From: a virus
Lineage: Duplodnaviria > Heunggongvirae > Uroviricota > Caudoviricetes
Length of the DNA stretch: 64,000 nucleotides
Reading direction: 5' to 3' (one strand)
Virus record (IMG/VR): IMGVR_UViG_3300037313_001331
Made by a program: the position numbers and the translations under genes
The notes under the pieces: model-generated
Told to the model about the DNA's origin: nothing
The model's database searches: none
What the model saw: the letters and a program-made list of their open reading frames with translations, nothing else
Shown: in pieces, positions 1 to 64,000 of the stretch
Numbering within the stretch: position 1 is the stretch's first letter
Layout: each line of letters starts with the position of its first letter

Positions 1-33
1 ATTCGCAAGCCATCCCAGGCAATCACGGTCATG

Positions 34-756
34 TCAGGCTCCCTTCAACAGCAGGTCGTTGATCTCGTCGCGCGTCATCGCGCGCTCGGCCGCCAGCTGG
101 GCGGCGTTCTCGAACACCTCGGTGCGCAACTTCTCGCGGAAGCGCTTCTCGATGACCAGGTCGGGGCACAGGTCCTCGACCATGTCGGTGTGCGTGGTGG
201 CCACCAGGACGGTCGCGCCAGCCCGGCGGGCGGTCTTCTGAAGCGAGAACGCGATCACCTTGGCCGCGGTGCGATCAAGCACAGCGAGGAACTCGTCGGC
301 GACCCACACCTGGGCGCCGCTCTCGATGGCCTTGGCCAGGCGGAAGCGGTAGCGCTGGCCGTCGGACAGCTCGCCTGGCTTGCGCACGTACAGGTAGGCG
401 TCGTTGATGCCGGCCGCGCCCAGCAGCTGGATGGCGTGGTTCGTGTCGGTGCCGATCTGGTCGATCAACGGCTTGTTGGGATCGAGCGCGATTTGGTCGA
501 GGTTCACCACCGACCGGCCGCGGCCGGCCATCTGCGCGGCCAGCTCGCGCAGGAGCACGGACTTGCCGCCGCCCGACTGCCCGGTGATGTAGACGATGTC
601 GCCATCGCGGATCTGCAGCTCCAGGTTGTCGAAGACGACGAATTCCTTGTCCTCCAGCCCGATGCCGAAGGCCTCCGCGATGTCCAGCACACGCGGCGAA
701 CGCTCCACCCGCGTGGTGAAGCGCTTGTCGATCACGTAGGGTTCAGCGCCAGACAT
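34..756 (-). CDS. ABC-type ATPase (nucleotide-binding domain only)
   Basis: Walker A GQSGGGKS, ABC signature LSDGQ, Walker B VWVADE; start taken at internal ATG 756 preceded by GGGAGGA. Confidence 0.75.
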   Translation of the reverse strand: MSGAEPYVIDKRFTTRVERSPRVLDIAEAFGIGLEDKEFVVFDNLELQIRDGDIVYITGQSGGGKSVLLRELAAQMAGRGRSVVNLDQIALDPNKPLIDQIGTDTNHAIQLLGAAGINDAYLYVRKPGELSDGQRYRFRLAKAIESGAQVWVADEFLAVLDRTAAKVIAFSLQKTARRAGATVLVATTHTDMVEDLCPDLVIEKRFREKLRTEVFENAAQLAAERAMTRDEINDLLLKGA

Positions 757-915
757 CGGGGTCCTCCCAGATGCGGATGGCATCGGTGCAGGTGATCTCG
801 CTCATGGCCGTCGTGGGCATCTCCCGGGACGCCTTCGAGACCACGCGGATGAACGCCCAGCGCACGACCATGCGGGGCAGCAGGCGGGCGATCCGCCATG
901 CGAATTTCTCTTTGC

Positions 916-1296
916 TCACTGAAGAGCCTCCTTCTTGACCCGACGCAGGGTCTTGTTGATCCAGTTCAGGACGCGGGGATTGCGCATCCACATCTCGACC
1001 TGGCCGTAGGTGTGCTGGGTGGTGAACGTCTCCTCGTCGGAGTCGTCCGTGACATCGCGCGCCCAGTTGATGCAGTGGGTCAGCTCGTGCACGGCGGTGT
1101 TCAGGGCGGTCTGCAGGTCGAGCCCGCTGGACAAGAACACCTTGTTCTCGCCCGTGTAGGTCATGCCGTCACAACCGCCCAGCTTCTCGTGGTCGGGTGC
1201 GACCACGAAGATGCGGAAGGTGTACTGGCCGATCTGCACGCGCCGCGGCAGGCCCTTGTAGAAGTCAGGCGCGTTCTGGATTTCGTTCGTCAGCAC
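916..1296 (-). CDS. HExxH zinc-metallopeptidase-like protein
   Basis: HELTHC motif; GTG start lies inside a class A box GTCAGCACTGAC with SD GGGAGTGGG just upstream. Confidence 0.55.
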   Translation of the reverse strand: MLTNEIQNAPDFYKGLPRRVQIGQYTFRIFVVAPDHEKLGGCDGMTYTGENKVFLSSGLDLQTALNTAVHELTHCINWARDVTDDSDEETFTTQHTYGQVEMWMRNPRVLNWINKTLRRVKKEALQ

Positions 1297-1297
1297 T
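1286..1297. promoter_or_regulatory. class A box GTCA-N4-TGAC
   Basis: GTCAGCACTGAC containing the GTG start of gene 916..1296; operon-internal. Confidence 0.5.
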
Positions 1298-1310
1298 GAC
1301 CCACTCCCGG

Positions 1311-1946
1311 CTACAACGTGGCGGCGAATGCGACCAGGGCCTCGTCGTTCTTCAGGCCGGTGGCAGCTTCGGCTTTCGCCATGAGGTTGGTGATTGCGAT
1401 CTGGCCGGCGGCCGAGATGTCCTTGAACCCGAAGGCCCGGGCCAGCGACACCTTCGACGCGGCGGCGGTCTCGATGCGGGTCTCGATGTCGGCCCGCTGC
1501 TCGGCGACCACCTTGTCCATGTCGTCGACGAATGCGCCCGGGTTGATGGCCCCCAGGTCGGCGTCGAGGAACTCCAGCTCCTTCGCGTCGAAGATGCCGG
1601 TGAGGTCCATGTCGATAGCCGCCAGCTCCGCCTTCAGCATCTCGGGGTCGATGTCGGAGATCGCCACGCGGTTGTCGGCGACCCGGGCGGCCTTGACCTG
1701 GTCGTCGCTCAGGTCGTCGCGCACCAGCACCGGCACCTTGTCCAGGCCCAGCTCGATGGCGGCCAGGCGCCGGCCGTGCCCCTTGATGATGATGCCGTGC
1801 TTGTCCACGACGATGGGCACGTCCCAGCCGAAGCGCTTGATCGACTCGACGATCTTCTTGACCTGGTCCTTCTCGTGCTTCTTGGAGTTCAGCTCGTATG
1901 GGATCAGGTCCTTGACCGGACGCATTTCCAGCTTCGGGGTCTTCAT
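1311..1946 (-). CDS. ParB-like nuclease domain protein
   Basis: ParB N-terminal-like block KDLIPYELNSKKH...GHGRRLAAIELG; start at MKTPK with RBS. Confidence 0.7.
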   Translation of the reverse strand: MKTPKLEMRPVKDLIPYELNSKKHEKDQVKKIVESIKRFGWDVPIVVDKHGIIIKGHGRRLAAIELGLDKVPVLVRDDLSDDQVKAARVADNRVAISDIDPEMLKAELAAIDMDLTGIFDAKELEFLDADLGAINPGAFVDDMDKVVAEQRADIETRIETAAASKVSLARAFGFKDISAAGQIAITNLMAKAEAATGLKNDEALVAFAATL

Positions 1947-2323
1947 GCGTCGGCCCTCCCGTTCAGCGTTGCGCAAGCGAAGCACTCGTAGCGGGCACGG
2001 CCGAGAAACACGCTGCCGCAGCGGTTGCAGTTGAGCGTGTCCTTGCGCCCTTCCTTCACGTCCGATGGCCAGTCGCGCGGTGTCAGCGTCGGTTCTGCCG
2101 GGGTCTTCTCGACCTCGAACAGCGCGACGCCCCCCGGGAAGTCGGGATCGGGTGCGATCACGAACTCGGCCGGCTTCCCGTCACGCGGGTTGAGCACGGA
2201 CAGGTAGATCTCGCCCTTGTCGTTGCCGCCGAACGCTGTGATCTTGGCGCCTACCAGGCGCCAGATGACGTGGTCACCGTAGTCGGCTTCTGCCTGCTCG
2301 GCCGGGTTCAGTGCGTCGCTCAT
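1943..2323 (-). CDS. hypothetical protein with C-terminal Cys zinc-ribbon-like motif
   Basis: ORF with CNRCG...CFAC; ATGA overlap with downstream gene. Confidence 0.5.
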   Translation of the reverse strand: MSDALNPAEQAEADYGDHVIWRLVGAKITAFGGNDKGEIYLSVLNPRDGKPAEFVIAPDPDFPGGVALFEVEKTPAEPTLTPRDWPSDVKEGRKDTLNCNRCGSVFLGRARYECFACATLNGRADA

Positions 2324-2326
2324 GAC

Positions 2327-2551
2327 TCAGAAGAAGGTGGGTTTGGCCACGGCGCGGGTCAGCGCCATCAGACCGGTCTGGAAGTCGGTGGCGCCGATGG
2401 ACACCCAGCGCTGATCGAGGTTCGGCGTGGCACGCAGCCGCTCGATGAGCGCGCCCAGCTCGGCTCCCTTGGCCTTGATCTCGTTCATCAGGTCGATCTC
2501 GACCTGGTCCAGCTCGCGGTAGCCCGCGATCTTTCGGTGTTGGTTGTCCAT
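2327..2551 (-). CDS. hypothetical protein (74 aa)
   Basis: start MDNQHRK overlaps stop of upstream gene (TGATG). Confidence 0.5.
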   Translation of the reverse strand: MDNQHRKIAGYRELDQVEIDLMNEIKAKGAELGALIERLRATPNLDQRWVSIGATDFQTGLMALTRAVAKPTFF

Positions 2552-2748
2552 CAGCTCTTTCCTCCTTGAATGCACGCGAGCACGACTCGCGGCGGTTGTT
2601 GTGTTTCTTGCTGCACGAGGTCGCCGACATCGCGCCGGGCGTCATCGATGCTGTAGCCCTCGTAGTCCTTCGGGAACTCGACGTAGTAGCTGGTCACCGA
2701 CCCGTCGGCACGACGCGCACCGATCAGTGCCCTCACGGTTTCGCTCAT
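2551..2748 (-). CDS. hypothetical protein (65 aa)
   Basis: MSETVRAL start at ATG 2748 overlapping stop of upstream small ORF (ATGA). Confidence 0.5.
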   Translation of the reverse strand: MSETVRALIGARRADGSVTSYYVEFPKDYEGYSIDDARRDVGDLVQQETQQPPRVVLACIQGGKS

Positions 2749-2912
2749 TGGGGCACCTCGATCAATTCGTTGCGCACGCGCATGAACCCGTCTTCGCCGA
2801 TCTCGATGAGCGATTCGTCCAGCTCGTAGCCGTCGGCGTTGTCGCAGTCCCCGCACACCACCGGGTCCTCGCGGTGGAGGCAGCTGTTGCAGCTCGGGAA
2901 CTTGTCGCTCAC
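2745..2912 (-). CDS. small Cys-rich zinc-ribbon-like protein (55 aa)
   Basis: manually translated: GTG start after GAGG SD, CNSC...CGDC, ends in ATGA overlap; below ORF-track cutoff. Confidence 0.4.
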   Translation of the reverse strand: MSDKFPSCNSCLHREDPVVCGDCDNADGYELDESLIEIGEDGFMRVRNELIEVPQ

Positions 2913-3580
2913 ATCACCTCCCGGGCGGCGCTCACAATGGCCACCAGCGCCATGCCGGCTGCGACCATCGAGTCCTCTTCGGCCTTGAAGCCGTTGGTCT
3001 TCACCACGTGGGAGATGAAGGCCTCGACGCGCGCCTGGTCCTCGACGGGCACCTTGAAGCGCATCAGGGCGTGGGTGATGGTTGGGCGCTCGGGCTTTTC
3101 CAGCGTGGGGATGGTTTCCTCGCCCTTCTCTTCGTCATCGAGGCCCAGCATGTCGAGGTCGATGCTGTCGGCCGCGAAGATGCCGGCCAAGTCCTGCTCG
3201 GTGTAGGGCAGGAACTTGGTCACGTCCTCCCCACCCAGGTCCTTCAGGATCTCGCCCAGCTTCAGCGCGTCGTCCTCGCCATACCGGCCGTTGTCGGCCA
3301 GGCCGATGGCCTTGGCTTGGCTGTCAGGGATGTGGCCCAGGTTGACGTAGGGCACCTCAGCAATGCCCATGCGCTGGGCGGCCCGGGTGCGGTGCTCGCC
3401 GCCGAGGATCTGCAGCGACCCATCGGGCAGCTCGCGCACAACAATGGGCTTGTAGAAGCCCATGCGCCGAATGCTCTCTTCGAGTCGGGCCTCCATTTCA
3501 GGACCCACCACGTTGCTGTTCCAAGGGTTGGGAAGCAACGTCGCGGGCGCTGCGTATCGAATCTCGATGCGGCTTGTCAT
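2909..3580 (-). CDS. ParB/Srx-like nuclease domain protein (second copy)
   Basis: LLPNPWNSN...ILGGEHRTRAAQRMG ParB-like N-terminal motifs. Confidence 0.65.
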   Translation of the reverse strand: MTSRIEIRYAAPATLLPNPWNSNVVGPEMEARLEESIRRMGFYKPIVVRELPDGSLQILGGEHRTRAAQRMGIAEVPYVNLGHIPDSQAKAIGLADNGRYGEDDALKLGEILKDLGGEDVTKFLPYTEQDLAGIFAADSIDLDMLGLDDEEKGEETIPTLEKPERPTITHALMRFKVPVEDQARVEAFISHVVKTNGFKAEEDSMVAAGMALVAIVSAAREVM

Positions 3581-3604
3581 TGGTCTAGGTATAAGGGATA
3601 CTCA

Positions 3605-3616
3605 GTCAGTGCTGAC
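3605..3616. promoter_or_regulatory. class A box
   Basis: GTCAGTGCTGAC after GGTATAAGGG in the divergent promoter region for the helicase. Confidence 0.5.
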
Positions 3617-3658
3617 TGATTAAATGTATAAGCAAACTGCGCCGATTGGCAAGCCTCA

Positions 3659-5383
3659 ATGATTCGGATCGCTCACAACGCAACAACCGCCAAGCTCTTC
3701 GACGCTGATCGCGACGCGAAGCTCGAAGTCCACCGGCTGCTGAGCTACCGCGTTGAGGGCTCCGAACACATGGCCGCCTTCAAGAGCGGTGGATGGAACG
3801 GCCGCGCGTCGTTCTTCGACTTCGCCAAGGGCACCTTCCCCACCGGCTTCGTCCGCCTGGTCGCGCAAGGGCTGCGCAAGAAGGGCTACGACATCCAGAT
3901 CGTCGCCAAGCCGCGGCCGGAGCCCCTGGGCCCGGAGAGGCCCGTTGTGGATCCCTTCGGCTACACGGAGCGCTACGACTACCAGCCCGCTGCCGTGGAC
4001 CAACTGGTGCGGCACGGCAACATCACCGTTCAGGTGGCCACCGGCGGCGGCAAGTCGCGCATCGCGCGCATGGCCTACAAGCGGATCGACCGCCCCACCC
4101 TCTTCCTCACCACGCGCGGCGTGCTGCTCCACCAGATGAAGGAGGCGGTCGAGGGCATGGGCGAAGAGGTCGCCGTGCTCGGCGACGGTGATTGGGGCAT
4201 CCCGTACACCCGGCCCGACGGAAAACAGGGCCGCCGCATCACGAAATTCGTCGTTGGCATGGTCCAGACGCTGGCTCAGCGCTTGGAGATCATCTCCGTC
4301 GACGGCGAACTCGAAGCCTTGACCGCCAGGCGCGACGCCGCCGAGTCAAAAGCGGTCGCCAAGCTGAAGGAAGACCTGAAGCAGCAAGGAATCACCGATT
4401 CCGAGGTCGTGCGCACGCGCTGCATCGCCCTTCTCGAAGGAATCACCTCGAAGTACCCCTCCAAAGAGCAGGATCGAGCGGAAATCACCGCCAAGGTCGC
4501 TCGGCACGAGCGGCTGCGGCTGGCCACCATCGAAATCCTCGCCCGTTTCGAGCTGGTGATCGCGGAAGAAGCTCACGAGGTGTCTGGCAACTCGTTCTAC
4601 GCGGTGATGAGTGCTTGCCGCAACGCGCACTACCGCATGGCGCTCACCGCCACGCCCTTCATGAAGGACGATGAAGAGGCGAACATGAAGCTGCTCGCGT
4701 GCTGCGGGCCGGTGGCGATCCGGATCACCGAGAAGATGCTGATCGACCGCGGCATCCTGGCGCGGCCGTACTTCAAGTTCCTGAAGCTGGACCCGTCGAA
4801 GAAGCCCAAGGGCATCTTCCGCACAACGGGCTGGCCGCGTGCCTATGAGCTTGGCATCGTGAAGAACGAATACCGCAACAAGCTCTTCTGCGTGGAGATG
4901 CTGCGTGGCATCAAGTACGGGCTGAACGGAATGATCCTGGTGACGCACAAGGCGCACGGGAAGATCTTCCTCGACATGCTGCGCAAGGCGGGCGCCCGGG
5001 CCGAGTTCATCTGGGGCGAGGACGACCAGGCCGGCCGGAAGGCGGCACTGCGCCGGCTCGGCAACGGCGAGATCGACGTGCTCATTGGGACCTCGATCAT
5101 GGACGTGGGCGTGGACGTGCCCAGTCTGGGCATCGTCGCGCTCGCCGGCGGCGGCAAGGCTGAGGTGGCAACGCGGCAGCGCATCGGCCGCGGGCTGCGC
5201 GAGAAGAAGGGCAAGCTGCCGAACGTCGCCTTCATCGTCGACGCGGCCGACAGCGACAACACGCACCTGGCGCGGCACGCGCGTGAGCGCCGGGCGATCA
5301 TCGAGGGAACGCCGGGCTTCGCCGAGGGCATCGTCGACGACTTCGACTACGTCGGCCTCGGGCTGGAGCGTCTGGCAGCGTGA
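3659..5383 (+). CDS. SF2 DEAD/DEAH-box helicase
   Basis: Walker A VATGGGKS, DEAH-like AEEAHE, TATP motif III, helicase-C motifs GTSIMDVGVDV and RQRIGRGLR. Confidence 0.85.
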   Translation: MIRIAHNATTAKLFDADRDAKLEVHRLLSYRVEGSEHMAAFKSGGWNGRASFFDFAKGTFPTGFVRLVAQGLRKKGYDIQIVAKPRPEPLGPERPVVDPFGYTERYDYQPAAVDQLVRHGNITVQVATGGGKSRIARMAYKRIDRPTLFLTTRGVLLHQMKEAVEGMGEEVAVLGDGDWGIPYTRPDGKQGRRITKFVVGMVQTLAQRLEIISVDGELEALTARRDAAESKAVAKLKEDLKQQGITDSEVVRTRCIALLEGITSKYPSKEQDRAEITAKVARHERLRLATIEILARFELVIAEEAHEVSGNSFYAVMSACRNAHYRMALTATPFMKDDEEANMKLLACCGPVAIRITEKMLIDRGILARPYFKFLKLDPSKKPKGIFRTTGWPRAYELGIVKNEYRNKLFCVEMLRGIKYGLNGMILVTHKAHGKIFLDMLRKAGARAEFIWGEDDQAGRKAALRRLGNGEIDVLIGTSIMDVGVDVPSLGIVALAGGGKAEVATRQRIGRGLREKKGKLPNVAFIVDAADSDNTHLARHARERRAIIEGTPGFAEGIVDDFDYVGLGLERLAA

Positions 5384-5414
5384 TTTCTTGACGCCGTGGG
5401 CGGCATCCGCCACA

Positions 5415-5426
5415 GTCAGTAGTGAC
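5415..5426. promoter_or_regulatory. class A box
   Basis: GTCAGTAGTGAC 19 nt before ATG 5445. Confidence 0.5.
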
Positions 5427-5444
5427 TAACAACAGGACCCGCCT

Positions 5445-5657
5445 ATGCAGCCGATCCACTATTCGCTCATTCTCAACGCCCTGATCATCGTCGCCGGCAC
5501 CTTCCTCGCCTACGTCTGGGCTCAGCCGCTGCTTCTGGTGGTGCTGGTTCTCGTCGCAAACCACGCCGTCGCGCGCTTCACCGACCCGCCACCGCCGGAG
5601 CGCGAGCGCGGGATCGGCTTCATGGCCGACATGGGCTCGGACGACGAAGACGACTGA
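5445..5657 (+). CDS. small membrane protein
   Basis: hydrophobic core, acidic C-terminus; SD-like AGGACC before ATG; class A box upstream. Confidence 0.45.
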   Translation: MQPIHYSLILNALIIVAGTFLAYVWAQPLLLVVLVLVANHAVARFTDPPPPERERGIGFMADMGSDDEDD

Positions 5658-5738
5658 CTCAGCAGTCGCTTATTGCTAACTCAGCGGGTGCTGACTACCT
5701 ATAATGGGAGTCTCACCCGCTTAGTATTTGGAGACTGG

Positions 5739-6032
5739 ATGTCCGAACTGCACCGATCAAGCTATGCGATTCGCAAGGACCTACAGCCAGGCCTGGACAA
5801 GGCCATCACGACCATGGGGCTGCAGTCCATCGGCGAGCTGCTCAGCATGATCGCTCGCGACCCAGCGCGTGCCGCCATTGCGCTCAAGCCCTTGGCTGAC
5901 GCGCTGCAGGCCGACAAGGACGAGGCCAAGCGCTTGAAGCAGGCCCAGGCCGACGTGAAGAAGCTCGCACGCACCGCGGACCCGGAGGCCGTCGCGAAGG
6001 CACTGGCCATCTTGAACAAGGCGCAGAAGTGA
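5739..6032 (+). CDS. hypothetical protein
   Basis: ATG after GGAGA; CCTATAATG box and degenerate class A boxes upstream. Confidence 0.5.
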   Translation: MSELHRSSYAIRKDLQPGLDKAITTMGLQSIGELLSMIARDPARAAIALKPLADALQADKDEAKRLKQAQADVKKLARTADPEAVAKALAILNKAQK

Positions 6033-6706
6033 CCGACAAGGTGCTCACCGGCGGGGTGAAGTCGACGAGTTTCAAGAAGCTGCGTGATTCGGAGCTGTTG
6101 GTTCCTGAGCACGTGGCGAAGGACCTGGAGCGCCGGGTGATGAAGAGCCTTGTCGCAAGTCGTGACGCCTTCAGTCGTGAGTACCTGGCGACTTGGGAGC
6201 CCGAAGAGAAGAAGGAAGAAATGACAGGGATCTCGGCAGCGCCCTCGTGGGCCATCACCTCGTTGAAGTGGCTCAAAGAAAACGGCTACGGCAGCTACGT
6301 CAGCTCGGGCATCACGCCGGACGTGCGCCTGCTGGGCGCGTTGCGCCGGATGTGCTGGATGAAGCTCGACCGCGTCAGCGGCGAGGATCGAGACCCCGAG
6401 GAATACAGCGCCCTGCTGACCGAGTACGTGAGTCGGTGGGATGCGGCACGGCACAAGGAAATGCGTGCATTCTTGGAGAGCGGAGGCTACTCGACCGAGA
6501 AGCGTCTTCATGGGGTCTCTCCGGCGGAGCCCGGCAAGATCACACTGGACGGCGCCGAAGGCCATGTTTGGGTGGTCGAAAACGGCCCAGACGGAAAGAT
6601 CCCCGCGCGTCCAGAGCCGGCAGCGCCTGCGTCGGAGATCGATGACCTGGCCGCCGCGGTGTTGGCTGAAGCAAAGGCGCGTGATTCGCGTCACGGGAGC
6701 TGGTGA
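6029..6706 (+). CDS. hypothetical protein
   Basis: GTG start overlapping upstream stop (GTGA). Confidence 0.55.
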   Translation: MTDKVLTGGVKSTSFKKLRDSELLVPEHVAKDLERRVMKSLVASRDAFSREYLATWEPEEKKEEMTGISAAPSWAITSLKWLKENGYGSYVSSGITPDVRLLGALRRMCWMKLDRVSGEDRDPEEYSALLTEYVSRWDAARHKEMRAFLESGGYSTEKRLHGVSPAEPGKITLDGAEGHVWVVENGPDGKIPARPEPAAPASEIDDLAAAVLAEAKARDSRHGSW

Positions 6707-7485
6707 TGGCGCTGTTCGACGCGGAACGCTTCATCGGCGGCATTCTCGGGAAGACCGGGTTCGGCGACCGCGGCGAACCCCATCCCTTCGAGGGCAGAGT
6801 GCGAGCACCGGACATGCGCACCGACGGCCCGACGCCGATCTATTCGTACAGCGCGACCCCGGCGGTAGAGGCGGCACTGGCCGCACAGCGCGAAGAAGAG
6901 AAGAAGCGCATCGAGGAATACCAGCGCCGGCGTGAAGAGCAAGAGAAGCAGCAGAGGTCGGCACGGGTGGCCCGCTCGGTCACGATGCGCGAGGTTTTGG
7001 CCTGCTTCCCGAACCAGCTGGCCGACGCGGTGAAGCGTGCCAAGCTCAGTGCTGGAGCTGGCAGCTGGGAATCCGAACGGCGGGAGAACCCGGACTACTT
7101 GGCGGAGCAGATCTTCCACGCCAACTGGCGGCGTGACACCTTCAAGTACCACCAGGCCTACGCGGAATGGGTCGAGCGCAAGGTCAAGACCTGGACAACC
7201 AAAGATGGTGCCGAACTGTTGGCGCACATGGATGCCGTCTACCTCGGCACGCGGCCCGAGACGGAGTTCAATGCGTCGGTGCTGGAAGAAAGTGCGCGAG
7301 AGCTGCGCGAGGCGCGGGCCAAAGAGGACGAGGAGAAGGAACGCCGCCGGGCGGAAGAGCAACGACTGCGCAAGCAAGCGGAGGTCGAGCGCGAAGAGCG
7401 GCGGATCGAGGCCGAGCAGGCTGCCTTTGCGCAGGAGATCGCCGAGCTGGACCGCCTGCGTCAACCCGGTCGAGGTGTGTGGTGA
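6703..7485 (+). CDS. hypothetical charged coiled-coil protein
   Basis: long ORF with E/R/K-rich segments; start overlaps upstream stop. Confidence 0.55.
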   Translation: MMALFDAERFIGGILGKTGFGDRGEPHPFEGRVRAPDMRTDGPTPIYSYSATPAVEAALAAQREEEKKRIEEYQRRREEQEKQQRSARVARSVTMREVLACFPNQLADAVKRAKLSAGAGSWESERRENPDYLAEQIFHANWRRDTFKYHQAYAEWVERKVKTWTTKDGAELLAHMDAVYLGTRPETEFNASVLEESARELREARAKEDEEKERRRAEEQRLRKQAEVEREERRIEAEQAAFAQEIAELDRLRQPGRGVW

Positions 7486-8123
7486 GCGGTGGCTGGCACG
7501 AGGGCGGCATCGTGTCGGATGACGTGGCCGACGGAATGGCCTATGCCTGGGGCGTCGGGAAAGACCCCTGGAGGCTCAAAGTCGCTGAGGGCGCGGGAGA
7601 GCCTTTCGTTCGCAGTCTTGGCGACAAGGTGGGTTCGGGAGAAGCGGTCGTTGACACCGAATACCGGGTGTTCACTTCGGGGCGACGCGCCGGCAAGACA
7701 GTGCGATGGTCGGCTGGTGCTCCAATTCACGTCACCGTGAAGGTCGATGAAGCCATCGCGGAAATGGATGCGGCGAAGAAGTCGCTGAAGGCTTTTGTCG
7801 ACGCAGAGCTGCGCAGACGAATGCTCGATGCTGTGAGAGAAACGGTCGGGGTCTTCGATGAATTGCCCTGGCCTGCGCGACGGGGCTATGGTGCCGGCGC
7901 GAAGCCGATGCTGGCGCGGGACTTGGCCACCACCGAGGTCGACATGCGCGGCATGATGGTGGTGAACTCAGACCGCAGGGAGTGGGCGGAGAGAAGCGCC
8001 ACAGACGATCTGAGCAGACGAGCATCACATCGGGCTGCGGCACGCGTGAAGCCCAGCCCGATGCTCGCGAAGTTACTCGACCGACACGAACTGATCAACG
8101 ACGACAAGCGGGGTACGTGGTGA
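7482..8123 (+). CDS. hypothetical protein
   Basis: GTG start overlapping upstream TGA; same frame as ORF-track 7167..8123. Confidence 0.5.
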   Translation: MSGGWHEGGIVSDDVADGMAYAWGVGKDPWRLKVAEGAGEPFVRSLGDKVGSGEAVVDTEYRVFTSGRRAGKTVRWSAGAPIHVTVKVDEAIAEMDAAKKSLKAFVDAELRRRMLDAVRETVGVFDELPWPARRGYGAGAKPMLARDLATTEVDMRGMMVVNSDRREWAERSATDDLSRRASHRAAARVKPSPMLAKLLDRHELINDDKRGTW

Positions 8124-8491
8124 GCGACCCCGCTCTTTTTTGGCACAACAACAGGGACACACGAACGATGAAGCTCACGGACATTCAGGAGGGCAAGAAC
8201 TATGGCAACGACAAAGACCCGCAATGGGCGGGGTACTACCGCACGGTCTGGATGATCGTCGACACGCCCAACAAGCCCGGCGGGAAGACCGTCCTGTGGA
8301 AGGTGGGCGGCGAAGGGGCGGGGCAGCCGCCGACACCAGGCCGGTTGAAGTCGACCCACCACGCGGGGCAGACCTCGCTGAAGAACTTCGCGGTCTGGGC
8401 GACGCATGAGGTGGTGGTGAAACAGCGGGCACCGGCCAAGAAGGTGGCGGCGAAGAAAGCCCCTGCGAAGAAGGCGGTGGCCAAGAAGTGA
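8120..8491 (+). CDS. protein with Lys/Ala-rich histone H1-like C-terminal tail
   Basis: C-terminus KKVAAKKAPAKKAVAKK; GTG start overlapping upstream stop (ATG at 8168 is an alternative). Confidence 0.5.
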   Translation: MSDPALFWHNNRDTRTMKLTDIQEGKNYGNDKDPQWAGYYRTVWMIVDTPNKPGGKTVLWKVGGEGAGQPPTPGRLKSTHHAGQTSLKNFAVWATHEVVVKQRAPAKKVAAKKAPAKKAVAKK

Positions 8492-8609
8492 GAACTATGC
8501 CCGCCAAAGACTGAGGGCCGCGTGCGGGCATCAGCGGAAGTGGTTCAATCAGCGGATGCACACGGTGGACACGTGTGCCCGTGTATTTGCAGTTCGAGGG
8601 GAAGTAGCG

Positions 8610-8888
8610 ATGAAGAAGCCGAGCCTGTATGCGACGGCACTGGAGTGGGTGGAGTCAGATGCCTTCACTGCCGAGCAGCTGGAGCGCATCGCGGTGGCCG
8701 CGGTGAAGGGCCTCAGCAGGCGGGGTGCAAAGACCGCGCTCGCGCGGGCTGTGCACGACGTGAGCGCTGAGCTGGGGCGAACCATGGGTGAGCACCTGCA
8801 GGAGTTCCATGACAAGCGGGCACTGGGCATGAGCAACCCTCACGAGTGGGCGGAAGACCCCAAGATCAAGCGGATCAACAAGCCCTGA
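8610..8888 (+). CDS. hypothetical protein
   Basis: ATG after GAGGGGAAG. Confidence 0.5.
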   Translation: MKKPSLYATALEWVESDAFTAEQLERIAVAAVKGLSRRGAKTALARAVHDVSAELGRTMGEHLQEFHDKRALGMSNPHEWAEDPKIKRINKP

Positions 8889-9111
8889 TCTCGGCCCTAT
8901 AAGGTCGAGTGCCTGACACAAGGCCGCCAGGATTTTCGGGGTGGGTGCGCGGTGCCGGGTCGCTCCGGGAGTGGAGCTTCGTCTACGTATAAGGTCTTCG
9001 TGCCAGGCTGGACAAAAACGGCGGCAAGGGCCACCGAAGCCCGAGACACCCCATAGGGGGTGCAAGGTCTAGGGTTCTCCCCTAGACAGGGGCGGGGTCG
9101 TGTGCGTCAGG

Positions 9112-9307
9112 TCAGACCAGACCCCAGTCCGCAGGGATGCCCCAATCGAACGACTCGCATGCATCGGGGTGCTCATCGGTGCGTGACCGGTTGAACCGTT
9201 CAGCCCCCAGGGCAAGCCCCTCGCATGCATCGTGCTCGCTGCGGGTGTGCTCATGGGCAAGGGTGGGCGTGATACGGTGGGTCTGCTGGTGGTGTTGAGT
9301 GCGCATG
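9112..9307 (-). CDS. small His-rich protein (65 aa)
   Basis: ATG after GAGGT; class A box and 16-bp CACGTG palindrome upstream. Confidence 0.4.
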
Positions 9308-9334
9308 GTGGTACCTCGGCGGTGCGAATGGTGG

Positions 9335-9346
9335 GTCAGTGCTGAC
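9335..9346. promoter_or_regulatory. class A box
   Basis: GTCAGTGCTGAC next to palindrome GGGCACACGTGTGCCC (9357-9372). Confidence 0.5.
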
Positions 9347-9385
9347 TGATCGAACAGGGCACACGTGTGCCCTGCCCTGGGTGGG

Positions 9386-10051
9386 TTACTCGCTCTTTTC
9401 GCCCCCGATCTCTTCGAGTTGACCCATGGTTGCAGACTCGACCAGGGAGACAAACGCAGTGACAAGGGGGTGTTCCCGGTTCAACTGCACCATGCGATCA
9501 TGGGTCTTGTGCTTCGCAGCAGTCGCACCCAGGGCATCGCAGAACCCGTTGTCACCCCACGTGCGAGACTTCTGCGTGGAGACCGTGTTAGCCCCCACCC
9601 GTGCGAACATCTTCGCAAGACGGGCCCGAGAAACGCCCTTGGTGTCACCGGTAGCACCATCGACACGGGCATACCCTGCGATGAGCACGTGCAGGGAGTC
9701 ATAGCTCAGCGCCCCCTCGGGGGACAGGTGCAGCGCGTACAGCCCGCATGCGGTGGTCGCGTCGATGTTCTTGTAATTCTTTTCGGTGATCGCGTTCACC
9801 ATCTGGATCGCCCGCTTCACCTGCTTTTGGGGAAGGGAAAAGAGGGTCTTGAAGTCGATCCCGTAATCTTTCATCGCGACGAAGGTCGATTCGACGAAAG
9901 CGAACTTGCCCTTGTCTCTGAGGACCGCTTCGATGTCTTTGGACGCTGCTGCGCGGTGGGCGGTGAGCACTGCGCGGGCTTCAGCGTAGGTGTCCCCGTT
10001 CTTGTTGGGACGGGCTGCACGCGGGGCGCGGGGGGTGGTGGTCTTGCTCAT
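9386..10051 (-). CDS. hypothetical protein
   Basis: 221-aa ORF; class A box about 24 nt upstream of ATG. Confidence 0.55.
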   Translation of the reverse strand: MSKTTTPRAPRAARPNKNGDTYAEARAVLTAHRAAASKDIEAVLRDKGKFAFVESTFVAMKDYGIDFKTLFSLPQKQVKRAIQMVNAITEKNYKNIDATTACGLYALHLSPEGALSYDSLHVLIAGYARVDGATGDTKGVSRARLAKMFARVGANTVSTQKSRTWGDNGFCDALGATAAKHKTHDRMVQLNREHPLVTAFVSLVESATMGQLEEIGGEKSE

Positions 10052-10084
10052 GGTGTGTACCTTTCAAAGTGTGTGTCAGTAGTG

Positions 10085-10096
10085 ACTGAGTGTCCC
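10085..10096. promoter_or_regulatory. class A box
   Basis: GTCAGTAGTGAC with a TGTGTG flank; 24 nt before ATG 10051. Confidence 0.5.
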
Positions 10097-10770
10097 GGTT
10101 AAATGTGTGATGCACCGGGGACAGGGAGATAGTCTCACGTTAATACCTCTGTCGTCAACAATGTTATTAAAGTAGAAACCCTTAGTCACTGCCCCTTCCC
10201 TGCGCTCGGAGGTCGGCTGACAGAAGGCGCGAGGCGGGCGCACGCGACTACCGGAGTGCGCTGGGCTGGCGAAGGAGGGACAACCCGAGGATGGGGTTTC
10301 CAGGGAGGAGCAGGCACTCACGTGGGTAGGCGCTAAGGAGAGTGCCCGCTGACATCCGACCCCGGGCTCGGCGCGTCCTAGGCCCTCATCAAGGAGCGCA
10401 GCCGTACTCCTAGGCTCCCGTCATGGAAGCCCGCCGTACATCGACGGGCTCGGCACCAGGCGCTCAGCGCTGGCCCTGGGTGCGCTGCAGGGTGTCCCGG
10501 CGACGGTCCGGGGCTGCAGCGATGGCGCGGCGCAGCTGCCTGCCCTGGCGGCGCTTGTTGCGCTCGGCGAGGTCTCGCTCCAGCTCGCGCTCCAGGGTCT
10601 GGTAGAACCGCTCGAATTCACTGTTCATGGAGCGTTCCTCAGTGAATCCAGCACACGGGGCGGTGTTCCGCGATGCACTGGACCACCTGGTCCTCCATGA
10701 CGGTGTCCCACACCACGCGACCAGGCGTGAGCGAGTACAGGTAGGCACGCAGCAGCATGACGGCCGCCGG

Positions 10771-10929
10771 TCATGCGAAGCGTGGAGCACGGCCCAGCAG
10801 GATCTGGTGCGCTTCCTCGAACGTGGCCTGGCGGTTGCGGAGGTACCCGGCAGCGGTGCGTGTGCCCAGGCTCTTCTGGATGGCCAGCGCCTTCTTGATG
10901 ATCTTGGTGAGTTGGCTTTGCAGTCCCAT
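10771..10929 (-). CDS. small ORF (50 aa), possibly the remnant of a disrupted gene
   Basis: manually translated; class B box then AGGGGAA then ATG; two further small ORFs follow in other frames. Confidence 0.3.
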   Translation of the reverse strand: MGLQSQLTKIIKKALAIQKSLGTRTAAGYLRNRQATFEEAHQILLGRAPRFA

Positions 10930-10951
10930 GGCGTTCCCCTGTGTGGTGGGT

Positions 10952-10990
10952 GTTGCGATGGGAGTGACTTTCTCGACCGGGCGTCGGCTA
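10952..10990 (-). promoter_or_regulatory. class B box copy 1
   Basis: GTTGCGATGGGAGTGACT plus GC hairpin CGACCGGGCGTCG; on the minus strand it precedes ATG 10929. Confidence 0.5.
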
Positions 10991-11211
10991 TGGTGGGCCT
11001 AGCCTGCGGGAGCCTAGGACCCGTGTGAGCCTGAGAAAAGTGGGCCTAGGACGGGCCTGAGCCTCATTGGTGTCCGAAATCTGTGCACGGACTTCGGACT
11101 AGTGAATTGTTCGGAGGTGACTCGGCGTATCTCCGAGTTTTTCACTACTCGGAGCGGTCAAGGCGAAGCCTATTCTCTGTCGAGGCACGCAGCCGTACCT
11201 CGCCGAGGGCC

Positions 11212-11502
11212 TCACGCCACCTTGGAGCCCTTGATCACGGTGAACCCGACCTTTGGCAGCGCCTTCAGCTCGACCTCCTCGACCTGCTGGAGCAGGAGCT
11301 GCGCACTGCCGATCTCCCAGCCTAGGCGCTCGAAGGTCCTGTCGATGGCCAAACGAAGTTCGGCCGCTGCAATCGGGGTCGGATCTGTGGTCGTGGACTG
11401 GATCGTCATGACCTGGAACGTGCCGTGGTGGTCCGTGTAGGCCACGCGCATGCTGAGGTTGGGCTCCGGGAAGCGCCCGGCGTCGATGTCGCGCTGGGGC
11501 AT
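11212..11502 (-). CDS. hypothetical protein (96 aa)
   Basis: GGTGGAG SD; start overlaps stop of the upstream 77-aa ORF. Confidence 0.4.
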   Translation of the reverse strand: MPQRDIDAGRFPEPNLSMRVAYTDHHGTFQVMTIQSTTTDPTPIAAAELRLAIDRTFERLGWEIGSAQLLLQQVEEVELKALPKVGFTVIKGSKVA

Positions 11503-11504
11503 GG

Positions 11505-11738
11505 CTACAACTCCACCGAGGCGTCGGTGACGCGCTCTGCCTTCAGGAGCTTCATCCCCATCGCCGGGAACGTGTGAGCCGCGCTGGCCCTCACTCCCTT
11601 GTCCAGCACGTCGGAATCGACCGTGGCGGTGCTGATGATGGTCCAGAGATGCCTGCTGCCGTTGTTGTCTTCGATCAGCGCTCTCAGGATGACTCGTTCG
11701 TTCGGGTACTGCGGATTCTCTTGCTTCGGACTACGCAT
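11505..11738 (-). CDS. hypothetical small protein (77 aa)
   Basis: C-terminal part of a longer Arg-rich ORF; manually chosen ATG. Confidence 0.3.
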   Translation of the reverse strand: MRSPKQENPQYPNERVILRALIEDNNGSRHLWTIISTATVDSDVLDKGVRASAAHTFPAMGMKLLKAERVTDASVEL

Positions 11739-13056
11739 GGGGACTTCAACTGCCTGGTGTACTGCTCGGAGGTGCCTCGGGCCAGGGAGCGCTGAGCCTA
11801 GGACGGGTGGATTCTCGGTCAGCCTCTGGTGGGCGGGTGGACATGAAACGGTAAGGATTGCCGATTGTGTGCGCGTCGTCACAGTCGGACGCACCTTTTC
11901 AGGACGTTTAAGGTAGGAGCCAGAACCCCTGGCGCCTGGAAGGTCGTTTCGATTGATCTCACGATTGGCGCCACCCCTATAAGCCAACTTACAGGTAGAC
12001 CCACACCTGGCCCCACAGCCAGACCCCTGCCTGTCCCTCTCTGCGGCATGTGATCCACCAGCCTGAGCCTCCCTATGGGTGAGCCTGTGCGTGTTGCCTA
12101 CCCTCCCCTTGGAGCATCTGCGAGCCTGGGTGTCTCTGTTCGTTGCCCGGCTCGTCCTGCCCCTCTTCCGTTCGGTGGTGCTACTGCCGGTGATCGCTCC
12201 GGGTGCTCTTCTGCTCACGACGCTTGCCCCTTTCCTCATAGGTGTTTCCTGCTGTATCTGCAGTCTCGGCGCTCGCTAGCTCACTGGCTGAGCCTGGGCT
12301 GTTCGGGGCCTGGTTCGGGTGTGGCGTTTCACCGGTTTGCGGGATGGGCTGCTCGCGCCATTCCCTTCTGGGAATCGGTGCAGCTCATTCCCTTTCGGGC
12401 ATTGCCGTGCGGTGCGCCTGGTGGTCGGCGGGCTTCTTGGGGCGCTCCAGCTTGTTGGGTTGGGGCTCGGGTGCTCGTTGCGTTGCGAATCGTCTGCCTT
12501 GCGCTCGGCGTGCGCTGCCTTCCCGTGCTTTATGCGGCGCTTTCTGTCTTCCCTGGTGATTTCTTCGGGGCGAAGCCGACATCTTCGACAGGTCCTGCAT
12601 ATAAGATGAATTGAGCGGACAAAAAGCCTTATAAATCAACAACTTACGAGCCTAGGCAGGAGTTGCACAAAATGAAGCCGCCCAACCGTGAAGTTGAGCG
12701 GCCCGAAGACTCGTTGGCATCACTCTCGGAGTCGGTTCACACACACGTGGTCGCAACACCGCAGTGTGGGCAGAGCCTGGTGCTTGTCAGGCGCTCTCCA
12801 CACCACCCAGGTCCACCTGCCCCACACTCAAGGGAGCTTCGGACCTGGCCTATGGGCGGGCCGTCGGGGCTCTTCACGTCCCCATGGCTAGCCACCGGGC
12901 AGGCGGCCTTCGTTCAATGACTCAAGGATTGCTGACGGATGTCAGGCGTGCCTGCTGTTCAGCGCCGCAGGCTTGCGGTGCCCCTTCTTGTGCTCTGGGG
13001 CTGGGATTCTCTTCGTCGTGTTCCTCAAGGTGTTGATGGCAAGTCGGATCAGCGCT

Positions 13057-13272
13057 TCATCCGGCACCTCCCTTCGCTTCCAGGGCTTTGTTGATGTTCT
13101 CAATGCGTTGGGTCCAACCGGCGGCTCGCATCGTGATCGTGCGGCGATGGTTCTCACGCACGTCCTCAGGCACTCGGCTTTCCAGCGTGCCGAGAAGTCG
13201 CCCCTCCTGGTCCAGATGGGCCTGGGCAACTCGGCGTTGAGCCAAGAGTTGCTCACGGGTGTAGTCGCTCAT
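13057..13272 (-). CDS. hypothetical protein (71 aa)
   Basis: ATG after GGGAG. Confidence 0.45.
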   Translation of the reverse strand: MSDYTREQLLAQRRVAQAHLDQEGRLLGTLESRVPEDVRENHRRTITMRAAGWTQRIENINKALEAKGGAG

Positions 13273-13273
13273 G

Positions 13274-13630
13274 TCAGGCTCCCATGCAGCCGTCACTGCG
13301 GATGCAAAGCTCCGGCGCCTCGCACTTGCGGTGGTTCTTCTGGCAGTCCGTGTCGGGGTTGAATGCGGCAGGCTCTTCCTTGCTTCCCTTGGCCAGCTGC
13401 CGCAGCCTGTCAATCGCCAGGATGAACTGGACTGACCAGTCCCCGGGCATTTCGCGGATCTGCCCGTGCTTGTCGGCGCATGAGCGGGACACGTCGGCCA
13501 TGAGCCGCATCACATCGCCTTTGCTCTTGCAGGCCGACAGGCGCGGCTCGATCTCTGCCAGCCACACGGCGTTGGCGAGCTTGCCCAGCTCCGCTGTGCG
13601 GTTGCACAGGTCTTCGATGGCTTCACTCAT
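13274..13630 (-). CDS. hypothetical Cys-containing protein
   Basis: ATG after GGAGG. Confidence 0.5.
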   Translation of the reverse strand: MSEAIEDLCNRTAELGKLANAVWLAEIEPRLSACKSKGDVMRLMADVSRSCADKHGQIREMPGDWSVQFILAIDRLRQLAKGSKEEPAAFNPDTDCQKNHRKCEAPELCIRSDGCMGA

Positions 13631-13977
13631 GGAGCCTCCGCGTTGCCGGCTTCCGGGTCGACCTCGGTCCAGTCGCTGACCCAGCAGATGAAGTTGGACC
13701 ACTTCTCACGCGGCTGGCTGTCGTTCTCGTCACGCGTGACGATGCATAGCGTGGGTTTGTGATAGACGCTCGGGGTCCAGAGGAATACGCGGTAGACGAA
13801 GCGCGGATCGGGCGCGACGCGGTATTCCTTGTCCGTCAAAAATGCTGGGCAGATTCGCCGCGTCTGGTGCGTCCCCAGACACTGCCATGGCTGATCCGGT
13901 GAAGCGCGGAACTCGACTGACTTGCCGTCGGCCCAGGCCTTGATCGCTTCGGCGTGCTTGTGTGGCGTGTTCATCAT
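13627..13977 (-). CDS. hypothetical protein
   Basis: ATGA overlaps at both ends. Confidence 0.5.
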   Translation of the reverse strand: MMNTPHKHAEAIKAWADGKSVEFRASPDQPWQCLGTHQTRRICPAFLTDKEYRVAPDPRFVYRVFLWTPSVYHKPTLCIVTRDENDSQPREKWSNFICWVSDWTEVDPEAGNAEAP

Positions 13978-14171
13978 CAGGTCTTCCGGAACTCGCAGCG
14001 CGAGTAGGTCTTGCGGGCCTCGCCGCGGGCTTCCTTCATGGTCGCGAAGCGGTCGATGCGGCCGGTGTTGTGCAGCAGGAGCCAGGGCTCCGCGGGGTTG
14101 AACGTGTCGGCGCCCTTGGGCTGCAGGTTGATCATGGCAACGTGCTTGTCGTGCGAGTAGACGTGCAGCAT
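13977..14171 (-). CDS. hypothetical protein (64 aa)
   Basis: class B box plus GGGGAAAG immediately upstream of ATG. Confidence 0.45.
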   Translation of the reverse strand: MLHVYSHDKHVAMINLQPKGADTFNPAEPWLLLHNTGRIDRFATMKEARGEARKTYSRCEFRKT

Positions 14172-14184
14172 GTGCTTTCCCCGT

Positions 14185-14225
14185 GTTGCGATGGTTCTAC
14201 TGTGAGGTTCGAGCCCCGGCTGCAG
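14185..14225 (-). promoter_or_regulatory. class B box copy 2
   Basis: GTTGCGATGGTTCTACT plus GC-rich tail; precedes ATG 14171. Confidence 0.5.
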
Positions 14226-14234
14226 GTTGGCTGG

Positions 14235-14480
14235 TCAGCGTGATGCGGCCGTGGCGTGGCGTGTCTTGAACTCCGCGATTGCCTCCGCATTGATCTCGTC
14301 CATGCGGCTGGCGATGCGCAGGTCGTTGAACAGGCTGTCAGCCAGCTCGCGGTCCGCCCGGAGCTTCAGGCCGTGGTCCATGCACAAGATGCCTTTCAGC
14401 ATCTGGAACTCGTGCGGATTGCCGCGAAAGTTCGCGAGCAGCTCATCCGTGCGCCGGTTCTGATCGTCAAGCAGGCTCAT
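14235..14480 (-). CDS. hypothetical protein
   Basis: ORF-track ORF in the co-oriented gene run. Confidence 0.45.
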   Translation of the reverse strand: MSLLDDQNRRTDELLANFRGNPHEFQMLKGILCMDHGLKLRADRELADSLFNDLRIASRMDEINAEAIAEFKTRHATAASR

Positions 14481-14884
14481 GCCGATGTCTCCACATCTTC
14501 AGCAGCCAGCTCGATTGCCCGGTCCAGCACACCGACGATGTCGACATGAAGGCGGCCGAGTGTGTCGTTGAAGTCCACCACGCTCAGCCTAAGCCCCTGT
14601 GAGCGCTCTCTGATTGCGCGCTCAAGAAAGCCATTGGCGGCAACCCGCCTGGATTGCATTGCCTGCATCTGGCTTGGCGTGGGGAGCGGCGGTTCAGGAG
14701 TCACCGCCAATCGGGCGCCGTGCAGACAGAAACATGCCGCGGTCTCTGTGTAGGGGCTGGTGCCCCAGCCATACTCATCACGCGCCATGCTTCGCTGTGT
14801 CCAGCGTTCGGGTTCATCAAGCAGGCAGCGCATTGCCTGGAGCGTGCACAGAGCGTCCATAGCCTGGTCGTGCGGGGTCATCAT
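14477..14884 (-). CDS. hypothetical protein
   Basis: ATG at 14884 overlapping upstream stop (ATGA). Confidence 0.45.
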   Translation of the reverse strand: MMTPHDQAMDALCTLQAMRCLLDEPERWTQRSMARDEYGWGTSPYTETAACFCLHGARLAVTPEPPLPTPSQMQAMQSRRVAANGFLERAIRERSQGLRLSVVDFNDTLGRLHVDIVGVLDRAIELAAEDVETSA

Positions 14885-15309
14885 GCCCTTGCCCCTTCGT
14901 GCTTGGCGATGAACTTGTCCATGCGCCACATCAGGACCGCGTGATCACGCACGTCATCCGCGCCCGTCTGCTGCAACTGCATGCGCTCTTCCGTCATGCA
15001 CAGGCAGAACATCGAGCCGGCGTCTTCCTCGGTCATGTTGAACAGCTTTGCTGCCACGGTTCCGAAGTAATCGAACTTCCGGTTCCACAACAGGCGCCCC
15101 TCATCATCGACGCCGAGTCCCAGCGCCTGGAACTCAGGCCGCATGGCTAGCCACCCCAAGCCGCAGGCGATGGTGCCGCAGTGGTTTGGATCGTTGCAGG
15201 CGCCATCCTCGTTGTTGAGTGCGACGACGGAGAGATTGAGCCTGGGGGCCGGGATGGTGGCCAGGATCTCGCGTGCGCGCTTCAGCAGCTCGATGTTCGG
15301 CCAGCTCAT
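14881..15309 (-). CDS. hypothetical protein
   Basis: 142-aa ORF in a coupled chain. Confidence 0.5.
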   Translation of the reverse strand: MSWPNIELLKRAREILATIPAPRLNLSVVALNNEDGACNDPNHCGTIACGLGWLAMRPEFQALGLGVDDEGRLLWNRKFDYFGTVAAKLFNMTEEDAGSMFCLCMTEERMQLQQTGADDVRDHAVLMWRMDKFIAKHEGARA

Positions 15310-15521
15310 TGCGCTACCGCCGCGGTGATCTGGTGGACCGACACGCCCGCGGCCAGGCCGGCGGCGATGGTTTCCTGCACGGCCTTGTCAGCGCTCGGCT
15401 TGTACACCACGCACGGCAGCTGCTTTTGCAGCTCCAGCTGGCGACTATGGGTGGCGCGTGCCTTGCGGCTCACTGCGCGGCGCCGGGCCTCGATCTCTTT
15501 CTCGGTGGTCGGGGTGTACAT
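15306..15521 (-). CDS. hypothetical protein (71 aa)
   Basis: class A box, then GAGGAC, then ATG. Confidence 0.45.
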   Translation of the reverse strand: MYTPTTEKEIEARRRAVSRKARATHSRQLELQKQLPCVVYKPSADKAVQETIAAGLAAGVSVHQITAAVAQ

Positions 15522-15540
15522 GATGCGTCCTCGATTGTGT

Positions 15541-15552
15541 GTCAGTGGTGAC
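15541..15552. promoter_or_regulatory. class A box
   Basis: GTCAGTGGTGAC; 20 nt before ATG 15521. Confidence 0.5.
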
Positions 15553-15601
15553 TTACCATTTCAGGCGGACTTTGCCCTGGGATGCCCGATCTATCGGGCG
15601 T

Positions 15602-15640
15602 GTTGCGATGGTTGAATCATCGCCCCGGGGCTGAGGCTGC
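15602..15640 (-). promoter_or_regulatory. class B box copy 3
   Basis: GTTGCGATGGTTGAAT plus GCCCCGGGGC palindrome. Confidence 0.5.
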
Positions 15641-15949
15641 GCGCTTCGCCGCGTCTTCAGCCAAGGCGCGCTTCATTGCTTCGGCACCCTGGTTGTAGGC
15701 GTCCTGCTCAGCCTTGGAGCGCTTGGCAGGCGCCTTGGAGGTGGGCTTGTCTTGGGGCTGGCAGGCCTGACCGCCAATCACGATGGGGCGAATGCCGCCG
15801 TTGGTCTGGGCCTGGGTGTCGAGCCAGGCATTAAGGGACTTCATGCACGCCTGCTGCGTGCGGTGGGGCGGATCGCTGATCTGCCGTTCGTGTTTCCCAC
15901 CTTCTGCGTCCACCCATGCGATGGTGGCTGCCAGCACAAATTCGATCAT
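15617..15949 (-). CDS. hypothetical protein
   Basis: 110-aa ORF; stop codon lies inside a class B box. Confidence 0.5.
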   Translation of the reverse strand: MIEFVLAATIAWVDAEGGKHERQISDPPHRTQQACMKSLNAWLDTQAQTNGGIRPIVIGGQACQPQDKPTSKAPAKRSKAEQDAYNQGAEAMKRALAEDAAKRAASAPGR

Positions 15950-16006
15950 AAAAGAGGACCTCCGTAACCCATTGTAGGGATCAGAGGCCCTCCACTCGCC
16001 CCTTGC

Positions 16007-16348
16007 TCAGGTGGCCTTGCCCTCGGGCGTCAGGCCATCCTTCACGTTTTGGCGGCGCGTGTCGCTGTCGGCGAGCGCCGCAGCTGCCAAGACCAGCGTG
16101 TCCACGTGCGGGATGATGCGCAAGCCGCTGAGCAAGCCGATCATCCCGGCCCGGTTCATGTTGCGCCGCTTACGGGCCAGGGCCTCCATTTCGCGCTGCT
16201 CATCGGTCAGCTGCCGTTGGCGCTCCAGCTCCGCGGCCTGGATGGTGCGTTCGGCCGCCGCTTTCGCTTCCCGCTCCTGGCGCGTGCGCTCCAGCGCCGC
16301 AGCCTGGCGTTGCTCGAAGGTGCCGCGATTCTTTGCCTGTCCCATCAT
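16007..16348 (-). CDS. hypothetical coiled-coil protein
   Basis: E/R/A-rich ORF. Confidence 0.5.
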   Translation of the reverse strand: MMGQAKNRGTFEQRQAAALERTRQEREAKAAAERTIQAAELERQRQLTDEQREMEALARKRRNMNRAGMIGLLSGLRIIPHVDTLVLAAAALADSDTRRQNVKDGLTPEGKAT

Positions 16349-16566
16349 TTCTCCTTGGTGTAGGTGCGAATTTCCACCACGTCGCGCTCGGCACGCAGAT
16401 AGGCTTTCGCCGCTTCGATGTCCTCATCGGTGTGATGGGGCTCTCTGTACAGCGCGAACCCAGCGCCTGCACTGCTCGCAAGCCACCAGTCGTAGGCGAC
16501 GCCATTCGGCGTCGTCAACCCGTAGCGCTTCGCCTTGACCAGGTCGGCATCGGTGAAGGTCTTCAT
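16345..16566 (-). CDS. hypothetical protein
   Basis: ATGA overlap chain. Confidence 0.45.
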   Translation of the reverse strand: MKTFTDADLVKAKRYGLTTPNGVAYDWWLASSAGAGFALYREPHHTDEDIEAAKAYLRAERDVVEIRTYTKEK

Positions 16567-16784
16567 GCCTGCACCTTGAACGCGATGACATGGTCGGCGT
16601 CGATCACGTATCGCGACTGCGTCGGCTCGTAGTCGAAGATGAATGCGCCATTCAAGTGGTCCACCCTCTTCAGCCTCACACCGGAAAAGCCAGCGCCTCC
16701 CGTGAGGAACAAGTCAACCCTAGCCCCTTCCTTGAGACCAGCCAAGTGCGCAGCAACACCGGTGAACTTCTTCGGCTCGGTCAT
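16563..16784 (-). CDS. hypothetical protein
   Basis: ATGA overlap chain. Confidence 0.45.
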   Translation of the reverse strand: MTEPKKFTGVAAHLAGLKEGARVDLFLTGGAGFSGVRLKRVDHLNGAFIFDYEPTQSRYVIDADHVIAFKVQA

Positions 16785-17050
16785 CAGATCCTCCCCTGCA
16801 TGAACGGCGCGATTTCCAGCACGCGGGCCTTGAAGCTGACGCGGAAGTGCTGCAGCACGCGATCATGGTCATAACTGACCTGGGCCAGCTTCTCTTGAAG
16901 TTGGCGGCCTTCTTCATCCGGCAGTACACAGATTGGCTTGAACCAGGACTGGTACTCCGTGATTCGCACCAAGTCGGTCTTCTTGTCCTCCTTCTCCACG
17001 GTGCCGCTCAGGACGAAGGGGAACAGGTCGTAGCTCCAGAAGGCGATCAT
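16784..17050 (-). CDS. hypothetical protein
   Basis: internal ATG chosen (MIAFWSY...) because of overlap with upstream gene. Confidence 0.4.
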   Translation of the reverse strand: MIAFWSYDLFPFVLSGTVEKEDKKTDLVRITEYQSWFKPICVLPDEEGRQLQEKLAQVSYDHDRVLQHFRVSFKARVLEIAPFMQGRI

Positions 17051-17253
17051 GGTTGGACCTTTCCTTCGTACTGCACATCGAAGCCTGCAATGCTGCTCAG
17101 CGTTTCCGCGTCGTAGGACTCCTCGTCCCCGTCCTGAACCCGCTGAATAGCAAGGGCCACAGCTTCTTCGTCGGACAGCTCCGCTGGCACGTCCACGAGG
17201 TAGATCAGCCGCTCCCACACCGCCTCATCGCGATGCACTGTGACGCGCTTCAT
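17047..17253 (-). CDS. hypothetical acidic protein
   Basis: internal ATG (MKRVTVH...) chosen. Confidence 0.4.
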   Translation of the reverse strand: MKRVTVHRDEAVWERLIYLVDVPAELSDEEAVALAIQRVQDGDEESYDAETLSSIAGFDVQYEGKVQP

Positions 17254-17589
17254 GCTGCCTGCCTGTTCGTATGCTGAAGCCGGCCCAAAGCCTCGCGGAA
17301 TTCCACGTGCACCCGCTCGACGATGTCGCGGCCGGTGCCGCCGATGCGCCAAGCCACACGCTCTTCGACACCCGGGGCGTGACCATGCATCCAGTCGTAG
17401 ATGTCGGCGGTGCGGCCGTCCTCGAACAGCAAGGACCAGCGGGTCGTCACCTTGCCGTCACTGTCTTTCGGGTGGTGCGGCGTGCCGAAGGCGTATGCCA
17501 GCTGGAGCACCGTCGCCTGGATGGTGCCCTGCATGCTGGTGGGCCATTCGAGATCGAAGGCGCGGTCGTTGTGGGTCTGGAACTGCATG
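17250..17589 (-). CDS. hypothetical protein
   Basis: ATG about 20 nt downstream of a class B box; no SD. Confidence 0.45.
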
Positions 17590-17615
17590 GTGTGCGGTTG
17601 CGTGTGTTGCGATGG

Positions 17616-17650
17616 GTGAATGGTCACGCCCCGGGTGCGGCGCTGGTGGT
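17616..17650 (-). promoter_or_regulatory. class B box copy 4
   Basis: GTTGCGATGGGTGAATGGTCACGCCCCGGG; 20 nt before ATG 17589. Confidence 0.5.
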
Positions 17651-17829
17651 CAGCGCTTGTCGGGGCCGCGCGAGGGCTTGTTGCCGTTGCTGCGGGCCGG
17701 GGTGATGGCGACACCGGACTGCGTGCGGCGCTCGACCTCGCGCATGTGGGCGCGGTCCTCTTCCGTGATCGGAACCGAGGTGCAGGCGCAGAGGCTTGCC
17801 AGAGCCATGGTGAGCAAAACGGGTTTCAT
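17650..17829 (-). CDS. small lipoprotein (59 aa)
   Basis: manually translated MKPVLLTMALASLCAC signal and lipobox; AAGGGA SD; ATGA overlap with upstream gene. Confidence 0.45.
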   Translation of the reverse strand: MKPVLLTMALASLCACTSVPITEEDRAHMREVERRTQSGVAITPARSNGNKPSRGPDKR

Positions 17830-18092
17830 GTTTCCCTTTCAGTGGTGGTTGAGAGAACTGAATCGTTGTGCTCGGTGTTCGGCTCTGGGTCGGCTGCATT
17901 GCTGCGCTCGCGTGCAGCCTCGCAATCGAAGCCCAGCATCCACTGCATGCGGTCGAGGATCTGCGCGTTGGTGCGGTAGGGACAGGAGTTCCGCAGCTTT
18001 CCTTCGCGGCAGGCCTGTGCGCCTTCGGCACGCAATGCCATCTTCTCGTCGCGCCGAACCGCTTTGCGTGGGCGCCACTTGCTGACCGTCAT
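17826..18092 (-). CDS. hypothetical protein
   Basis: ATG after GGAGCGAAGTGA. Confidence 0.4.
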   Translation of the reverse strand: MTVSKWRPRKAVRRDEKMALRAEGAQACREGKLRNSCPYRTNAQILDRMQWMLGFDCEAARERSNAADPEPNTEHNDSVLSTTTERET

Positions 18093-18307
18093 TTCACTTC
18101 GCTCCTCAACCAACGTTCGCCCTTCTGCTTCGCCACTTCCGCGCTCGTGTGGTGCGTCGTGGTGGGCGAGAAGCCGCAGCCGGGGAACCAGCGCTGCAGC
18201 TCCGCCCATGTCTTGCGGTCCACGACGGTGACGTAGCTCTTCTTGCCTTCAAGAGTCCCGTGTGTGACGCCGTAGTAGGGTCTGGACCAGACGACAGGCT
18301 TCTTCAT
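18089..18307 (-). CDS. hypothetical protein (72 aa)
   Basis: MKKPVVW start; overlaps upstream stop. Confidence 0.4.
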   Translation of the reverse strand: MKKPVVWSRPYYGVTHGTLEGKKSYVTVVDRKTWAELQRWFPGCGFSPTTTHHTSAEVAKQKGERWLRSEVK

Positions 18308-19013
18308 CCCCGTGCCCACAGGAACCTCTCCACCTTCTGCCTGGCTTGCCAGGAAAGCTCGTGGTCCTCTCGGATGTAGTGCCGCACCTTGGCGCGGCCC
18401 GTCTCGCGGCACAGGTCGACGATGATGCGGAGCAGCCTCGGTCCCGCCTCCTTCGCGTCGATGCTGCGGCTCTGGAAGTCCATGTAGTTCACGAAGTCCC
18501 AGCCCAAGCGGCTGCATCCATCGCTGCCGCCGTAGCGACGCAGGGCATCCCTGTAGCCGATGTGCAGCCACGCGATCATGTCGCCCCAGAAGCCCCGCCG
18601 GACTCCAGCGCCGGGGCTGTACCGTTCGGACAATCCGTGCTCGAACCGCATGGAGTTGGCCAGCTGTCGGACCTCATCCACGACGTCATCGTGCGGCTCA
18701 TAGGCGGGCGCCGACGCCAGCTCTCGATCAGCGGTGCCGCCAAACAGGCTCGCCAGCTCGGAGCCAAGATCCGCCGTGACGGACCTGGAGCCCCAGGTGG
18801 GCGTGATGATTCCGGGCAGCACCCGAAGCGCCAACATGCGGCCGAAGGCCATCACCTCCTCGTGGAACTGCCCCGTGTCGCACAGCCGGTGCTCCAGCGT
18901 GTCGTGGATGATGAAGTTGGTCGACGTACCGGTGAAGCCTGCCTCTTCGGGGATCCACGCCGGCACCCATCCGCCCACCTCGGGGTCGGGGAAGAAGTCT
19001 CGGACGATTCGCA
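18304..19013 (-). CDS. hypothetical protein (236 aa)
   Basis: start MRIVRDFF 11 nt after a double class A box; the first 120 aa of the longer ORF look like a non-coding Arg-rich extension. Confidence 0.5.
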
Positions 19014-19023
19014 TGACGGTTTC

Positions 19024-19045
19024 GGTCAGTGACTCAGCACTGACC
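19024..19045. promoter_or_regulatory. double class A box
   Basis: GGTCAGTGACTCAGCACTGACC; 11 nt before ATG 19013. Confidence 0.5.
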
Positions 19046-19246
19046 CATGAAAGTTGCGACAGTTGAATGTTCAGGGCGGGGTATCGGCTTGCGTCGAGCA
19101 CGCTGCGAGCAGCCACAGCGTTCCCGACACCAAGGCGCCGCCGGAACCGGCGAGCGCCAAGAATCCGTTGGGCCACCAGAAGCCGAAGATGCTCACGAGG
19201 GCGAGCATCACGGTGCCGGCCGCGAGCCTGTCTTGCAGTTGCAGCC

Positions 19247-19756
19247 TCAAGTGATTCCATCCCCCTGCGCCAGTTGAAGAAGCGGTGTCGGGTCCAGCAG
19301 CCATTCGGGCTTCGGCTGGTCCGGCGCCCAGTCGAAAAGCTCTGCGTGCCCGGGTGCGCGCAATTCGAGGTGCAGCATGCATGGCCGTGGGCGCTTGTTG
19401 GGCGGCAGCACATGAACCACGCGCCCTAGAATCGAACCCGCACGCACGTGTGATCCAACAGCCAGGAATGGCGACTGAGCAATCTCTCCGTAGACCACCA
19501 CCCCCGAAAGACCTTCGACCATCACAGCATCCGTGTTGAGCCACCATTTGTGGCCCAGCGCACGCCCCGTGAATTGTCCGGCGTACACAACGACGCCATG
19601 CTCAACCGCCACCACCCGCGTGGCTTCAGCACAGTGCAGGTCCACACCCTCGTGAATGTGGTGCCGTCGGCGTGCGCCGAATGCTGCTGGTGACGGGGCG
19701 CGCGGGACCGGAGCGGCGCTGAGCATGTCTTGGTGCAGCGGCCATTGCCAACTCAT
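19247..19756 (-). CDS. M23/LytM-family peptidase domain protein
   Basis: HIHEGVDLH and HLHLE metal-site-like motifs with a Gly-rich core; AAGAGGAG SD. Confidence 0.55.
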   Translation of the reverse strand: MSWQWPLHQDMLSAAPVPRAPSPAAFGARRRHHIHEGVDLHCAEATRVVAVEHGVVVYAGQFTGRALGHKWWLNTDAVMVEGLSGVVVYGEIAQSPFLAVGSHVRAGSILGRVVHVLPPNKRPRPCMLHLELRAPGHAELFDWAPDQPKPEWLLDPTPLLQLAQGDGIT

Positions 19757-20358
19757 GCCCAGCTCCTCTTCGCGTTGTCGATGACTGCGCAGAGTTCGTA
19801 GAACTGTTCCATGCTCACCCCCAGCGCATCCAGCCACGTCCTGAAGTAGAGGTCCAGCTCGACCGCTCGCTGGTGCGTGCCCGCGTGATGGGTGCGGAAG
19901 TCCTTGTAGTTCTGCACCTTGTCCGCGATGAGCATGTGCTTGACCGGTGTCAGGGGCCCACTGGTGGGCTTCGTGTCGAAGCGTGCCAACACCATCCCTT
20001 CCACGAAGCCATCTTCATGGGGCATGAGGCGATAGACCTTGTCGCTGAGCCAGTTGTTCGCCTGGTTGCGGTACTCCATCATCAGTAGCAGTACACGCGG
20101 CTGAATCATGGGACCACCGCTCGTGTAGAACTCCTGATTGAAGAACCGCTTCAGGTCAAAGTCCGACTGCACGAGCGGGTGCAGCATGTAGGCCTTCACA
20201 GCCTCCACGGTGGCGCCGATGTGATTCAGGATCGCCACACCTTCGGCGATGTGGTTGATGAGCGGCACCCCGGAGCGTGCGGCGCAGTGGTTGCCGTAGT
20301 GCTCACGGATCAGGCCAATCTCGGTCCCGCACACCGCGAGCGTGTCCTTGTCGAACAT
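19753..20358 (-). CDS. hypothetical protein (201 aa)
   Basis: ATG after GGAGGAGAACTG. Confidence 0.5.
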   Translation of the reverse strand: MFDKDTLAVCGTEIGLIREHYGNHCAARSGVPLINHIAEGVAILNHIGATVEAVKAYMLHPLVQSDFDLKRFFNQEFYTSGGPMIQPRVLLLMMEYRNQANNWLSDKVYRLMPHEDGFVEGMVLARFDTKPTSGPLTPVKHMLIADKVQNYKDFRTHHAGTHQRAVELDLYFRTWLDALGVSMEQFYELCAVIDNAKRSWA

Positions 20359-20765
20359 CAGTTCTCCTCCACCAGGAACATCACCAGCACCACCTTGGGC
20401 GCTTCGACGAGGCCGTCCATGGCGAGCATGAACTCCCACTGGCCCACCGGGAAGTCGGTGTATTCGATGGCGCGATGCCAGATGCGTTCTTCGCCGAGCT
20501 TCACCTCCAGCAGCGCCGTGCGCCCCTGCAGAACCTGGATGTGAAAGCTCCATGATGTGCACCCGCCGTCATCCCAAGCCCGGCACAAGATCGGTGCGAC
20601 TTCGGTGGCGACGATGTCGAGGAGCCAGTAGGCACCGGCTGTGTCAGCGACCGCCTTCATGCCCTCGCTGAAGATGAAGCGGCGATTGAACGGGTGGCGG
20701 AAGCGGCCGTCCGATCCGCCGACGAACTGCGCCATCACGCGCTGAAGGGCACCTGCGTCAGCCAT
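20358..20765 (-). CDS. hypothetical protein
   Basis: ATGA overlap. Confidence 0.45.
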   Translation of the reverse strand: MADAGALQRVMAQFVGGSDGRFRHPFNRRFIFSEGMKAVADTAGAYWLLDIVATEVAPILCRAWDDGGCTSWSFHIQVLQGRTALLEVKLGEERIWHRAIEYTDFPVGQWEFMLAMDGLVEAPKVVLVMFLVEEN

Positions 20766-21135
20766 AGGTGATCTCTCCCAACAGGCCCACCTGCAGCACG
20801 ACATCGGCCACCTCCGCGTCCCAGTCGCCGTTCTCAGGATCGATGACGCTGTTCAGGACGTTGCCGCGAATGTCGGAGCGCACCTCCGCCTCGTTCGCGA
20901 GGATCTTGCGAATCCCGGTACGAATCGTCTCCAGGGTCGCGTCACCCCACTTGGTGGAGTCATCCTCGCGGTCCACGCAGCCGGCGATCTTGACGACGTT
21001 GGAGTCGTCATCCCGCTCCACGTCGTCACAGGCCAACCAGTAGGCGGAGCCGCCCTCGTAGCAGGCCGTGAGAAGGTCGCGGCACAGCTCGTCGGTCACC
21101 TCCAGCTGCACGTTGATGGTCTTGTCGGTGCTCAT
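20758..21135 (-). CDS. hypothetical acidic protein
   Basis: ATG 18 nt after a class B box. Confidence 0.5.
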   Translation of the reverse strand: MSTDKTINVQLEVTDELCRDLLTACYEGGSAYWLACDDVERDDDSNVVKIAGCVDREDDSTKWGDATLETIRTGIRKILANEAEVRSDIRGNVLNSVIDPENGDWDAEVADVVLQVGLLGEITYG

Positions 21136-21149
21136 TGCATTCGTGTGTC

Positions 21150-21195
21150 GTTGCGATGTGTGAATGGTCGCGGTGGGTGTTCGGCTGCGCGGGCT
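21150..21195 (-). promoter_or_regulatory. class B box copy 5
   Basis: GTTGCGATGTGTGAATGGTCGCGGTGGG; 18 nt before ATG 21135. Confidence 0.5.
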
Positions 21196-21608
21196 CAGCG
21201 CCCAGCAGCCTTCAGGATCTCGTGCTTGAGCCTCGCCTTCGCGTCGGCCAGGTCCTTCGCCTTGAGCACCACGCGGGCGGCGTAGGCCAGGCCGGCGAGG
21301 AAGCCCGTCTTGCGCACGACCCGGGCAAGCGATGCCTCCTCAGCCGTGGGCAGCAGGACGCGGTACTCCCACAGCCCCGCCCTGCCCTCGCCACGCCGGC
21401 GGCGCTCGACGATGTGACTGCCGAACTTGGGCTTGCGCAGGTGCCGCAGCTGGGCGCTGATGGAGGCCGGCGGATCCAGGGTCAGTGCCGCGATCTCGTC
21501 CAGCGTGCGCCAGTTGCCGTCCCGGAGCATCAGGTCGCGGATGCGGCCCATCTGGTCAACCAGGCGCTCCTCGTCCAGCTCAGCGTCGAAGGCCGGGCCG
21601 AAGGTCAT
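21195..21608 (-). CDS. winged-helix DNA-binding protein (candidate regulator)
   Basis: wHTH-like segment RTLDEIAALT...ISAQLRHLRK...GLWEYRV; GGAGGA SD. Confidence 0.5.
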   Translation of the reverse strand: MTFGPAFDAELDEERLVDQMGRIRDLMLRDGNWRTLDEIAALTLDPPASISAQLRHLRKPKFGSHIVERRRRGEGRAGLWEYRVLLPTAEEASLARVVRKTGFLAGLAYAARVVLKAKDLADAKARLKHEILKAAGR

Positions 21609-21772
21609 GTCAGTCCTCCGTGACCGGGATGATGACCACGCGCTCCCATCGGCCACCTTGCTTCCAGCGGTCGTCGTGCTGTTGGTCGTCGGTGTAGACC
21701 TCGGGCTTCTGCCACGTCGGCTCACCAGGCTCACCAGGCTCCGGCCACCAGATCCAACGAACCTTGCCCATT

Positions 21773-22021
21773 TCAGCCCTCCTTCGGCAACCACACCCAG
21801 GCTTCAATCCAGGTGCCCTCGTCACTCTCGGAAGTGAACGTGTCATCGTCCACCTCGATGTTGTCGTCTGAGCCCCGGGCGTATCGGCGAATGGCCGCTT
21901 GAACCTGTTCCGGCGTTGCCACCGTTGTGTTCTCGTAGGCAATACGCAGTTTTGCCAGAGCGTCCGGCGCACCGTCTCGCTCAAGCAGGTCCTTCACGGC
22001 GCAGTAGAGTCGCCACGTCAT
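21773..22021 (-). CDS. hypothetical acidic protein
   Basis: internal ATG (MTWRLYC...) chosen. Confidence 0.4.
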   Translation of the reverse strand: MTWRLYCAVKDLLERDGAPDALAKLRIAYENTTVATPEQVQAAIRRYARGSDDNIEVDDDTFTSESDEGTWIEAWVWLPKEG

Positions 22022-22419
22022 CGCGCGACCTCCGTGCGGACGTTCGCGCTGGTGACGGTGTAGTGGTCCATGTGACCCGGGCCTTGACACCAGCCGTTCT
22101 GTGCAAGGGCTGTCATGCGGGCTTCGACCTCCCAGGGCTCCAGGCTCGAAGCCTCAAGCCAGGTCCGCACCTGCTTTGTGGCCAGCTCCTCGGTCGCGAA
22201 GGCCCAGGCGCCCTGGTGCTCGTTTCCGTTCTCCACATCCCACGAGAGGATGTAGACCTCCGCCGGCTGGTTCACCCCTTTGAGGATGAACTCCACCTCC
22301 TCCTCGGTGGCTCCGTCGAGCTTTCCGACCAGCTCATGATCGCCGGCGATGAGGTACCAGGTGTCCATCCGGCGCTTTGACCGATCAGCCCGCAAGGGGA
22401 GTGTGAATGGCGCGCTCAT
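22018..22419 (-). CDS. hypothetical protein
   Basis: class A box, then GGAGAATGC, then ATG. Confidence 0.5.
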   Translation of the reverse strand: MSAPFTLPLRADRSKRRMDTWYLIAGDHELVGKLDGATEEEVEFILKGVNQPAEVYILSWDVENGNEHQGAWAFATEELATKQVRTWLEASSLEPWEVEARMTALAQNGWCQGPGHMDHYTVTSANVRTEVAR

Positions 22420-22435
22420 GCATTCTCCAAAATGT

Positions 22436-22447
22436 GTCAGTGCTGAC
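22436..22447. promoter_or_regulatory. class A box
   Basis: GTCAGTGCTGAC; 17 nt before ATG 22419. Confidence 0.5.
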
Positions 22448-22900
22448 TTACCACGATCCGCGAGAAGCGACCCTGTGCCCGTCTTCGTAGACGGTGCGCC
22501 CCTCGGGTGGGTGTGAAACCAAATGATCGCCCTGTGAGTCAGGACTGAGTGATTCCATTGTAGAGACCGCCGAAGGCGTTGCCCGGTCGGCGTACAGGCT
22601 GGGCGTGCGCGAATTGGCGATCTCCACCAGCTGGCGCCAGTACCGCTTCATCTTGTTCCGGGTGATCGCCAGCTGCTTCGGGGTCAGCGACTCGTACCGG
22701 AGGTAGCCGCGCACCATGTCCGTGAGGAACGGGGCATCGAACCGGGAGAAGCCGACGCCATTCACCTCCCGGGTGTGGTGGCCGGCCTGTTCGGCGGCCG
22801 TCTGGCGGTTGTAGATGGCGAGCAGGGCCTTGTACACGGCCTGGTCGCTTCGCTCCAGGAGTGCCTGGATGCTCTCCTTCGTGTGAGTGGCAGCGGTCAC
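22448..22900 (-). CDS. hypothetical protein
   Basis: GTG after GAAGGG, 15 nt after a class B box; the ORF-track TTG start lies inside the box. Confidence 0.45.
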   Translation of the reverse strand: MTAATHTKESIQALLERSDQAVYKALLAIYNRQTAAEQAGHHTREVNGVGFSRFDAPFLTDMVRGYLRYESLTPKQLAITRNKMKRYWRQLVEIANSRTPSLYADRATPSAVSTMESLSPDSQGDHLVSHPPEGRTVYEDGHRVASRGSW

Positions 22901-22915
22901 TTGTTGCCCTTCGGT

Positions 22916-22975
22916 GTTGCGATGGGTCAACTGTGCGAACCGGGGTTCGGCGCTGGTGCGGCTGCTGTCGATGCG
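22916..22975 (-). promoter_or_regulatory. class B box copy 6
   Basis: GTTGCGATGGGTCAACTGTGCGAACCGGGGTTCGGCGC; 15 nt before GTG 22900. Confidence 0.5.
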
Positions 22976-23336
22976 TCAGCGAACGCTGTGAGCCCGACAA
23001 CGCCTGCATGCATGGCTTGAGGCGTGGGCCCTGCCTCGCGCTTCCGAACTAGAGGTCGAGGGCGGGCTACCTGCGGTAGTTCGCGAAGCTCGCGATGAGA
23101 CTCGGCCGCGGCTTCGGCGGACCTTCGCTCAGCTCATCGTCGCCGCCTGGCTCACGCTCCCAGGAACAGCAGGCGCCGAATTCATGTGCGGGCGTGGGCC
23201 ACACCGGATGCCGACACACGAACGAGCCGCGCGCCAGGTGTACAAGATCGATGTGCCGGCAGTGCTTGCACCGACGGCCATCATCAGTCCAGACTCCGTA
23301 CATAGACATGGGGCATACTGTACATCCATACAGCAC

Positions 23337-23368
23337 AAAAAGGGCGGAGCCGAAGCCCCGCCCGTCAA
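23337..23368 (-). terminator. intrinsic terminator
   Basis: minus-strand GGGCGGGGC-TTCG-GCTCCGCCC followed by TTTTTG, downstream of gene 23392..24204. Confidence 0.6.
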
Positions 23369-23391
23369 GCCCCTCGATCAGGAGACAGTGA

Positions 23392-24204
23392 TCACGCGCC
23401 CGCGAAGAGCATCGAGTTCGCCTTCGCCAGCAGGGTGCTCTCGGGGTTGCCGACGTAGCGGCCCTTGCCGTCGGCGACGATGACCTTCAAGTCGGCGAAC
23501 ATGCTGATGGTGTTGCCCGACATCGCCCGGGCCGACGGCACGCTGTAGGGCTTGGCCAGCAGGTTCTTCATCACGTTGCCTTCCTTGCCCGTGGTGATGT
23601 GGCCCTCGTCCTTGAGCACCTTCAGCGTGCGGTGCAGGACTTCGTTGAGCGAGGACTTCTTGCCGCTGATGAACTCGATGAACAGCGAGGCGCGGTTCTG
23701 CTCCTTCTTGTTCATCTTCTTGATGATGGCCAGCGTCTCTTCCATGCGGGCCTTGACCGCCTCGGGGTCGTCGGTGGCATCCGAGACGGTCAGCACCGTG
23801 TAGTCGGACAGCACCCCGCCCACGCGGTCCTTCAGGCGCTCGGTCTTGTCGGTGTAGTGCTTGCGCGGCACCTTGGCCTTCACCGGTGCCGCGGGCGTGG
23901 TCCCGGCGGCGGGGATGACACCATCCGGGGTCGCAGCGGCGATGCTCAGCTCGACCGCTTCGGCACCGGCCACCGCCGCATGCAGCTCGGCTTCGGTGTG
24001 CGCGGGCTTCACCGCGGTCTCGACCGGCGTCGGTGCGACCAGGGGTGCGGCGCCTTCGAGATCGGCGATGAGCGCGCTCAGTGCGGCGTCGCCCGCGTCT
24101 TCGACGGCGGAACCAGCTGCGACAACGCCGCCGGCGTCGGCGGCTGCCGCTTCGACCTTCGGTGCGGCGGTCGACTTCTTGCTGGAACGAGTGGTTTTTG
24201 CCAT
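23392..24204 (-). CDS. hypothetical Ala-rich protein
   Basis: 270-aa ORF; GGAGG SD. Confidence 0.55.
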   Translation of the reverse strand: MAKTTRSSKKSTAAPKVEAAAADAGGVVAAGSAVEDAGDAALSALIADLEGAAPLVAPTPVETAVKPAHTEAELHAAVAGAEAVELSIAAATPDGVIPAAGTTPAAPVKAKVPRKHYTDKTERLKDRVGGVLSDYTVLTVSDATDDPEAVKARMEETLAIIKKMNKKEQNRASLFIEFISGKKSSLNEVLHRTLKVLKDEGHITTGKEGNVMKNLLAKPYSVPSARAMSGNTISMFADLKVIVADGKGRYVGNPESTLLAKANSMLFAGA

Positions 24205-24342
24205 AGGGCCTCCAAAAATTGGGAACTTGCAGAGCCCGCGAACCGCCCGGTTCGCAGTGTTCTCAGTGTTCGCGCTGACCGTTGGCGTGTGTCTTCAGCA
24301 CCAGGCTGTCTTCGCTCTCACCGACCGCCGCACTCGCGTGCT

Positions 24343-24390
24343 GCAGTGGTTGAACTGTCGGGCTCGGGGTTCGGCGCCGGTGCGACCGGC
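24343..24390 (-). promoter_or_regulatory. class B box copy 7 (degenerate, in the attP region)
   Basis: GCAGTGGTTGAACTGTCGGGCTCGGGGTTCGGCGCCGGTGCG resembles the 3' half of copy 6. Confidence 0.35.
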
Positions 24391-24467
24391 GAGGCTACGT
24401 TCGTGATTCGCGAATCACGAAGTGCGCGTGTGCGTGTGCGCGAGTGACACGCCAGACATGGCAGCGG

Positions 24468-24727
24468 CGTTCCCACCACGAGGCCCCACTGTTCCCACCA
24501 CCCCGGGCCGTTCCCACCATCGTTCCCACCTTTTTGCCCGGATGCAGGCGGACGGCAGCGAATAGGCGCGCAAAGAAAAAAGCCCCGTTTCCAGAGGAGA
24601 ACGGGGCTTTTCAGGATGGTTGCGGATCGTGATGAACGATCTGCTGGCGGAGCCGGAGGCTGTCCAATAGCAAGGATTGGCGCGGGTTCCCGGGGTATCA
24701 TTCCCACTTTCCCACCGCCATTCCCAC
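24468..24727. repeat. eight direct TTCCCAC(C) repeats, candidate integrase arm-type sites (attP)
   Basis: TTCCCACC at 24470, 24492, 24511, 24523 and TTCCCAC(C) at 24690, 24701, 24710, 24720, all upstream of int. Confidence 0.5.
24574..24612. terminator. bidirectional intrinsic terminator
   Basis: A-tract, then AGCCCCGT / ACGGGGCT 8-bp stem, then T-tract. Confidence 0.55.
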
Positions 24728-24737
24728 CGGCCAATTT

Positions 24738-25964
24738 ATGCCCCGTCACACCCTCGTCGCCACCACTTTGAAGGCGAAGATCGAAGCCGCACTGGCGGCT
24801 GCCAAGGACTCCCAGAAGGCCCAGAAGCTGGGCGACGGCGACGGGCTGATGCTGGTGGCCCGCCCCAGCGGCGATGCCTCGTGGGTGCTGCGGTACCGCC
24901 AGGATGGTGCACGAAAGGACCTGACCCTGGGCCGGTGGCCAACGCTGACCCTGAAGATGGCGCGGGACGAAGCGGACAAGGCCCGCAAGTCTGCCGCCAC
25001 CGGCGTCGACCCGGTCGAGGCGAAGAAGGCGGCCCGCAAAGCGCGCCCCGGCGTGGCATCGGGCCCGGACACGGTCAGGCGGCTCTTCGAGGACTGGCGG
25101 GCCAAGGAAGAGGTCAGCGCCGTCTACGCCGGCAACATCGAGGCGGCGTTCCTGAAGGACGTGCTGCCTGTCATCGGCGCCGTGCCACCCGAGGACGTGA
25201 CCCGCGAGCAGATCCTGAAAATCCTGCGGACCATCGAAGGCCGGGGCGCCGTCGACATGGTCCGCCGGGTTCGCATGTGGATGCGGCAGATGTTCGAGTT
25301 CGGCATCGAGGACGAGAGCCGCCCTGCCCTGCGCATGTCGCCGGTGCCGATGGGGACGCTGAAGTCCTTCAAGAAGTCACGCAAGAAGCGGCACTACGCG
25401 GCCATCAAGGACGCCAAGGAGGTGCCGGCGCTGATGAAGGCGATCAAGGGCATCACGGACAACTTTGTCATCCGGAACGCCTTCCTGCTGTCGGCGCACA
25501 CGTTCCAGCGGCCGACCGAGATTCGCGAGGCGACCTGGGACGAGTTCGACCTGGACGCAGGCATCTGGCGCATCCCCGCGGAGCGCATGAAGCTGGCCGG
25601 CGAGCACTGGGTGCCGCTGTCGCGCCAGGTGGTGGAGATCCTGCGCGTGCACAAGGGCGTGGTGGGAGATCAGGGCTGGCTGTTCCCGGGCCGGAAGTAC
25701 GGCCAGTCCATCTCCGAGGGCACGCTCACCGGCCGCCTGAACAACATGGGGTTCGAGGGCCGTCACACGCCTCACGGGTTCCGCGCGATGGCGCGGACCA
25801 TCGGTGAAGAGGTCCTGCACATCGACGCCAAGTACCTGGAGAAGCAGCTTTCACACGAGGTCGATGTGAGCGGGCTGCGGGGCGCCTACAACCGGGCGGA
25901 GTACTGGGACCAGCGGGTCAAGATGATGCAGAAGTGGTCGGACTGGCTGGACGCTCAGACATGA
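24738..25964 (+). CDS. int: tyrosine integrase (P4-like, N-terminal arm-binding domain)
   Basis: N-terminus GDGDGLMLVARPSGDASWVLRYR; C-terminal HGFRAMARTIG...RAEYWDQR catalytic region. Confidence 0.85.
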   Translation: MPRHTLVATTLKAKIEAALAAAKDSQKAQKLGDGDGLMLVARPSGDASWVLRYRQDGARKDLTLGRWPTLTLKMARDEADKARKSAATGVDPVEAKKAARKARPGVASGPDTVRRLFEDWRAKEEVSAVYAGNIEAAFLKDVLPVIGAVPPEDVTREQILKILRTIEGRGAVDMVRRVRMWMRQMFEFGIEDESRPALRMSPVPMGTLKSFKKSRKKRHYAAIKDAKEVPALMKAIKGITDNFVIRNAFLLSAHTFQRPTEIREATWDEFDLDAGIWRIPAERMKLAGEHWVPLSRQVVEILRVHKGVVGDQGWLFPGRKYGQSISEGTLTGRLNNMGFEGRHTPHGFRAMARTIGEEVLHIDAKYLEKQLSHEVDVSGLRGAYNRAEYWDQRVKMMQKWSDWLDAQT

Positions 25965-26121
25965 CCCGCGCCTGGTAGGCGTCGATCTCGATGTCCACCC
26001 ACCGGCTGGACGTGCCCTGCTTCACCGGGCGGGGAAACTTGCCTTCTTGGATCAGCTGGTAGATGGCGGTGCGGCCCAGGCCCACACGCTTCTGGACAGC
26101 CGGTAGTGGAAGGAACTCCAT
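25918..26121 (-). CDS. alpA: AlpA-family excisionase / transcriptional regulator
   Basis: LPLPAVQKRVGLGRTAIYQLIQEGKFPRPVK HTH; overlaps the int 3' end convergently. Confidence 0.75.
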   Translation of the reverse strand: MEFLPLPAVQKRVGLGRTAIYQLIQEGKFPRPVKQGTSSRWVDIEIDAYQARVMSERPASPTTSASS

Positions 26122-26134
26122 GGCTCACAACTCA

Positions 26135-26160
26135 GTCAGTACTGAGTCATTATAGGGAGC
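26135..26160 (-). promoter_or_regulatory. class A box plus conserved -10-like box
   Basis: minus strand GGCTCCCTATAATGACTCAGTACTGACTGAG upstream of alpA. Confidence 0.5.
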
Positions 26161-26173
26161 CGGTGGGGGCGAT

Positions 26174-26338
26174 TCAGCCGGGCTTCTGGGGCGGCTTGTA
26201 GTCCTTCTCCCACTGGTCGTAGTTGGGAGCGACGTAGCGGTCCACGGGGTCAGAGCCGGCCCGCCGGCGCAGCTCGATCTCGGCGGAGCCGTGACGCCAC
26301 GAGGTCCAGATTCCGATGAGCAGGTCGATGATCCACAT
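26174..26338 (-). CDS. small hydrophobic protein
   Basis: internal ATG (MWIIDLLIGIW...). Confidence 0.3.
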   Translation of the reverse strand: MWIIDLLIGIWTSWRHGSAEIELRRRAGSDPVDRYVAPNYDQWEKDYKPPQKPG

Positions 26339-26631
26339 GGTGCTTGCGAGGGGCGGCAGAGGAGCCACCGCCCCAGATCGTCTACTTACAGCGGACGATA
26401 GTCACCAGGCGCGCGACCAGGCAGGCCGGGGCATCCGCCACCGCCGCCACCAGCTGGGTTGCCGGCGTCCATGGGCATGCCACCACCGGTCTGCTTCTGT
26501 TCTTCCTGCGTGAGCGGACGGGGAACATTCACTGCTTTTTGCATTGTGCCTTCCTAAGGGTTGAGGACTCGGACTCCTCTCGACCGCGGCGCATTCTGGT
26601 GAATGAGCCGATGATCGCACACTGCAAAGGT

Positions 26632-26961
26632 TTACAGCTTGAAGGCCGGCGGCGTCGGACCACCCATGCCGAACCGCGGTAGCTGGACTTTCTGGGGCTC
26701 GGGATTGATCAGACGAATGTTCGGGTGGAAAGGCATCGAGCAGCCGTTGTACAGGTGCCGGCCGAAGGCATGCATCAGCGCCCACAGCTGCCAAGTGCTC
26801 CACCCTTCCGCGTCTTCTGGCGGCGCCTGGAAGGTTCGCACTTCGAGAGGCAGCCTGGTGCCGCCGTTCTGGGCGACCCAGATGGCGTGATCGGTCTGGA
26901 GCTGAGCGCGGCCCAGCGGCGTCAGGCGCACTTTGACCTGGAAGTTGATGTTGAAGTCCAT
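26632..26961 (-). CDS. hypothetical protein
   Basis: MDFNINFQ start; no clear SD. Confidence 0.4.
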   Translation of the reverse strand: MDFNINFQVKVRLTPLGRAQLQTDHAIWVAQNGGTRLPLEVRTFQAPPEDAEGWSTWQLWALMHAFGRHLYNGCSMPFHPNIRLINPEPQKVQLPRFGMGGPTPPAFKL

Positions 26962-27048
26962 GTGTGGCTTTGGGGTTGGGGCGGTACGCCGCCCGATTGT
27001 TCCGACGTGACGATCCTGACCTCGAAGGTAGCGGCCGACGTTCATGGG

Positions 27049-27324
27049 TCAGCAGCCGCAGTCCGCATGCGCCTGGCGCCAGCAGGGGCCGTCGTGCTTC
27101 TTCTCGCGCCGCGGCCACGCGAGCGGGTGGCCGCTGGACCAGATCTCTTGCAGAACGGCCGCGCCCTCCGCGTCTGTGGGTGGTCCCTGCTTCTCGGTGC
27201 GCACCCAGGCGCAGGGCTTGCTGTTCTTCATGCCCGTGTAGATGTGCGCGTCGCACTGCTCCCGGGCGCTCAGCTCACGTGCTTGCTCGCGGGAGGCGCG
27301 AATCAGTCCTTCTTCGGTGCTCAT
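27049..27324 (-). CDS. hypothetical Cys-containing protein
   Basis: 91-aa ORF. Confidence 0.4.
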   Translation of the reverse strand: MSTEEGLIRASREQARELSAREQCDAHIYTGMKNSKPCAWVRTEKQGPPTDAEGAAVLQEIWSSGHPLAWPRREKKHDGPCWRQAHADCGC

Positions 27325-27710
27325 GCATCACCTCGCAGCTTCTGGGCCATCAGCTCGATCTCGTCGGCGAGTTGCAGCAGATGGGCATGGTTGAAGTGCT
27401 GTTCGCCACCCGACGGTCGGTCGTTGTGGGCGAGGTACCGCAGCGCCTTCGGCACCATGTCATCGCAGCCGTTCGGCCAGGCCGGCAGCTTGCTCTTGCG
27501 CCTTGTGACCAGTTGCTCGACGCGTTCCACAACGTCGTCGATCTCAAACTCACGAACGCTCATGCCAACGGCCGAAACGATTCTGTAGATGCCCTGCTGC
27601 CAGCGGTCCTTTCGCACCAGCTTGCCGTCGGCGCGAAACTCGTAGTCCTCGACCTTCGCGTCCCGGAACTCGGGCATGCGGAAGTCCTGTTCGGTCACTT
27701 GACGGGTCAT
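27321..27710 (-). CDS. hypothetical protein
   Basis: ATG after GGGAGGCAACC. Confidence 0.5.
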   Translation of the reverse strand: MTRQVTEQDFRMPEFRDAKVEDYEFRADGKLVRKDRWQQGIYRIVSAVGMSVREFEIDDVVERVEQLVTRRKSKLPAWPNGCDDMVPKALRYLAHNDRPSGGEQHFNHAHLLQLADEIELMAQKLRGDA

Positions 27711-28051
27711 GGTTGCCTCCCATGGATCTTCAGCAGCTGGAGTCCCGGGTCGCCCTCGAAGTTGACGAAGCCGTCCTCCAACAGCGCCGCGACGTGCGCC
27801 TTGCAGGTCTCCAGGTCCTCGGGGTCCAGCTCCTCGCCCTCGGGCACGAAGTAGCAGACGCCGATGACCGCTTCGAGGATCTCCGCCTCGTTGTCGCACC
27901 AGGTGAGCACGTGGGTCCGGTCGTCGGTTTCGGCGACGAAGAGGTAGGGGCTGGTCTCCGACTTCGGGCGCCCGCGGCAGATACCGGGCACGACGCCCTC
28001 GCCGCAGGTCTCGCACCAGCTTGTATCCGTGAGGATTTCGTTGCCGCTCAT
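27707..28051 (-). CDS. hypothetical Cys-containing acidic protein
   Basis: ATG after GAGGCGCCC; ATGA overlap. Confidence 0.5.
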   Translation of the reverse strand: MSGNEILTDTSWCETCGEGVVPGICRGRPKSETSPYLFVAETDDRTHVLTWCDNEAEILEAVIGVCYFVPEGEELDPEDLETCKAHVAALLEDGFVNFEGDPGLQLLKIHGRQP

Positions 28052-28058
28052 GGGCGCC

Positions 28059-28412
28059 TCAGTAGCTGTAGGTGACGATGTACGAGCCGGCGGGCAGCAC
28101 ATCCTTGTTGACCAGATCCTGCAGGACGACCTGCAGGCACCACGCCTCGATGCCCTTGTGCTTCACCATCTGCTCGATTCGGCCGCGGTCCCATTCATCC
28201 AGTTCCTTCTTGCCGTCGATCTCGTGCTTGTAGTCGGTGTCGTTCGGCGACTCGAACAGCTCGATGTCCACGCCGTAGGCGGCAGAGACCACGCTCTCCA
28301 GGCCGAGCGTGCCTCCCTCACGGTTGTACGCGTAGGTCTGCCAGTAGACGTGGTAGGTCGGCTTCTGCCTGGTCGCGAGAATGCCGTGCGGGGTTTGCAA
28401 ACCGATGGTCAT
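28059..28412 (-). CDS. hypothetical protein
   Basis: 117-aa ORF. Confidence 0.5.
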   Translation of the reverse strand: MTIGLQTPHGILATRQKPTYHVYWQTYAYNREGGTLGLESVVSAAYGVDIELFESPNDTDYKHEIDGKKELDEWDRGRIEQMVKHKGIEAWCLQVVLQDLVNKDVLPAGSYIVTYSY

Positions 28413-28597
28413 AGATCTTCCTCGTTGATCACGTCCTTGTAGGAACCGGCGTCACCCAGCGCATCGAGCGGATCGCGCTTGCGCTTCGGTGGGATCGGCC
28501 TCTTCGACGGCACACGCTTGGGCTCATCGATGTCGAACGAGCCGTCGCCCAGAAAGTCCAGGCCGGCCAGCATGTCGTCGTGGTTGTCGCGTAGCAT
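28409..28597 (-). CDS. hypothetical acidic protein
   Basis: ATGA overlap. Confidence 0.45.
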   Translation of the reverse strand: MLRDNHDDMLAGLDFLGDGSFDIDEPKRVPSKRPIPPKRKRDPLDALGDAGSYKDVINEEDL

Positions 28598-28598
28598 G

Positions 28599-28937
28599 TC
28601 AGTGCAGCTCCGATTCGAGCAACCAGCCGATCTGCTGGCGCTCCGTGACCGGCAGCAGGTACAGGCGCCCTTGCCCGGTCGGACCCGGTTGGGTCATGAG
28701 TGAGTTGAGGACGGGGATGTAGGTCGCGACGTTGCGCAAGACCTTCTCGCCTTCCGGTGCGGGCGCCACGAACTCGTAGGCGAACACCTCGCAGTGCGCG
28801 TAGCCGCCGGACCGGCCGAAGCGCTCGACGATCACGAAGTCGGCGAGAGGGATGCCGTGGTGCTTAAGCCAGCTGACCGCCTCCTGCAGCCCGCCGGCGA
28901 TGTGCGTTTGAACGGAATTGAGTCGTGTGTCAGTCAT
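28599..28937 (-). CDS. hypothetical protein
   Basis: 112-aa ORF. Confidence 0.5.
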   Translation of the reverse strand: MTDTRLNSVQTHIAGGLQEAVSWLKHHGIPLADFVIVERFGRSGGYAHCEVFAYEFVAPAPEGEKVLRNVATYIPVLNSLMTQPGPTGQGRLYLLPVTERQQIGWLLESELH

Positions 28938-29010
28938 GACAAACCTCGTGGGGTGCGATGCTGAATGATCGAGGGGGCCCCTTGGACATGGGGGGTTGCT
29001 GCTTGGCTGG

Positions 29011-29124
29011 TCGCCCTACAATGCGTTGTGCCCTGTCGAAGGGCATGCCGAAAGGCTCCTCCCTCCATTCCTCCCATTACCTTTCGGCTAGGGGTCGGCC
29101 ACTTGTGAGCCGACCCCATTTTTC
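29011..29124 (+). ncRNA. candidate small RNA (promoter, structured CU-rich body, intrinsic terminator)
   Basis: CGCCCTACAATG -10-like box; stems TGCCCT/AGGGCA and GCCGAAAGG/CCTTTCGGC around CTCCTCCCTCCATTCCTCCC; GGGGTCGGC...GCCGACCCC then ATTTTTC. Confidence 0.4.
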
Positions 29125-29512
29125 ATACCGACCTCACCAGCACCGCGGTCCCCGCCTTGATCTCGGCAACAGCCTCGATCTCATCCAGCACCCGACAGTG
29201 CAGGAGCGTTTCGATGGGAAGGTCCACGCCGCGGGCGAAGCCCGCGATGCCGAAGGCGAAGCGAATCACCATCGAGACCACGAGCGACAGCAGGCCCAGC
29301 AGTGCCTCGCCCAGACCGTCGTGGATGCACGCCAGAACAACCTCGACCCACAGCCGCGTGGGCAGCAGGAAGACGTTCCAGAACGTGCCCAGCCATAGCG
29401 AGTTGAGGTAGGACGGGTTGCGGTACTTCAGGATCTGGTACGGCTCGGGCGTCCAATGCAGTCGCGCCAGCGCCGGGTTCAGCTCGAAGAGGACAGGGAA
29501 CTCGCCGGTCAA
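29123..29512 (-). CDS. membrane protein
   Basis: several hydrophobic segments. Confidence 0.5.
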   Translation of the reverse strand: MTGEFPVLFELNPALARLHWTPEPYQILKYRNPSYLNSLWLGTFWNVFLLPTRLWVEVVLACIHDGLGEALLGLLSLVVSMVIRFAFGIAGFARGVDLPIETLLHCRVLDEIEAVAEIKAGTAVLVRSV

Positions 29513-29712
29513 GACGCTCTCCTGAGTGCGAGCATTGCGGGCTCGATGATCCAGGCACCGGCGGCTCCGAAGAGCACGCCCGCGGCGAAGAGAAGCACCA
29601 GGTCCGAGAAGTACATCGGATGCATGCGCGGGGTCTTGGTCGGCTTGCGCATCCGGGGCTTGCTGATGGCGGTGATGGCGGTCATGGGCAGTTCAAGTTG
29701 TCGATGCGTCAC
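29509..29712 (-). CDS. small membrane protein
   Basis: ATGA overlap; hydrophobic C-terminus. Confidence 0.4.
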   Translation of the reverse strand: MTHRQLELPMTAITAISKPRMRKPTKTPRMHPMYFSDLVLLFAAGVLFGAAGAWIIEPAMLALRRAS

Positions 29713-29849
29713 TGTCTCGTGCGGGCTGCGGCTAGAGTTCGGCGGTGTGCTGCGTCATGAGCCTTGCTCTCGTCGGCGCTTTTCCACCACCTCGTCCACC
29801 AGCTGCTCCTCACGGAGCAGCGCTTCAGGCGTCGTCGCCTTGAGAATGT

Positions 29850-30164
29850 TCACCTGTGCTCCTTCGCAGGTTGCCAGCAGTCCTCGCTTGGTATCACTCG
29901 CGCCAAGTCGTCGTAGTAGCTTCCATGTGCGTGCCACAACTCCTCAACAACGTCGTCCCTCACCGTGCCCCAGGTCGTTTGCGAGCGGTGGCGCGCGTGC
30001 ACCTTTGCCCCTTCCGCAAATACACTGACGCCCTCCTCTTTTGAATTGGCACGGGAGTTGTGCGACAGGCTGTAGGAGTCGCGGGAGAGCACGGGACGGA
30101 ACACATAGCCGCCGGCCCGGACATAGAGCCCGTGCTTGTCCTTCTTGACTTTGGTCTTGCTCAC
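29850..30164 (-). CDS. hypothetical protein
   Basis: GTG after AAGGAGCGG; the upstream part of the longer ORF is Arg-rich and probably non-coding. Confidence 0.4.
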   Translation of the reverse strand: MSKTKVKKDKHGLYVRAGGYVFRPVLSRDSYSLSHNSRANSKEEGVSVFAEGAKVHARHRSQTTWGTVRDDVVEELWHAHGSYYDDLARVIPSEDCWQPAKEHR

Positions 30165-30745
30165 TTCCGCTCCTTCGACGTGGTCAGCACGAACGCCTGC
30201 GCCGGCAGCTGGAAGAAGCCGCGGTCGAACTGGCTGAAGAAGCAGGCCATCATCTGGTCCACGTCGTACTCGGCCGCGTGGGCGGCTTCTTTGTCGTAGG
30301 GCACGCCGCATGCGAAGCACAGGGCTTGCAGATTGGGGATCGCCCCGTCCGGGGTCGCCCAGCGCCCTTGCAGCATCGTGTCGATGAGCCGCACGACGGG
30401 CAGCGGGGCACCGATGCGAATGAGTTCGAGGAGCACGAACGGGATGTCGAACCCCTCCCCGTTGTGGACCACCATGTAGTCGCACTTGGACATCAGCAGC
30501 GAGAGCTTCGGCCCGACGGCATCCCACGTCGGGCAGCCGACCAGGTCCTCGAACTTGATGCCGTGCACCGCCTGGGCGTCGGGGTCGATGGAGCGCTCAG
30601 GGTTGATGCGTTGCACGTACTTGCCGATGGGCTCCCGGGAGTCGAGGTCGTACAGCTTCAGTGCCACCTCGATGATGCGGTGGCCCTTGGTCTGGTCCAG
30701 TCCCGTGGTTTCGGTGTCAAAGCCGCCGATGATTCGCCTGGTCAT
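30161..30745 (-). CDS. DnaQ-like 3'-5' exonuclease (DEDDh)
   Basis: Exo motifs GGFDTETTGLD, HNGEGFDIPF, HAAEYDVD; GGAGAAG SD. Confidence 0.8.
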   Translation of the reverse strand: MTRRIIGGFDTETTGLDQTKGHRIIEVALKLYDLDSREPIGKYVQRINPERSIDPDAQAVHGIKFEDLVGCPTWDAVGPKLSLLMSKCDYMVVHNGEGFDIPFVLLELIRIGAPLPVVRLIDTMLQGRWATPDGAIPNLQALCFACGVPYDKEAAHAAEYDVDQMMACFFSQFDRGFFQLPAQAFVLTTSKERK

Positions 30746-31020
30746 TGCGGCTTCTCCGCGAGGCCGCGCCAACGCACCAGACGCCACTTGTCCAGGTTGA
30801 TAGGGGCGTGACTGGAGCGAGCGAGTGCGTCGGCACTCTCCACCCCCTTCGAGCCGTATCGCCACCGCACACCATCGAATCTGTTGAAGAAGGCGTCCAC
30901 AACACCTTCGCCGATCAGCACCCACTCACACTCGTAGATGCCAGGCTCCCAGGGCTGCTGTGGCGGGTCGAACCAGTCACTGCGGTTGACCTGACCGCCG
31001 AGGTAGTAGACGGGCGTCAT
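30742..31020 (-). CDS. hypothetical protein
   Basis: ATGA overlap. Confidence 0.45.
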   Translation of the reverse strand: MTPVYYLGGQVNRSDWFDPPQQPWEPGIYECEWVLIGEGVVDAFFNRFDGVRWRYGSKGVESADALARSSHAPINLDKWRLVRWRGLAEKPQ

Positions 31021-31256
31021 GCCACCACCTTCGGAGCAACGACCTGCGGCAGCGGAATCGGCTGCAGGTCACGCTCCGGCACGGTGAAGAACGGGTAGCT
31101 GCCGTCAGCCTTGAGCGTCACGCTGACGTGATACACGCCAGTGGTGTTGGTGTCGTCTCGGGCGCAGCCGTAGTCGTGGCCGCTGCAGAGGTAGACGGTC
31201 GAACCAGCTGCGTGGTCGAAACGATCCTTGGTCAGCTTGTATGCCTGTCGGGTCAT
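31017..31256 (-). CDS. hypothetical protein
   Basis: internal ATG (MTRQAYK...). Confidence 0.4.
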   Translation of the reverse strand: MTRQAYKLTKDRFDHAAGSTVYLCSGHDYGCARDDTNTTGVYHVSVTLKADGSYPFFTVPERDLQPIPLPQVVAPKVVA

Positions 31257-31349
31257 GGTGTCCCTCGAAAAGTTGATGTGTGCATGGTCGTGCGCAGCAC
31301 TCGGCAAGTGCTCTGGACGACCGGCCCGCCCATCACGCGGGCCGATCAA

Positions 31350-31586
31350 TCACTCGCAGTACTGGAACTTGTCGCCCACGTGGCCGTAGAAGCCATCGCG
31401 TGTCATGCGCACCCGAGGAGCCTCACCGATGACCTCCATCACCGTGTTCGGACCTTCGATGATCACGATCTCCACCTGGAAGCAGGAGAGCGACTTGGGC
31501 GCCGGCGCCGGAACGGGGACCTCTTCCTTCTTCGTGCAACCTGCCAGCACGAAGACCAGCACCGCGAGTGCGATGAAGGCGCGCAT
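31350..31586 (-). CDS. small lipoprotein
   Basis: signal peptide and LAGC lipobox. Confidence 0.55.
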   Translation of the reverse strand: MRAFIALAVLVFVLAGCTKKEEVPVPAPAPKSLSCFQVEIVIIEGPNTVMEVIGEAPRVRMTRDGFYGHVGDKFQYCE

Positions 31587-31589
31587 GGC

Positions 31590-32405
31590 CTACTTCACGT
31601 TGATGAAGGGAACCGCGCCGGCGGCCTGGGTGGTCGGGAGTCGCCCGTCCCACTTGGCGATGGCCTGCAACTGCACGTACTCGGCACCGCCCTGCTTGGC
31701 GACCGCCTCCGCCTTGATGCGAATCGCGTCGGCCTCACCCTGGGCCTGGACACGCTGCCGCTCTGCGGTGATCTTGGCGTTCTCCAGTTGGTTCTTCTCG
31801 GCCTGCAGTTGGAACTGGGCCGCTGCGGCGGCCTTGATGTTCGCCTCCAGCGCCGGGTCCGTCAGCAGGTTGCGCACGTTCACCGTCTTGACTTGGAACA
31901 GCCCCTTGCCGGCGTCTGCGTCGAGCGACGCCTGCAGAGCCTTCACGGTCTCCGCTTCGAGCGCGGAACGTTCGGTGTGGATGGTCGCCGAACCGTGCTT
32001 GCTGACCACGTCGTAGATGGCCCCGCGGGCCTGGCGGGTCACGAAGTTCATGCCCACCGCTTCACAGCCGCCACCCTTGATGTCGGTCAGGTCGCCCGGC
32101 CACTTGGTCATGATCGCCGCGGCCTTGCCGGGGTCGATGTTCACGTACAGGTCCACGTCGAGGTCGGCCAGGGCGATCTTGTCGCTGGTCTGCGGCTTCA
32201 GGTCGTTGACGGCCATCGGCAGCTCCTTCGCGCACACCTCGGTGATGCGCTTGAACGCGGAGAAGTACATGCCGGGCGGCAGCGTCTCGTTCTTGACTTG
32301 GCCGAGCGCGGACTCGACGCCCACGTTGCCGGTGTCGATCTGGGTGCAGGCGCCCAGGCAGAGCGCTGCGAGCGCCATCGTGAATGAGAGGAACAGTCGT
32401 TTCAT
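31590..32405 (-). CDS. SPFH/band-7 (prohibitin-like) domain lipoprotein
   Basis: LGAC lipobox; SPFH-like core and Ala/Gln-rich coiled-coil C-terminus. Confidence 0.65.
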   Translation of the reverse strand: MKRLFLSFTMALAALCLGACTQIDTGNVGVESALGQVKNETLPPGMYFSAFKRITEVCAKELPMAVNDLKPQTSDKIALADLDVDLYVNIDPGKAAAIMTKWPGDLTDIKGGGCEAVGMNFVTRQARGAIYDVVSKHGSATIHTERSALEAETVKALQASLDADAGKGLFQVKTVNVRNLLTDPALEANIKAAAAAQFQLQAEKNQLENAKITAERQRVQAQGEADAIRIKAEAVAKQGGAEYVQLQAIAKWDGRLPTTQAAGAVPFINVK

Positions 32406-32408
32406 GTG

Positions 32409-32597
32409 TCAGATCACCTTCATGGTTGGAGAGAGGCCGATGAACACCGCGGCGGCCGTGGCCACTGCGGCAATGAGAAGGGGCACCAGCAGCTGCCGGA
32501 AGCCCTTGCGAACCTGTTTGCGCTCACGCTTCGTGAAGACGTGCAGCATCAGGAACGCCAGCGACGCAACGGTCGCGAAGAGAACGATGAACTTCAT
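32409..32597 (-). CDS. small transmembrane protein
   Basis: two hydrophobic segments flanking a basic loop. Confidence 0.5.
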   Translation of the reverse strand: MKFIVLFATVASLAFLMLHVFTKRERKQVRKGFRQLLVPLLIAAVATAAAVFIGLSPTMKVI

Positions 32598-33064
32598 GCG
32601 TTTCGCTCCAGTCCGGCGAGGATTCGGTGGATGTGCGCCTTCGCCGCCTTGAAGTCCTCCTGGGCTTCCTTGCCCCAGAAGCTCGCCCGGCAGGTGGGCT
32701 TCTCCTGATGAGCCAGGACCGCGGGCAGTGCAGCGTCAAGCACTGCTCGGGTCAGGCGCTCAGGCTTCCAGTCGCGGCTGTAGTGAGGCCCGCGGTGGCC
32801 GAGAATCTCGATGAGGTGACCCTTGTTGCAGCCGCGGTAGATCACCCCGGACGTGCACATCTCCAGCGCCTGGGCCAGTTGCGTCGCGTTCCAACGACGG
32901 AAGCTGGGGCGCCAGTCCCTGATGTCGCCCGACCGGTTCAGAGGGTCCCAATTCAAGTCCTTGTGGACCTTCGCATCGTGGTCGCGCCACTCAATCTCCC
33001 AGCCGGGGCTCGGCATCCAGTCGAGCACCGAGATCCACGGGAATTCCTTCCGGTCGTGGCTCAT
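32594..33064 (-). CDS. hypothetical protein, weak peptidase-like motifs (possible peptidoglycan hydrolase)
   Basis: internal ATG (MSHDRKEF...); GHLIEILGHRGPHYSRDW segment. Confidence 0.4.
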   Translation of the reverse strand: MSHDRKEFPWISVLDWMPSPGWEIEWRDHDAKVHKDLNWDPLNRSGDIRDWRPSFRRWNATQLAQALEMCTSGVIYRGCNKGHLIEILGHRGPHYSRDWKPERLTRAVLDAALPAVLAHQEKPTCRASFWGKEAQEDFKAAKAHIHRILAGLERNA

Positions 33065-33477
33065 TCCAAGCCCCGCGAGCTGCCGGCGAGCATCCGGCCC
33101 GTGTTCGCCTGGATGGTCACTGCGCGGTCGTCCCACAACTCGACCATCCCGTAGTCCTTGACGCACGTGACCGGCAGCGCGTGGCCGAAGGTCTTCTGGC
33201 ACCAGGCGTGAATCGCGCACAGCGCCTCGAACGCCTGCCGGCCGCGGTCACCCTCCGGCACGGGGACCGAAGCGCCAGGCCGGGCCACCGTGGTGATCGG
33301 CCACATCCGGGCCGTGAAGATGCGAACCTCCCACCCTTCGTTGAGCCAGCGCTTCACGCGCTGCACCATCGCCGGCACCGGCTCGCCGATGTGCGACGCG
33401 CCCTTCCAGCCGTCGTAGTGCGCCAGGGTGCCGTCGAGGTCGACGCCGATCCATCCGCCGTTGTCGCTCATGGCCAC
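33061..33477 (-). CDS. HAD-superfamily hydrolase-like protein
   Basis: N-terminal DLDGTL motif I. Confidence 0.55.
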   Translation of the reverse strand: MAMSDNGGWIGVDLDGTLAHYDGWKGASHIGEPVPAMVQRVKRWLNEGWEVRIFTARMWPITTVARPGASVPVPEGDRGRQAFEALCAIHAWCQKTFGHALPVTCVKDYGMVELWDDRAVTIQANTGRMLAGSSRGLE

Positions 33478-33478
33478 C

Positions 33479-33955
33479 TCAGTGCACGCTCAGGCCGAGA
33501 CCGTGGGTGTCCGTGGTGACCACGGTGTGCCCCAGACGCTCCGCCAGCAGGTCGATCAACTGGCCCGTGGACAGCTCGGTGAGCCCCAGGGCCCGACCGC
33601 GGGCGGTGTCCTCGATGCCGATGGCTTCGGCCGACAGGCCCACCTTCTCGGCGATGGCCTTGATCAACACTCGGCGGGCGCGAATCAGCTCGCCCTTGTC
33701 GCCGAAGATGGAGTGGTTCTTGTAGAGCGACGTGATCATGTCGCCGCTGTCGGGCGAGACCACGCACTCCAGAACCGTGTCGGTGTGCATGTCGTCGCGC
33801 CGGTACAGGTAGAACCAGCCGGCGTCCACAGTGCCGCCGAACGCCTGGTGTTGGGCCATCTTGGAGGCTTCCTTGAACTTCAGGCTCAGTTCAAGCGCGA
33901 TGCGGTCGGCGTTGACCACGACCACGTCCTTGTAGGCATCGAGTGCGGGATGCAT
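33479..33955 (-). CDS. hypothetical protein
   Basis: 158-aa ORF. Confidence 0.5.
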   Translation of the reverse strand: MHPALDAYKDVVVVNADRIALELSLKFKEASKMAQHQAFGGTVDAGWFYLYRRDDMHTDTVLECVVSPDSGDMITSLYKNHSIFGDKGELIRARRVLIKAIAEKVGLSAEAIGIEDTARGRALGLTELSTGQLIDLLAERLGHTVVTTDTHGLGLSVH

Positions 33956-33967
33956 TGGGTCCTTTCT

Positions 33968-34351
33968 TCAGTTGGTGTTCGTGTTCAGCGCGCCCGGCAG
34001 CGGAGAGTTCCGGGGCTTGAGGGCGTGCTTTGCGCGGATCTCGGGCACCTTGGTCCAGACGCGGTTCAGCTCAAGCTGGCCGCACTTCTCCATGTCGAGC
34101 CCATGCGCGCTGCACAGTCCGGCCAGCGTGACCATCACGCCGCCCGCCTCCTGGTAGCGCTCGCCCACGGGCCGGCTGAAGACGTAGTCGACAAGCATCA
34201 GCACCTCCTCGCGGGTGGTGCCGGCCGCCTGCGCCAGTTCCAGCGCCTCTTCCGTGAAGCGGTGGTTGCGCTCCCGCTGGCTGGTCGCATCGGCCTCTCC
34301 AAAGCAGGCATGCATCCAACGGGTGACTTCTTGTTGAAATTGGCTCATCAC
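33968..34351 (-). CDS. MazG-like nucleotide pyrophosphohydrolase
   Basis: all-alpha pattern with EEALELAQA / EEVLMLVDY acidic motifs. Confidence 0.45.
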   Translation of the reverse strand: MMSQFQQEVTRWMHACFGEADATSQRERNHRFTEEALELAQAAGTTREEVLMLVDYVFSRPVGERYQEAGGVMVTLAGLCSAHGLDMEKCGQLELNRVWTKVPEIRAKHALKPRNSPLPGALNTNTN

Positions 34352-34770
34352 AGCTCCACGTAGCCGCTCTTCTTGAGCGTGTTGAAAAGGGCCTTCAGCT
34401 CGGTCTCGCGCTCGCCAACGTCGACGCTGCGCGTGGTGGGCTTCCCCACCTGTTCACCCGACAGCGCGTCGCGACGCTGAATCGCGTATCCCGGGCGATC
34501 CGGGAACCACGCGAAGGTCACGGTCCCGCCCTTGCCCAGGAAGTGCTTCTTGAGCGGTTCGGGCGGGCAGCTGTCTGCCGTCATCCCCACCAGGGCCAGC
34601 ACCGACTCATCGATCAGCCCGCTGGTCACCTGCCACAGCGAGCGACTCACCAGGGCCAACTCGCGCTTGGTCATGCGGTTGCGCTCGACGCGGTGAACCA
34701 GCACTTCCAGCTGCTCGACCGTCTTCCGGGCAAGCTCTTCGCTGATGGTTGGGGGTGCTTCAAACGTCAT
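34348..34770 (-). CDS. hypothetical protein
   Basis: ATG directly after class A box plus ACACACAA; no SD. Confidence 0.5.
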   Translation of the reverse strand: MTFEAPPTISEELARKTVEQLEVLVHRVERNRMTKRELALVSRSLWQVTSGLIDESVLALVGMTADSCPPEPLKKHFLGKGGTVTFAWFPDRPGYAIQRRDALSGEQVGKPTTRSVDVGERETELKALFNTLKKSGYVEL

Positions 34771-34776
34771 TTGTGT

Positions 34777-34788
34777 GTCACTACTGAC
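34777..34788. promoter_or_regulatory. class A box
   Basis: minus strand GTCAGTAGTGACACACAA directly followed by ATG 34770. Confidence 0.5.
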
Positions 34789-34807
34789 TTACTCACCTGG
34801 ACAAAAA

Positions 34808-34836
34808 TAGGCGGGCACGGAGGCCCGCCCCTATGG
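34808..34836 (-). terminator. intrinsic terminator between two class A boxes
   Basis: minus strand GGCGGGC-ctccgt-GCCCGCC followed by TATTTTTGT. Confidence 0.5.
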
Positions 34837-34846
34837 CACATCGTGT

Positions 34847-34880
34847 GTCATCACTGACTGTCGAACTCATTATAGGGAGC
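34847..34880 (-). promoter_or_regulatory. conserved -10-like box plus class A box
   Basis: minus strand GCTCCCTATAATGAGTTCGACAGTCAGTGATGAC. Confidence 0.5.
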
Positions 34881-34896
34881 GACAGTCAGGCTTCGG

Positions 34897-35541
34897 TCAC
34901 TGGAGCGTGACAGCTCCTGCGGCCTTTGCCGCCTCCATCAACGCAAGGTGCTCCGAGATCGAGCAATGTGCGGCATGGATCACGGCGCTCACCCGGTCCG
35001 ACAGGTCCAGGTAGGCACGCGGCAGGCGGTAGTGCCGGCATTCCATGCGCTCATCCATCACCAGGCCGATGGCCAGCGCGTTGTAGTGCTCCATGAACGC
35101 CGGGCAGGCGGGCGCCTTGCCCTCCTCTTCCACCAGCGGGATGCCCGGCTGCACCACCACGATGGTTGAGAACCACCGGTTGGCCGCCTGTATGCAGCGC
35201 CCGACGTAGTCCACCACCAGCTGGGCGACCTCGGGGCTGCCCGCGAGCGTGGATCGCTGCACGTCGGCCAGGAGGTACGCGGCCCCGTCCAGGGGCGTGC
35301 GGTCCGAGATGAAGAGCCGGGAGACCTTCGTCGCCGCGGCGAACTGCTTCTCGAATGACTCCAGCAGCGTGTTCTGGACCGCCAGGCGCTCCTCGATGGG
35401 GTACTCCTTCCTGGGGTCCATGCCGCACGCGGCGTAGACGCCCCTGGCGTCGGTCTGCAGGAACGGAATGTCACAGCGCTGCGCGAAAGCCTTCGCCAGC
35501 GTCGACTTGCCCACGCGCTGGGCGCCAAGCAGGCCGATCAT
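34897..35541 (-). CDS. P-loop kinase, putative (d)NMP kinase
   Basis: Walker A GAQRVGKST; GGAGGG SD. Confidence 0.55.
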   Translation of the reverse strand: MIGLLGAQRVGKSTLAKAFAQRCDIPFLQTDARGVYAACGMDPRKEYPIEERLAVQNTLLESFEKQFAAATKVSRLFISDRTPLDGAAYLLADVQRSTLAGSPEVAQLVVDYVGRCIQAANRWFSTIVVVQPGIPLVEEEGKAPACPAFMEHYNALAIGLVMDERMECRHYRLPRAYLDLSDRVSAVIHAAHCSISEHLALMEAAKAAGAVTLQ

Positions 35542-36095
35542 TCGGGCGTGCCCTCCGCCAGCGTCACCACCCCCTCGGGCGCCTGCCTCATCGGGATCGG
35601 CACGATGAGGCCCGGAATCGCCGCGGGTTCGATGAAGCCCTCGCGGTCGCCGTCAGGCGTCTTCACCGCGATGCCGGTCGACCCGAATCCACCCTCGCCG
35701 CGTTCCGTGGACGGCAGCTCATCGACTTCCACGAATTCAGGCAGCACGAACGGCTGGAACATGATCTGGGCGACACGCTCGCCGGCCTGGACGACCTGGT
35801 CTTCCTTGCCGAAGTTGGCCAGGATCACACCGATCTCGCCGCGGTAGTCGCTGTCGATCACGCCCGGGGCGTTCAGCACGATCAGGCCCTTCTTCAAGGA
35901 CAGCCCGCTGCGCGAGCAGATCAGGCCGACATGCCCGTCGGGAATCGCCATCTTCAGGCCGGTCTTGATGAGTTTCCACTCACCCGGCGCGATGGTCTCG
36001 TCGTGGTCCGTGCACAGATCCACGGCTGCAGCTCCACGCGTCGCCGCGAAGGGAATGTTGGCCTGCGGGTGCACGCGCTGAGTTTGAACTTGCAC
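35538..36095 (-). CDS. dut: dUTP diphosphatase
   Basis: dUTPase motifs AAGVDL, GVIDSDYRGE, RGEGGFGSTG; GTG after AGGAGAGG. Confidence 0.85.
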   Translation of the reverse strand: MQVQTQRVHPQANIPFAATRGAAAVDLCTDHDETIAPGEWKLIKTGLKMAIPDGHVGLICSRSGLSLKKGLIVLNAPGVIDSDYRGEIGVILANFGKEDQVVQAGERVAQIMFQPFVLPEFVEVDELPSTERGEGGFGSTGIAVKTPDGDREGFIEPAAIPGLIVPIPMRQAPEGVVTLAEGTPE

Positions 36096-36133
36096 TGGTC
36101 CTCTCCTGTGAGTTGTTTTGGGGTTCCCTCTTC

Positions 36134-36175
36134 ACTGTAGGGAGCGCGGGAACCCCTTATAGGGAGCCGAAATTC
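36134..36175 (-). promoter_or_regulatory. two tandem conserved -10-like boxes
   Basis: minus strand CGGCTCCCTATAAGGGG and GCGCTCCCTACAGTGAAG upstream of dut. Confidence 0.4.
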
Positions 36176-36207
36176 CAGGACTTTTTTCGGCGCCGATTTC
36201 CCTTTCG

Positions 36208-36468
36208 TCAGCCAACGATGGCGCCCAGGCGCTCGGCGACCTGCTGGGCACGGGCCGCTTCGGCGACCGACGCCTCGCGCTGCTGCAGGTTGAAGTCGAT
36301 GGCACGCTGGTGCGAGGCAGCCTTGTCCTCGTGGTGCTGGCGCACGTGATTCAGGTCCTCGACGGCCTTCTGCAGCGCACTCACTGCGCTGTCCACGCTG
36401 GTCGGGCGGACCGGCGCCGGGGTTTGCTTGATGAAGCCGTTGAGCAGATTGGCGATGACTTGGGTCAT
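36208..36468 (-). CDS. hypothetical protein
   Basis: class A box, then AAGGA, then ATG. Confidence 0.45.
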   Translation of the reverse strand: MTQVIANLLNGFIKQTPAPVRPTSVDSAVSALQKAVEDLNHVRQHHEDKAASHQRAIDFNLQQREASVAEAARAQQVAERLGAIVG

Positions 36469-36486
36469 GATGTTTCCTTGGTGTGG

Positions 36487-36498
36487 GTCAGTACTGAG
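36487..36498. promoter_or_regulatory. class A box (variant)
   Basis: GTCAGTACTGAG; 19 nt before ATG 36468. Confidence 0.45.
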
Positions 36499-37422
36499 TC
36501 ACGCAACAAGGTGAGAGCTGCTGACCTCAGCCTCCACCTGATGACGGAATTGCAGCCAGCCCCGGAAGTTGCGGGACTGGAACTGCTTGAATGCGGCGGC
36601 GAATGCCTGGTGTTCCACCGGCGACGCATGCAGCGGCGTCGAGCCCACCAGGCGCTCGTACAGCGCAAGGTCCTTCTCGATGCTCGGGCGTTCGCCGTCG
36701 TGCGTCAGGTACGAGACCCGGGCACAGCGGGCAGCGCTGATTTTGGCGAGCAAGCGCGGGTTGCTGGGGTACAGCTCGCGCTCTTCCGGGAGCACGTAGG
36801 GCAGATGCCAGCCCTTCTCGGTCTCCCAGTCGGCATGCCGGCGCTGCACCGGCTCTGAGCCCGCCATGGCCTTGTTCATGGCCTGGGCCAGGGCGCGGAT
36901 CTCGGGCTGGGCATCGGCATGGTCACGCAGGGCGAAGAAGTTGTCCCAGTCCGTCGCCGTCACGATGACGCTGATGTACTGGAACGGCTCCAGAATGCGG
37001 TTGACCACCTGCTTGTGGTAGCCGGCCGCCGACATGGCTTCTGCGACTTCGGCCGCCCGCCGGGCTGCTTCGCGCCAGGCATCCTGCACCGACATGCTGG
37101 TGCGCTCGAAGGTGAACAACGGGCAGTCCGACGGGTTGTCGTGCTCGATGGCCTCCTCCAGAAGTACAGGCGCGGTGCCCTCTTCCGCCGCCTGCATGCC
37201 GGGCTGGTTCAGCCCCCAGTGCACAGGCATGGCCGGATCGTTGCGCACCTGGTCCAGCATCTTGGCCACCGGGATCGCACGGGAGCTGCTGGCGTTGCGG
37301 CTGAAGACGCGGTGGGTCATGAACTCCGCGTGGATGAAGCGCTGGTAGCGCAGCTGGAGGGTGATCAGCTCAACGCCGTTGTCGGCGACCGAGTGCTCGA
37401 TGACTTTTGCTGTTGCGGTCAT
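36499..37422 (-). CDS. thyX: flavin-dependent thymidylate synthase
   Basis: ThyX signature THRVFSRNASSSRAIP (RHRX7S type). Confidence 0.85.
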   Translation of the reverse strand: MTATAKVIEHSVADNGVELITLQLRYQRFIHAEFMTHRVFSRNASSSRAIPVAKMLDQVRNDPAMPVHWGLNQPGMQAAEEGTAPVLLEEAIEHDNPSDCPLFTFERTSMSVQDAWREAARRAAEVAEAMSAAGYHKQVVNRILEPFQYISVIVTATDWDNFFALRDHADAQPEIRALAQAMNKAMAGSEPVQRRHADWETEKGWHLPYVLPEERELYPSNPRLLAKISAARCARVSYLTHDGERPSIEKDLALYERLVGSTPLHASPVEHQAFAAAFKQFQSRNFRGWLQFRHQVEAEVSSSHLVA

Positions 37423-37716
37423 GCTCCGACCTTTCGCTTGCCGGCTTCCAGCCAGCGCATGGAGACGTAGTGCATGGACACCGATCCGGTGACCGTGCCT
37501 GCGATGTAGATGGCGCCCAGACCAGCCAGCTCCAGCAGGGTGCGGCCCTGCATGGTCACCAGCCCGATCAGAAGGATGTTCGTGACGAAGAAGATGCCGT
37601 TGCTACAGACAGACGCCGCGGCGTGGTAGGTGAGACTGCCTGAGTTGCGAGCGCGACTGACCCACGTGAACGCGGCACTCTGCAGAACCAGCAGGAGGAA
37701 CCAGGCAAACAGCATC
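37419..37716 (-). CDS. membrane protein
   Basis: internal ATG (MLFAWFLLL...); hydrophobic. Confidence 0.4.
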
Positions 37717-37930
37717 ACCAGGCTCCAAACCAGCGGCCAACGCCATGAACGATGCCGATGGGGAAGAAGATCGCGCCGGCGACTAGAAAGCCCCACATGC
37801 CCGCCTTGAAGCAGATGACCAGGTGCGTGAGCCAGCCGCCCAGAATCGCGATCAGCAGGCAGACCGGCAGCACGAGGGCACCCACGCCGCCCAGGAGGGC
37901 GCCAATGAAGCGAAGAACGGAGCCGGTCAT
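37715..37930 (-). CDS. small membrane protein
   Basis: internal ATG (MTGSVLRF...); two TM-like segments. Confidence 0.4.
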   Translation of the reverse strand: MTGSVLRFIGALLGGVGALVLPVCLLIAILGGWLTHLVICFKAGMWGFLVAGAIFFPIGIVHGVGRWFGAW

Positions 37931-38415
37931 CGCTGCACCGCCTGACGAGAGACCTTGCTGCTCGGGCCGCCGGTGCGAACCGCGGGCTTGAGGCCGTCCT
38001 GCTCCGCCTCCTTGACCACCTTGAGACGCACGCCATCGACGAACTGCGGGTCGGGGTTGGCGTCGAACATCGCCGTCTTCTTCTTGGGGATCACGTCGTA
38101 GTAGACGCAACCGTTGAGGAACGTGGCGCGGGCGGTGGCAACACCTTCGAGGCCCGTGACGGTATCGCGCACCTTCGAGCCCAGCGGGATGGGGGCGGCT
38201 GTCGCCTTCGTCGCGCGGGCTGACACGCCGGCGTCAACGAAGTTCAGCATGTGGGCGTCGATGTACTGCGCCTCGGGCATCACGTTCTCGCCCTCCTTGT
38301 TGCGGGGCTGCACGGCGTACTGAATGTTGCCGCTGAGCATGTCCCGGCGCTGAATCGCGATGCCGCGAAAGCCGGTGACGGCGTCTTCCACCGTCGATCC
38401 AAGGTCAAAGTTCAT
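37927..38415 (-). CDS. tandem-repeat protein (two ~70-aa repeats)
   Basis: repeat GxxVxDxVTGxxGxAxxR...GxxxY twice; ATG 14 nt after the tRNA 3' end with AAAGGA SD between. Confidence 0.5.
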   Translation of the reverse strand: MNFDLGSTVEDAVTGFRGIAIQRRDMLSGNIQYAVQPRNKEGENVMPEAQYIDAHMLNFVDAGVSARATKATAAPIPLGSKVRDTVTGLEGVATARATFLNGCVYYDVIPKKKTAMFDANPDPQFVDGVRLKVVKEAEQDGLKPAVRTGGPSSKVSRQAVQR

Positions 38416-38429
38416 GGGGTCCTTTCGAT

Positions 38430-38507
38430 TGGGGACGGCGGCAGGACTCGAACCTGCGACCAAGTGCCTGTTCGGCACGATTGCTCTACCGCTGAGCTAC
38501 GCCGTCC
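38430..38507 (-). tRNA. tRNA-like gene, His-type acceptor (G-1:C73, encoded CCA) but non-canonical anticodon arm
   Basis: canonical D arm and T arm, 7-bp acceptor plus extra 5' G; anticodon region GTGCC-GAACA-GGCAC has a 5-nt loop or G33. Confidence 0.55.
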
Positions 38508-38689
38508 GTTGAAGGGAGCACCAGGCGGATTCGACCCCGCGGCGTCAGAACCGTGAGAGCGGAGGAACTGAATCTCCGGGTGCATGGTTCCGCTTGACTA
38601 GCCTCGACGCGCTACTTGGTTCACTCAGCCGCCGTCTGTCAACCGACGGCGTCACTACTGCTTTCGCGCTCGACTGGCACCTTGATCTG

Positions 38690-39157
38690 TCAGTTGAGTT
38701 CGGGGTCGTCGTCCTCGTCCGTGTCGAGGAAGGACACGCCCTCGATCACGACCGGCTTGTCCTTCTGCGGCAGCGCCGATTGCAGGATCACAGCTGCAGC
38801 GCTGGGGGCCGTTGCCGGGGCCACCTTCTTCGTGCCCTTGTCGGACCGGGGCTTGCGCGTCGCCGGCTGGCTACGGATGCGCACTTCCTGCTTGTAGCAG
38901 GCCATGATCGCGGCGCGGTTGACGAACAGGAATTCGCCCAGCGTGGCCTCGGTGACGACGGGATTGCCACGGTCGTCCAGCGTCACGCCCGGCAGGTCTT
39001 CGTCGATGAGTGCAAGGGCATTCAGCGCCTCGCGGACCTTCACGTTCTGCATGTGCTCGGTCGCGGCCTTCAGCGTCGCGTGCGTGGTGCCGTCCTTCGC
39101 GCGGAACCCGCTGAACTTCTCGATGTCGGCGGTGATCGCCTTCTTGGTCTCTGCCAT
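38690..39157 (-). CDS. hypothetical protein
   Basis: 155-aa ORF, acidic C-terminus. Confidence 0.5.
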   Translation of the reverse strand: MAETKKAITADIEKFSGFRAKDGTTHATLKAATEHMQNVKVREALNALALIDEDLPGVTLDDRGNPVVTEATLGEFLFVNRAAIMACYKQEVRIRSQPATRKPRSDKGTKKVAPATAPSAAAVILQSALPQKDKPVVIEGVSFLDTDEDDDPELN

Positions 39158-39372
39158 GTGTTCTCCTGTTGCAAAGGGAAGCGGGCGTCCGGATGGCTCT
39201 GTGCTTTCCCGGTCCTCATCGGTCGCCTCGCCCGCTTTCGTTTGCAGGGGCCGGAGCCCCTGGGATCAGGCCTTGCGCTTGCGCCACCAGACCTTCACGG
39301 TGGCCACTCCCACCACACCCACGATGACGCCGAAGACGAAGGTCTCGGCGATGTTCGAGAACGTGCAAGCGA

Positions 39373-39564
39373 TCATTGGCCGCGCCCCTGTTCGTTCGAC
39401 TTGTCGACCCGGGCCTGCGAGCCGTAGCTCTCGTCGTACCGTCCGCCCTCCTCACGCCCGGCACGCTTGTCGAGGATGTGCGCGATCCACATCAGGCCCG
39501 CGATACCGACGACAACGCCCGTGACGAAGAAGCCCGCGGCGGTGGACCAATCGATGGGGCTCAT
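39373..39564 (-). CDS. small membrane protein
   Basis: one TM segment; ATGA overlap. Confidence 0.45.
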   Translation of the reverse strand: MSPIDWSTAAGFFVTGVVVGIAGLMWIAHILDKRAGREEGGRYDESYGSQARVDKSNEQGRGQ

Positions 39565-40085
39565 CGACGACCACCCACGCTGATGGACGGCTTGGAGAAC
39601 GAAGTCGTCGTGCTGCTGTAGCCGGTGGTGCGCGAGCTGAAGCTGCCGGTGTTCGTGGTGGGCGTCGGCGCCTTGAACGTGCTCGGCGAGGTCGTCACCG
39701 GTGCCGGAGCGGGCTTCGGCGGCTGCGGGATGGGCGCTGCTGCCGTCTGTTGCACGGGTGCCGGCGCACGTTCGCGGATGATCGTCGTGCGCTCACGGAT
39801 GATCTGCCGCTGCGGCGCGACCTGGACCTGCTGCTGGTTGGCGCTGTGCTGGCCGGCCATGTATCCGATGGCACCGGCAGCCAGCGCACCGCCCCAGCCC
39901 GGGCCGTTGTCGGCCTGCTGGACCACAACGGGCGCGGCCCCTGCAGGTTGGGCTGCCACGGGTGCCTGGTACTGGGGCTGCTCGTAGCTCGCACCGCGGG
40001 GTGCCTCGTGGCAACCGACCGTGAGCGCCGTCACGATCAGGAGCGCCGCTGCACCGCCGTAGATGAATTGAAGTCGTCGTTCCAC
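39561..40085 (-). CDS. Pro/Thr/Ala-rich lipoprotein
   Basis: GTG after AGGAG; LTVGC lipobox; low-complexity PAPV tail. Confidence 0.5.
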   Translation of the reverse strand: MERRLQFIYGGAAALLIVTALTVGCHEAPRGASYEQPQYQAPVAAQPAGAAPVVVQQADNGPGWGGALAAGAIGYMAGQHSANQQQVQVAPQRQIIRERTTIIRERAPAPVQQTAAAPIPQPPKPAPAPVTTSPSTFKAPTPTTNTGSFSSRTTGYSSTTTSFSKPSISVGGRR

Positions 40086-40238
40086 TTGTTCTCCTCTGAA
40101 AATGTCCCTGAACCTGAATCGTCGGGGCTCCCCGTTGGCAACGGTGAGTCACCACTGAGTGCACCGCTGGTGCGCCTTGGGACGCTCCAGAGATTGATGG
40201 GCGGGAGCGTGAACCCCTCCCATTCAATCGCACAGTTA

Positions 40239-40274
40239 CTCAGCACTGACTTAGTCGTTTGCATTATAGGGAGC
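40239..40274 (-). promoter_or_regulatory. conserved -10-like box plus class A box variant
   Basis: minus strand GGGGCTCCCTATAATGC-N10-GTCAGTGCTGAG. Confidence 0.45.
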
Positions 40275-40286
40275 CCCTAGGGCGCT

Positions 40287-42554
40287 CTACGCGACCTTGC
40301 TGAAGGAGTAGTCGATGGGGCACGCGCCGGCAGAGCAGTCCAGGTGCTCGAAGCCGATGTCCTGGCTGATCGAGTCATCCTTGATGGCAGCCAGGATCTC
40401 CTGGAAGCGCTCACGGCTGACCGGCTCTTCGGGCTGGTACTCGTAGGCGGTCGTGTCTGCCTGGGGCATCACGGAGCAGCACTTGATCGTCGACTGGCCG
40501 TCCAGCAGCGTCTGCCGGAAGTGCGGATAGTTCACGGTCTTCGGGTCGTACTTCAGCGTGTAGGAGACCTGGTTGCCGAAGTCGTGCTTCTCGCCGGTGG
40601 TGTCGTCGTAGCCGTCGATCCACCACTTCTCCATCAGCTGCAGGAACTTGTACTGCTCTTCGGGCGTCGCCTCGGCCGCGGTCACCAGCGCGTCGCCCAT
40701 GCCCAGTGTGACGATCTCGGGGACGGTTGGGAAGCCCACGATGGTCGTTCCGCTGTACTGCTTCAGCTCGCGCACCGGGTAGCCCTTGGCGCGGTACTGC
40801 TCGATCAGCGGGTCATCGTTGCGGAACTGCACCCAGCGCAGGTACTCACGCATCGACGGAAGGTGCGCGCCCTCGGTGAGGCCGAACAGCTTGCTCGTGG
40901 TGCCGGCGGGCTTCATCGTCGTCACGGTGTGCGGCATGGCCACGCCCAGCTTCTCGCTGTAGCGGCGGGCTTCGTCGACGCAGGCCCGGCTGAAGCGGCC
41001 CAGCGTGCGCCACATCTTGATGGACTTGTGCTCGTTGACGATGTCCTTCCAGCCGAAGCCGAAGCGAGCCCAGATCCACTCATGCAGGCCAGTGATACCC
41101 ACGCCGATGCGGTTCGTGCGGCGAACTTCCTTGCCGTAGAGGCAGTCCATCGTGTTGACGCGAATCAGCGCCCGGGTGGCAGTGCGGAATGCGTCCTCGG
41201 CGTCACGGTCCCAGGCAGTGGCCGTCTCTTCGTCGGCGAAGTTGAAACCACGGATGTAGGAGGCGGCGTGATACGGCACCACGTCCGCGATGACGCAGTA
41301 GCCACCCAGCATGCCCAGGCTGATCTCGCCGCACGGGTTGGTGATCTGAGTGAACTCCTTCTTCGCGAAGATGGCCGCCAGCTCGGCCGTCATGTGCTTC
41401 GTCTCGGGGTCCAGCTTCATCCGCTCGGACTCGGCGTAGTCACCATCGAACAGCGCGGCGATGCCGTCCTGCTTCTGGGTCAGGCGCTCCACATTGATCA
41501 GGCCAGGCTCACCGGTGCCATCGTGGTAGCTGGCGCTGCAGACGGCCTCGTAGACCTGCTTGGCGTGCAGGGCAAACAGCAGCGTGCCTTGCGACTCGAA
41601 AGCAAGGTCATCTTGACCAGCGCGCACCAGCTTCCAGAACTCCTCGTCCACGGTGACGGAGTTGTTCGAGGACCAGAGCACCCCGCCCTTCTTGACCGAA
41701 ACGAAGTCGGCGATGTTGGCGTCACGCCAGGTCTTGGTGGCCATGCGAGCGGCCCGGCGGGCACCACCCACCAACACGCACTCGGCCAGGTAGTGGTCGG
41801 CGTACATGGTGGCCTTCCAGGGCTCCATGCCGCTGCCCTTCAGCTGGGCGATCTTGGTGATGGCGTCCATGAGCGGCGCCGGCCCGGAGGCGGGACGACC
41901 CTGCATGCCCATGATGGGGGCACCACGGTGGCGCACGCCGCTGAAGTCGAGGATCAGGACGTGGTTGGACCAGCGGCGCTCCCAGGTCATGCGCTCGATC
42001 TGCTCCACTGCCTTGGCCCAGCCCTCGCGGCTGTCGGGCACCTCGTAGACGACCTGGGGGAAGCCGACGAAGGTGTGGGGCGTGACGTAGTCGGTGCTGA
42101 CGTACCCGTCGCGCACGTCCGGGTGGTCGCCGCGAATCACACACTGCACGAACGGCATGTCGCGCGACCAGTTGACGACCATCATGTCGTCGTCGTAGGC
42201 GCGGCCGACGCCTGAGCCATTCAGCAGAAGGTAGAACAGCAGGAAGCTCGACGCGGCGGTCGAGCAGTTGGTGAAGACCTCCTGATTGCGGCTGGGCTGG
42301 TTCTCGTCGCCGTGCTGGAGGTGACGACCCGACATCAGCAGCGAAGCCTGTCGCAGGTGATGGTGCAGCGGCTCGAACTCGAAGCCGGCAGTCTCGGGGT
42401 GGAGGGACGAGTTGCCGATGGCAACCCGCAGGGCTACGTCGCTCCACACTTCGACGCTGCCGTCGGACTTCTTGCGGTTGATGGTACGGTCTGCGACTGC
42501 TTCGCCGATGCCGGAGGCGTAGCTGCGCGCTGGTGTGGACCAGCTGGAATTCAT
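40287..42554 (-). CDS. ribonucleotide reductase, class II-like
   Basis: 755 aa; TNCSTAASSF, LLLNGSGVG and NPCGEISL active-site motifs; AAGGAG SD. Confidence 0.85.
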   Translation of the reverse strand: MNSSWSTPARSYASGIGEAVADRTINRKKSDGSVEVWSDVALRVAIGNSSLHPETAGFEFEPLHHHLRQASLLMSGRHLQHGDENQPSRNQEVFTNCSTAASSFLLFYLLLNGSGVGRAYDDDMMVVNWSRDMPFVQCVIRGDHPDVRDGYVSTDYVTPHTFVGFPQVVYEVPDSREGWAKAVEQIERMTWERRWSNHVLILDFSGVRHRGAPIMGMQGRPASGPAPLMDAITKIAQLKGSGMEPWKATMYADHYLAECVLVGGARRAARMATKTWRDANIADFVSVKKGGVLWSSNNSVTVDEEFWKLVRAGQDDLAFESQGTLLFALHAKQVYEAVCSASYHDGTGEPGLINVERLTQKQDGIAALFDGDYAESERMKLDPETKHMTAELAAIFAKKEFTQITNPCGEISLGMLGGYCVIADVVPYHAASYIRGFNFADEETATAWDRDAEDAFRTATRALIRVNTMDCLYGKEVRRTNRIGVGITGLHEWIWARFGFGWKDIVNEHKSIKMWRTLGRFSRACVDEARRYSEKLGVAMPHTVTTMKPAGTTSKLFGLTEGAHLPSMREYLRWVQFRNDDPLIEQYRAKGYPVRELKQYSGTTIVGFPTVPEIVTLGMGDALVTAAEATPEEQYKFLQLMEKWWIDGYDDTTGEKHDFGNQVSYTLKYDPKTVNYPHFRQTLLDGQSTIKCCSVMPQADTTAYEYQPEEPVSRERFQEILAAIKDDSISQDIGFEHLDCSAGACPIDYSFSKVA

Positions 42555-42602
42555 TGGGGCTCCTTATAGGTGTTTTGAATCGGGGACGGCGAGTCTACGT
42601 GA

Positions 42603-42614
42603 CTCAGTGCTGAC
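42603..42614. promoter_or_regulatory. class A box (variant) upstream of the RNR gene
   Basis: CTCAGTGCTGAC about 50 nt before the RNR ATG. Confidence 0.45.
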
Positions 42615-42634
42615 CCACAATGTAAGTGGATCAG

Positions 42635-42901
42635 CTACCACGAACCACAGCGAACATCACCGTCTTTCACTGTAGAGATCGCGATGGGTTCGGACTTGAC
42701 AGGCTCCGGCGGCGTGGGCTGGACGATAGGGCCGAGACGCATCGTGTTGTGAATGCCTTGCGTGTGCAGCCTGTTCAACTGCTCCATGACACGCCTGGGA
42801 TCACCGATAGGCGTTGCCTCGATCACGATCTGCACCGAGTCGCGATCCATTGCGTGCCGGAAGTCGATGCGACTGACGTACAGGTCGATACCCTGGCTCA
42901 T
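42635..42901 (-). CDS. hypothetical protein
   Basis: internal ATG (MSQGIDLY...); its 3' end carries a degenerate class B copy. Confidence 0.45.
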   Translation of the reverse strand: MSQGIDLYVSRIDFRHAMDRDSVQIVIEATPIGDPRRVMEQLNRLHTQGIHNTMRLGPIVQPTPPEPVKSEPIAISTVKDGDVRCGSW

Positions 42902-42902
42902 G

Positions 42903-43124
42903 TCAGCGTCCGAAGAAGTCGATGGGCGGGTCCGAGTCGGTCTGCACTGCCTTCTCCGGCAGGCGATAGCACCACACCGGGCAGTACTCGCCCCGCAGCT
43001 GACGCTCGACGGTTTCAAGCCACACGATCACGCCATCACCGACGCTGATCGGGTGCCACGCAAACCAACGGTGCCAACCCCGGTTGCGCTTGCGGCGCAG
43101 ACCCGCATAGATGTCGATCTTCAC
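42903..43124 (-). CDS. hypothetical protein
   Basis: 73-aa ORF. Confidence 0.4.
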   Translation of the reverse strand: MKIDIYAGLRRKRNRGWHRWFAWHPISVGDGVIVWLETVERQLRGEYCPVWCYRLPEKAVQTDSDPPIDFFGR

Positions 43125-43321
43125 GACATGAACTCCTCAAGGCTGAGCGTGCGCTTCCAGCCGTGGCCGCCATCGTGAAACACATCAACGACAGCATGCG
43201 GCAGCTCCTTGCCCTGTTCCTGCTGTTGCTTGATCCAGCTTTGCGCCTCATGCTTGACAGTGAACGGCATGAGCAAGTCGCTCCACCACCGGACGACGTA
43301 GATGTAGGTTGCGCGAGCCAT
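43121..43321 (-). CDS. hypothetical protein
   Basis: ATGA overlap. Confidence 0.4.
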   Translation of the reverse strand: MARATYIYVVRWWSDLLMPFTVKHEAQSWIKQQQEQGKELPHAVVDVFHDGGHGWKRTLSLEEFMS

Positions 43322-43770
43322 CAGTGTTCCTCCGCCAGCAGCGCCTCGACGCGCTTGAAGGCAAGCATGTAGCGCTGCATGCGCGCCACGTCCTTTTCTG
43401 TCACGCCCTTGAGCCGCGTCAGGTCCGAGTTGTCCCGGAGGTCCTCACGCTTCACTAGCAGGGCGTCACGATTGAACGCGAGCCGCTCGATGAACTCCTC
43501 GTAGGTCTCGCCGCTCTGCCGCGTCAGTGCGCGCACGCCGCTGATGACCCGCTCGGTCATGCCAATGGCGCGGAGGTCTCCGAACGACACCTTGCAGTCC
43601 TCGACCACGTCGTGCAACACGCAGATGGCCATCAGCTCCTCGTCCGACGTGCGCAGGCGCATCATCATGCGTAGCGGGTGCAGGATGTAGGCATTGCCTC
43701 CCTTGTCGGCCTGGTCAACATGCTTCGCAGCCGCGAAGGCGATGGCCGTTGCGAGAATGCTGATGCTCAT
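43321..43770 (-). CDS. small HD-domain hydrolase resembling a (p)ppGpp hydrolase
   Basis: HPL...HDVVED HD motifs in 149 aa, like the RelA/SpoT hydrolase half. Confidence 0.55.
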   Translation of the reverse strand: MSISILATAIAFAAAKHVDQADKGGNAYILHPLRMMMRLRTSDEELMAICVLHDVVEDCKVSFGDLRAIGMTERVISGVRALTRQSGETYEEFIERLAFNRDALLVKREDLRDNSDLTRLKGVTEKDVARMQRYMLAFKRVEALLAEEH

Positions 43771-44357
43771 GCGGCAACCGGGGTTGCGGCACGCATCAGC
43801 GCAATGGCCTTCTGGAACTCCTCGGTCTTCACGCCGGCCGCGACCGCGGCGCAGGCGTCAGCCAGGTGCTCGTTCGCCGCGAGAAGCGTCACCTTGCCCT
43901 TCACGGTCCGAGTGAGCCAGCCCGCGTTCGGCCAGCGGGCCACCGCCCACTCGATGACCTCTTCCTTCGCCGCGTGCTTGTGCCCCACGCTCGCCAGCTT
44001 CACCTCGGTGGGGTTCACCTCGATGAGCGGGACCGGCAGCCCCGCAAGCAGCATGATCGACATCCCATTGCCCAGGCTGCCCCGGGCGCTCTGGGTGCCC
44101 GTGGGCACTTCCCCGACAGCCATGCCGGCACCCGACCAGCTCATGAACTCGGCCAGGCCGGCGCGCAGCTCCTTCGCTCGGCGGAGATCGTCGCTGGACT
44201 TGCGCACGACCTTCGCCTCCGCCTTCTTGGCGCCCTCGGTGCTAACCAGCTTCACGTGGGTGATGGCCCAGCTGCCAGTCAGCAGGTCGAACTCGGCCCG
44301 GGCCAAGCCCAGGTTCGACATGGCCGGGTCGAGCCCGGCGAGGATCAGCTTGCTCAT
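43767..44357 (-). CDS. RuvC-like Holliday junction resolvase
   Basis: ILAGLDPAMSNLGLA RuvC/YqgF-like start; internal ATG at 44357. Confidence 0.55.
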   Translation of the reverse strand: MSKLILAGLDPAMSNLGLARAEFDLLTGSWAITHVKLVSTEGAKKAEAKVVRKSSDDLRRAKELRAGLAEFMSWSGAGMAVGEVPTGTQSARGSLGNGMSIMLLAGLPVPLIEVNPTEVKLASVGHKHAAKEEVIEWAVARWPNAGWLTRTVKGKVTLLAANEHLADACAAVAAGVKTEEFQKAIALMRAATPVAA

Positions 44358-44671
44358 GCGGTGACCTGCTCCGTGTGTTCGATTTCCGGGGTGCTCCGCA
44401 GCTGGTACAGGGCCTCTTCGAGCGCGGCCACCCGCTTCTCGCGGCGGGCGCGCACGTCGGCGACGGCCTCCTCCTTGGTGAGGAAGGCGTCCTTGCCGAT
44501 CACCAGGTTCTCCCAGTGACTGCTGCCCTCGGGACTGAACTGGATGTTGCGCCGCCCGCGGCTCCAGCCCCCGATGGTGATCTTCCCTTCGACCAGGCGG
44601 ACCTGGTAGTCGTACTTCGTGACCCATGCCTGGCACAGGTCACCGGTCTTCAGCTCTTTCGGATTCGTCAT
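44354..44671 (-). CDS. hypothetical protein
   Basis: 105-aa ORF. Confidence 0.45.
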   Translation of the reverse strand: MTNPKELKTGDLCQAWVTKYDYQVRLVEGKITIGGWSRGRRNIQFSPEGSSHWENLVIGKDAFLTKEEAVADVRARREKRVAALEEALYQLRSTPEIEHTEQVTA

Positions 44672-44674
44672 GAA

Positions 44675-45058
44675 TTACTCCTGCGCCGGGATGCCGGCCA
44701 ACTGTCGCGTTTCTTGGTAAGCGCCGACCCATTCGGCGTCGCTATAGAAGCCACACCCGTACCGGTCATCAGCGGCGTGCATGCGTTTCGTCGCCTCCCA
44801 CAGCTGCACAAGCTCGGCGTACGACGGAGGCTTCGCCGGCTCAGCCGTCACCAGGCGTTTTGCGATCTCCGCCCTGATGACGGTGTGCATGGAGCCGGCC
44901 GGCGAATCATCCAGCACCTTCCGCACCCACTTCGTCCACCGCAGGCCCTCACCGTTGGCGATCCATTCGATGGCTCGCCACGTGGCATGGTCAAACCGCA
45001 GCGATGTGCGCTGTCCGTCGGTGAGAGCCAGCGTTCGGGTTTGGTGAACCTCACTCAT
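44675..45058 (-). CDS. hypothetical protein
   Basis: 127-aa ORF. Confidence 0.45.
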   Translation of the reverse strand: MSEVHQTRTLALTDGQRTSLRFDHATWRAIEWIANGEGLRWTKWVRKVLDDSPAGSMHTVIRAEIAKRLVTAEPAKPPSYAELVQLWEATKRMHAADDRYGCGFYSDAEWVGAYQETRQLAGIPAQE

Positions 45059-45061
45059 CGG

Positions 45062-46669
45062 TCAATCCCAGCGGTCCAAGTTGTAGGTGGTCACGGTGCC
45101 GTTGGCGGTCGTCACGCGCACCTTCTGGTTCCAGGTGTTGTGCGACTCCAGCTTCAGCCCGGCGGCGCTGCCCGCGTCTTTGCCTTCTAGCGACTTGGAC
45201 CAGGAGTGAGCCTCAACCGTGGCACGAACCGCGTGCAGCTCGCTCTTCAGTTGCTCCGGGAACAAGCACAGCGACCGGCCGGAGGAATCGTTCGCCCCCT
45301 TCAGCAGCAGGAACACCGACTTGCCATGGTGGGAGAACTTGTCCTCGCCACCCCACAAGTTCGGCTGCAGCGCGATGGCCGTGCACTCCACCATCGCGTG
45401 AGCGGAAAGGCCCCAGCTGCTCGCCGGCGAGCCACCGCTGTACAGGTACCACGTGACGGGGTTGCGGGCCTCGGGCAGGTCCCACTGGATGATGGGCGGC
45501 GCGTCCATGTCGGCCGCGGTCACCAGCTGGGCAAAGTTGCCGCGGGAAGGCACCTCCACCTCGATCTTCTTGGCATCCGGCAGCACCGTGCGGCGGAACT
45601 TGTCCCAGGTCATCGTCTGGACGCCCGGGATCACCATGCCGGGCGCCGGCTTGGCCTTCAGGTGCCCGAACACTGTGCCCGAGGCATCGAAGTGCTGGGG
45701 CGGCACCGTGGGCTTCCACAGGGCGGTCACGTCCTCCAGGCGGGCGTAGCGACGGCGCAGCGAGGGGGCGATGCCCAACTTCTCGACCAGCTTCTCGGCC
45801 TGCTCGATGTTGCCCGCCTTCGGGGGCGCAGTCGGGCGCTGGTACTCCAGCGGGTGCATCTTCGCGGCGAACGCGCGACGCACCTCCTCGATGGGCTTAC
45901 CCGCTGCCAGGTCGTCCAGCAGCGTCCCGATCATCGAACTGCGAACGTGGCAGAAGCCCGCCGGCGCGGTTGCGACGGCCAGCCAGGTGCCGGCACGTTC
46001 GTGCGCTGGCGACCAGGCGTGCTTGCGAGCCATGTGCAGCGCGTACAGCCATTCAGCGACGCCCAGCACCTTCTCGGAGCGGTACAAGGTTTCGGACTTC
46101 AGCAGCGTCACCGCGGCATTGATGGTGGCTTCGTTGTAGTCGGCCAGCGCACGGTTGAGCATGCCGTAGTCCTCGCGCTTCTCCGCCATGACCTGGCCCG
46201 GGGTCTTCACCCGGTCCTTGTGAATCATGGCCTTGGGCGGCGTCACCGACAGGTGATGCCAGTCGCCGGTCACCGCGGTACCCCACGTGCGGGCGTTCGA
46301 CAGGAACACGCCGGTCACCAGCGAACGCTCCACCTTGAGCTTCAGCGCAGCCACCGCATCGCGGTAGAGGGCGGGCGCGTCGAAGTCCCACAGGATCGAA
46401 TGGGTGCCGCCGTTCTCGTCGATGGTGACCAGGCCGCCGTAGGTGTTGACGAACTGACGGCAGCAGTTGCAGTTGTAGACCTGGCGCACGTCTTCGGGCA
46501 GCCGCTCCAGGAAGTGCTCGTACAGGCCAGGGATGCCGGTGGTGAACACCGGCTTGCCTTCACCCACGTTCGCAGCGAAGCGGGCGCGCATCATGTCGGC
46601 GAAGCGGTCGAATTCATCCTCGTCGTAGGGCTTGCCACCGATGGTGGCCGCGGTCACAGCAGTCTTCAT
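45062..46669 (-). CDS. large protein of unknown function (535 aa)
   Basis: long intact ORF inside the replication block; no motif I recognise. Confidence 0.6.
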   Translation of the reverse strand: MKTAVTAATIGGKPYDEDEFDRFADMMRARFAANVGEGKPVFTTGIPGLYEHFLERLPEDVRQVYNCNCCRQFVNTYGGLVTIDENGGTHSILWDFDAPALYRDAVAALKLKVERSLVTGVFLSNARTWGTAVTGDWHHLSVTPPKAMIHKDRVKTPGQVMAEKREDYGMLNRALADYNEATINAAVTLLKSETLYRSEKVLGVAEWLYALHMARKHAWSPAHERAGTWLAVATAPAGFCHVRSSMIGTLLDDLAAGKPIEEVRRAFAAKMHPLEYQRPTAPPKAGNIEQAEKLVEKLGIAPSLRRRYARLEDVTALWKPTVPPQHFDASGTVFGHLKAKPAPGMVIPGVQTMTWDKFRRTVLPDAKKIEVEVPSRGNFAQLVTAADMDAPPIIQWDLPEARNPVTWYLYSGGSPASSWGLSAHAMVECTAIALQPNLWGGEDKFSHHGKSVFLLLKGANDSSGRSLCLFPEQLKSELHAVRATVEAHSWSKSLEGKDAGSAAGLKLESHNTWNQKVRVTTANGTVTTYNLDRWD

Positions 46670-46690
46670 GTCGAGTCCTTTCAGGTTGAG

Positions 46691-47170
46691 TTACCAGCTG
46701 CCGCGGGACGGCGCATCGGCATTGCGTTCATGGGGAACGCTGGGGCGGGGAGTCATCGCTCCCCGCTCCGTCACGAAATCTTCTGGCGCTGCCAGCAGTT
46801 CGGAGAACCAAGTCTCCAAGCCATCGAAGTGCTCAATGGCGTCTTGCAGGGGCAGCGTCACGCCACTGATCTCCTTCGCGAGTTCAAGGTCCGCCGGCGC
46901 GAAGGCGGCACCCACGATGTAGGATTTGTTGGGCAGGTCGTTGTCCACGTACAGGTCGGCCAGGCGGAACTTCTCGTCGCCGATGAATGAGTGCGGAAGT
47001 GCCACTGTGCCGCCGGCCTTGGTTGTCTTCCGGAAGCGCACCTTCAGCACCGCCGGTCCCTTGATCTGGAACACCGGAGCGTCCTTACCCATCGCCGCCT
47101 GCTTGGCGGTGGCCAGAATCCGACGCAGATCGATGCGCCTCTCCTGCAGCTCAGCCTTGCCTATACGCAC
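46691..47170 (-). CDS. hypothetical protein
   Basis: 159-aa ORF. Confidence 0.5.
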   Translation of the reverse strand: MRIGKAELQERRIDLRRILATAKQAAMGKDAPVFQIKGPAVLKVRFRKTTKAGGTVALPHSFIGDEKFRLADLYVDNDLPNKSYIVGAAFAPADLELAKEISGVTLPLQDAIEHFDGLETWFSELLAAPEDFVTERGAMTPRPSVPHERNADAPSRGSW

Positions 47171-49098
47171 AGCGAGCCCTCCACGGTCGAGGTGCCGTCC
47201 TTCTTGCGGACCACGGTCACCTCGTCACACCAGTCCCTGAGTTCGTTGTGGCTGATCACCAGCACCGTGCCTCGCTCCCGAGCCTTGCGCTCCAGCAGCG
47301 TCATCAGGCGCTCCAGACCGGCGGCGTCCATCGCCTCGTCGATCTCGTCACCGATCCACAGCTCGATGGGGTTCGCGGCCCGGGAAGCGACCAGGTCCTG
47401 CAGCGCGAGGCCGCATGCCAGGCGCACGCGCTTCTTCTCGCCGCCCGACAGGCCCTGGAAGTTGTCGCTGCCCTTGTCGTTGTGCACGTCGATGGAGAAC
47501 TTCTCCTTCAGGTCGCCCTTGGCGCCCTTGGTCAGCGTGGTCCAGGTCGCGTGCATGTTCCCGTCCGACAGCACCGAGAGGTAGTCGGCGGTTCGGTCGT
47601 TCAGGAACGGCGTCACCGTGTCGAGGATCTGCGCCCGAACGCCGGCCGGCCCGAAGACCTTCACCACCGACTCGGCGATCTCCAGCGCCTCCTGCTTCGT
47701 CGCGACCTGGGTGGTCAGCTCGCCCATCTTGCTGGCGTGCTCTGCGACCTGGGTTTCGAGCATGGTCACGGTCGCCGCGTGCGGGTTGCTCTCGGTCTTG
47801 CGCAGCTCGACCTGTTCCTTCGCCTTGTCGAGCGCCGCCTTCATGCGCTCGATCTCGTCCTTGCCTTGTTGGAAGCGCGTCACGACGGCCTGGAGGCCCG
47901 TGCGCTCAGCAGTGATCGCCGACACGTCGGGCACCTTGCGGCGCGCTTCCGTTGCTGCAGCTGCCGCCCAAGTGGCGGCAGTGACCTGCTTCAGAACCAG
48001 AGCCTTCACGGCCGCGAGGTTGTCCTTTGCCGTTGTCAGCAGCGTCTCGACGTGGGCGATCAGCTCGCTCTGTTCCGATTCGGTGTGCGTCTTCCCGCAG
48101 GACTCACACGGCGCGATCTTGCCAGCCCGGGTGGCCTCCAGCTGCTTCTCCAGCTGCGCGATTGTTTTCTCGGCAGCGTCCTTTTTGTGCTTCTCGATGC
48201 CGCGTAGGGCCGCCTGGTGCTTGGTCTCCGCGTCACGGGCGGCACGCTCCAGCTCACCGTGCTTCTCCAGCTCGGTGTCGATCTCGGCGATGCGCACCAC
48301 GGCCGCGTCGTGCCCCTTCTTCGAGGCCAAGACGTTCGCCAGGTGCGTGCGCAGCTTCAGCTCCTGCTCCGTGACCGCGACGGTCGCCTCGTCGACGCGA
48401 ACACCGCGCCCCTTTTCCCAGGCGCCATAGTTAGCGCGTGCCTTCAGCAGCGTCTCCTCGACGCGCTTCATCACCGCCTGCAGCGTGGTGCGGGCAGCCT
48501 CCGCGGTCTCCAGCTCACGCTGGGCAGTCGTGCGTCGCTTGGTCGCGATCTCGTAGGCGCGCTCGTAGCGCCGCAGCCCTGCCGCCTCTTCGACCAGGGT
48601 CTTCAGCTCCTTGTCGGTCTTCATGGGCAGGTCGGGCATGACCTCCTGACCGCTGTAGACCGCGGCCATGAAGACCTCCTGGCTGCAACCCAGAATGCTC
48701 TCCAGCACCTTCTGGCTCTCGGCTTCGGTGCCTTTGTGCAGGTCGACCGCGCCGGAAGCGGTCACTGCCTGAATCAGCAGGCTGTTCTTGTGGTCCTTGT
48801 GCTTGCGGAACCGCTGGACGACGTAGACAGAATCGCCCTTGCGCAGCGTCAGCTGCACGGAGCAATCCTTCTTGGCGGTCTGATTGACCACCTTGTCGCC
48901 CTTGATGCCGCGGGCAGTCGTCCCGAACAGCACCCAGCAGATCGCGTCGACCAGGCTGGACTTGCCGGCGCCGTTGCTCGACGCGGACCCGTCATCCTCG
49001 TTCTTGCCCTGGATCAGGTGCAGCCCACGATCCTGCAGATCAACGGCAGCTCGCCCGATGGTCAGAAAGTTCTGAATGTAGAGGCGAACAAACTTCAC
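47161..49098 (-). CDS. SbcC/Rad50-like ATPase
   Basis: Walker A GAGKSS, coiled coils with CESCGK zinc hook, signature LSGGEKKR, Walker B LWIGDEIDE; GTG start overlapping upstream TGA (GTGA). Confidence 0.85.
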   Translation of the reverse strand: MKFVRLYIQNFLTIGRAAVDLQDRGLHLIQGKNEDDGSASSNGAGKSSLVDAICWVLFGTTARGIKGDKVVNQTAKKDCSVQLTLRKGDSVYVVQRFRKHKDHKNSLLIQAVTASGAVDLHKGTEAESQKVLESILGCSQEVFMAAVYSGQEVMPDLPMKTDKELKTLVEEAAGLRRYERAYEIATKRRTTAQRELETAEAARTTLQAVMKRVEETLLKARANYGAWEKGRGVRVDEATVAVTEQELKLRTHLANVLASKKGHDAAVVRIAEIDTELEKHGELERAARDAETKHQAALRGIEKHKKDAAEKTIAQLEKQLEATRAGKIAPCESCGKTHTESEQSELIAHVETLLTTAKDNLAAVKALVLKQVTAATWAAAAATEARRKVPDVSAITAERTGLQAVVTRFQQGKDEIERMKAALDKAKEQVELRKTESNPHAATVTMLETQVAEHASKMGELTTQVATKQEALEIAESVVKVFGPAGVRAQILDTVTPFLNDRTADYLSVLSDGNMHATWTTLTKGAKGDLKEKFSIDVHNDKGSDNFQGLSGGEKKRVRLACGLALQDLVASRAANPIELWIGDEIDEAMDAAGLERLMTLLERKARERGTVLVISHNELRDWCDEVTVVRKKDGTSTVEGSLCV

Positions 49099-49703
49099 AG
49101 AGTCGCTCCTTCTTCCTTGTGCTCGAACATCCATTCCTCCACCTTGAAGGTCGGGATTCGCTTCCCGTTGCAGTAGGGTTCGAGAATGAACGACTCGTCG
49201 CGGACCTGCTTGCCCTCGAAGAACAGCACGCAGGCCCCCTTCGAGAAGCGGATGCTGTGCACCTGGTCCGCGGTCATCGTGTAGACGGAGCCGACCTCAT
49301 AGGTCCTCTCTTCGATAAGCCAGTCGTCGGGCTTCGCTTCCGGGGTCACCGTGTACTCGCCCATGCCGGCGGCCTGCAGCTTCGAGCGGATGAACTGGTC
49401 ACCCACCTCGTCGGTGTGCGGCCGGACCTTCCGGTAGGTCTGGTTGGTTACCGATCCCGCCAGCACCAGGCAGGCGAAGTTGAATCGGTGGCTGTGCGGC
49501 GTGATGTGGTGTTGCGTCTGGCGGTCAGACCTGAACAGGCGCACTTTCCCGTACTCGCCGCCACCCACCAGCTCACTGGTGAGGCCCGGCAACGCGTAGT
49601 TGCGCACTTCGTCATGTGTCATGCGGCTGACGGCCTCCCTCAGCACCTCCATCGGTGACTGCAGGGCTTCATCCCTCGTCTTCTTGTACGGCCCCATGCT
49701 CAA
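49095..49703 (-). CDS. hypothetical protein between the SbcC-like and SbcD-like genes
   Basis: 202-aa ORF; HITPHSHRF segment. Confidence 0.5.
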   Translation of the reverse strand: MSMGPYKKTRDEALQSPMEVLREAVSRMTHDEVRNYALPGLTSELVGGGEYGKVRLFRSDRQTQHHITPHSHRFNFACLVLAGSVTNQTYRKVRPHTDEVGDQFIRSKLQAAGMGEYTVTPEAKPDDWLIEERTYEVGSVYTMTADQVHSIRFSKGACVLFFEGKQVRDESFILEPYCNGKRIPTFKVEEWMFEHKEEGATL

Positions 49704-50815
49704 ACCTCCACTGTTTCAGCGGCGCCGAGAATCTCGAACGCGGCCTTCGTGACCGCTTCGGTGCGGTCGCCGGCGAAGCCCTTGATGAACTCCGTCACCG
49801 ACGCTTCAAGAGACGCTCCCGAGACCACGCTGGCGGTCACTGCGCCCTCACGAACGGGCGCCTTGGGCATCGCTTGCACCAGCACCGCGCGAGCACCCAT
49901 CGCAAGCAGCTCCTCGCGGGCGGCCGCGGCGTCCTTCGCCTTGTCGGCGTCGACTCGCACGCGGACGTAGTTCCCGTCGACAACCAGGGGCAGCTCATCG
50001 GGCTCGCAGTACTCGGCAGCCTTGCCCAGGTCCACGAACTCCGGGAGGTGCGACTTGCGCCAGATGACCTTGTCGTCATGAACGATCAGGAATCCCGCCC
50101 TGGAGCCGATGTCCGACCAGGTGTGATGGGCCAGAGCACCGATGCTCCAGACCTCACCCACGCCGTGCGAATCAGCGTCACCATGGGTCATGCAGCGGTG
50201 GTTGTGGTAGTGGCCTGCGAACACCCGCTTGAACCCGAGGGACGACAGCCAGGCGGCGTCAAGCCCGTGCGTCGGCAGTCCCTCGATCACGCCGTCGATG
50301 GGGGCGTGAATGATCAAGTCGAATTTCGCAGCGCCACCATTGGCCAGGACGGGAGTCGCGACTGCGGCGAGTTCCAGCTCCTTCTTCAGGTGCTCGATGC
50401 TTTCGATCCATGGGACCAGCACGACGTTCAGGTCCATGTCGAATGAGATCGCATTGCAGACCTTAATGCCCGGGCCTTCGAGTGCCGTGATGGCGCTGCC
50501 CAGGCGGGTGGCATCTTTGCCTTCGAGATCGTGGTTCCCCGCAAGGATCACGATCTCCATGTCCATGCCGATCACGATGTCGTTGAGCGTATCGCGCACG
50601 GGATTGAGCACGCTCGGTGCCACCGAACCCCGCACATGAAACACATCACCGGCGAACACCAGCTTGCGCCCACCAGCAGCCTTCACCTCCTGGGCGGCCC
50701 GCTGGACCTCATCGAGAAGCCCTTGCAGGCGGCTGTTCACGCCGTTCGGCAAGACCGTCGAAAACTGCGACCACGCATGCTTGTGCAGGTCTGCCAGCAA
50801 ACCGTAAGGTGACAT
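49700..50815 (-). CDS. SbcD/Mre11-like metallophosphoesterase nuclease
   Basis: GDVFH, GNHD, GHYH phosphoesterase motifs; ATG after GGGAAGGG. Confidence 0.85.
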   Translation of the reverse strand: MSPYGLLADLHKHAWSQFSTVLPNGVNSRLQGLLDEVQRAAQEVKAAGGRKLVFAGDVFHVRGSVAPSVLNPVRDTLNDIVIGMDMEIVILAGNHDLEGKDATRLGSAITALEGPGIKVCNAISFDMDLNVVLVPWIESIEHLKKELELAAVATPVLANGGAAKFDLIIHAPIDGVIEGLPTHGLDAAWLSSLGFKRVFAGHYHNHRCMTHGDADSHGVGEVWSIGALAHHTWSDIGSRAGFLIVHDDKVIWRKSHLPEFVDLGKAAEYCEPDELPLVVDGNYVRVRVDADKAKDAAAAREELLAMGARAVLVQAMPKAPVREGAVTASVVSGASLEASVTEFIKGFAGDRTEAVTKAAFEILGAAETVEV

Positions 50816-50825
50816 TGCAACCCTT

Positions 50826-50851
50826 CCCAAAAATTGCCCCGCTTGCGGGGC
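50826..50851 (-). terminator. intrinsic terminator
   Basis: minus strand CCCCGC-aa-GCGGGG followed by CAATTTTTGGG, between a TATAAT box and the sbcD-like SD. Confidence 0.5.
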
Positions 50852-50859
50852 TTCAATCA

Positions 50860-50885
50860 ATTATAGAGAGTTAGTCAGTGATGAC
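50860..50885 (-). promoter_or_regulatory. class A box plus TATAAT
   Basis: minus strand GTCATCACTGACTAACTCTCTATAAT; the box spans the SleB-like stop codon. Confidence 0.45.
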
Positions 50886-51296
50886 TGAGTCATTCGGGCG
50901 ATAGAAGCGGTGGTCGCCGATCTTTTTCGTCGCCACCATCGCGAGCCGCCACGCCGGGCGCACCCAGGTGGCGTGGTAGAACTTCGATCCACCCGTGAAG
51001 TCGTACATGCGGCCGTTGATCGTCATGAGCGCCACACGGTTCGCCACCCACCAGGCGTGCTCCTCCCGCGGCATCAGGCCGGCCGGGATCACCCAGCCCT
51101 GCTTCGTGCGCACAACGGCATTTGTCCACGAAAACTGGTGTGGCTTGAAGACCTCGGTGCACACCTTGTCGTTGTCCAGCTCGGCACGATTCACCGTCAC
51201 CAGCGCGACGGCGTACTGGCCTGGGATAGTCTGATTGCGGCTCTCGTGGTAGACGTTGAGCGCCAGGCAGGCGAGCGCAGTGCTGACCAGCATCAT
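50871..51296 (-). CDS. SleB/CwlJ-like cell wall hydrolase
   Basis: CLALNVYHESRNQ, like the Hydrolase_2 family; stop codon lies inside a class A box. Confidence 0.6.
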   Translation of the reverse strand: MMLVSTALACLALNVYHESRNQTIPGQYAVALVTVNRAELDNDKVCTEVFKPHQFSWTNAVVRTKQGWVIPAGLMPREEHAWWVANRVALMTINGRMYDFTGGSKFYHATWVRPAWRLAMVATKKIGDHRFYRPNDSVITD

Positions 51297-51637
51297 TTGG
51301 CAGCCTTTCCCGGTCTCGCTTCATGATGCGCGACAAACTCCATCGGGGTCGCGAACACCAGTTCGGTGTTCTTGGGTAGTACCAGGTTCGGCGGGTCGAC
51401 GCGCTTGCAGACGTTTCTCCGATAGATCGCCATGCCGGCGCACTGGGCGCCTCTCAGCGTGTGGCAATGCACCACGTGATCGCTGTGGGCCAGCTGAACG
51501 TACTCTCCGGGAGTAGCGCCGCCCAACCAGCCGTTGAGTGCGGTACGGGTCATCGGGCAGTCTGAACAGGGCGCGGTGTGTTGGCGCTTTGCGGGCTTCG
51601 CCTCCCTGCTGCTGATGAGTTGTCGCTTTGTGTTCAT
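51293..51637 (-). CDS. hypothetical Cys/His-rich protein
   Basis: 114-aa ORF. Confidence 0.45.
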   Translation of the reverse strand: MNTKRQLISSREAKPAKRQHTAPCSDCPMTRTALNGWLGGATPGEYVQLAHSDHVVHCHTLRGAQCAGMAIYRRNVCKRVDPPNLVLPKNTELVFATPMEFVAHHEARPGKAAK

Positions 51638-52110
51638 GGTGAGACTTTGCTGGGTGCTCTTCGGCTCGTCCCGGGGATTCGCATGCGCTCGGTGAGGGAC
51701 TCCTCACGCATGTCCTCGGGCGGGCGCTTGACGGCGAAGAGCCGTTCGGGGATGTGCCAGTGCATGCCGCCCGTGAAGGGGTGCTTGCCATGGCTCTTGT
51801 AGGTGACACCCTTGTCCTTGCCGGCTTGGCCAAAGGCGTCCATGTGGATCAGCATGCGGGTGCCGTCTTCGATCAGCATGCCCACGTGCGTCACCCCGTA
51901 GGCCCGAATGGCGGAGATAGTCTCGGCGGGGATCGCCCAGGACTCGTCTGCTCGGATGTACTCGTCGGTGCGCCGCGGCATCCAGTAGATGTTCAGGCGC
52001 AGGCCCTTGAAGCTGTGGATCTCGCCGGCCTTGCGGCGGTGCCGGCGCACCATGCGAACGGTGTGGGTGCCGGCCCGCTTCGGTTCACCGACCTTCGTGG
52101 ACATGGACAT
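51634..52110 (-). CDS. hypothetical protein
   Basis: 158-aa ORF. Confidence 0.45.
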   Translation of the reverse strand: MSMSTKVGEPKRAGTHTVRMVRRHRRKAGEIHSFKGLRLNIYWMPRRTDEYIRADESWAIPAETISAIRAYGVTHVGMLIEDGTRMLIHMDAFGQAGKDKGVTYKSHGKHPFTGGMHWHIPERLFAVKRPPEDMREESLTERMRIPGTSRRAPSKVSP

Positions 52111-52444
52111 GCACCTTCAGGCCGCGCAGTCGAGCTGCGTCGATCATGTGCTTCGTGCCCCGGCTGCGGCCATCCCAGAACGCCACCAGCCCGTCGGCGT
52201 AGTCGGCCATCTGACAGTTGCGCACCAGGCCGGCCCGCTTGCCGGCGTACCCATTCCAATCGGGAATGAACTGGCGAATCGGCAGGTTGTTCCGGTTTGC
52301 CCAGGTCTCGCCCAGCTGGTCGACGCCGCGGGCGCCGCCGCTGACGACCTCCGTGATTTTCCAGTCCCAGAGCAGCGGCTCCATCACCTGCTGGATGAGC
52401 TTGTAGTCCGTGATCCCCCGACTGCCGGCGATGATGACCTTCAT
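52085..52444 (-). CDS. SLOG/DUF2493-like protein
   Basis: MKVIIAGSRGITDY...VVSGGARGVDQLGE...LVAFWDGRSRGTKHMI pattern. Confidence 0.5.
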   Translation of the reverse strand: MKVIIAGSRGITDYKLIQQVMEPLLWDWKITEVVSGGARGVDQLGETWANRNNLPIRQFIPDWNGYAGKRAGLVRNCQMADYADGLVAFWDGRSRGTKHMIDAARLRGLKVHVHVHEGR

Positions 52445-52662
52445 GCGTCAACCTCGATTCGGTCGAGGCAGTACTCCACCTGGTCGACGAAGGTGAAGTT
52501 CATCCCGCCAGTGCTTGTACGCCCACACCGCATGCACGCTCTGAGCCCCCGCATGAAGTACGGGTTGTAGCGGGCTCGAAGGAACGCCATCATCTCCGGC
52601 GTGTAGTACCGCGCCCGCATCTTGCGGCGCCAGGTCTCACGCTTGCCGAAACGCTTGGGCAT
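52441..52662 (-). CDS. hypothetical protein
   Basis: 73-aa ORF with CMRCGR. Confidence 0.4.
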   Translation of the reverse strand: MPKRFGKRETWRRKMRARYYTPEMMAFLRARYNPYFMRGLRACMRCGRTSTGGMNFTFVDQVEYCLDRIEVDA

Positions 52663-52663
52663 G

Positions 52664-52933
52664 TCAGTGGTAGTCCGAACAGCGGTGTGGAAGAAATGCC
52701 ATCGGCACGAATTCGACTCGACAGCCTTCAGGTAGCAGCCGCTCGACGATGGATCGATTGGAGTTGCACTGAGGCGAACCGGTGCTACTCGGCCTGAGCT
52801 TGAAGAACAGCGCCTCGTTCTCCGGAGTGATGGCCCAGTACCTTTCGCCCATGCAAATGCGACCGGACTTCGGGGTCGTGATGTCCGAGAGGGGCACCCG
52901 CACGAATCGCGGGTCAGACAACGACAGCGGCAT
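52664..52933 (-). CDS. hypothetical protein
   Basis: 89-aa ORF. Confidence 0.4.
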   Translation of the reverse strand: MPLSLSDPRFVRVPLSDITTPKSGRICMGERYWAITPENEALFFKLRPSSTGSPQCNSNRSIVERLLPEGCRVEFVPMAFLPHRCSDYH

Positions 52934-52934
52934 G

Positions 52935-53222
52935 TCAGGCGTCCTCTGAGATCTCGTGCAGGCCGCCGCGGGCGGTCAGGCCCCAGCTGCGCTTGGGCAC
53001 ACGGTCACCGCCAGGGCCTTGCCCGTTCAGGAGAGCGACGATTGCGGCCTTGTCGGTCGGGATCTCCAGCTCGTCGATGAAGGTCTCGCCGTAGTAGGGC
53101 TTGGGCGAGAGCTTTGCCTCGGTGTGGGCGCCGCCCTCGCCCGTGAGGTTGGCGCAGTAGCTGGCCGGGTAGAGGTTGTCGCCGCAGGCGGCTTCAGGCC
53201 GGGTCACACGAAACACTCGCAT
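52935..53222 (-). CDS. hypothetical protein
   Basis: 95-aa ORF. Confidence 0.4.
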   Translation of the reverse strand: MRVFRVTRPEAACGDNLYPASYCANLTGEGGAHTEAKLSPKPYYGETFIDELEIPTDKAAIVALLNGQGPGGDRVPKRSWGLTARGGLHEISEDA

Positions 53223-53560
53223 CAGGAATCTCCTTCAGGTAGATGACACTCACCATCGAGTGAGGGTGAACTCTCCCGGGTGGGTATCGGCGCGTCATCG
53301 ACGCAATCAAAAGTGCCGCGCGATCCTCGGCAGGGTGCTCGCGCCAGTTGTGGGCAAGGGCCGAGTGATGCTCTGCCATGTCGGTCAGCTCACCGGTCAC
53401 CACCCGTTCAACGACGGCGCGCTTCAGCAGCTTCTTGCTACGTGAATCGACCAGCTCCACCTGTGCGCCCTCGGGGCACTTCTCGACCCACGAGAGGCCC
53501 AGGCGGAACGTGTTGAACTGGCCCGTGAGGCCGCGGCGGGGATATGAGAAAGCGATCTGC
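53194..53560 (-). CDS. hypothetical protein
   Basis: internal ATG directly after CTCTACAGTGAAAGC. Confidence 0.45.
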
Positions 53561-53600
53561 ATGCTTTCACTGTAGAGACGACACGCAGATCGCTCGGCGC

Positions 53601-53903
53601 TCAGAAGCTGCCGCTGTCCACCTTCGACTTGACGAAGTCGAGGATGCGCGTGGCCGAGTCCTTGCGGCTGTAGATAGAAGCGGCGCCCGGGATCGTGCTG
53701 GGCTCCACCTGGCACAGGGCCAGGCGCTTGAGCACCTGTAGGATGATGCCGATGGCCTGCACTTCGCAGTCGTCACTCTCCACCTGGAACGACATGCACA
53801 GCGGATCAATTGCTGGGCGGAAGAACTGGTGGTGGCTATCCTCCAGCGGAGGATCGAAGCGCACGGTCCCGTCGGGGTTCACGATGACTTCGTGGCGACT
53901 CAT
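53601..53903 (-). CDS. hypothetical protein
   Basis: 100-aa ORF. Confidence 0.45.
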   Translation of the reverse strand: MSRHEVIVNPDGTVRFDPPLEDSHHQFFRPAIDPLCMSFQVESDDCEVQAIGIILQVLKRLALCQVEPSTIPGAASIYSRKDSATRILDFVKSKVDSGSF

Positions 53904-54940
53904 GCTTCGGACCCCACCAGCAGCTCGTGCAGCTCACCCACGCGGCCTTCAGCGTTGATCTTGTCCACCAGCTGGCCGGCGAAGTAGGTCTTGCCGTCGA
54001 AGGTGATGCGCCCGCTCTTGTCCTTGTCCAGCTTCTTCGCCGCGATCAGCTCTTCGATGTAGCCGCGGGTGAAGTCGAACGACGCGAGGCCCTTGTCGTC
54101 ATAGGCCAGGCGCAGCTCCACTTCCTGGAACGGCATGCAGATCTTGTTCTTCTTCGTGTTCAGGCAAATCACTGCCGCGTCCAGCCCGCCGTCCTTCTTG
54201 TCCTTCTCCAGCTTGCGACCGGTGAAGATGCGGGTGGTGGCATAGAACTCCATGGCCGCGCCGCCCGGGGTTGTGGTCGGGTCGCCGTACACGACGCCAG
54301 GCTTCGTGCGGATCTGGTTGAGATAGATGCCCGTGACATCGAACTCACCCACCGCCTGGTTCACGGCCTTGAGCGTCGTCGATGAGACGCGAGCCAGGGC
54401 AGTGGTGTCGTTCATGGTGTACTCGTCGATCTCGCGGCGCTTCCCGTCCTTGTCGTAGAGCACGGACTTCGGAATGGCCGATGCAATGGAGTCGCACACG
54501 TAGACGATGGGTGCATCCGGGGCGATCAGCTTCCGCTTGCGGATCGTCTCTGCCACCTTGAGCGCAGCGGTATTGCCCTCTTCCCAGGTTTCCGACCGCT
54601 TGTAGACGAAGCGAGGGAAGGTGGTATCCAGCCCCAGCAGCTGGGCGAATGCCGCATTGAAGGTCCGCTCCCAGTCGATGAACACCGCGACGCCACCGGC
54701 CTTCTGCGCCGCGATCATCGCGAGGGTGGCCAGCAGGGTCTTGCCCGAGGCGGACGGGCCGGCGATCTCGATGAGTCGGCCGCCCGGCAGACCGCGGCCA
54801 TAGAAGCCGCTCAGGATCTTGTTCAGGGGCGCGTAGCCCATGTCGAGCCACAGTGAAGGCTCGGTCTCTTCATCGTTGGCTCCCACCGCTCCCAGTAGGG
54901 CGGCGCCCAGGGCGGCGAGGTCAAGTGATTTTGCGGACAT
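53900..54940 (-). CDS. RecA-family recombinase
   Basis: Walker A GPSASGKT, Walker B-like VYVCDS and RecA-core layout. Confidence 0.85.
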   Translation of the reverse strand: MSAKSLDLAALGAALLGAVGANDEETEPSLWLDMGYAPLNKILSGFYGRGLPGGRLIEIAGPSASGKTLLATLAMIAAQKAGGVAVFIDWERTFNAAFAQLLGLDTTFPRFVYKRSETWEEGNTAALKVAETIRKRKLIAPDAPIVYVCDSIASAIPKSVLYDKDGKRREIDEYTMNDTTALARVSSTTLKAVNQAVGEFDVTGIYLNQIRTKPGVVYGDPTTTPGGAAMEFYATTRIFTGRKLEKDKKDGGLDAAVICLNTKKNKICMPFQEVELRLAYDDKGLASFDFTRGYIEELIAAKKLDKDKSGRITFDGKTYFAGQLVDKINAEGRVGELHELLVGSEA

Positions 54941-55009
54941 GCTTTTCTCTTTCTTGTAGTGGTGGGCTCAGTGCTGGCCCGGTTGTGGCTCAGGCGGACG
55001 CCTGGCCGG

Positions 55010-55972
55010 TCAAGCGGCCATCGCCATTGCTGGCGCCGGCACGTCGATTCCGAAGTTCTGCAGGAAGGCCCGGCGGTCGCGCAGAATCGAGGCGAAGTTC
55101 AGCCGCTCGCACAGGTGCAGGAACTTCTCGGGGTCGGGCTTCTTGTGGACGATCTGGACCTCGCCCGGCAGCGGCTTGCGCGCCTGCGCCAGGTCCAGCA
55201 GCTTGAAGTTGCGTCGCACCAGCGCCCTACCCTCCTCGCTGGCCAGAAACTGCTCTGGGTGAAGAGACTTGGCGGTCTTCGACTTGCGCGTGGCCGGCGT
55301 GTAGGCGCCCGAGTCGACGGCGTCCCAGAAGGCCTGAACCGTCTTCCACTTGGCGATGAACTGGTAGCACGCGGCACTCTTCTCGCCCATGCCATCGACA
55401 CCCGGGACGTTGTCGTTCGCGTCGCCGTTGATGGCCTTGCCCTGGGCAAACTCCTCGGGGCTGAAGAAGCCGGTGAACTCCAGGAAGTTCTCCAGCGAGA
55501 CCTTGCGGTCACGAATCGGATCGAACCAGGTGGTGGTCGCGTTGACCATGCGCAGCCAGTCGCGGTCGCCCGTCACCATGACCGTGCGCGTCCCGGGGCG
55601 GGCTGCGACGGTGTGCCAGCCCAGGTCGTCTGCTTCGAGCAACGGGGAGCGCAGCTGACGCACCCCGAGGTACTCCATGAACTTCTCGATGAAGGGCGTC
55701 TGGCGCTTGAAGGCATCCTTCGATGCCTGCTCCTCTGGCGTCTTCGCCACCCGGTTGCCCTTGTACTCGGGGTACAGCTCGTAGCGGAACTCGGCACGAC
55801 CGTCCCACAGGATCAGCGGTGTGCCGTTCGGGTAGGTCTGCATCAGCTTCCGCATCGAGTGCAGGAAGCCGAAGATGGCTTGCACTTCCATCGTGCCCAC
55901 GGTCAGGGTGTTGGCCTGGTCGTTCGCATGGGCGATGGAGTTGCCGTCAACGGCGAGAAGGAGTTTCGTCAT
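55010..55972 (-). CDS. 5'-3' exonuclease / flap endonuclease (FEN, Pol I 5'-exo-like)
   Basis: LLAVDGNSIA, TGDRD, GVDGMGEKSA motifs. Confidence 0.85.
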   Translation of the reverse strand: MTKLLLAVDGNSIAHANDQANTLTVGTMEVQAIFGFLHSMRKLMQTYPNGTPLILWDGRAEFRYELYPEYKGNRVAKTPEEQASKDAFKRQTPFIEKFMEYLGVRQLRSPLLEADDLGWHTVAARPGTRTVMVTGDRDWLRMVNATTTWFDPIRDRKVSLENFLEFTGFFSPEEFAQGKAINGDANDNVPGVDGMGEKSAACYQFIAKWKTVQAFWDAVDSGAYTPATRKSKTAKSLHPEQFLASEEGRALVRRNFKLLDLAQARKPLPGEVQIVHKKPDPEKFLHLCERLNFASILRDRRAFLQNFGIDVPAPAMAMAA

Positions 55973-56117
55973 CGCGTTTCAAATGGCAAATGTGAGCGCC
56001 AGGTCAGACCGGACGGCTTGATGTCATCGATGCCGGCCATGCATAGTGCTGGCGCTCAGGTTTGCCTTCGTCACGAGAAAAATGGGGCGGCGCGATGCCG
56101 CCCCGTGGGGTTGTCGA

Positions 56118-57062
56118 TCAGCCGAGTTGGCTCAGCAGTTCGTCCAGGTCCGGGTCACCGGTGGGCTCGCCCGCCGTCGTCGCGGCTGCGGGAGCCGCCG
56201 CGGGCTTGGCCGCTGCCTTCGCGGGCAGATCCGGCACGTCGGTGATCTCCTCGTCCAGCTTCTTGGCAGCTGCAGCGGGCTTCGCGGCCGGCTTGCGCGG
56301 TGCAGCGACGGCGTAGTCGTCGTCGACCAGCTCGGCGGCACCAGCTGCGGCCTCGGGCAGGCCCGAGGGGCGAGCACCGGCTGCGGCCGGAGCTGCCAGC
56401 AGACCGGCAACGGAACGCACCGAGTTCAGGGCGCGCTGTTGTTGCTCGACCGACTCCTGCTGCACGTAGGCGTCCAGGTCGTGGAGCTTGGTGAGCACGT
56501 CCGGCGACACGGCGCTCGCCTTCGCGGCCAGCATGGTCTGGTACTTGGTGTTCTTGCCCGTGCCTTCGCGGGTGATGATGATGTCCGAACCCGGATTGCC
56601 GTCGCCCATGATGATGGACTCGCCGGCTTCTTCGTACTCGGTGGCGATGCCCAGCACCTGCTCGAACACCGTGGGCGCCAGCTCCAGGATCTGGACCTCG
56701 CCGGGGGTCGGGCCATCCAGCTGCACCGCGTTCAACAGCACGCGGCCGGCGGACTTGGCTTCCTTCAGCAGCTCCATCGTGGCGTCGTCGGTCGCGCCCT
56801 TGATGGCGCTCTGCACCGCGTCGCACACGGGGCAGGGACGACCGAAGGTCTTGTCCGTGCAGACGTAGATCGCGGCGATGGTGTTGTCGGCGTTCTTGAC
56901 GAAGTGCTGACCGAAGTCGTGCCAGAACTGCTGGCCGGCGCCACGCCAGGACTGGAGGATGCGCCAGCGACTGCGACCTGCGGCCGGCTTGACGGTCTTG
57001 CGACGCTTGCCGGAGGCCAGGTCTTGCTTCTTGTTCTTCAGGAGTTCGAGCAATGCGGACAT
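56118..57062 (-). CDS. putative ssDNA-binding protein
   Basis: position in the replication block, Cys cluster CTDKTFGRPCPVCD, Ala/Pro-rich linker and acidic tail DPDLDELLSQLG; inference only. Confidence 0.4.
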   Translation of the reverse strand: MSALLELLKNKKQDLASGKRRKTVKPAAGRSRWRILQSWRGAGQQFWHDFGQHFVKNADNTIAAIYVCTDKTFGRPCPVCDAVQSAIKGATDDATMELLKEAKSAGRVLLNAVQLDGPTPGEVQILELAPTVFEQVLGIATEYEEAGESIIMGDGNPGSDIIITREGTGKNTKYQTMLAAKASAVSPDVLTKLHDLDAYVQQESVEQQQRALNSVRSVAGLLAAPAAAGARPSGLPEAAAGAAELVDDDYAVAAPRKPAAKPAAAAKKLDEEITDVPDLPAKAAAKPAAAPAAATTAGEPTGDPDLDELLSQLG

Positions 57063-57112
57063 GTAGTTTCCCTTGTTGGTTTGGTTGGGTGAAGAGCGGT
57101 TTGACCCGCCCT

Positions 57113-57139
57113 CACATTATAGTGTGTGTCAGTGGTGAC
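57113..57139 (-). promoter_or_regulatory. class A box plus TATAAT
   Basis: minus strand GTCACCACTGACACACACTATAATGTGAGG upstream of the SSB-like gene. Confidence 0.5.
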
Positions 57140-57142
57140 TGA

Positions 57143-57652
57143 CTATTCGGACGACTTCGCAGCGCCGCCAGACATCGCGTCCAGCATCCGCTCGCGATTG
57201 GCCTGGTTGACAGCGACCCGCAGGCCACCCTCCTTCTCCTTCGCTGCGTCCCGGGCGATCTGCAGGAGCATGTCCTTGCGGTGCTCGAAGGATCGCTCAG
57301 CGACTTCGGCCAGGCGGTATTCCTGCTGAGCGTCGATCAGCTGCGCGTAGGCGCGACGGTACCGGGCGTCCAGCACCAGCGCGGCACGAATCTGCCCCTC
57401 GGTGGTCTTGGGGTTTTCTTCCTTCAGCTTCAGACGGTATTCGCCATCCAGCTTGCCTTCGAGGATCTCGACCGCCACCTTGTACCGCTCGTACTGGCGC
57501 TTCGCCCGCACGGTCCGCGTGGCGTAGAACACGTACAGCGCGGAGTGCTGCGCCATGTTCCCGCTCAGGTCGGTCAGGTCGATGGAAATGTCCTTCTTCA
57601 GCTGCTCCGGGTCGACGTATGCCGTCATCGCGGTTTCTGCGGCTTCGCTCAT
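57143..57652 (-). CDS. hypothetical protein
   Basis: AGGAGAG SD; ATGA overlap with the dnaE stop. Confidence 0.5.
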   Translation of the reverse strand: MSEAAETAMTAYVDPEQLKKDISIDLTDLSGNMAQHSALYVFYATRTVRAKRQYERYKVAVEILEGKLDGEYRLKLKEENPKTTEGQIRAALVLDARYRRAYAQLIDAQQEYRLAEVAERSFEHRKDMLLQIARDAAKEKEGGLRVAVNQANRERMLDAMSGGAAKSSE

Positions 57653-60600
57653 GTCAGTAGCTCTCCTAGTTTCTCGAACGTGTTCTCGATCAGCCGGACC
57701 TTCGAGGGGTCATGGAAGACTGATCCGGGGTGAATGCCGAAGATGACGGTTGCATCCAGGTCGGCGCGATAGATGACCTTGCCGGCCAGGTCCGCCGGCG
57801 TGCCCTTGATGCCCGGCGCGAACCAGCGCACCGCGTTGCTGCCCATCGCGATGATGATGGGCGGCTTCAGAATCTCGATCTCCTGCTCCAGGTACTTGGA
57901 GCATCCGATGATCTGCTCGTTGGTCAGGGCCTTCTGCTCTTTCGGCTTCGACACCTTCACCAGCGACGTGTAGTAGCCGTCGGAGGCCCGGAGGCCCACG
58001 TCCTTCAGAGCCGCCTTCACCGCTTCGGAGGCCTTGCCTTCCAGCATCTTGCCGGCGCGCTCCTCTTCCCAGCTGGGTGTGTCGAACACCATCATGAACC
58101 GCGGCTTGTCGCCCATGCGCGGCAGCGGGTGCGGCTTGCCCTTGAGCGAGCACCCCTCACATGCGCGGGCCTCCTCGACCAGGCGGGTGATCTTGATCTT
58201 GGCCAAGTGCTCCGCATTCAGCTCGCGGTCGGGGCGCACCATTTCGACGGTGAAGCCCGGCACCAGTGCAATGCGGTCTTTCAACCGGTCGGGGTGCGTC
58301 GCGGGCTTGCCCTCACCGGTGATCGAGTGGAGTGCCCCGACCTTCTCCAGGTTCTCCAGGTGCTTGCTGTTGACGGCGGTCCGCCCCAGCACCTCCTTCT
58401 GGGTCTCCTGGTCCAGCCCGCGGATGTGCGCCGGCACCTCCACGATCTTCACCTTGGTCTTGAGCGGCACTTCCTTCGTGCTCACCGGCACCCAGGTGAA
58501 TCTGCCGCCCACGTGGGCGCGCAGCTTCTCGATGGCAGCGGCCACGCCCGAGCTGATGCCCTTGATGGCCTGCAGGGGCGCGTACAGCTTGTCCTCGCCC
58601 TCGATCTCAACCCGGGCGCTCGAACGGTTCAGGTCAGGCGGCAGGACCTGCAGCTTCTTCCCCTGGGCATCAAGCACCAGGCCCGCCAGCTTCTCGTCCT
58701 TGTCGACCACCGTCATCGCCGCGGCGAAGAATTCGGCGGGGTAGTACACCTTCAGCCACATCGTCACCCAGCTGATGAGCGAGTACTCGTAGGAGTGCGA
58801 CTTGTTGAAGGAGTATGCCGCGTAGCCCTCGATGGAGGTCCACAGCGACTCGGCCTTGTGCTCTTCCCATTCGGAGTGGTCGACGCAGCCCTTGATGAAC
58901 TTGTCCTTGAACTCGGCCATCTTCTCGGCGTCCTTCTTGCCGATGGCCTTTCGCACACCGTCTGCTTCGCCCGGCGTGAAGCCCGCGAGCACCCGGCAGA
59001 CCTGCATCACCTGCTCCTGGTACGCCATCACCCCGTAGGTTTCAGACAGCACCGGCTCCAGCTTCGGGTGGTCGTAGTACGGCCGCGTGGCTCCCTGCTT
59101 CACCTGGACGTAGCGGTCACAGAGGCCGGCGTCCAGCGGGCCCGGCCGGAAGAGCGCGGTTGCGGCGCAGATGTCGTCGAACGTGAGCGGCCCGCCCAGT
59201 GCCAGCTGCTTCAGCAGGTTCTTCATGCCGCCGCCCTCGAACTGGAACACGCCGGTGGTGTCGCCCTTCGCGAATGCCTCCAGCACCCGCTTGTCGTCAA
59301 GCGGCAGGGAAAGCATGTCGATGGTCTTGTGGTGACGCTCGCGGATGTACTCCAGCGCCGTCTCGACCATGTCCAGAGTGCTGAGGCCCAGAATGTCGAT
59401 CTTGATCAGGCCAAAGTCCTCGACCTTGGTCTTGTCCCACTGCACGATCGGCAGGGTGCTGCCATCCTTGTCACCGCGGGTGGACACCACGGCCCGGTTC
59501 ACCACCGGCTCGCCGGCGACGACCACGCCCGCGGCGTGTTGCGACAGCGAGCGGTTGGCGCCCTCCAGGCGCAGCGCATAGTCCCACAGGATCGGCCGCT
59601 CGTTCTTGAACTTCTCGATGTCGGGCACGCGTTCGGCGGACTCGGTCAGGCTCAGCGAGACACCGTGCTCCTTTTCCATCTGCTTCGAGCAGGCGTACTC
59701 CCATGGATCCAGGTCATGCAGGCGCGCGGTGTCGCGCAGCGCCGACGCCGGGCCCAGAGTGGAGAAGTTGACGATGCCGGCAACGCGGTCGTGCCCCCAC
59801 TTGTTGCGGATGTAGTCGATGACCATGTGGCGCTTGCCGGACATGAAGTCGAGGTCGGCGTCGGGAAGGTCCACGCGGTCGGGGTTGATGAAGCGCTCGA
59901 ACAGCAGGCCGAAACGGATGGGGTCGATGTCAGTGATGCCCATCAGGTAGGCGACCAGAGACCCGCCCACGGAGCCGCGCCCGGGGCCGACGCGCACGCC
60001 GTTTTCCTTGCTCCAGTTGACGATGTCCTGCACCAGCAGGAAGTAGCCGCTGAAGCCCATCTTCTTCAGGACGCCCAGCTCGAATGCCAGGCGCTCCCGG
60101 TACGGTCCGTCCAGGTCCTCGCGGCTCGGGGCGTGGCCCCAGACCTCGCGACCGAAGCGTTTGCCCCAGCCGGCCTTCACTGCGGCCAGCAGCGCGGTGA
60201 ACTCGTCGTCAGCCATCTTGGGCATGGTCGGCTGCAGCTTCTTGAAGACGAAGCTGCAGCCGGCCGGGATCAGCTTGGCGTTCTCGACCAGCGAGAGCAC
60301 CCGACCGCTGCCAACCTGGTCGCGCAGCTTCTTGCACTCCTCCACCATGTCCTTCGCTGACAGCAGGCACATGTTGCGCACGTAGGGGCGCGGCAGAAAG
60401 ATCGAATGGGCGGACGTGTTGCTGCTGATGGCGCGCAGCACGTCGGTGGCATTCGCGTCCTCGGGCGTGGCGTAGAACGCCGGCCGAGTGACGATCATGG
60501 TCTGCAGGTAGGCGTCGCCCACCTCGAACGCCTTGCGGTTCAGACGGTTGAACAGCGGCGTGTCCAGCGCCACCAGCTCGATGATGTAGTCGCGGCCGAA

Positions 60601-61074
60601 CCGGGCGGACAGCTGCGCGCTGATCGAGGTGGCGTCCTCGCGGTGCCACAGGTTGTAGATGTCGCCGGTCGTGACGATCACGTCCTCCAGCGCCAGCACG
60701 TCGGCCAGACCCAGGCGGGCGTGGTAGTAGTAGTGCTCGGGCGTGAGCGACTTCGTGAGGGCCGCGAACAGACTCTGCATGCCCTTGTCGGACTTCACGT
60801 AGACCTTCAGGCGGTAGCCGCCGTTCTCGCGGTCCTTGAGCTTCGCCGTCGGATCGTCCACCACCTGGATGGTGCACCCGACAATGGGCGTGATGCCGGC
60901 CTTCTTGCATTTCTCGGCGAAGAACGGCATCGACGCGACGCTCATGTAGTCCGCGAGCGCGATGTGCGTGTAGCCCAGCTCCTTCGCGCGGTCGACGATC
61001 TTGCCGACCTGGAAGCTGGACTCGCCCAGCGAGAAGTCGGAGCGAACCGACAGTGCGATCTGCAGCGGATTCAA
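57649..61074 (-). CDS. dnaE: DNA polymerase III alpha (DnaE) fused to a C-terminal family-4 UDG-like domain
   Basis: PHP domain and palm GPGRGSVGGSLVAYLMGITDIDP; C-terminal ~190 aa with GIHPGSV (HPS-like) motif; TTG start after GGAGAAG, overlapping upstream TGA (TTGA). Confidence 0.85.
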   Translation of the reverse strand: MNPLQIALSVRSDFSLGESSFQVGKIVDRAKELGYTHIALADYMSVASMPFFAEKCKKAGITPIVGCTIQVVDDPTAKLKDRENGGYRLKVYVKSDKGMQSLFAALTKSLTPEHYYYHARLGLADVLALEDVIVTTGDIYNLWHREDATSISAQLSARFGRDYIIELVALDTPLFNRLNRKAFEVGDAYLQTMIVTRPAFYATPEDANATDVLRAISSNTSAHSIFLPRPYVRNMCLLSAKDMVEECKKLRDQVGSGRVLSLVENAKLIPAGCSFVFKKLQPTMPKMADDEFTALLAAVKAGWGKRFGREVWGHAPSREDLDGPYRERLAFELGVLKKMGFSGYFLLVQDIVNWSKENGVRVGPGRGSVGGSLVAYLMGITDIDPIRFGLLFERFINPDRVDLPDADLDFMSGKRHMVIDYIRNKWGHDRVAGIVNFSTLGPASALRDTARLHDLDPWEYACSKQMEKEHGVSLSLTESAERVPDIEKFKNERPILWDYALRLEGANRSLSQHAAGVVVAGEPVVNRAVVSTRGDKDGSTLPIVQWDKTKVEDFGLIKIDILGLSTLDMVETALEYIRERHHKTIDMLSLPLDDKRVLEAFAKGDTTGVFQFEGGGMKNLLKQLALGGPLTFDDICAATALFRPGPLDAGLCDRYVQVKQGATRPYYDHPKLEPVLSETYGVMAYQEQVMQVCRVLAGFTPGEADGVRKAIGKKDAEKMAEFKDKFIKGCVDHSEWEEHKAESLWTSIEGYAAYSFNKSHSYEYSLISWVTMWLKVYYPAEFFAAAMTVVDKDEKLAGLVLDAQGKKLQVLPPDLNRSSARVEIEGEDKLYAPLQAIKGISSGVAAAIEKLRAHVGGRFTWVPVSTKEVPLKTKVKIVEVPAHIRGLDQETQKEVLGRTAVNSKHLENLEKVGALHSITGEGKPATHPDRLKDRIALVPGFTVEMVRPDRELNAEHLAKIKITRLVEEARACEGCSLKGKPHPLPRMGDKPRFMMVFDTPSWEEERAGKMLEGKASEAVKAALKDVGLRASDGYYTSLVKVSKPKEQKALTNEQIIGCSKYLEQEIEILKPPIIIAMGSNAVRWFAPGIKGTPADLAGKVIYRADLDATVIFGIHPGSVFHDPSKVRLIENTFEKLGELLT

Positions 61075-61280
61075 GGCGTCTTCTCCAGCGGCACGACGAC
61101 ACCCTTGAAGATGTCCGCGTACTTCACCGCGCTGCCGATTGACATCGGCACACTGAACCGAGGTGGAATGCAGTCGTCGTAGCGAACGCGTGCTTTTGGC
61201 CACCAGTGAGGCTCGTGCCCGCGGAGACCGTTGTGACAAAAGAAACCCATTCGCCCGAGAAGAAGCCAGATCTTGAACAT
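61071..61280 (-). CDS. small ORF translationally coupled to dnaE
   Basis: ATG 5 nt after class A box plus ACACA; no SD. Confidence 0.35.
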   Translation of the reverse strand: MFKIWLLLGRMGFFCHNGLRGHEPHWWPKARVRYDDCIPPRFSVPMSIGSAVKYADIFKGVVVPLEKTP

Positions 61281-61285
61281 TGTGT

Positions 61286-61297
61286 GTCAGTGGTGAC
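61286..61297. promoter_or_regulatory. class A box
   Basis: minus strand GTCACCACTGACACACA directly followed by ATG 61280. Confidence 0.5.
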
Positions 61298-61306
61298 TGA
61301 GTCTTT

Positions 61307-61912
61307 TCATGATAGTGCCCGCGTGGGGTTGGATGTGAAATGCAACGCCCCATTCAGCTCACAAACCAGTTGCCCGGCGAGGAAGATCGCCACCGCATCG
61401 GAGACCTTCACCTTGGCGCTACTGGGCGCCATGCCCAGCTCTGCCTGGAAGGCGAATGCCAAGCGCGCTCGGGACCATCCGCCCTCCAGCAGGGCCCGCA
61501 CCATGATGTGTCGCCAGCCCTTCGCCGCGGGGTTTCGGCCCGCCTGCATTTCCGCACGCACGTGGTCGAACCAGCCACACTCGAAGCCCCGACGGATCTG
61601 ACTCTGCACGCGCTTGGGCGCGGCGTCGATCACCTGCTGTTCGCCCGCGGTGATGCTGACGCGCGTGACGCCCCGGGTGCTCGCCGTGATCGTTCTGTCG
61701 GGGACCTCCCCACCCTGCTTCGCTGGCGAACCCTGCAGCAGCTTCGCTGCGAGCACAAGGTCCTGGCGTGCACGACGCACGCCAGCTTCATCGGGAAGCT
61801 TCGCCAGCACCCGACGTGCAACCGACACGCACGCCGCCGAGTGCGAACAGGCGCCACACGTTGTCGATGTGGCGCTGACGTAGACCGGAGAACCGTAGCA
61901 GGTGGGCGTCAA
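61307..61912 (-). CDS. Cys-rich protein coupled to the sigma factor (candidate anti-sigma)
   Basis: TTG start overlapping the sigma stop (TTGA); CYG...TTCGACSHSAAC cluster; function inferred from context only. Confidence 0.4.
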   Translation of the reverse strand: MTPTCYGSPVYVSATSTTCGACSHSAACVSVARRVLAKLPDEAGVRRARQDLVLAAKLLQGSPAKQGGEVPDRTITASTRGVTRVSITAGEQQVIDAAPKRVQSQIRRGFECGWFDHVRAEMQAGRNPAAKGWRHIMVRALLEGGWSRARLAFAFQAELGMAPSSAKVKVSDAVAIFLAGQLVCELNGALHFTSNPTRALS

Positions 61913-62592
61913 GCGGCTTTGTCCGAGAGCGTCTTGCGCAGGCCTCCGATGGGTGCCCACTGCACGTCGAACTTGGCGAGGATCTCGCGCTTGACCTGGC
62001 GCAGCTCTTCGCCAGCCAGACCGATCTCGGTACACAGCTCGCGAAGCTTGCGGCCACCGGTGCCGCGCTCCTTCTCGTCGAGCATCAGTGCCGTCACCAG
62101 GCGGCGAGCGCCCGGGGACAAGGATGCCAGGCGCTCACGCACGGCATCGCGGTGGTCGAGGCGGTCCTCTTCGGAATCATCCATCTGGTCGCCGGCCAGC
62201 AGCTCCAACGGGTCGCCCTCCGCCTCTGCGCCCACGACTTCCTCGTAGCTGACCAGGCCCAGCTCGGCACGCTCCTTCTCGGGCTTCTCGATGTAGGCGT
62301 TGAAGAAGCGCCACGCGACGGTCTGACAGTAGCTGGAGAAGTAGGTGCCGCGGTCGGCGGACCAGCTGCGAGCCGCCTGGACGTAGCCCAGGTTCAGCAC
62401 GCTCATGCAGTCGTCCAGCTCCATGCCCAGCCCCATGGCCTCCACCCGCCGGAATGCCTTGATGGCCATGCCCTTCAACATGCCCTGGACGGACTCGTAG
62501 GAGCCATCGTTCGCGTAGCGCTTGTTCTTCTCCTCCCGAACGCGAGTGGTGCGCGGCTTCAGGACAACGACGGTGGGGGAAACTGCTTGCAT
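61909..62592 (-). CDS. sigma-70-family RNA polymerase sigma factor
   Basis: region-2-like RGTYFSSYCQTVAWRFFNAYI and region-4 HTH LRELCTEIGLAGEELRQVKREILAKF; AAGGA SD. Confidence 0.7.
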   Translation of the reverse strand: MQAVSPTVVVLKPRTTRVREEKNKRYANDGSYESVQGMLKGMAIKAFRRVEAMGLGMELDDCMSVLNLGYVQAARSWSADRGTYFSSYCQTVAWRFFNAYIEKPEKERAELGLVSYEEVVGAEAEGDPLELLAGDQMDDSEEDRLDHRDAVRERLASLSPGARRLVTALMLDEKERGTGGRKLRELCTEIGLAGEELRQVKREILAKFDVQWAPIGGLRKTLSDKAA

Positions 62593-62616
62593 GGGACTGA
62601 TCCTTGAGTCGAAAAA

Positions 62617-63786
62617 TTACTTGCCGAAAACGCGCTTGGCGACCTGGTCCGCGACTTCGCGGTCCACCGTCGACAGACGGTTGATGAAGGCCTTCTGCAG
62701 GCCCAGGTGGTAGTTGTTGTGGGCGTACCCGTACATGCCAGCGTTGATCAGCGAACGCGGCGAGATCGGGTTGGACAGCTTGGACGAGTCGAACTCCTGG
62801 CGCACTCGGGTGGCAAAGTCGACGAGCAGCTTCGCGTCCTCGGGCGGGATGTCCGACTGCAGGGCGACCAGTCGCTCCTCCAGCGCCTTCTCCATGTAGG
62901 GCATCTTCTCGACGATGCCGAAGCGCTCGAAGTTGGCGGCGTTCTGGATCGTGGTGCCCTGGTACAGGCCGGTCTCATCGCCCTGCCCGTTCGTGTTGCC
63001 CGTTGCGACGATGCGGAAGTCCGGATGCGGCTTCACGACCCGCATCGAGGTGTCAGCTTCCTTGATGAACAGCGGCTTGCCTTCCAGCACCGCCTGGTAC
63101 ACGGCGAGCACCTCCGGGCGCCCGAAGTCGTACTCGTCGGCGATGTACAGCCACCCGTACTTCATCGCCATGGGCAACGGCCCGTACTCGAAGAACGTGT
63201 GACCATCGCGCAGACGCCACCCGCCGACGATGTGCTCCTCTTCCATGTTGGCGGTGTGCTGCACACGCACGGTGGGGCGTCGCGTGCGTGCCGCGACCTG
63301 CTCGAAGATGGTGGTCTTGCCGGTACCCGAGTGACCCCAGAGGAACGTCGGGATGTTCATCTCCAGCCCGAACATCAGCGACTTGAGCACGTCCAGGTTG
63401 AAGACGTAGTTGGGGTCGACTGCCGGCACCATGTCGGAGAACTCGGGCGTGTCCGGCATGACGGAGATTTTGATCGGCTCGCCCTTGCTGCTGAGCGCCG
63501 CCTTGACCTTGCCCAGGCCGAAGACTTCGTGGAAGTTTTTCTTCATGGACGTGGCCACCGGGGTGGAAGATGTGTCAGTACTGACTGAGCTTGCAAGCGC
63601 TCGCTTTTCCAGCTCTGCCTTTGCGATGTCGCTCAGCAGCGGCGCACCGGGAAACTCCTTCTCGTAGTCCTTGAGGGTGTACCCCTCGGCGGCGTGGTCC
63701 TTCGCGATGTGCAGCTGAATCGAGTGGACCTTTGCGCCACACTTCATGCACTTGATCTTGGTGTCTTCCGTGGTGCCCTTGCTCAT
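62617..63786 (-). CDS. AAA+ ATPase (MoxR/CobS-like) with N-terminal zinc ribbon
   Basis: Walker A LWGHSGTGKTT, Walker B LYIADEYD, N-terminal CMKCGAKVH; ATG after GGAGGA. Confidence 0.8.
   Translation of the reverse strand: MSKGTTEDTKIKCMKCGAKVHSIQLHIAKDHAAEGYTLKDYEKEFPGAPLLSDIAKAELEKRALASSVSTDTSSTPVATSMKKNFHEVFGLGKVKAALSSKGEPIKISVMPDTPEFSDMVPAVDPNYVFNLDVLKSLMFGLEMNIPTFLWGHSGTGKTTIFEQVAARTRRPTVRVQHTANMEEEHIVGGWRLRDGHTFFEYGPLPMAMKYGWLYIADEYDFGRPEVLAVYQAVLEGKPLFIKEADTSMRVVKPHPDFRIVATGNTNGQGDETGLYQGTTIQNAANFERFGIVEKMPYMEKALEERLVALQSDIPPEDAKLLVDFATRVRQEFDSSKLSNPISPRSLINAGMYGYAHNNYHLGLQKAFINRLSTVDREVADQVAKRVFGK
63574..63585. promoter_or_regulatory. class A box inside the AAA+ ATPase CDS
   Basis: GTCAGTACTGAC within codons for SSVSTDTS, about 30 nt before an in-frame Met. 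Confidence 0.4.
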
Positions 63787-63817
63787 CAAATCCTCCGGTT
63801 CACAATGTTTGTCGCGG

Positions 63818-63850
63818 GGTTGCGATGGTTGAATCTTCGCCCCTACATCT
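63818..63850 (-). promoter_or_regulatory. class B box copy 8
   Basis: GTTGCGATGGTTGAATCTTCGCCCC; about 30 nt before the AAA+ ATPase ATG. Confidence 0.5.
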
Positions 63851-63863
63851 TGGACATCATACA

Positions 63864-63875
63864 GTCAGCGCTGAC
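63864..63875. promoter_or_regulatory. class A box
   Basis: GTCAGCGCTGAC upstream of class B copy 8. Confidence 0.45.
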
Positions 63876-63876
63876 T

Positions 63877-64000
63877 AATTGTTCATCACGAAAGAAGAAC
63901 TTTCGTGAGTTGTGCCATGACGGTTGTCGGCAGGCTGCCCAGGTCGTCCAGCACGACGTGCTTGTCGTAGTAGTAGCGGACCGACTCCGTCTGAATCCCG
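63877..64000 (-). CDS. partial CDS (C-terminal end)
   Basis: open frame running off the window edge; class B and class A boxes lie downstream of it. Confidence 0.3.

Follow-up and report, generated by a model that had tools for sequence, protein, structure and literature searches.

A dispersed 18-bp palindrome at the -10-only promoters of a Caudoviricetes phage as a putative repressor operator

The recurrent box and its surroundings

The DNA analysed, a 64-kb stretch of phage sequence (the window), contains about 22 copies of the palindromic box GTCA-N4-TGAC, which are found beside genes for a helicase, a ParB-like protein, an AlpA/excisionase, thyX, ribonucleotide reductase, an SSB-like protein, sbcD and cobS, among others (Table 1). 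It is the top-enriched 4+4 palindrome of the window (Poisson p ~2.5e-18). Seventeen exact copies are present, compared with 1.34 +/- 0.99 in 100 dinucleotide shuffles (maximum 4), and 58 sites are found at the one-mismatch level where 30 are expected. The recurrent box described in the first-pass annotation is thereby confirmed, at a frequency far above expectation in an enrichment and position analysis covering the window and relatives. Besides the exact copies, about seven boxes carry one mismatch and are mostly intergenic; the mismatch affects the outermost base at 19033, 26135, 36487, 40148, 40239 and 42603. Non-coding DNA makes up 14.5% of the window and holds 11 of the 17 exact boxes (binomial p = 3e-6). 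Paired boxes are spaced 69-104 bp apart, and also ~290-340 bp.

All copies listed earlier are present, with two positions corrected (1286 to 1289-1300 and 10085 to 10075-10086). Absent from that list were a one-mismatch box at 22538 and a box at 28929, which appears genuine in view of its ACACG flank and internal ATG. Exact matches at 13729 and 16868 are without flanks and probably arose by chance. The original description of a 12-bp box usually followed by ACACA holds only in part: the motif extends to an 18-bp palindrome, TNA-GTCA-N4-TGAC-TNA, with conserved T-N-A on the left and A at +9 on the right, and an ACACA-type right flank accompanies only about half of the copies. At 5415 this flank is on the opposite side with respect to the gene. 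The ACACA flank lies outside the operator and is a leader feature specific to the phage's lineage, seen at those boxes that are located in A/C-rich untranslated leaders.

Several boxes touch coding sequence. As first described, the ATG codons at 34770 and 61280 directly follow ACACA(A), with no Shine-Dalgarno sequence. The GTG start proposed at 1296, within a box, is plausible, as ORF 916-1296 has a GC3 of 0.92 and GGGAG 7 nt upstream. The box at 50874 does not span a stop codon, as had been proposed; it overlies the final four sense codons and is adjoined by TAA. The box at 63574 does lie within a coding region, that of cobS.

Table 1. Boxes along the window and the gene of the candidate regulator (d, start of the box relative to the -10 hexamer)
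Feature	Position	Strand	Context
Box	1289..1300	-	Holds GTG start (1296) of ORF 916-1296
Perfect 18-bp palindrome TCAGTCAGTGCTGACTGA	3602..3619	.	TATAAG hexamers on each side (3590 and 3627); between divergent ParB-like gene (2909-3580, minus) and helicase gene (3659-5383, plus)
Box	5415..5426	+	18 nt ahead of ATG 5445 of plus-strand gene; flank orientation reversed
Degenerate box, 6-bp spacer (CTCAG-N6-CTGAC)	5677..5705	+	4 nt upstream of plus-strand TATAAT 5700-5705
Box	9335..9346	-	8 nt past 20-bp palindrome/hairpin 9355-9374
Box	10075..10086	-	ACACA flank; 23 nt ahead of ATG 10051
Box	15541..15552	-	ACACA flank; 19 nt ahead of ATG 15521
Double overlapping box	19024..19044	-	Upstream of likely true start (~19011) of gene 18304-19011
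Partner box	22436..22447	-	102 bp downstream of 22538 box; ATG 22419 16 nt on
One-mismatch box	22538..22549	-	7 nt downstream of TACAAT (22562-22557); within 3' end of ORF 22448-22930
Candidate box-binding regulator	23392..24204	-	270 aa; monocistronic; own terminator 23363-23342
Near-perfect 18-bp palindrome	26135..26146	-	2 nt downstream of GCTCCCTATAAT (TATAAT 26154-26149); promoter of AlpA/excisionase gene 25918-26121
Box	28929..28940	-	ACACG flank; spacer holds ATG of ORF 28599-28937
Partner box	34777..34788	-	70 bp past 34847 box; then ACACAA, ATG at 34770
Box	34847..34858	-	10 nt downstream of GCTCCCTATAAT (TATAAT 34874-34869); then terminator hairpin 34830-34809
One-mismatch box	36487..36498	-	Between thyX (36499-37422) and gene 36208-36468
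Degenerate partner box	40148..40159	-	91 bp downstream of 40239 box
One-mismatch box	40239..40250	-	12 nt downstream of GCTCCCTATAAT (TATAAT 40268-40263)
One-mismatch box	42603..42614	-	Upstream of ribonucleotide reductase gene 40287-42554
Box	50874..50885	-	Overlies final 4 codons of gene 50871-51296; TATAAT (50865-50860) 8 nt downstream; sbcD promoter
Box	57128..57139	-	6 nt upstream of TATAAT (57121-57116); promoter of SSB-like gene 56118-57062
Box	61286..61297	-	11 nt downstream of TATCAT (61314-61309); then ACACA, ATG at 61280
Intragenic box	63574..63585	-	cobS linker; 290 bp from 63864 box
Box	63864..63875	-	cobT/cobS junction; TATGAT (63861-63856) begins 2 nt past box, d = -14

Placement at -10-only promoters

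The promoters associated with the box have the consensus C-C-C-TATAAT-G, with no -35 element and no TG-extended -10, and are referred to here as -10-only. Each of the six perfect TATAAT hexamers in the window lies within 24 bp of a box, which is degenerate in one case, and a TATAAT-type -10 is likewise touched by the box in uncultured relatives of the phage (GC 40-66%). The box adjoins the hexamer, sits up to 12 bp upstream, or begins 1-13 bp downstream. In a first set, a -10 with no more than one mismatch was present at such operator-type offsets for 42 of 94 boxes (45%), compared with 1.7% of random positions; for 262 distinct boxes from the phage and its relatives, the share is ~42%. The earlier statement that the box is not simply a promoter is therefore half right, and about half of the boxes are without a recognisable -10 hexamer. 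In the window, no -10 neighbours the box at 63574, likely an auxiliary operator, and none was recognised at 36487.

Among the 262 boxes, d clusters at -12, from -13 to -24 and from +7 to +23, and no box starts between -11 and +3. The commonest single value is -12, with the box adjoining TATAAT (29 of ~110 promoter-linked boxes), while downstream values peak at +12/+13, with 18 cases, and at +8, with 6. Of the promoter-linked boxes, about half are situated downstream of the -10 and ahead of the start codon, where they cover ~-4 to +20. The arrangement of the box at 63864 is matched at position 7220 of relative L010. Orthologous promoters keep the box yet shift its place, which suggests that both positions have one function. 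Nine relatives retain the box at the SSB promoter with d from -12 to -24 (-12, -17, -18, -23, -24), and at the promoter after dnaE d is +12 or +13 in L002, L012 and L006 but -12 in L010. Steric occlusion is compatible with both positions.

We consider the best explanation, with a probability of about 0.55, to be an 18-bp DNA operator bound by a phage-protein dimer in a promoter-blocking network, with the product of 23392-24204 as the likely binder. A dimer of this sequence-specific protein would bind the extended palindrome on the core of -10-only promoters, filling -24 to -13 (or a site at most 12 bp upstream of this) or covering the start site (~-4 to +20). At either placement, the bound protein would exclude RNA polymerase or prevent DNA opening. 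Such a network would be global, spanning replication, recombination, nucleotide-metabolism, excision, lysis and tail operons. Boxes without a -10, whether 70-105 or ~300 bp from a promoter box, before start codons or within cobS, might be auxiliary operators that work via looping or cooperativity, or might be roadblocks. The proposal of a genome-wide operator for a dimeric regulator, already made from the sequence alone, is supported by the palindrome, its apparently uncontacted spacer, the link to -10 hexamers, conservation and DNA-level selection on an intragenic copy. Counting against a repressor, immunity repressors usually diversify fast, whereas very divergent phages share this operator.

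It is possible, though unlikely, that the box protein is instead a positive or dual factor. As the promoters lack both a -35 and a TG extension, a positive factor may be needed, a role that the box protein could fill by enabling RNA polymerase to use them with host sigma-70 or with the phage's own sigma factor (61909-62592), in the manner of a MotA-box-like -35 replacement. A dual version might activate from an upstream box and repress from a downstream one. The fixed arrangement in which the box adjoins TATAAT fits this proposal, as do the early-gene-like character of the box-free candidate gene behind its long conserved leader and the presence of boxes at every gene class in a large clade, which is expected of an essential lytic-cycle factor. 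However, a protein bound at the downstream boxes should block the open complex, spacing varies from -12 to -24 at a single orthologous promoter, and orthologous promoters swap upstream and downstream placement without a split of the two classes by gene function. Intragenic and promoter-less copies also misfit an activator. T4 MotA provides a partial parallel, as a phage factor whose site lies beside the -10 at middle promoters without a -35, but its box is asymmetric, with a fixed location at -30, whereas the present site is a dyad found from -24 to +20.

The candidate binder and comparable systems

For the operator network, the leading candidate binder is the winged-helix product of 23392-24204 on the minus strand. 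Its N-terminus is basic, its linker acidic and disordered, and its C-terminal domain, which is conserved, has a predicted winged helix; the AlphaFold2 model of the protein has pLDDT >90 for residues 110-270. The family is unannotated, with no Pfam or NCBIfam match. Forty-one loci with a homologue (763 kb) contain 170 boxes where 10.1 are expected, with at least one box in 40 of them, and box numbers in control loci are at expectation (12 vs 12.7, 5 vs 4.2, 1 vs 2.9). Homologues occur in the contigs of box-positive L003, L007, L010, L032, L033 and L034, and tblastn against 50,697 cultured phages found none, including in box-free RHEph10, nickie and SSU5. The candidate gene itself is without a box. 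This co-occurrence may reflect mere shared ancestry within one phage clade. One phage (L186/L026) encodes a homologue at 36% identity and has no box in 37 kb, box counts in L144 and L153 equal or approach the chance level, and the predicted recognition helix varies by subfamily (ARAMGGN, AQAGQ, ARSQANQ) while the box core is unchanged. Neither binder suggested originally is retained: the 21195-21608 protein is not conserved in box-carrying relatives and has its sole IMG/VR relative on a box-free contig, and AlpA is a 67-aa excisionase-type protein of the phage's integration module. The winged-helix repressors MecI/BlaI, MarR, PadR and ArsR show no sequence similarity to the candidate, which differs from them in its extra N-terminal basic and acidic regions.

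The set of boxes is best read as resembling the distributed operators of P1 C1, the L5 stoperators and the phiC31 inverted repeats, and would represent a control system of known kind in a previously undescribed phage group. The P1 C1 repressor reportedly has about 17 or more dispersed operators. P1 shares with the present system a large (~100 kb) temperate phage, a group that also includes phage-plasmids, and many operons with a promoter-overlapping operator each, all silenced by one regulator. Its operators are asymmetric 17-mers rather than palindromes, no similarity to C1 was detected in the candidate (no Pfam or NCBIfam match), and the promoters of the present phage differ in being without a -35. 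The stoperators of mycobacteriophage L5 and cluster A are said to be asymmetric and orientation-dependent, with gp71 acting as a monomer. They are similar in number and size (~20-30+ copies of a 12-13-bp site across the genome) and in that many copies occupy short intergenic gaps before genes, away from promoters; the boxes also show a flank orientation bias relative to transcription. In contrast to L5, the present core is a dyad and ~40% of sites are on a -10 hexamer. Streptomyces phage phiC31 has conserved inverted repeats bound by repressor c, which are ~17-bp palindromic sites at many loci, in early promoters and elsewhere. Sequence, host phylum and repressor family differ, and the phiC31 early promoters are not TATAAT-type.

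Two other binders are each very improbable. A host transcription factor, coupling phage promoters to host physiology, would account for an operator conservation unusual for a phage repressor site, and no classical Cro/CI-type regulator was detected in the window. Yet enrichment of the same core extends to phages with GC contents from 40% to 66%, implying very different hosts, and this constancy points to a phage-encoded binder. Moreover, 1.2 Mb of bacterial loci show no enrichment (12 vs 12.7 expected), and the sequence strings searched matched no published motif. Equally doubtful is a role of the boxes as parS/OB-like sites of a ParB-like protein (1311-1985 or 2909-3580) acting as a KorB-like clamp and silencer. 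The window does encode two ParB_N paralogues and an ATPase, with the perfect palindrome immediately upstream of one ParB-like gene. KorB of IncP plasmids, a member of the ParB family, has 12 dispersed palindromic operators, some distant from promoters, and KorB-OB resembles the present system in its at least 12 palindromic operators, promoter-proximal and distal, and in global repression. However, the window's proteins have the ParB N-terminal domain only, with no helix-turn-helix domain detected. PHROG families 930 and 723 occur widely among phages, whereas the box was absent from the RHEph10 and nickie loci and at chance in other phage loci examined. The box spacer also varies among relatives, unlike contiguous parS/OB sites.

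DNA-level action of the box

The box acts at the DNA level and not as RNA. A 4-bp stem with a tetraloop, marking translation initiation or cleavage in 5' leaders, had been offered as an alternative; it would suit the many window copies 6-30 nt ahead of start codons, their single flank orientation and the two sites without a Shine-Dalgarno sequence, but is rejected as extremely improbable. Many boxes are upstream of the -10 hexamer, the commonest position in relatives, and so outside the transcript. The stem sequence itself is conserved beyond mere pairing, with no covariation (each of the seven one-mismatch copies disrupts a pair, and compensating changes are absent), and the hairpins fold weakly, mostly at -3 to -4 kcal/mol (-0.6 to -8.5 overall), with no match to an Rfam family. 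The reversed flank at 5415 and the intragenic copies in two frames also oppose an RNA signal. The copy within cobS is under DNA-level selection despite its coding location: it is kept in at least six phages and two reading frames, including L002, L003, L007, L010 and L013, the last in the other frame, while the surrounding linker is otherwise variable.

A dispersed palindrome and its contact with promoters

The palindromic box GTCA-N4-TGAC occurs in 17 exact copies in the window, where 1.34 are expected (100 shuffles, maximum 4), and it is the most enriched palindrome of the 4+4 type there. This bears out the recurrent element described by the first-pass annotation, whose coordinates were essentially right and needed only small corrections. 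Seven additional copies carry one mismatch and share flanks and context with the exact ones; the exact copies at 13729 and 16868 are probable chance matches. Over 90.5 kb of this phage's genome, with the tail and lysis region included, the count is about 32. The non-coding 14.5% of the window holds 11 of the 17 exact copies (p = 3e-6), and boxes accompany replication, recombination, nucleotide-metabolism, excisionase, lysis, and tail operons. A restriction or methylation site was ruled out, as the site is both enriched and localised to promoters.

Alignment of the copies extends the box to a longer dyad, T-N-A-GTCA-N4-TGAC-(T/A)-N-A. The spacer itself reads GYRC in this phage, and the central 4 bp vary among relatives. 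While the core is a perfect dyad, asymmetry is confined to the outer flank in this lineage and is reversed at 5415. An ACACA flank, earlier taken as the usual companion of the box, is indeed present, but in only about half of the copies. The right flank in relatives is T-N-A/T. Outside this phage and one other IMG/VR locus (L006), where they are common, ACA-type flanks are sporadic (e.g. L034, L149, L153), and they mostly occur where an A/C-rich leader and then a start codon come after the box. No equivalent palindrome was found in the known box-free relatives RHEph10 and nickie. Two box matches in the dnaE N-terminus of other loci (L007 at 6007, L011 at 10028) encode a conserved peptide, S-V-R-S/T-D, and are probably coding coincidences rather than operators.

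All six perfect TATAAT hexamers in the window (five on the minus strand, one on the plus strand) have a box within 24 bp, and three of them share the identical context GCTCCCTATAATG. The association is plainer in lower-GC relatives, in which sequences of the type taaGTCAGCCCTGACTATAAT and cacTATAATgcccaaGTCACTAATGAC recur. In this phage and 54 related loci, 262 distinct boxes were placed relative to the -10 by a distance d, counted from the first base of the hexamer to the first base of the box. In 29 cases the box abuts the hexamer (d = -12) and in about 30 it lies further upstream (d = -13 to -24); none overlaps the hexamer or starts just upstream of it (d = -11 to +3), and about 50 lie downstream at d = +7 to +23, with peaks at +12/+13 (18 boxes) and +8 (6 boxes). 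In the first set of boxes, a -10 with at most one mismatch stood at such offsets in 42 of 94, as against 1.7% of random positions. Placement also shifts between phages at the same promoter. For instance, the promoter of the SSB-like gene has an upstream box in ten phages, at d = -12, -17, -18, -23, or -24, and the promoter after dnaE carries a downstream box in three phages (+12 or +13) and an upstream one in another (-12).

These promoters appear to consist of a -10 element only. Where the upstream side is free, the best match to a -35 element is at background (2.6 of 6 positions vs 2.4) and there is no TG extension, and a generic sigma-70 scan returned promoters no more numerous than in shuffled sequence. 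Read in reverse complement, the promoter motif gives CATTATAGGGAGC, which is similar to the T7 promoter core. The likeness was judged coincidental, since it runs opposite to the genes and a single-subunit RNA polymerase was not found. Plus-strand copies of CCCTAYAAK lie antisense to minus-strand genes and could be antisense promoters or belong to small plus-strand genes. At two sites a strong intrinsic terminator follows a promoter almost directly, which would either yield a short RNA of about 60 nt or leave the terminator serving the upstream operon alone.

Coordinates of boxes, promoters, genes, and neighbouring features in the window
Feature	Position	Strand	Remarks
ABC-like ATPase and two paralogous ParB_N proteins	34-783, 1311-1985, 2909-3580	-	PHROG 930, 723; the second ParB_N gene (2909-3580) is directly preceded by a perfect 18-bp box
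Protein with repeat tail	7982-8491	+	C-terminal AKKA/PAKK repeats, like histone H1 or AlgP-type nucleoid proteins
CCCTAYAAK copies	8898, 11978, 19427, 29017	+	
Perfect 20-bp palindrome	9355-9374		CAGGGCACACGTGTGCCCTG; 8 nt upstream (coding orientation) of the box at 9335
-10-only promoters, identical	40263-40275, 34869-34881, 26149-26161	-	GCTCCCTATAATG
-10-only promoters, further members	36161, 42568, 15976, 22562		CCCTAYAAKG
18-bp dyads	3602-3619, 26132-26149, 57125-57142		box downstream of the promoter at 26154 and upstream of that at 57121
Box pairs	34847 and 34777; 40239 and 40148; 22538 and 22436		
wHTH protein of the first-pass annotation	21195-21608		
Candidate winged-helix protein	23392-24204	-	
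Perfect 22-bp palindrome	24400-24421		TTCGTGATTCGCGAATCACGAA, with GCGCACACGCACACGCGCAC ahead of it
Direct repeats	24469-24530 and 24700-24730		four copies of GGTGGGAAC and three of GTGGGAA
Integrase gene	24738-25964	+	
Promoter followed by terminator	34874-34805 and 50865-50830	-	hairpins 34830-34809 and 50851-50836
tRNA-Val	38430-38506	-	anticodon AAC; sole RNA gene found in the window
Doubtful ORF	61071-61280		69 codons
dnaE start	about 61083	-	TTG
Neighbour of the sigma-like protein	61307-62035		
Sigma-70/ECF-like factor	61909-62592	-	regions 2 and 4 (TIGR02937, E = 6e-7, below cut-off); between cobS and dnaE

A probable protein site in DNA and its possible action

The alternative raised by the first-pass annotation, an RNA stem-loop marking translation initiation or cleavage, fits poorly with these placements. 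The most frequent position of the box is upstream of the -10, outside the transcript. The sequence of the arms is itself kept: in each of the seven one-mismatch copies a pair is broken, with no compensating change. As RNAs of 20 nt the boxes mostly fold at -3 to -4 kcal/mol (range -0.6 to -8.5), the strongest folds belonging to copies that are extended palindromes, and Rfam matched no family apart from a tRNA. The box is instead read as a DNA-level, promoter-linked protein site, with a probability of roughly 0.85.

The window and five IMG/VR loci (L002, L003, L007, L010, L013) have in common a conserved box within the variable cobS linker; box-free relatives lack this box. One of these loci (L013) reads it in another frame, as K-S-E-L-T-E vs S-V-S-T-D. 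The promoter at the cobT/cobS junction has a box too, 290-340 bp away. Other boxes are paired 69-104 bp apart, the downstream member usually just before a start codon, and a triplet is found upstream of cobT. Such pairing follows the pattern of lac O2 and gal OI, which are auxiliary operators, and by analogy many of the boxes that lack a promoter may serve as auxiliary operators.

A dimer would collide with RNA polymerase or block DNA opening whether it sat at -24 to -13 or spanned -4 to +20. Orthologous promoters use the two placements interchangeably, which suggests a single function for both, and repression by occlusion fits. Judged by position, the balance tips modestly towards the box being repressive. 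Without a -35 element, these promoters probably need a separate positive input, for which the phage sigma factor or host-specific tolerance are candidates.

The gap left by the absent -35 element also keeps alive the idea that the box protein is itself a positive factor. The winged-helix protein would then not be a repressor but a new kind of promoter-specificity factor that, by docking on a dyad at either side of the -10, lets RNA polymerase carrying host sigma-70 or the phage ECF-like sigma use -10-only promoters. Both the role and this arrangement appear improbable; to our knowledge, recognition of a dyad on either side of the -10 has not been described for MotA/AsiA, gp55/gp33, or class I/II activators.

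Candidate binding proteins

Because the core of the box is kept across phages of 40-66% GC, the protein that binds it is likely encoded by the phages. The candidate is the protein encoded at 23392-24204. It emerged from a locus fetched via an unrelated gene (L122), which is box-positive and shares few proteins with the window, this one among them. In the candidate, 270 aa long, a basic N-terminus leads through a disordered, acidic linker into a conserved domain of about 165 aa; residues 110-270 are modeled by AlphaFold2 at pLDDT above 90. Its gene is monocistronic, has its own terminator, and adjoins the integrase gene. All 46 homologues are unannotated ('hypothetical'), and one of them resides in the Variovorax paradoxus chromosome CP045644, whose prophage lies around 3.96-3.98 Mb. 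No match was found in Pfam or NCBIfam and no significant one in BFVD, and the sole PHROG match is PHROG 3932, of unknown function. A tblastn search of 50,697 cultured phages, the box-free RHEph10, nickie, and SSU5 included, returned no homologue.

Loci that encode a homologue are rich in boxes. In 41 of them (763 kb), 170 boxes were observed vs 10.1 expected, with at least one box in 40 of the 41. Bacterial dnaE loci (n=78, 1.23 Mb) hold 12 vs 12.7 expected, and two sets of other phage loci hold 5 vs 4.2 and 1 vs 2.9. Homologues are also found on the contigs of box-positive L003, L007, L010, L032, L033, and L034. This co-occurrence is a correlation inside one clade. One phage, covered by L186 and L026 (IMGVR_UViG_3300025735_000007), encodes a homologue at 36% identity, yet has no GTCA-N4-TGAC in 37 kb; TATAAT hexamers are nearly absent from the same 37 kb, and a search there for a replacement palindrome found none. 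Between subfamilies the predicted recognition helix varies, and a comparison of helix and box for covariation gave no clean signal. In 34 loci, no box lies within 1.5 kb upstream of the candidate's own gene. Taken together, the odds that the 23392-24204 protein binds the box are about even.

The non-coding DNA near the candidate gene has elements of its own. The window has the 22-bp palindrome TTCGTGATTCGCGAATCACGAA, and in relatives (L143, L144, L146, L148, upstream of position 10001) the gene's long non-coding leader contains GC-rich GCGCGC...GCGCGC elements similar to it, followed by a recurring TCATCGGGAAAGCA-like motif. The palindrome region and the leader elements may constitute the regulator's own control region.

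Other proteins in the window were considered as binders as well. Near dnaE, box-positive L009 and L013 lack both the sigma-like protein and its neighbour; L014 lacks the neighbour and gives only a weak match (26% identity) to the sigma-like protein. Nor is this pair specific to boxes, as the box-free RHEph10 has a sigma factor annotated at the same position. The two ParB_N proteins have no detected helix-turn-helix domain. The first-pass annotation had put forward two further proteins as candidates. The sole IMG/VR relative of its wHTH protein (21195-21608) sits on a box-free contig. That protein has no sequence match in Pfam, NCBIfam, or the PDB and one weak match among cultured phages, and the accessory region around its gene is not conserved in box-positive relatives; it was rejected as the conserved binder. 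AlpA was set aside as a small excisionase-type protein; the AlpA antiterminator of P. aeruginosa is a different, Q-like protein that uses an asymmetric GGGACG site (PMC9371919). Roughly two-thirds of the called window proteins, the accessory gene block among them, and selected gap ORFs were swept with Pfam and PHROG, some as concatenated pseudo-proteins; no Cro/CI-type regulator was revealed.

The phage, its relatives, and known regulatory networks

The window (64 kb, 64% GC) carries nearly all of its genes on the minus strand. They encode a DnaE-type polymerase, CobS, SSB-like and sigma-like proteins, a UvsW-like helicase, a 5'-3' exonuclease, RecA/UvsX, SbcCD, a DnaQ-like exonuclease, class II ribonucleotide reductase, ThyX, dUTPase, a prohibitin, an integrase plus AlpA, and two ParB_N proteins. 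Gene content and order are those of the replication arm of siphophages of about 110 kb such as Rhizobium phage RHEph10, Pseudomonas phage nickie, and the Salmonella phage-plasmid SSU5, with a DnaE identity of only about 40% to this group. Among cultured phages and plasmids, no close nucleotide relative of the window was found. IMG/VR contains the same phage (L005, L025, and L036, 100% identical) and many relatives, and joining the window with the same-phage loci gives 90.5 kb of one genome. A window protein has an identical copy on a 110,897-bp JGI contig, which puts the genome at about 111 kb. A DnaE search of genome contigs returned only two short MAG contigs (Burkholderiaceae, Hyphomicrobiaceae), the remaining matches being cellular dnaE. 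The clade has temperate members, as the integrase and AlpA of the window and the Variovorax prophage indicate. The network may serve either to maintain lysogeny, which is the role of P1 C1, or to time the lytic programme.

In function, the boxes resemble the operators of P1 C1, the stoperators of L5, the conserved inverted repeats of phiC31, and the OB sites of KorB, and by sequence they belong to none of these. With the P1 C1, L5 gp71, and phiC31 c networks they share many dispersed short sites, far above chance, that overlap core promoters (here at d = -24 to -12 or +7 to +23). L5-type stoperators are asymmetric and act in one orientation, whereas the box is a dyad, and the candidate showed no match in Pfam or NCBIfam to P1 C1 or any other described repressor family. 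The sites of ParB and KorB (parS, OB) are contiguous palindromes of 13-16 bp, with a ParB_N plus HTH protein encoded nearby. Here the comparison is mixed: the window does encode ParB_N proteins, no HTH domain was detected in them, and the central 4 bp of the box vary among relatives. The T4 MotA box is found at promoters that likewise lack a -35, but at a fixed position near -30, while the box described here varies in position and is often downstream of the -10. Literature searches with motif strings and for SSU5/RHEph10 promoter motifs returned nothing relevant, and neither the motif nor the promoter class nor the candidate family turned up in the literature or in the protein-family and fold libraries consulted.

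If correct, this reading offers a regulatory map that can be put to the test. It would apply to a large and entirely uncultured clade of siphophages of about 105-116 kb, related to the RHEph10, nickie, and SSU5 group and including the Variovorax paradoxus prophage. The map would consist of one 18-bp operator, one unannotated winged-helix family, and one -10-only promoter class. It would assign a function to that family, make promoters and operons in these phages predictable from sequence, and provide a compact operator-regulator pair working across backgrounds of 40-66% GC. Conceptually, it would be another case of distributed silencing in the style of P1 or L5 rather than a new principle.

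Two observations concern individual genes. The GGTGGGAAC and GTGGGAA repeats that closely precede the integrase gene resemble arm-type integrase sites or attP. The most likely start of dnaE is a TTG codon (M-N-P-L-Q-I-A...) with GGAG 9 nt upstream, rather than the ATG at 61353, and the doubtful ORF falls within the 200 nt that separate this start from the box.

Follow-up and report, generated by a model that had tools for sequence, protein, structure and literature searches.

In the 64-kb stretch of phage DNA analysed here (the window), the conserved element GCTCCCTATAATG most probably forms the -10 core of some 12 gene-facing promoters that have no -35 partner. Our verdict is that these boxes would form an extended -10, -35-independent class with an unusual upstream element, placed under a dispersed operator network; the start sites, the sigma factor used, the role of the extension and the binding of a repressor we infer from sequence. 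Taken as a whole, the best explanation, which combines -35-independent promoters, a sigma-dependent RNA polymerase, gating by a dyad and nesting within terminators, appears to us reasonably probable. Searches of a library of the literature turned up no description of these motifs.

The window belongs to a siphophage of ~110 kb, of which 109.8 kb were obtained by joining it to an identical IMG/VR contig. The phage is a distant relative of the Rhizobium RHEph10-type and SSU5-type phages, carries an integrase, and its lineage is related to phage-plasmids. Comparisons across the clade comprise this phage and 18 related contigs at roughly 50–70% protein identity. When 9 kb were compared with the phage collection by megablast, the only match was one 72% patch, located in a ribonucleotide reductase gene, and an Rfam scan of the window reported tRNA-Val only. 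As to the host, a Pol III alpha scan of the genome collection yielded for the most part host DnaE genes; a single 4.7 kb contig, binned to a Hyphomicrobiaceae MAG, constitutes weak host evidence.

The first-pass annotation had reported three exact copies of CATTATAGGGAGC on the plus strand, at 26148, 34868 and 40262, and all of them are present; 100 shuffles gave none. They are accompanied by about ten variants, and with up to three mismatches allowed the window holds 15 matches to CATTATAGGGAGC, where 5.2 ± 2.3 are expected. The variants CACTGTAGGGAGC (36133) and CCTTATAGGGAGC (36155) were found as described, CCTATAATGGGAG starts at 5698 as claimed, GCCCTATAAGG lies at about 8894, and CGCCCTACAATG exists but begins at 29012 rather than at 29013, i.e. 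one base off. Missing from that list were the members at 15970 (GATCCCTACAATG), 22556 (GGTCTCTACAATG), 42668 (GATCTCTACAGTG) and 53568 (CGTCTCTACAGTG). Outside the 13-mer, the three exact copies share no more than random sequences would, their 40-nt flanks matching at 3–14 of 40 positions.

Position and orientation bear out the proposal that the boxes, read in the direction of the genes, are promoter-like -10 elements. The window has 15 TAYART hexamers, of which 12 or 13 are intergenic, preceded by C, and face the downstream gene. Among the 13 best sites, 12 are intergenic (P = 7e-9, intergenic DNA making up 17% of the window) and 12 are co-oriented with the downstream gene; for the gene calls behind these counts we relied on a heuristic of our own that uses codon and GC3 scores. 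Across the joined 109.8 kb, the pattern CT[CG][CTA]C-TAYART falls on the gene strand in 8/8 cases and never on the other. On this reading, the boxes would be -10 elements for an RNA polymerase of bacterial type that depends on sigma, with transcription running in the gene direction. Among them, ACTACC-TATAAT-G at 5694–5706 (plus strand) lies 33 nt before the ATG of the gene at 5739–6032 (plus strand), a tandem pair on the minus strand, with GCTCCC-TACAGT-G as the proximal (36133–36145) and GCTCCC-TATAAG-G as the distal box (36155–36167), stands upstream of the dUTPase gene, and GATCTC-TACAGT-GAAAG at 42668–42680 (minus strand) precedes the ribonucleotide reductase gene, which starts at 42554. 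The sole copy pointing against its neighbouring genes, TCGCCC-TACAAT-G at 29011–29023 (plus strand), speaks against the promoter explanation, but might give rise to a short antisense or non-coding RNA.

The complementary strand of CATTATAGGGAGC had been noted to look like a T7/T3 promoter core, which would make the boxes promoters of a T7-like single-subunit RNA polymerase. The resemblance itself stands, with 11 of 13 positions identical to the core CACTATAGGGAGA, whereas functional backing for it does not. The core here, CAyTRTAGGGAG, resembles positions -7 to +5 of T7 in the T7/T3/SP6 family, and a comparison with the generally known T7 promoter consensus shows that the copies at 26148 and 34868 share a few further upstream bases with T7. 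Yet such promoters would point the wrong way and yield antisense transcripts at 12 of the 13 sites, the flanks of the copies are random, leaving no conservation over T7 positions -17 to -8, and the identity covers 13 nt where conservation over ~20 bp (-17 to +6) is expected of T7 promoters. Neither did a search of the window with RNA_pol (PF00940) return a match, and the gene for a single-subunit polymerase, whose presence elsewhere in the genome had been suggested as a check, was not found in the joined 109.8 kb, where every ORF of at least 500 aa was assigned or searched and a small unsequenced junction remains. Any T7-type core, read as its reverse complement, includes a -10-like TATAGT, so a likeness of this kind is expected. 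We thus take it to be a mirror-image coincidence, and give the T7-type reading practically no chance.

Conservation beyond the hexamer, which had been claimed from the window, extends to the clade: C-13 is present in 61 of 79 sites (P = 7e-18), T-16 in 47 of 79 (P = 2e-14) and C-17 in 40 of 79 (P = 1e-4), and the predicted +1 is a purine in 61 of the 79. The hexamer across the clade reads TAYAAT, and sites with a downstream dyad have the consensus GCTC(C/A)C. Hence the extension is not peculiar to one genome, GCTCCC being the clade consensus wherever there is no upstream operator, and even dyads that abut the hexamer, yielding CTGAC-TATAAT, retain C-17, T-16 and C-13. The cultured relative RHph_X66 shares the grammar in the form gCGC-TATAAa, then TAAGTAA-N4-TTACTTA. 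A -35 element is not discernible: the closest match to TTGACA agrees on average at 2.66 of 6 positions, compared with 2.54 ± 0.09 in shuffles, the region from -40 to -28 carries no information content, and a standard -35/-10 scan of 24–43 kb returned no promoters. The dinucleotide TG at -15/-14 is found in just 2 of 81 sites, where CC, GA and CA predominate. Because both the -35 and the TG are absent, the boxes are neither standard sigma-70 promoters nor standard extended -10 promoters, and we propose that the C-rich extension substitutes for the two missing elements. The description of these promoters as early turned out too narrow: beyond the window, the portal, capsid and tail genes are likewise preceded by boxes of a similar but weaker kind, which carry the same dyad. 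A heat-shock sigma-32-type -10 (CCCCATNT / CYTATNT), prompted by the C-run, was rejected on account of a poor hexamer fit and no CTTGAA-like -35. As a candidate for a second class of promoters, the class B motif CCATCGCAAC was not found in the relatives examined.

Among the closest known systems are extended -10 promoters (TGn-TATAAT) without a -35, such as the middle and late promoters of Thermus phage P23-45, by means of which its genes evade a phage inhibitor that acts on sigma region 4 (PMC3950348). Both systems show a near-consensus -10, no discernible -35 and a conserved element just upstream; however, this element consists here of C-17, T-16 and C-13 (typically CTCCC) instead of TG at -15/-14, and a gp39- or AsiA-like factor was not identified in this phage. 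Alphaproteobacterial primary-sigma promoters also have a C before the hexamer, as in the rhizobial sigma-70 consensus CTTGAC-N17-CTATAT (PMC2873474), which fits the fact that the nearest cultured relatives infect Rhizobium. In contrast to this consensus, which may not be that of the host, the boxes lack a CTTGAC-like -35 and carry T-16 and C-17 in addition.

A second element accompanies the boxes. Their pairing with a 'class A box' is real, and this box is the dyad GTCA-N4-TGAC, located either upstream, with its core ending 0–10 nt before the hexamer, or downstream, with its core beginning 8–18 nt past the hexamer's first base. The spacing is strict, GTCA-N4-TGAC occurring 94 times in 353 kb of the clade as compared to 4–22 times for other spacings. 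The 109.8 kb contain 32 exact dyads, which overlap promoter cores, and dyad centres fall at -31 to -18.5 or at +1.5 to +6.5, i.e. at repressor-type positions. All three exact boxes, which read GCTCCC-TATAAT-G on the minus strand, have a dyad or dyad-like neighbour. The box at 26148–26160 is followed by the dyad-like CTCAGTACTGAC at 26135–26146 and precedes an AlpA-like gene (25918–26121; Phage_AlpA 6e-7). That at 34868–34880, 16 nt past the stop of the gene at 34897–35541, has a putative operator downstream (34847–34858) and a second dyad at 34777–34788. The third, at 40262–40274, lies 12 nt past the stop of the ribonucleotide reductase gene and has a one-mismatch dyad at 40239–40250; the orthologous site in one relative (L001, position 11693) retains GCGCTCCC-TATAAT and the dyad. 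On the same strand, GGTCTC-TACAAT-G at 22556–22568, where the end of the upstream ORF is uncertain, is followed by a one-mismatch dyad (22538–22549) and a second dyad (22436–22447), and ACACAC-TATAAT-G at 57115–57127 abuts an upstream dyad (57128–57139) and precedes the gene for a gp32-like SSB (56118–57062), a promoter with orthologues in ~10 relatives.

In the layout TATAAT-CA-GTCA, which is the commonest, the predicted start lies within the left half-site, so that the dyad most likely acts on DNA and not on RNA; for the same reason, a role as an RNA hairpin or nut-like site was considered less likely. A phage DNA-binding dimer would thus recognise GTCA-N4-TGAC over the spacer or the start site and gate initiation. 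The best candidate for the binder is a 166-aa XRE-like helix-turn-helix protein encoded just outside the window, which is 31% identical to an annotated XRE protein of RHph_X66; searches of Pfam and of solved structures returned no match for it. Dispersed networks of repressor operators are familiar from temperate phages and phage-plasmids, with the C1 operators of P1 and the stoperators of mycobacteriophage L5 as examples. As in these networks, dozens of copies of one short site are scattered over the genome and overlap promoters, whereas the site here is a strict dyad rather than asymmetric, occurs also before late structural genes, and has a binder that is a prediction. In Pseudomonas phage nickie, the dyad family is absent and the sigma gene described below is not detectable.

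Several boxes are nested within intrinsic terminators or stand directly before one. A terminator-like hairpin ends in the 60 nt that follow the box in 19 of 82 cases, compared with 2.5 ± 1.2 at random positions, and four hairpins (-26 to -38 kcal/mol, z -3 to -5) hold the box in their loop, in some cases just before a start codon. In the window, GATCCC-TACAAT-G at 15970–15982 (minus strand) lies in the apical part of a terminator hairpin (15953–15993; -26.3 kcal/mol, z -3.0), followed by a T-run and an ATG at 15949, and CGTCTC-TACAGT-GAAAGC-ATG, with its box at 53568–53580 (minus strand), sits in the loop of the hairpin at 53550–53595 (-27 kcal/mol, z -4.4). The ATG of the latter, at 53562, starts 7 nt past the hexamer, and the mRNA may therefore be leaderless. 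An intrinsic-terminator-like hairpin with a T-run (34809–34830, minus strand) likewise separates the box at 34868 from the gene at 34348–34770. According to our proposal, the terminator would halt transcripts from upstream, and a new transcript with an exposed ribosome-binding site would begin at the box. In several cases the predicted start is closely followed by a complete hairpin and T-run, e.g. at 50836–50851, downstream of ACTCTC-TATAAT-T (50859–50871, minus strand; upstream dyad 50874–50885). A hairpin just past the start might terminate the new transcript too, which counts against the best explanation.

These hairpins raise the question whether the conserved sequence might function at the RNA level, e.g. 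for processing or as a protein-binding hairpin loop between cistrons, rather than as a promoter. Several copies do lie in hairpin loops, in three of which CCC and GGG close a UACAAU hexaloop, hairpins right after the box are enriched 8-fold, and an AU-rich single-stranded patch in a transcript of 64% GC would be a natural endonuclease target. However, most copies, including the three exact ones, are outside hairpins, and their variation is that of -10 elements, with positions 1, 2 and 6 kept and positions 3 and 5 variable. Moreover, placement relative to the DNA dyad is tightly constrained, up to exact abutment with shared bases, and genes behind a terminator need a promoter precisely at the box. 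Altogether, we judge an RNA element to be very unlikely and retain the promoter interpretation.

It remains to be considered which holoenzyme reads these promoters, for which the first-pass annotation had put forward host sigma-70 plus a phage factor as an example. The window encodes, at 61909–62592 on the minus strand, a divergent sigma-70-family factor with regions 2 and 4 but without a clear region 3, a gene absent from the first-pass annotation. It matches PHROG 351 at 5e-5, all nine of nine homologues match Pfam Sigma70_r2 (best 2.4e-8), and the homologue profile matches solved RpoS and SigA chains over regions 2 and 4 (1.5e-5); a tblastn search against cultured phages gave no match. The counterpart in RHph_X66 is annotated as a sigma factor, the homology being seen in a pairwise comparison and a profile search only. 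The boxes could thus be promoters read by this phage sigma together with the host core, with CTCCC-TAYAAT as its extended -10 code. The gene is syntenic, nearly every relative with the same promoter grammar has it, and a specificity other than that of the host would readily explain the odd extension and the absent -35. Yet the protein retains its region-4 helix-turn-helix while the promoters carry no -35 information, the hexamer is the textbook primary-sigma consensus, and the two tryptophans of primary-sigma region 2.3/2.4 (W433/W434, E. coli numbering) are, by eye, not conserved in this protein. In addition, the same type of box heads both the CobT-CobS-sigma operon and the divergent XRE-like gene (positions 4923 and 4783 on contig L091). 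Since the CTCCC-TATAAT at 4923 heads the phage-sigma operon itself, it must first be read without the phage sigma, and the XRE-like gene, also headed by a box, is needed before any phage protein exists. The C before the hexamer, as in the rhizobial consensus, and the shared grammar of RHph_X66 also speak for the host sigma. We therefore consider the phage sigma an unlikely reader and favour the host primary sigma, which, together with the host core, is most probably the one in use.

A bolder version, to which we likewise assign a low probability, is that of a novel code, in which a -35-less -10 element draws its specificity from C-17, T-16 and C-13 rather than from TG and is read either by the region-3-less phage sigma or by a host sigma through contacts not recognised so far, its nesting in terminator loops creating insulated cassettes with an unmasked ribosome-binding site.

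In summary, the boxes do not represent a new kind of transcription system. If our explanation is true, it would provide a readable grammar of promoter, operator and terminator for temperate siphophages of ~110 kb, a lineage that is widespread but uncultured and has relatives in the RHEph10 and SSU5 phage-plasmid groups. It would also mean that a -35-independent promoter can use an upstream extension other than the classical TG, and a promoter placed inside a terminator loop would be a compact design, reusable in synthetic biology. For the phages themselves, the finding raises the question of what their conserved sigma factor reads.

The repeated -10-like element of this phage (the box; GCTCCC-TATAAT-G type, read in gene direction) is a real, functional-looking and clade-conserved motif. 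It most likely serves as the -10 core of promoters that work without a -35 and are controlled by a dyad operator. The three exact plus-strand copies of CATTATAGGGAGC claimed by the first-pass annotation all lie at 26148, 34868 and 40262, and none occurs in any window shuffle; its further copies are likewise all present, one with its coordinate shifted by 1 base. With ≤3 mismatches, the window holds 15 matches compared to 5.2 ± 2.3 expected. Since the 40-nt flanks of the exact copies are identical at only 3–14 of 40 positions outside the 13-mer, these copies are not fragments of a longer repeat. The degenerate hexamer TAYART occurs only 15 times on both strands of the window, and 12 or 13 of these hexamers are intergenic, point toward the downstream gene and carry a C just before them. 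GCTCCC is the upstream flank at five of them, and the remaining flanks (GATCCC, GGTCTC, TCGCCC, GATCTC, ACTCTC, CGTCTC, ACACAC and CTACC) are found once each. By our own gene calls, 12/13 sites are intergenic, compared to 17% intergenic sequence in the window (P = 7e-9), and 12/13 are co-oriented with the downstream gene, in agreement with the earlier view that the boxes are read in the direction of the adjacent genes.

At its right end, the window shares an overlap of 4,776 nt at 100% identity with the IMG/VR contig IMGVR_UViG_3300037467_001949, and joining the two yields a genome of 109,779 nt, from which a small junction is missing because its two ends do not overlap. Here, all eight copies of CT[CG][CTA]C-TAYART lie on the gene strand. 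The distances from box to start codon also fit promoters: the box at 15970 gives a 14-nt leader carrying GGAGG, those at 26148 and 5694 give leaders of roughly 20 nt, and at 53568 the ATG starts exactly 7 nt past the hexamer, a spacing suggestive of a leaderless mRNA. The latter box belongs to a CTCyC-TACAGT-GAAAG subfamily (42668, 53568, 36133 and one copy beyond the window). The sole box facing against its neighbour genes (29011–29100, plus strand) has a small hairpin downstream of it (GCCCTgtcgaAGGGC) and may drive a short antisense RNA.

A standard -35/-10 promoter scan of 24–43 kb gave no match. We then pooled sites from the window phage and 18 related IMG/VR and MAG loci (protein identity roughly 50–70%). 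Positions -40 to -28 have zero information content in these sites, the best TTGACA match at a 16–18 nt spacer averages 2.66/6 (2.54 ± 0.09 in shuffles), and TG at -15/-14 is present in just 2 of 81. As the first-pass annotation had claimed, conservation does extend past the hexamer: C-13 is kept in 61/79 pooled sites (P = 7e-18), T-16 in 47/79 (P = 2e-14) and C-17 in 40/79 (P = 1e-4), with a purine at the predicted +1 in 61/79. Among known classes, these sites come closest to the extended -10 promoter, which combines a -10 element with TG and has no -35; here TG, one of its defining features, is replaced by C-17/T-16/C-13. Extended -10 promoters serve middle and late genes of Thermus phage P23-45, where they are spared by a phage inhibitor of sigma region 4 (PMC3950348). 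No published description of the present motifs was found in the literature searched; they are best taken as a variant of the extended -10 type without TG, not as a wholly new kind of promoter.

Which polymerase reads the boxes? The window (64% GC, with almost all genes on the minus strand from about 9.4 kb onwards) is, by Pfam and PHROG searches of its ORFs, a phage replication and nucleotide-metabolism region, encoding Pol III alpha fused to UDG, SbcCD, RecA, a gp32-like SSB, a 5'-3' exonuclease, class II ribonucleotide reductase, ThyX, dUTPase, a UvsW-like helicase, ParB-like proteins and a CobS-like ATPase. The extension adds terminase, portal, scaffold, capsid, tail, tape-measure, J-like and collagen-fibre genes, an M15 endolysin, PhoH, DnaB, primase, ligase, CobT and an Hfq-like gene, whose Hfq-domain protein is encoded at 5732–6100 of locus L109 in the extension (2e-7). 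None of the window ORFs matches RNA_pol, the single-subunit polymerase, and no such enzyme is found among all ORFs ≥500 aa of the 109.8 kb, each assigned or searched. The likeness of the complementary strand to the T7 promoter core, stressed in the first-pass annotation, is hence rejected as a promoter reading: it runs antisense to the genes, the conserved -17 to -8 part is absent and no single-subunit enzyme was found in the 109.8 kb. The resemblance is a coincidence, which arises because the reverse complement of the T7 core contains the -10-like TATAGT.

The phage does encode a sigma-70-family protein (61909–62592; PHROG 351 match, 5e-5), whose gene is syntenic across the clade and whose product is a homologue of the protein annotated as sigma factor in Rhizobium phage RHph_X66. 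Nine of nine homologues match Pfam Sigma70_r2, and their profile matches regions 2 and 4 of RpoS and SigA chains (1.5e-5). That this factor reads the boxes is nonetheless unlikely. From the sequences, we favour the host primary sigma factor, because the hexamer is its textbook consensus, because a C precedes it as in the rhizobial consensus CTTGAC-N17-CTATAT (PMC2873474), because the phage sigma retains its region-4 HTH although the promoters have no -35, and because a CTCCC-TATAAT box heads the operon holding the sigma gene itself.

A second repeat, CCATCGCAAC(AC), lies on the window minus strand at 10952, 14185, 15602, 17606, 22916 and 63819, 15–35 nt ahead of start codons and with a CCGGGGCG-like block 12–20 nt upstream. 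It was not found in the related loci examined, and may represent either a further class of promoter, perhaps one read by the phage sigma, or a structured leader.

The boxes are accompanied by a dyad with the full form T(c/a)A-GTCA-N4-TGAC-T(g/a)A; it is the 'class A box' whose pairing with the hexamers at variable spacing had been noted before, and it lies upstream or downstream of them. In 353 kb of clade sequence, GTCA-N4-TGAC is present 94 times, compared to 4–22 times for other spacings; the joined genome has 32 copies. Its centre falls at -31 to -18.5 relative to the hexamers, with a sharp mode at which the dyad exactly abuts the hexamer, or at +1.5 to +6.5; a protein bound in either range would keep RNA polymerase off. 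Downstream dyads most often take the layout TATAAT-CA-GTCA, which puts the predicted start inside the left half-site; the transcript would then miss part of the hairpin, which points to action of the dyad on DNA. Where the dyad is downstream, the extension consensus across the clade is GCTC(C/A)C; where it abuts, CTGAC-TATAAT retains C-17, T-16 and C-13. We read this as dual coding, with the operator half-site apparently positioned to still satisfy the promoter extension. Portal, capsid and tail genes are likewise preceded by the dyad, here placed after weaker hexamers (GCGAAT, TATAAA, TAGAAT, CATAAT) without CTCCC. Dispersed operators are known from P1 and L5; the present network is likewise dispersed, but differs in that it is symmetric and also lies before late genes. 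Convergent gene blocks are separated at 8889–9385 by about 500 nt of non-coding sequence, in which TATAAGGTC occurs twice (at about 8897 and 8989), a GTCAGTGCTGAC dyad lies at 9335 and no Rfam family is matched.

A terminator-like hairpin with T-run ends ≤60 nt past the box in 19 of 82 cases, compared to 2.5 ± 1.2 at random positions. Four of the boxes are located in the apical part of such a hairpin, namely at 53550–53595 (-27 kcal/mol, z = -4.4) and 15953–15993 (-26.3 kcal/mol, z = -3.0) of the window and at ~1000–1045 and ~275–320 of two other loci, L089 and L090 (-34 and -38 kcal/mol, z about -5). At 15970, L089 and L090, an ATG immediately follows the T-run, and the right arm of the 15953–15993 hairpin contains the Shine-Dalgarno sequence GGAGG. 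Such hairpins would be compact terminator-promoter composites: a transcript initiated further upstream would end here with its ribosome-binding site in a paired state, while a transcript begun 7 nt past the loop hexamer would carry the right arm only. Since genes downstream of a terminator of this kind require a promoter just where the box is located, the arrangement is independent support for the promoter reading. At other sites, such as 50859 and 34868, the entire hairpin lies downstream of the predicted start, where it might end the new transcript too.

The nearest cultured phages share only about 40% identity in Pol III alpha and include Rhizobium RHEph10/RHph types, Stenotrophomonas phages and Pseudomonas phage nickie, as well as SSU5-type Salmonella, Escherichia and Klebsiella phages; RHEph10 and SSU5 have been tied to phage-plasmids in a survey (PMC7969092). 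Nickie lacks the dyad family, and no sigma gene is detectable in it; in its genome (L125, 5591 and 10106), GC-rich 6–7 bp hairpins upstream of genes present TACAAT in their 7-nt loops. A likely dyad-binding protein is the 166-aa product of an XRE-like HTH gene just outside the right end of the window (4172–4672 of locus L091, minus strand). This gene is divergently transcribed from a region with three GTCA-N4-TGAC dyads and two divergent TATAAT boxes, an arrangement that looks like an immunity switch, and its product is 31% identical to the annotated XRE-family protein of RHph_X66 (E = 1e-15). The RHph_X66 stretch compared (MW960030.1, 45437–88874), from a cultured relative, has the gene order of the clade, including the sigma gene in the matching slot. 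Its dyad, TAAGTAA-N4-TTACTTA, follows gCGC-TATAAa, differs from that of the clade by one base per half-site and occurs at 16 sites in 43 kb (≤1 mismatch allowed). The grammar is shared while each half-site has changed by one base, which suggests co-evolution of a regulator and its operator across the group.

The window also encodes an Acb2/Tad1-type hairpin domain (anti-CBASS/Thoeris sponge; 2327–2551, minus strand; Pfam 6.7e-17). A P4-type tyrosine integrase (24738–25964, plus strand) is adjoined by an AlpA-like gene (25918–26121, minus strand) driven by an exact GCTCCCTATAATG box, and the only tRNA reported is a tRNA-Val with anticodon AAC (38430–38506, minus strand). Altogether, the integrase, the AlpA-like gene behind its exact box and the tRNA-Val suggest that the phage is temperate and that the same operators control its integration.

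Follow-up and report, generated by a model that had tools for sequence, protein, structure and literature searches.

A conserved interval of clustered CCTAGG sites among small early-type operons, a candidate cis-regulatory region of a temperate siphovirus family

Control of phage transcription through many operators is known from the paired, looping operators of the lambda and 186 CI proteins, and from the many asymmetric 13–17 bp sites of P1 C1 and mycobacteriophage L5 gp71. The phage considered here is uncultivated and temperate, and belongs to a little-studied lineage of ~110 kb temperate siphoviruses encoding DnaE. The lysogeny module is swapped within the lineage, with an integrase here and TrfA plus a ParA-like protein in a Cupriavidus phage-plasmid, and a RepC-like lysogeny module is present in pLM21S1 and RHEph10 (PMC4447125). 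The window analysed is the whole 64 kb stretch of DNA (64% GC overall), and within it an interval of ~3 kb is, judged from its sequence, most likely a cis-regulatory region conserved in a temperate siphovirus family akin to RHEph10, nickie, and the Cupriavidus phage-plasmid group.

A sequence-only reading had described 2.6 kb of low-coding DNA here, with one gene seemingly split by frameshifts into small ORFs in different frames, and had suggested a replication origin or a decayed immunity or regulatory region. About half of the interval is in fact coding, and GC-frame and codon usage give a clear coding signal for five small genes, all on the minus strand; a larger gene borders the region.

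9386–10051, minus strand: p221, a conserved 221-aa protein with a C-terminal winged-helix DNA-binding domain
10464–10628, minus strand: p54, 54 aa, also called as a gene by JGI
10639–10758, minus strand: p39, 39 aa, also present in the protein collection
10771–10929, minus strand: p52, 52 aa, a predicted three-helix protein (AlphaFold2 pLDDT 90) with 172 homologues
11212–11502, minus strand: p96, a paralogue of p77, with one CCTAGG inside it (11321)
11505–11738, minus strand: p77, coupled to p96

What stands of the low-coding description is three gene-free parts (10052–10463, 10930–11211, and 11739–12941), the last of which, at ~1.2 kb, is the largest gene-free segment of the window. The spacers between the small early-type operons (p52-p39-p54 and p77-p96) are unusually long. 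The pair at 11505–11738 and 11212–11502 had been noted as possibly coupled, and the paralogous p77/p96 pair is also found in L050 and L052. The idea of a single split gene fails, as each small ORF is separately conserved (p52 with its 172 homologues, p39 in L049, and p77/p96 as paralogues), and the same conservation disposes of the suggested decay; p39 moreover shares the frame of p52, with a TGA stop and 12 nt between them, and its C-terminal motif is kept in L049 and L047. The p52 family is widespread, with the motif LGxRxAAGYLRNxG and homologues of 45–50 aa having a common end point, and the predicted fold has no significant match in the PDB (best E 2.6 or worse). Searches with p221 and p52 against cultured phages by megablast and tblastn gave no match, nor did p221 match in species-representative genomes.

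Seven of the eight CCTAGG hexamers of the window lie within 10377–12656 (starting at 10377, 10409, 11013, 11045, 11321, 11797, and 12651) and the eighth is at 40276; the chance of at least seven of eight falling in a given 2.28 kb span is 6e-10. The site consensus, GAGCCTAGGA(C/T), is asymmetric, its symmetric part being only CCTAGG or, at some sites, AGCCTAGGCT (6–10 bp), and over 38 sites the counts are G 22, A 28, and G 34 before CCTAGG and A 23 after it. Extra GAGCCT half-sites lie in one orientation, with ten on the plus strand and one on the minus strand in non-coding stretches, 18.7-fold over the rest of the window; GCCTAGGAC is seen four times (0.13 expected) and GAGCCTRRG nine times (2.8 expected). 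These repeats had been reported as iteron-like, and they are indeed real, clustered, strand-specific, and conserved, but they are not regular 17–22 bp iterons, their positions had been placed 0–5 nt off, and exact TGAGCCT copies in the interval number six rather than eight or more. They are 6–14 bp long with irregular 9–42 bp spacing, dispersed over 2.3 kb among three operons, as follows.

10372–10420, minus strand: two CCTAGG-core sites, GGGCCTAGGACGCG and GAGCCTAGGAGTAC (minus-strand reading), 32 bp apart, forming direct and inverted repeats
10389–10439, plus strand: two copies of the repeat TCA(A/T)GG-N6-GCCGTAC
10996–11064, plus strand: array upstream of the p52 start, with GGGCCTAG, GAGCCTAGGACCCG (11010), GAGCCT (11027), GGGCCTAGGACGGG (11042), and GAGCCT (11059)
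11791–11807, plus strand: CCTAGG-core site GAGCCTAGGACGGG, 58 nt upstream of the p77 start codon
12645–12660, plus strand: CCTAGG-core site GAGCCTAGGCAGGA, adjoining an IHF-type site, with the same adjacency in L052 and L050

The sites of the first pair follow the p54 stop codon by 49 and 81 nt, and the two full sites of the 10996–11064 array, also 32 bp apart, are separated from the p52 start codon by 83 and 115 nt. The two pairs are inverted relative to each other, form a perfect 13-nt inverted repeat, and bracket the p52 operon. An invertible segment between them was rejected, as one orientation is present in all independent contigs and all relatives. A third TCA(A/T)GG-N6-GCCGTAC copy is at 11180–11198, 13 nt downstream of the p96 stop codon, and this composite also follows CCTAGG in L047, L049, L050, L052, and L003; AGCCGTAT is also found at operon ends in the Cupriavidus plasmid. 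The 11791–11807 site sits on a 58-bp segment absent from L047. A sigma-54 promoter at 12651 was rejected, the GG-to-GC spacing being 2 nt too short.

Six related metagenomic phages (L047, L049, L050, L052, L001, and L003, with GC contents of 53–63%) keep the site clusters in the corresponding syntenic position, with no sites elsewhere in the 11–20 kb sampled and no long intact genes at that place, and the repeats thus came through the comparison with relatives that had been proposed for them. Eleven of 24 intergenic sites precede the next start codon by 58–115 nt (by exactly 87 nt in three cases), and twelve follow the previous stop codon by 42–88 nt; the sites therefore bracket individual operons, and the earlier suggestion of a regulatory region, without the word 'decayed', fits these positions. 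In L001 the motif is 9 nt upstream of a GATAAT −10-like hexamer in three successive single-gene units, and in L050 three AGGCTC repeats spaced 9–10 bp directly precede a promoter-like hexamer, TATAAG. CCTAGG and the putative −10 are separated by a variable distance (9, 40, or 52 nt). A consensus sigma-70 scan found no canonical promoter, and the operon promoters lack a −35 consensus, which fits dependence on a bound factor.

The best reading, to which we assign a probability of about 0.42, is that the interval is an array of operators or upstream sites for a phage DNA-binding protein, assisted by IHF. We infer that one phage-encoded, sequence-specific protein binds the CCTAGG and GAGCCT sites, and it would set operon expression in one direction or the other. 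The 32 bp spacing corresponds to three helical turns and, together with the inverted pairs flanking the p52 operon, could permit cooperative binding and looping, and an IHF-type site would bend the DNA at the far end of the gap such that the distal 12651 site could meet the promoter-proximal sites. The winged-helix protein p221, encoded next to the region, and two ParB-N proteins from 1311–3496, 7–9 kb away, are candidates for this binder. A role for p52 as a Cro-like helix-turn-helix binder of CCTAGG was rejected because p52 and the motif do not co-occur (p52 is absent from L049 and L050, in which the sites are present, and present in L038, which lacks them); it also has no PDB match.

The ParB-N candidates raise a different role for the same sites, as parS- or OB-like loading sites from which these proteins would act at a distance to silence or organize the early region, in the manner of KorB on RK2. 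Both proteins (1311–1946 and 2909–3496) and an adjacent ATPase are conserved in the family, and the palindromic motif core, local clustering, and variable promoter distances are consistent with such a role. However, the symmetry extends over only 6–10 bp compared to the 13–16-bp palindromes of known parS and OB sites, the neighbouring ATPase is ABC-type (ABC_tran match) rather than ParA-type, and the Cupriavidus relative keeps both ParB-N genes without a CCTAGG or GAGCCT cluster; we consider this highly improbable. The least probable of the readings we weighed is that the motif is no protein site but part of a repeated promoter/terminator cassette that flanks operons and mainly serves as a substrate for homologous shuffling of small genes. 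That sites bracket operons at both ends, that gene content between them varies among relatives while the motif persists, and that L001 combines a (GAGCCT)14 microsatellite with successive single-gene units whose upstream regions are nearly identical would all agree with shuffling, but a shared core of 10–14 bp is too little for homologous exchange to be efficient, the flanks lack conservation from copy to copy, and the invariance of CCTAGG across genomes of 53–64% GC points to recognition by a protein.

Between p221 and the first pair of sites are three further features.

10075–10086, unstranded: palindrome GTCAGTAGTGAC, 24 nt before the p221 start codon, one of the copies of a palindrome found in intergenic DNA throughout the genome
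10121–10190, minus strand: AT-rich island, GC ~45%, a conserved block relative to L047, ~70–140 nt upstream of the p221 start
10225–10345, unstranded: non-coding block ~95% identical to L047 (background ~72%), with an nhmmer match in L047 only

p221 is a candidate regulator, although it may instead bind the GTCAGTnnTGAC palindrome that precedes its gene in every relative: GTCA-N4-12-TGAC is seen 23 times in comparison to 11.7 expected, mostly directly upstream of genes, and a copy is upstream of p221 in seven of seven relatives. The AT-rich island noted earlier at 10130–10190 is real, with a GC content of 45–47% at ~10050–10200, and the patch is also kept in L047. It contains a TTGACG hexamer on the minus strand (10148–10143) and is probably the p221 promoter region rather than an unwinding element, an assignment that we infer since the scan found no canonical sigma-70 site. 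The consensus fold of the 10225–10345 block, from two sequences only, has no informative covariation. With the covariance models of Rfam 15 the window has no match at gathering score except tRNA, and 9900–13200 has none at E ≤1; a structured RNA was rejected on these grounds and because the two-sequence alignments have no usable covariation. An Hfq or Crc sponge RNA was likewise rejected, as ARN and AAnAAnAA motifs are not above the composition expectation.

The features of the largest gap, and a terminator-like hairpin in the gap preceding it, are the following.

11099–11145, plus strand: hairpin plus T-run, terminator-like in a terminator scan, kept in L047
11880–11975, unstranded: conserved non-coding block GTCACAGTCGGAC...TTCAGGACGTTTAAGG...CGATTGATCTCACGATTGG, from alignment to L047 (nhmmer E=2e-14, L047 only)
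12026–12600, plus strand: A-depleted stretch, 3–9% A per 100 nt, with no stop codons in six frames
12621–12648, plus strand: IHF-type site AAAAAGCCTTATAAATCAACAACTTACG, a consensus match composed of an A-tract, about 8–9 nt, and AATCAACAACTTA
12675–12704, minus strand: hairpin with a 13-bp stem and T-rich tail from the terminator scan, with equivalents in L052 and L050

This layout is kept in every relative, including the circular Cupriavidus phage-plasmid, and the relatives infect Proteobacteria. All frames are open in 11739–12941 because the plus strand has almost no A (1–9% over ~0.5 kb), and the A-depletion is also present in L052, L050, and the Cupriavidus plasmid, such that composition is conserved without sequence conservation. 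GAGCCT occurs in the A-depleted stretch at 12065, 12081, 12122, and 12290. A second AT-rich patch (GC ~47%) is at 12590–12650, and within it AATCAACAACTTA at 12634–12646 is the only exact WATCAANNNNTTR match in 64 kb, with AAAAA upstream of this core at 12621–12625; consensus and A-tract are as described in 10.1101/382655. They are conserved far beyond the remainder of the gap: L003 carries the element at 96% identity on the opposite strand, and further copies are found in L014, L015, L052, L050, and L054. Positions outside the IHF consensus (AAGCCT, and AC before TTA) are kept across at least 120 unrelated phage contigs, and IHF preference alone may not explain these. The 12675–12704 hairpin is likely the terminator of the upstream minus-strand gene array.

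The operator reading does not account for the 0.5-kb A-depleted stretch, nor for GAGCCT in one orientation over more than 1 kb. One explanation for the former, which we regard as unlikely and which is compatible with either reading of the motifs, is that this part of the gap holds a plus-strand gene for a small, very hydrophobic membrane protein, for example a prophage-expressed gene of exclusion or moron type, oriented opposite to all its neighbours and served by a separate promoter (TATAAG at 11978) and terminator. F, L, V, C, W, G, A, S, P, and R can each be encoded without A, and a protein with many transmembrane segments, encoded at 64% GC, would give just such an A-poor composition. L052 has a plus-strand ORF of 163 aa with three predicted transmembrane segments, called by one pipeline, with a 3-periodicity chi2 of 23–25 per 180 nt compared with 20–36 for real genes. 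The window ORF at 12079–12279 (66 aa, two transmembrane segments) is enriched in T at codon position 2 and has weak periodicity (chi2 14–16, p 0.015–0.03), and L047 has an ATG at the equivalent position, both ORFs beginning M-S-L. However, the candidate ORFs of the window, L052, L050, and L054 have no protein similarity (z ≤0.9 or frame-independent), tblastx gives no plus-frame match, the window ORF has no Shine-Dalgarno sequence and CCTCCC precedes a GTG, periodicity is gone over 12280–12590, and the ORF is uncalled on all contigs with this sequence and by PGAP in the Cupriavidus plasmid. That the big gap encodes a conserved protein was rejected, as the tblastx matches cross stops and reflect composition, and the T-poor strand has no start codons.

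The same gap also prompts consideration of a lytic origin, in which GAGCCT(AGG) would be initiator sites, the 12590–12650 patch with the IHF-type site would provide bending and unwinding, p221 would act as initiator, and opening or priming would be aided by transcription passing through the G-rich, A-poor strand. A plasmid oriV at this position was rejected, as the Cupriavidus TrfA module is 54 kb from the equivalent gap; that replicon lies at a different locus (TrfA at 89 kb), which leaves a lytic origin as the only kind to consider. DnaE, helicase, RecA-like, and gp32-like proteins are all encoded by the phage, which therefore needs a start site of its own somewhere, and the largest gene-free segment of the window, with its conserved layout, short direct repeats in one orientation, adjacent winged-helix gene, and the only IHF consensus match in 64 kb beside an AT-rich patch, is a candidate place for it. 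Several unrelated phage contigs flank the element with repeated motifs such as TTGCACA, and its core AAATCAACAACTTA is shared with an AT-rich direct-repeat cassette presumed to be the pBBR1 origin (PMC7236105). Yet the repeats form no compact array of 17–22-bp iterons, and they track operon starts and ends. DnaA boxes (TTWTNCACA) number zero in 64 kb, sequence and fold searches with p221 connected it, apart from a generic winged helix, to none of Rep, TrfA, RepC, and lambda O, and rightward forks would meet the 50 kb of minus-strand genes to the right of the interval head-on. We therefore view an origin here as possible but, on balance, unlikely. More doubtful is the proposal that the gap module is a previously undescribed functional unit of this phage family, ordered as one-orientation GAGCCT repeats, ~0.5 kb of almost A-free DNA without a start codon on the strand reading in the direction of the flanking genes, and then an H'-type IHF site plus CCTAGG. 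If true, the unit could be, for example, a lytic origin that opens as transcription passes through the G-rich, A-free strand, or a long ribosome-free leader gating early transcription.

Two other signals in the window were discarded. T7-like promoters TATAGGGAGCC at 26151, 34871, 36158, and 40265 are the reverse complement of GGCTCCCTATAAT on the gene strand, and are thus a −10-type element and no evidence for a phage RNA polymerase. Chi-like CTGGTGG (35 versus 13 expected) has an excess that for the most part tracks the coding strand, CTG-GTG being common codons there.

As an operator array or otherwise, the interval is the best candidate for the control centre of this phage, offering testable sites and a winged-helix candidate regulator, as well as an unusual composition feature and a new protein family (~47 aa, 172 members). 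Were the motif-binding protein found, regulation in an entire group of environmental phages and phage-plasmids would become accessible.

Comparison with known systems bears on each of these proposals. Like the iteron origins of lambda, pSC101, R6K, and pBBR1, the locus combines repeats, an AT-rich patch, an IHF-type site, and a winged-helix gene; unlike them, its repeats are short, irregular, and placed among operons, DnaA boxes are lacking, and p221 has no detectable kinship with Rep, O, or TrfA. The IHF-type site resembles H' of lambda attP in its A-tract plus WATCAANNNNTTR, with the spacing judged against the lambda H' 35-mer, and relatives keep the element in either orientation; here, in contrast to attP, the integrase is 12 kb away and the putative IHF site is present in a relative without integrase. 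The RK2 KorB/ParB OB sites are similar in having a short palindromic core at varied distances from several promoters, with ParB-N proteins in the same genome, whereas the symmetry here is much shorter, there is no ParA-type partner, and the motif is missing from a ParB-N-bearing relative. The PeSL cassettes of T4-type phages similarly place conserved short elements on the flanks of small early genes in a variable region, but no conserved promoter plus stem-loop unit is present here and the shared core is 10–14 bp. Temperate-phage operators differ in being genome-wide, whereas these sites are confined to ~2.3–4 kb, with variable promoter distances, extra half-sites in one orientation over more than 1 kb, and a binder that is only a candidate. 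They are alike in what the operator reading draws upon: copies of one short intergenic site near promoters and the ends of operons, asymmetric as a whole but with a symmetric core, arranged in helical-repeat pairs and in inverted sets that could loop.

The interval at about 10052–12941 is conserved, contains real small genes and is most likely a control region. It sits within a block of - strand genes, ~5 kb from the helicase/ParB module, and is bordered by the gene for a 221-residue winged-helix protein (p221; 9386–10051, - strand). A gene map of the window built from codon usage places all genes between 9112 and 63786 on the - strand except for an integrase gene and one low-scoring 55-residue + strand call (52782–52949). 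Within the interval, GC-frame and codon log-odds indicate five genes, named by their length in residues, and there are three gene-free parts, the last of which is, on this map, the window's largest gap.

Genes and gene-free parts of the interval
10464–10628, - strand, p54
10639–10758, - strand, p39
10771–10929, - strand, p52
11212–11502, - strand, p96
11505–11738, - strand, p77
10052–10463, gene-free
10930–11211, gene-free
11739–12941, gene-free

All five genes are also called on other contigs by independent pipelines. The widespread p52 family comprises 172 unnamed proteins of 45–50 residues (~47 aa) with the motif LGxRxAAGYLRNxG, a few of them in NCBI records, and is not covered by any Pfam, PHROGs or NCBIfam model; p52 itself is predicted to fold as a three-helix bundle that matches no PDB fold. 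Family members end where p52 ends, the C-terminus of p39 recurs in the related locus L049, and p77 and p96 are paralogous, with a comparable pair in loci L050 and L052. This separate conservation leads us to reject the earlier proposal that one gene had been broken by frameshifts, and the description of the DNA as decayed does not hold either. The p52 and p39 genes share a reading frame and are separated by a TGA and four codons (10759–10773); since p52 homologues end at the same place, readthrough into p39 need not be invoked, though it may occur.

No cultured phage matches the window (64% GC) at the nucleotide level. It encodes a DnaE-type polymerase, ribonucleotide reductase, SbcC-like, SbcD-like, RecA-like and gp32-like proteins, a flap endonuclease, ThyX, a helicase, two ParB-N proteins and a tyrosine integrase, and the polymerase is no more than ~41% identical to those of the Rhizobium (RHEph10), Pseudomonas (nickie) and Stenotrophomonas phages. 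Syntenic loci, reached through helicase and p221 homologues, have p221 proteins with identities from 81% down to ~36%, and a 106-kb circular plasmid of Cupriavidus metallidurans ZM16 carries phage structural genes, a gene order as in the window, and a p221 that is 30% identical. The integrase gene (24738–25964) is essentially the only + strand gene of the 9–64 kb block, and its Cupriavidus counterpart (NZ_CP090528.1, 86477–90499) is an island of + strand genes (HTH regulator, MipZ/ParA-like ATPase, TrfA) in place of an integrase. The two differ by a lysogeny-module swap at a syntenic place, the integrase filling the role equivalent to that of the plasmid replicon. The Cupriavidus element also encodes Hfq. 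Over the whole window, CTGGTGG (seven of the eight bases of E. coli Chi) occurs 35 times versus 13 expected; beyond 19 kb it is mostly on the coding strand, likely a CTG-GTG codon effect, and between 9 and 18 kb six of eight copies are on the non-coding strand.

Seven of the eight CCTAGG copies in the window fall at 10377–12656 (probability 6e-10 for a given 2.28-kb span), GCCTAGGAC is present four times versus 0.13 expected, and GAGCCTRRG nine times versus 2.8. In the gene-free stretches the + strand has ten GAGCCT copies and the - strand one, an 18.7-fold enrichment over the rest of the window. The sequence-only reading of these repeats is largely right, the repeats are clustered and functional-looking, and its AT-rich island near 10130–10190 is real (GC 45–47%); its count of at least eight TGAGCCT copies is too high, as there are six exact copies in the interval. 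Comparison with related phages also bears it out: CCTAGG clusters are present in six relatives (L047, L049, L050, L052, L001 and L003), solely, within the 11–20 kb sampled, in the region adjoining p221, and the GAGCCT strand preference is kept. No such cluster is found in locus L038 or the Cupriavidus element. The site pairs 10377/10409 and 11013/11045 are both spaced by 32 bp, face each other across the p52-p39-p54 operon, and contain a perfect 13-nt inverted repeat, TCCTAGGCTCCCG. The consensus of 38 sites, GAGCCTAGGA(C/T), is symmetric just in its central 6–10 bp. In L001 a (GAGCCT)14 hexanucleotide microsatellite (16446–16548) comes directly after a full GAGCCTAGGA site and is followed by a run of single-gene units, each with a near-identical upstream region and a GGGGCCGAAGCCCC terminator.

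Positions were counted for 24 intergenic sites in five genomes. Eleven precede the next start codon by 58–115 nt (three by exactly 87 nt) and 12 follow the previous stop codon by 42–88 nt, such that single small operons have sites at their ends. At three consecutive single-gene units of L001 the motif is followed, 9 nt downstream, by a GATAAT hexamer, and in L050 three AGGCTC repeats at 9–10 bp spacing precede a TATAAG hexamer; the small-operon promoters have no -35 consensus, and a sigma-70 scan found none. This pattern fits binding sites of transcription units better than a single origin, and we therefore rank an operator or upstream-site role first. The favoured mechanism (probability roughly 0.4) would be an array of sites bound by a phage protein that, together with IHF, controls the small operons.

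As to the binder, p52 does not co-occur with the CCTAGG motif, and the two ParB-N proteins (encoded at 1311–1946 and 2909–3496) are alternative candidates. A GTCAGT..ACTGAC palindrome is present ahead of every p221 gene and also in 5′ regions genome-wide, so p221 may bind this palindrome instead of CCTAGG. GTCAGTnnTGAC, a palindrome of 12 bp that is often longer (ACTCAGTCAGT..ACTGACTGAGT), is found in short intergenic 5′ regions genome-wide (1289, 3605, 5415, 9335, 10075, 15541, 22436, 28929, 34777, 34847, 50874, 57128, 61286, 63574 and 63864), with 23 matches versus 11.7 expected, and lies upstream of p221 in seven of seven relatives, among them the Cupriavidus plasmid; it is a global regulator's operator or else forms a 5′ stem-loop in transcripts.

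Features follow one another in the same order in the large gap of the window (11739–12941) and in its counterparts in L052, L050 and the Cupriavidus element.

Order of features in the large gap
side of the p77-type operon nearest its promoter
GAGCCT repeats, three to four copies (in Cupriavidus, other short repeats)
450–500 nt with 1–9% A on the + strand
AT-rich element
CCTAGG site
hairpin, the likely terminator of the upstream gene array

Just one further span of the window shows such depletion of a base (37626–37975, T at most 9% on the + strand in 300 nt); it is inside - strand genes and adjoins a tRNA-Val gene (38430–38506). All six frames of the A-poor stretch are open because every stop codon on either strand needs an A on the + strand; tblastx matches in the gap run through stop codons, and its T-poor strand is without start codons. 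A hidden + strand hydrophobic gene, compatible with the other readings, is a rival explanation of this composition with a fairly low probability; such an ORF is plausible in L052. A 163-residue ORF in the 'gene-free' gap of L052 (7583–8071, - strand of the locus, + in window orientation), opposed to all its neighbours, is predicted to have three transmembrane segments, and its codon periodicity resembles that of genes. Support for the 66-residue window ORF at 12079–12279 is weak. The candidate ORFs have no protein similarity to one another, and those in the window are never called. A separate 82-residue + strand ORF (12672–12920), flanked by the IHF-type site on one side and the end of the - strand gene array on the other, has AGGAG 10 nt ahead of its ATG and a terminator-like + strand hairpin after it (12962–12981); its coding signal is weak, and it is not conserved in L052 and never called.

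The AT-rich element, AAAAAGCCTTATAAATCAACAACTTACG (12621–12648), holds the only exact match to WATCAANNNNTTR in the 64 kb; its other half-site carries an A-tract, a feature described for the lambda H′ site (10.1101/382655). No other non-coding piece is as deeply conserved, and the element is found in either orientation. An 18-base-specified version, AAGCCTnnnAAATCAAnnACTTA, has at least 120 exact matches in unrelated IMG/VR contigs, and among the matches listed (L057–L176) half of the loci carry at least two core copies. Conservation extends to positions outside the IHF consensus, and the element may thus be more than an IHF site. Its core is also present in the AT-rich repeat cassette presumed to be the pBBR1 origin (PMC7236105), which together with its wide conservation keeps an origin under consideration. 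The replicon of the Cupriavidus plasmid (TrfA with the MipZ/ParA-like ATPase) lies 54 kb from the equivalent gap, leaving only a lytic replication origin, which we consider unlikely, as the window has no DnaA box and the repeats are not iteron-like.

Beyond the CCTAGG and GAGCCT sites, blocks 10225–10345 and 11880–11975 are far above the 72% background identity with L047, the one available relative at 70–90% identity to the window, and are in no other relative examined; alignments of just two sequences give no covariation, and the conserved non-coding pieces have no Rfam match. A conserved hairpin with a T-run is on the + strand at 11099–11145. In all relatives, Cupriavidus among them, operon ends are followed by the motif TCA(A/T)GG-N6-GCCGTA(C/T). 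Its (C/G)AGCCGTA(T/C) part, often with TCA(A/T)GG-N6 before it (window 10389–10439 and 11180–11198; gaps of the Cupriavidus locus L054), is 13–80 nt past the ends of - strand operons in every relative, also where CCTAGG is absent, and has no hairpin potential. Promoter-like GGCTCCCTATAAT, which combines a -10 hexamer with a conserved GC-rich 5′ flank and lacks a -35, is in intergenic gaps on the gene-carrying strand (26149, 34869, 36156 and 40263, - strand; 5700, + strand). The resemblance of TATAGGGAGCC to a T7 promoter is mimicry, being GGCTCCCTATAAT read on the wrong strand.

The interval belongs with phage control regions of known kinds, and the phage's lineage has links to phage-plasmids (PMC7969092, PMC4447125).
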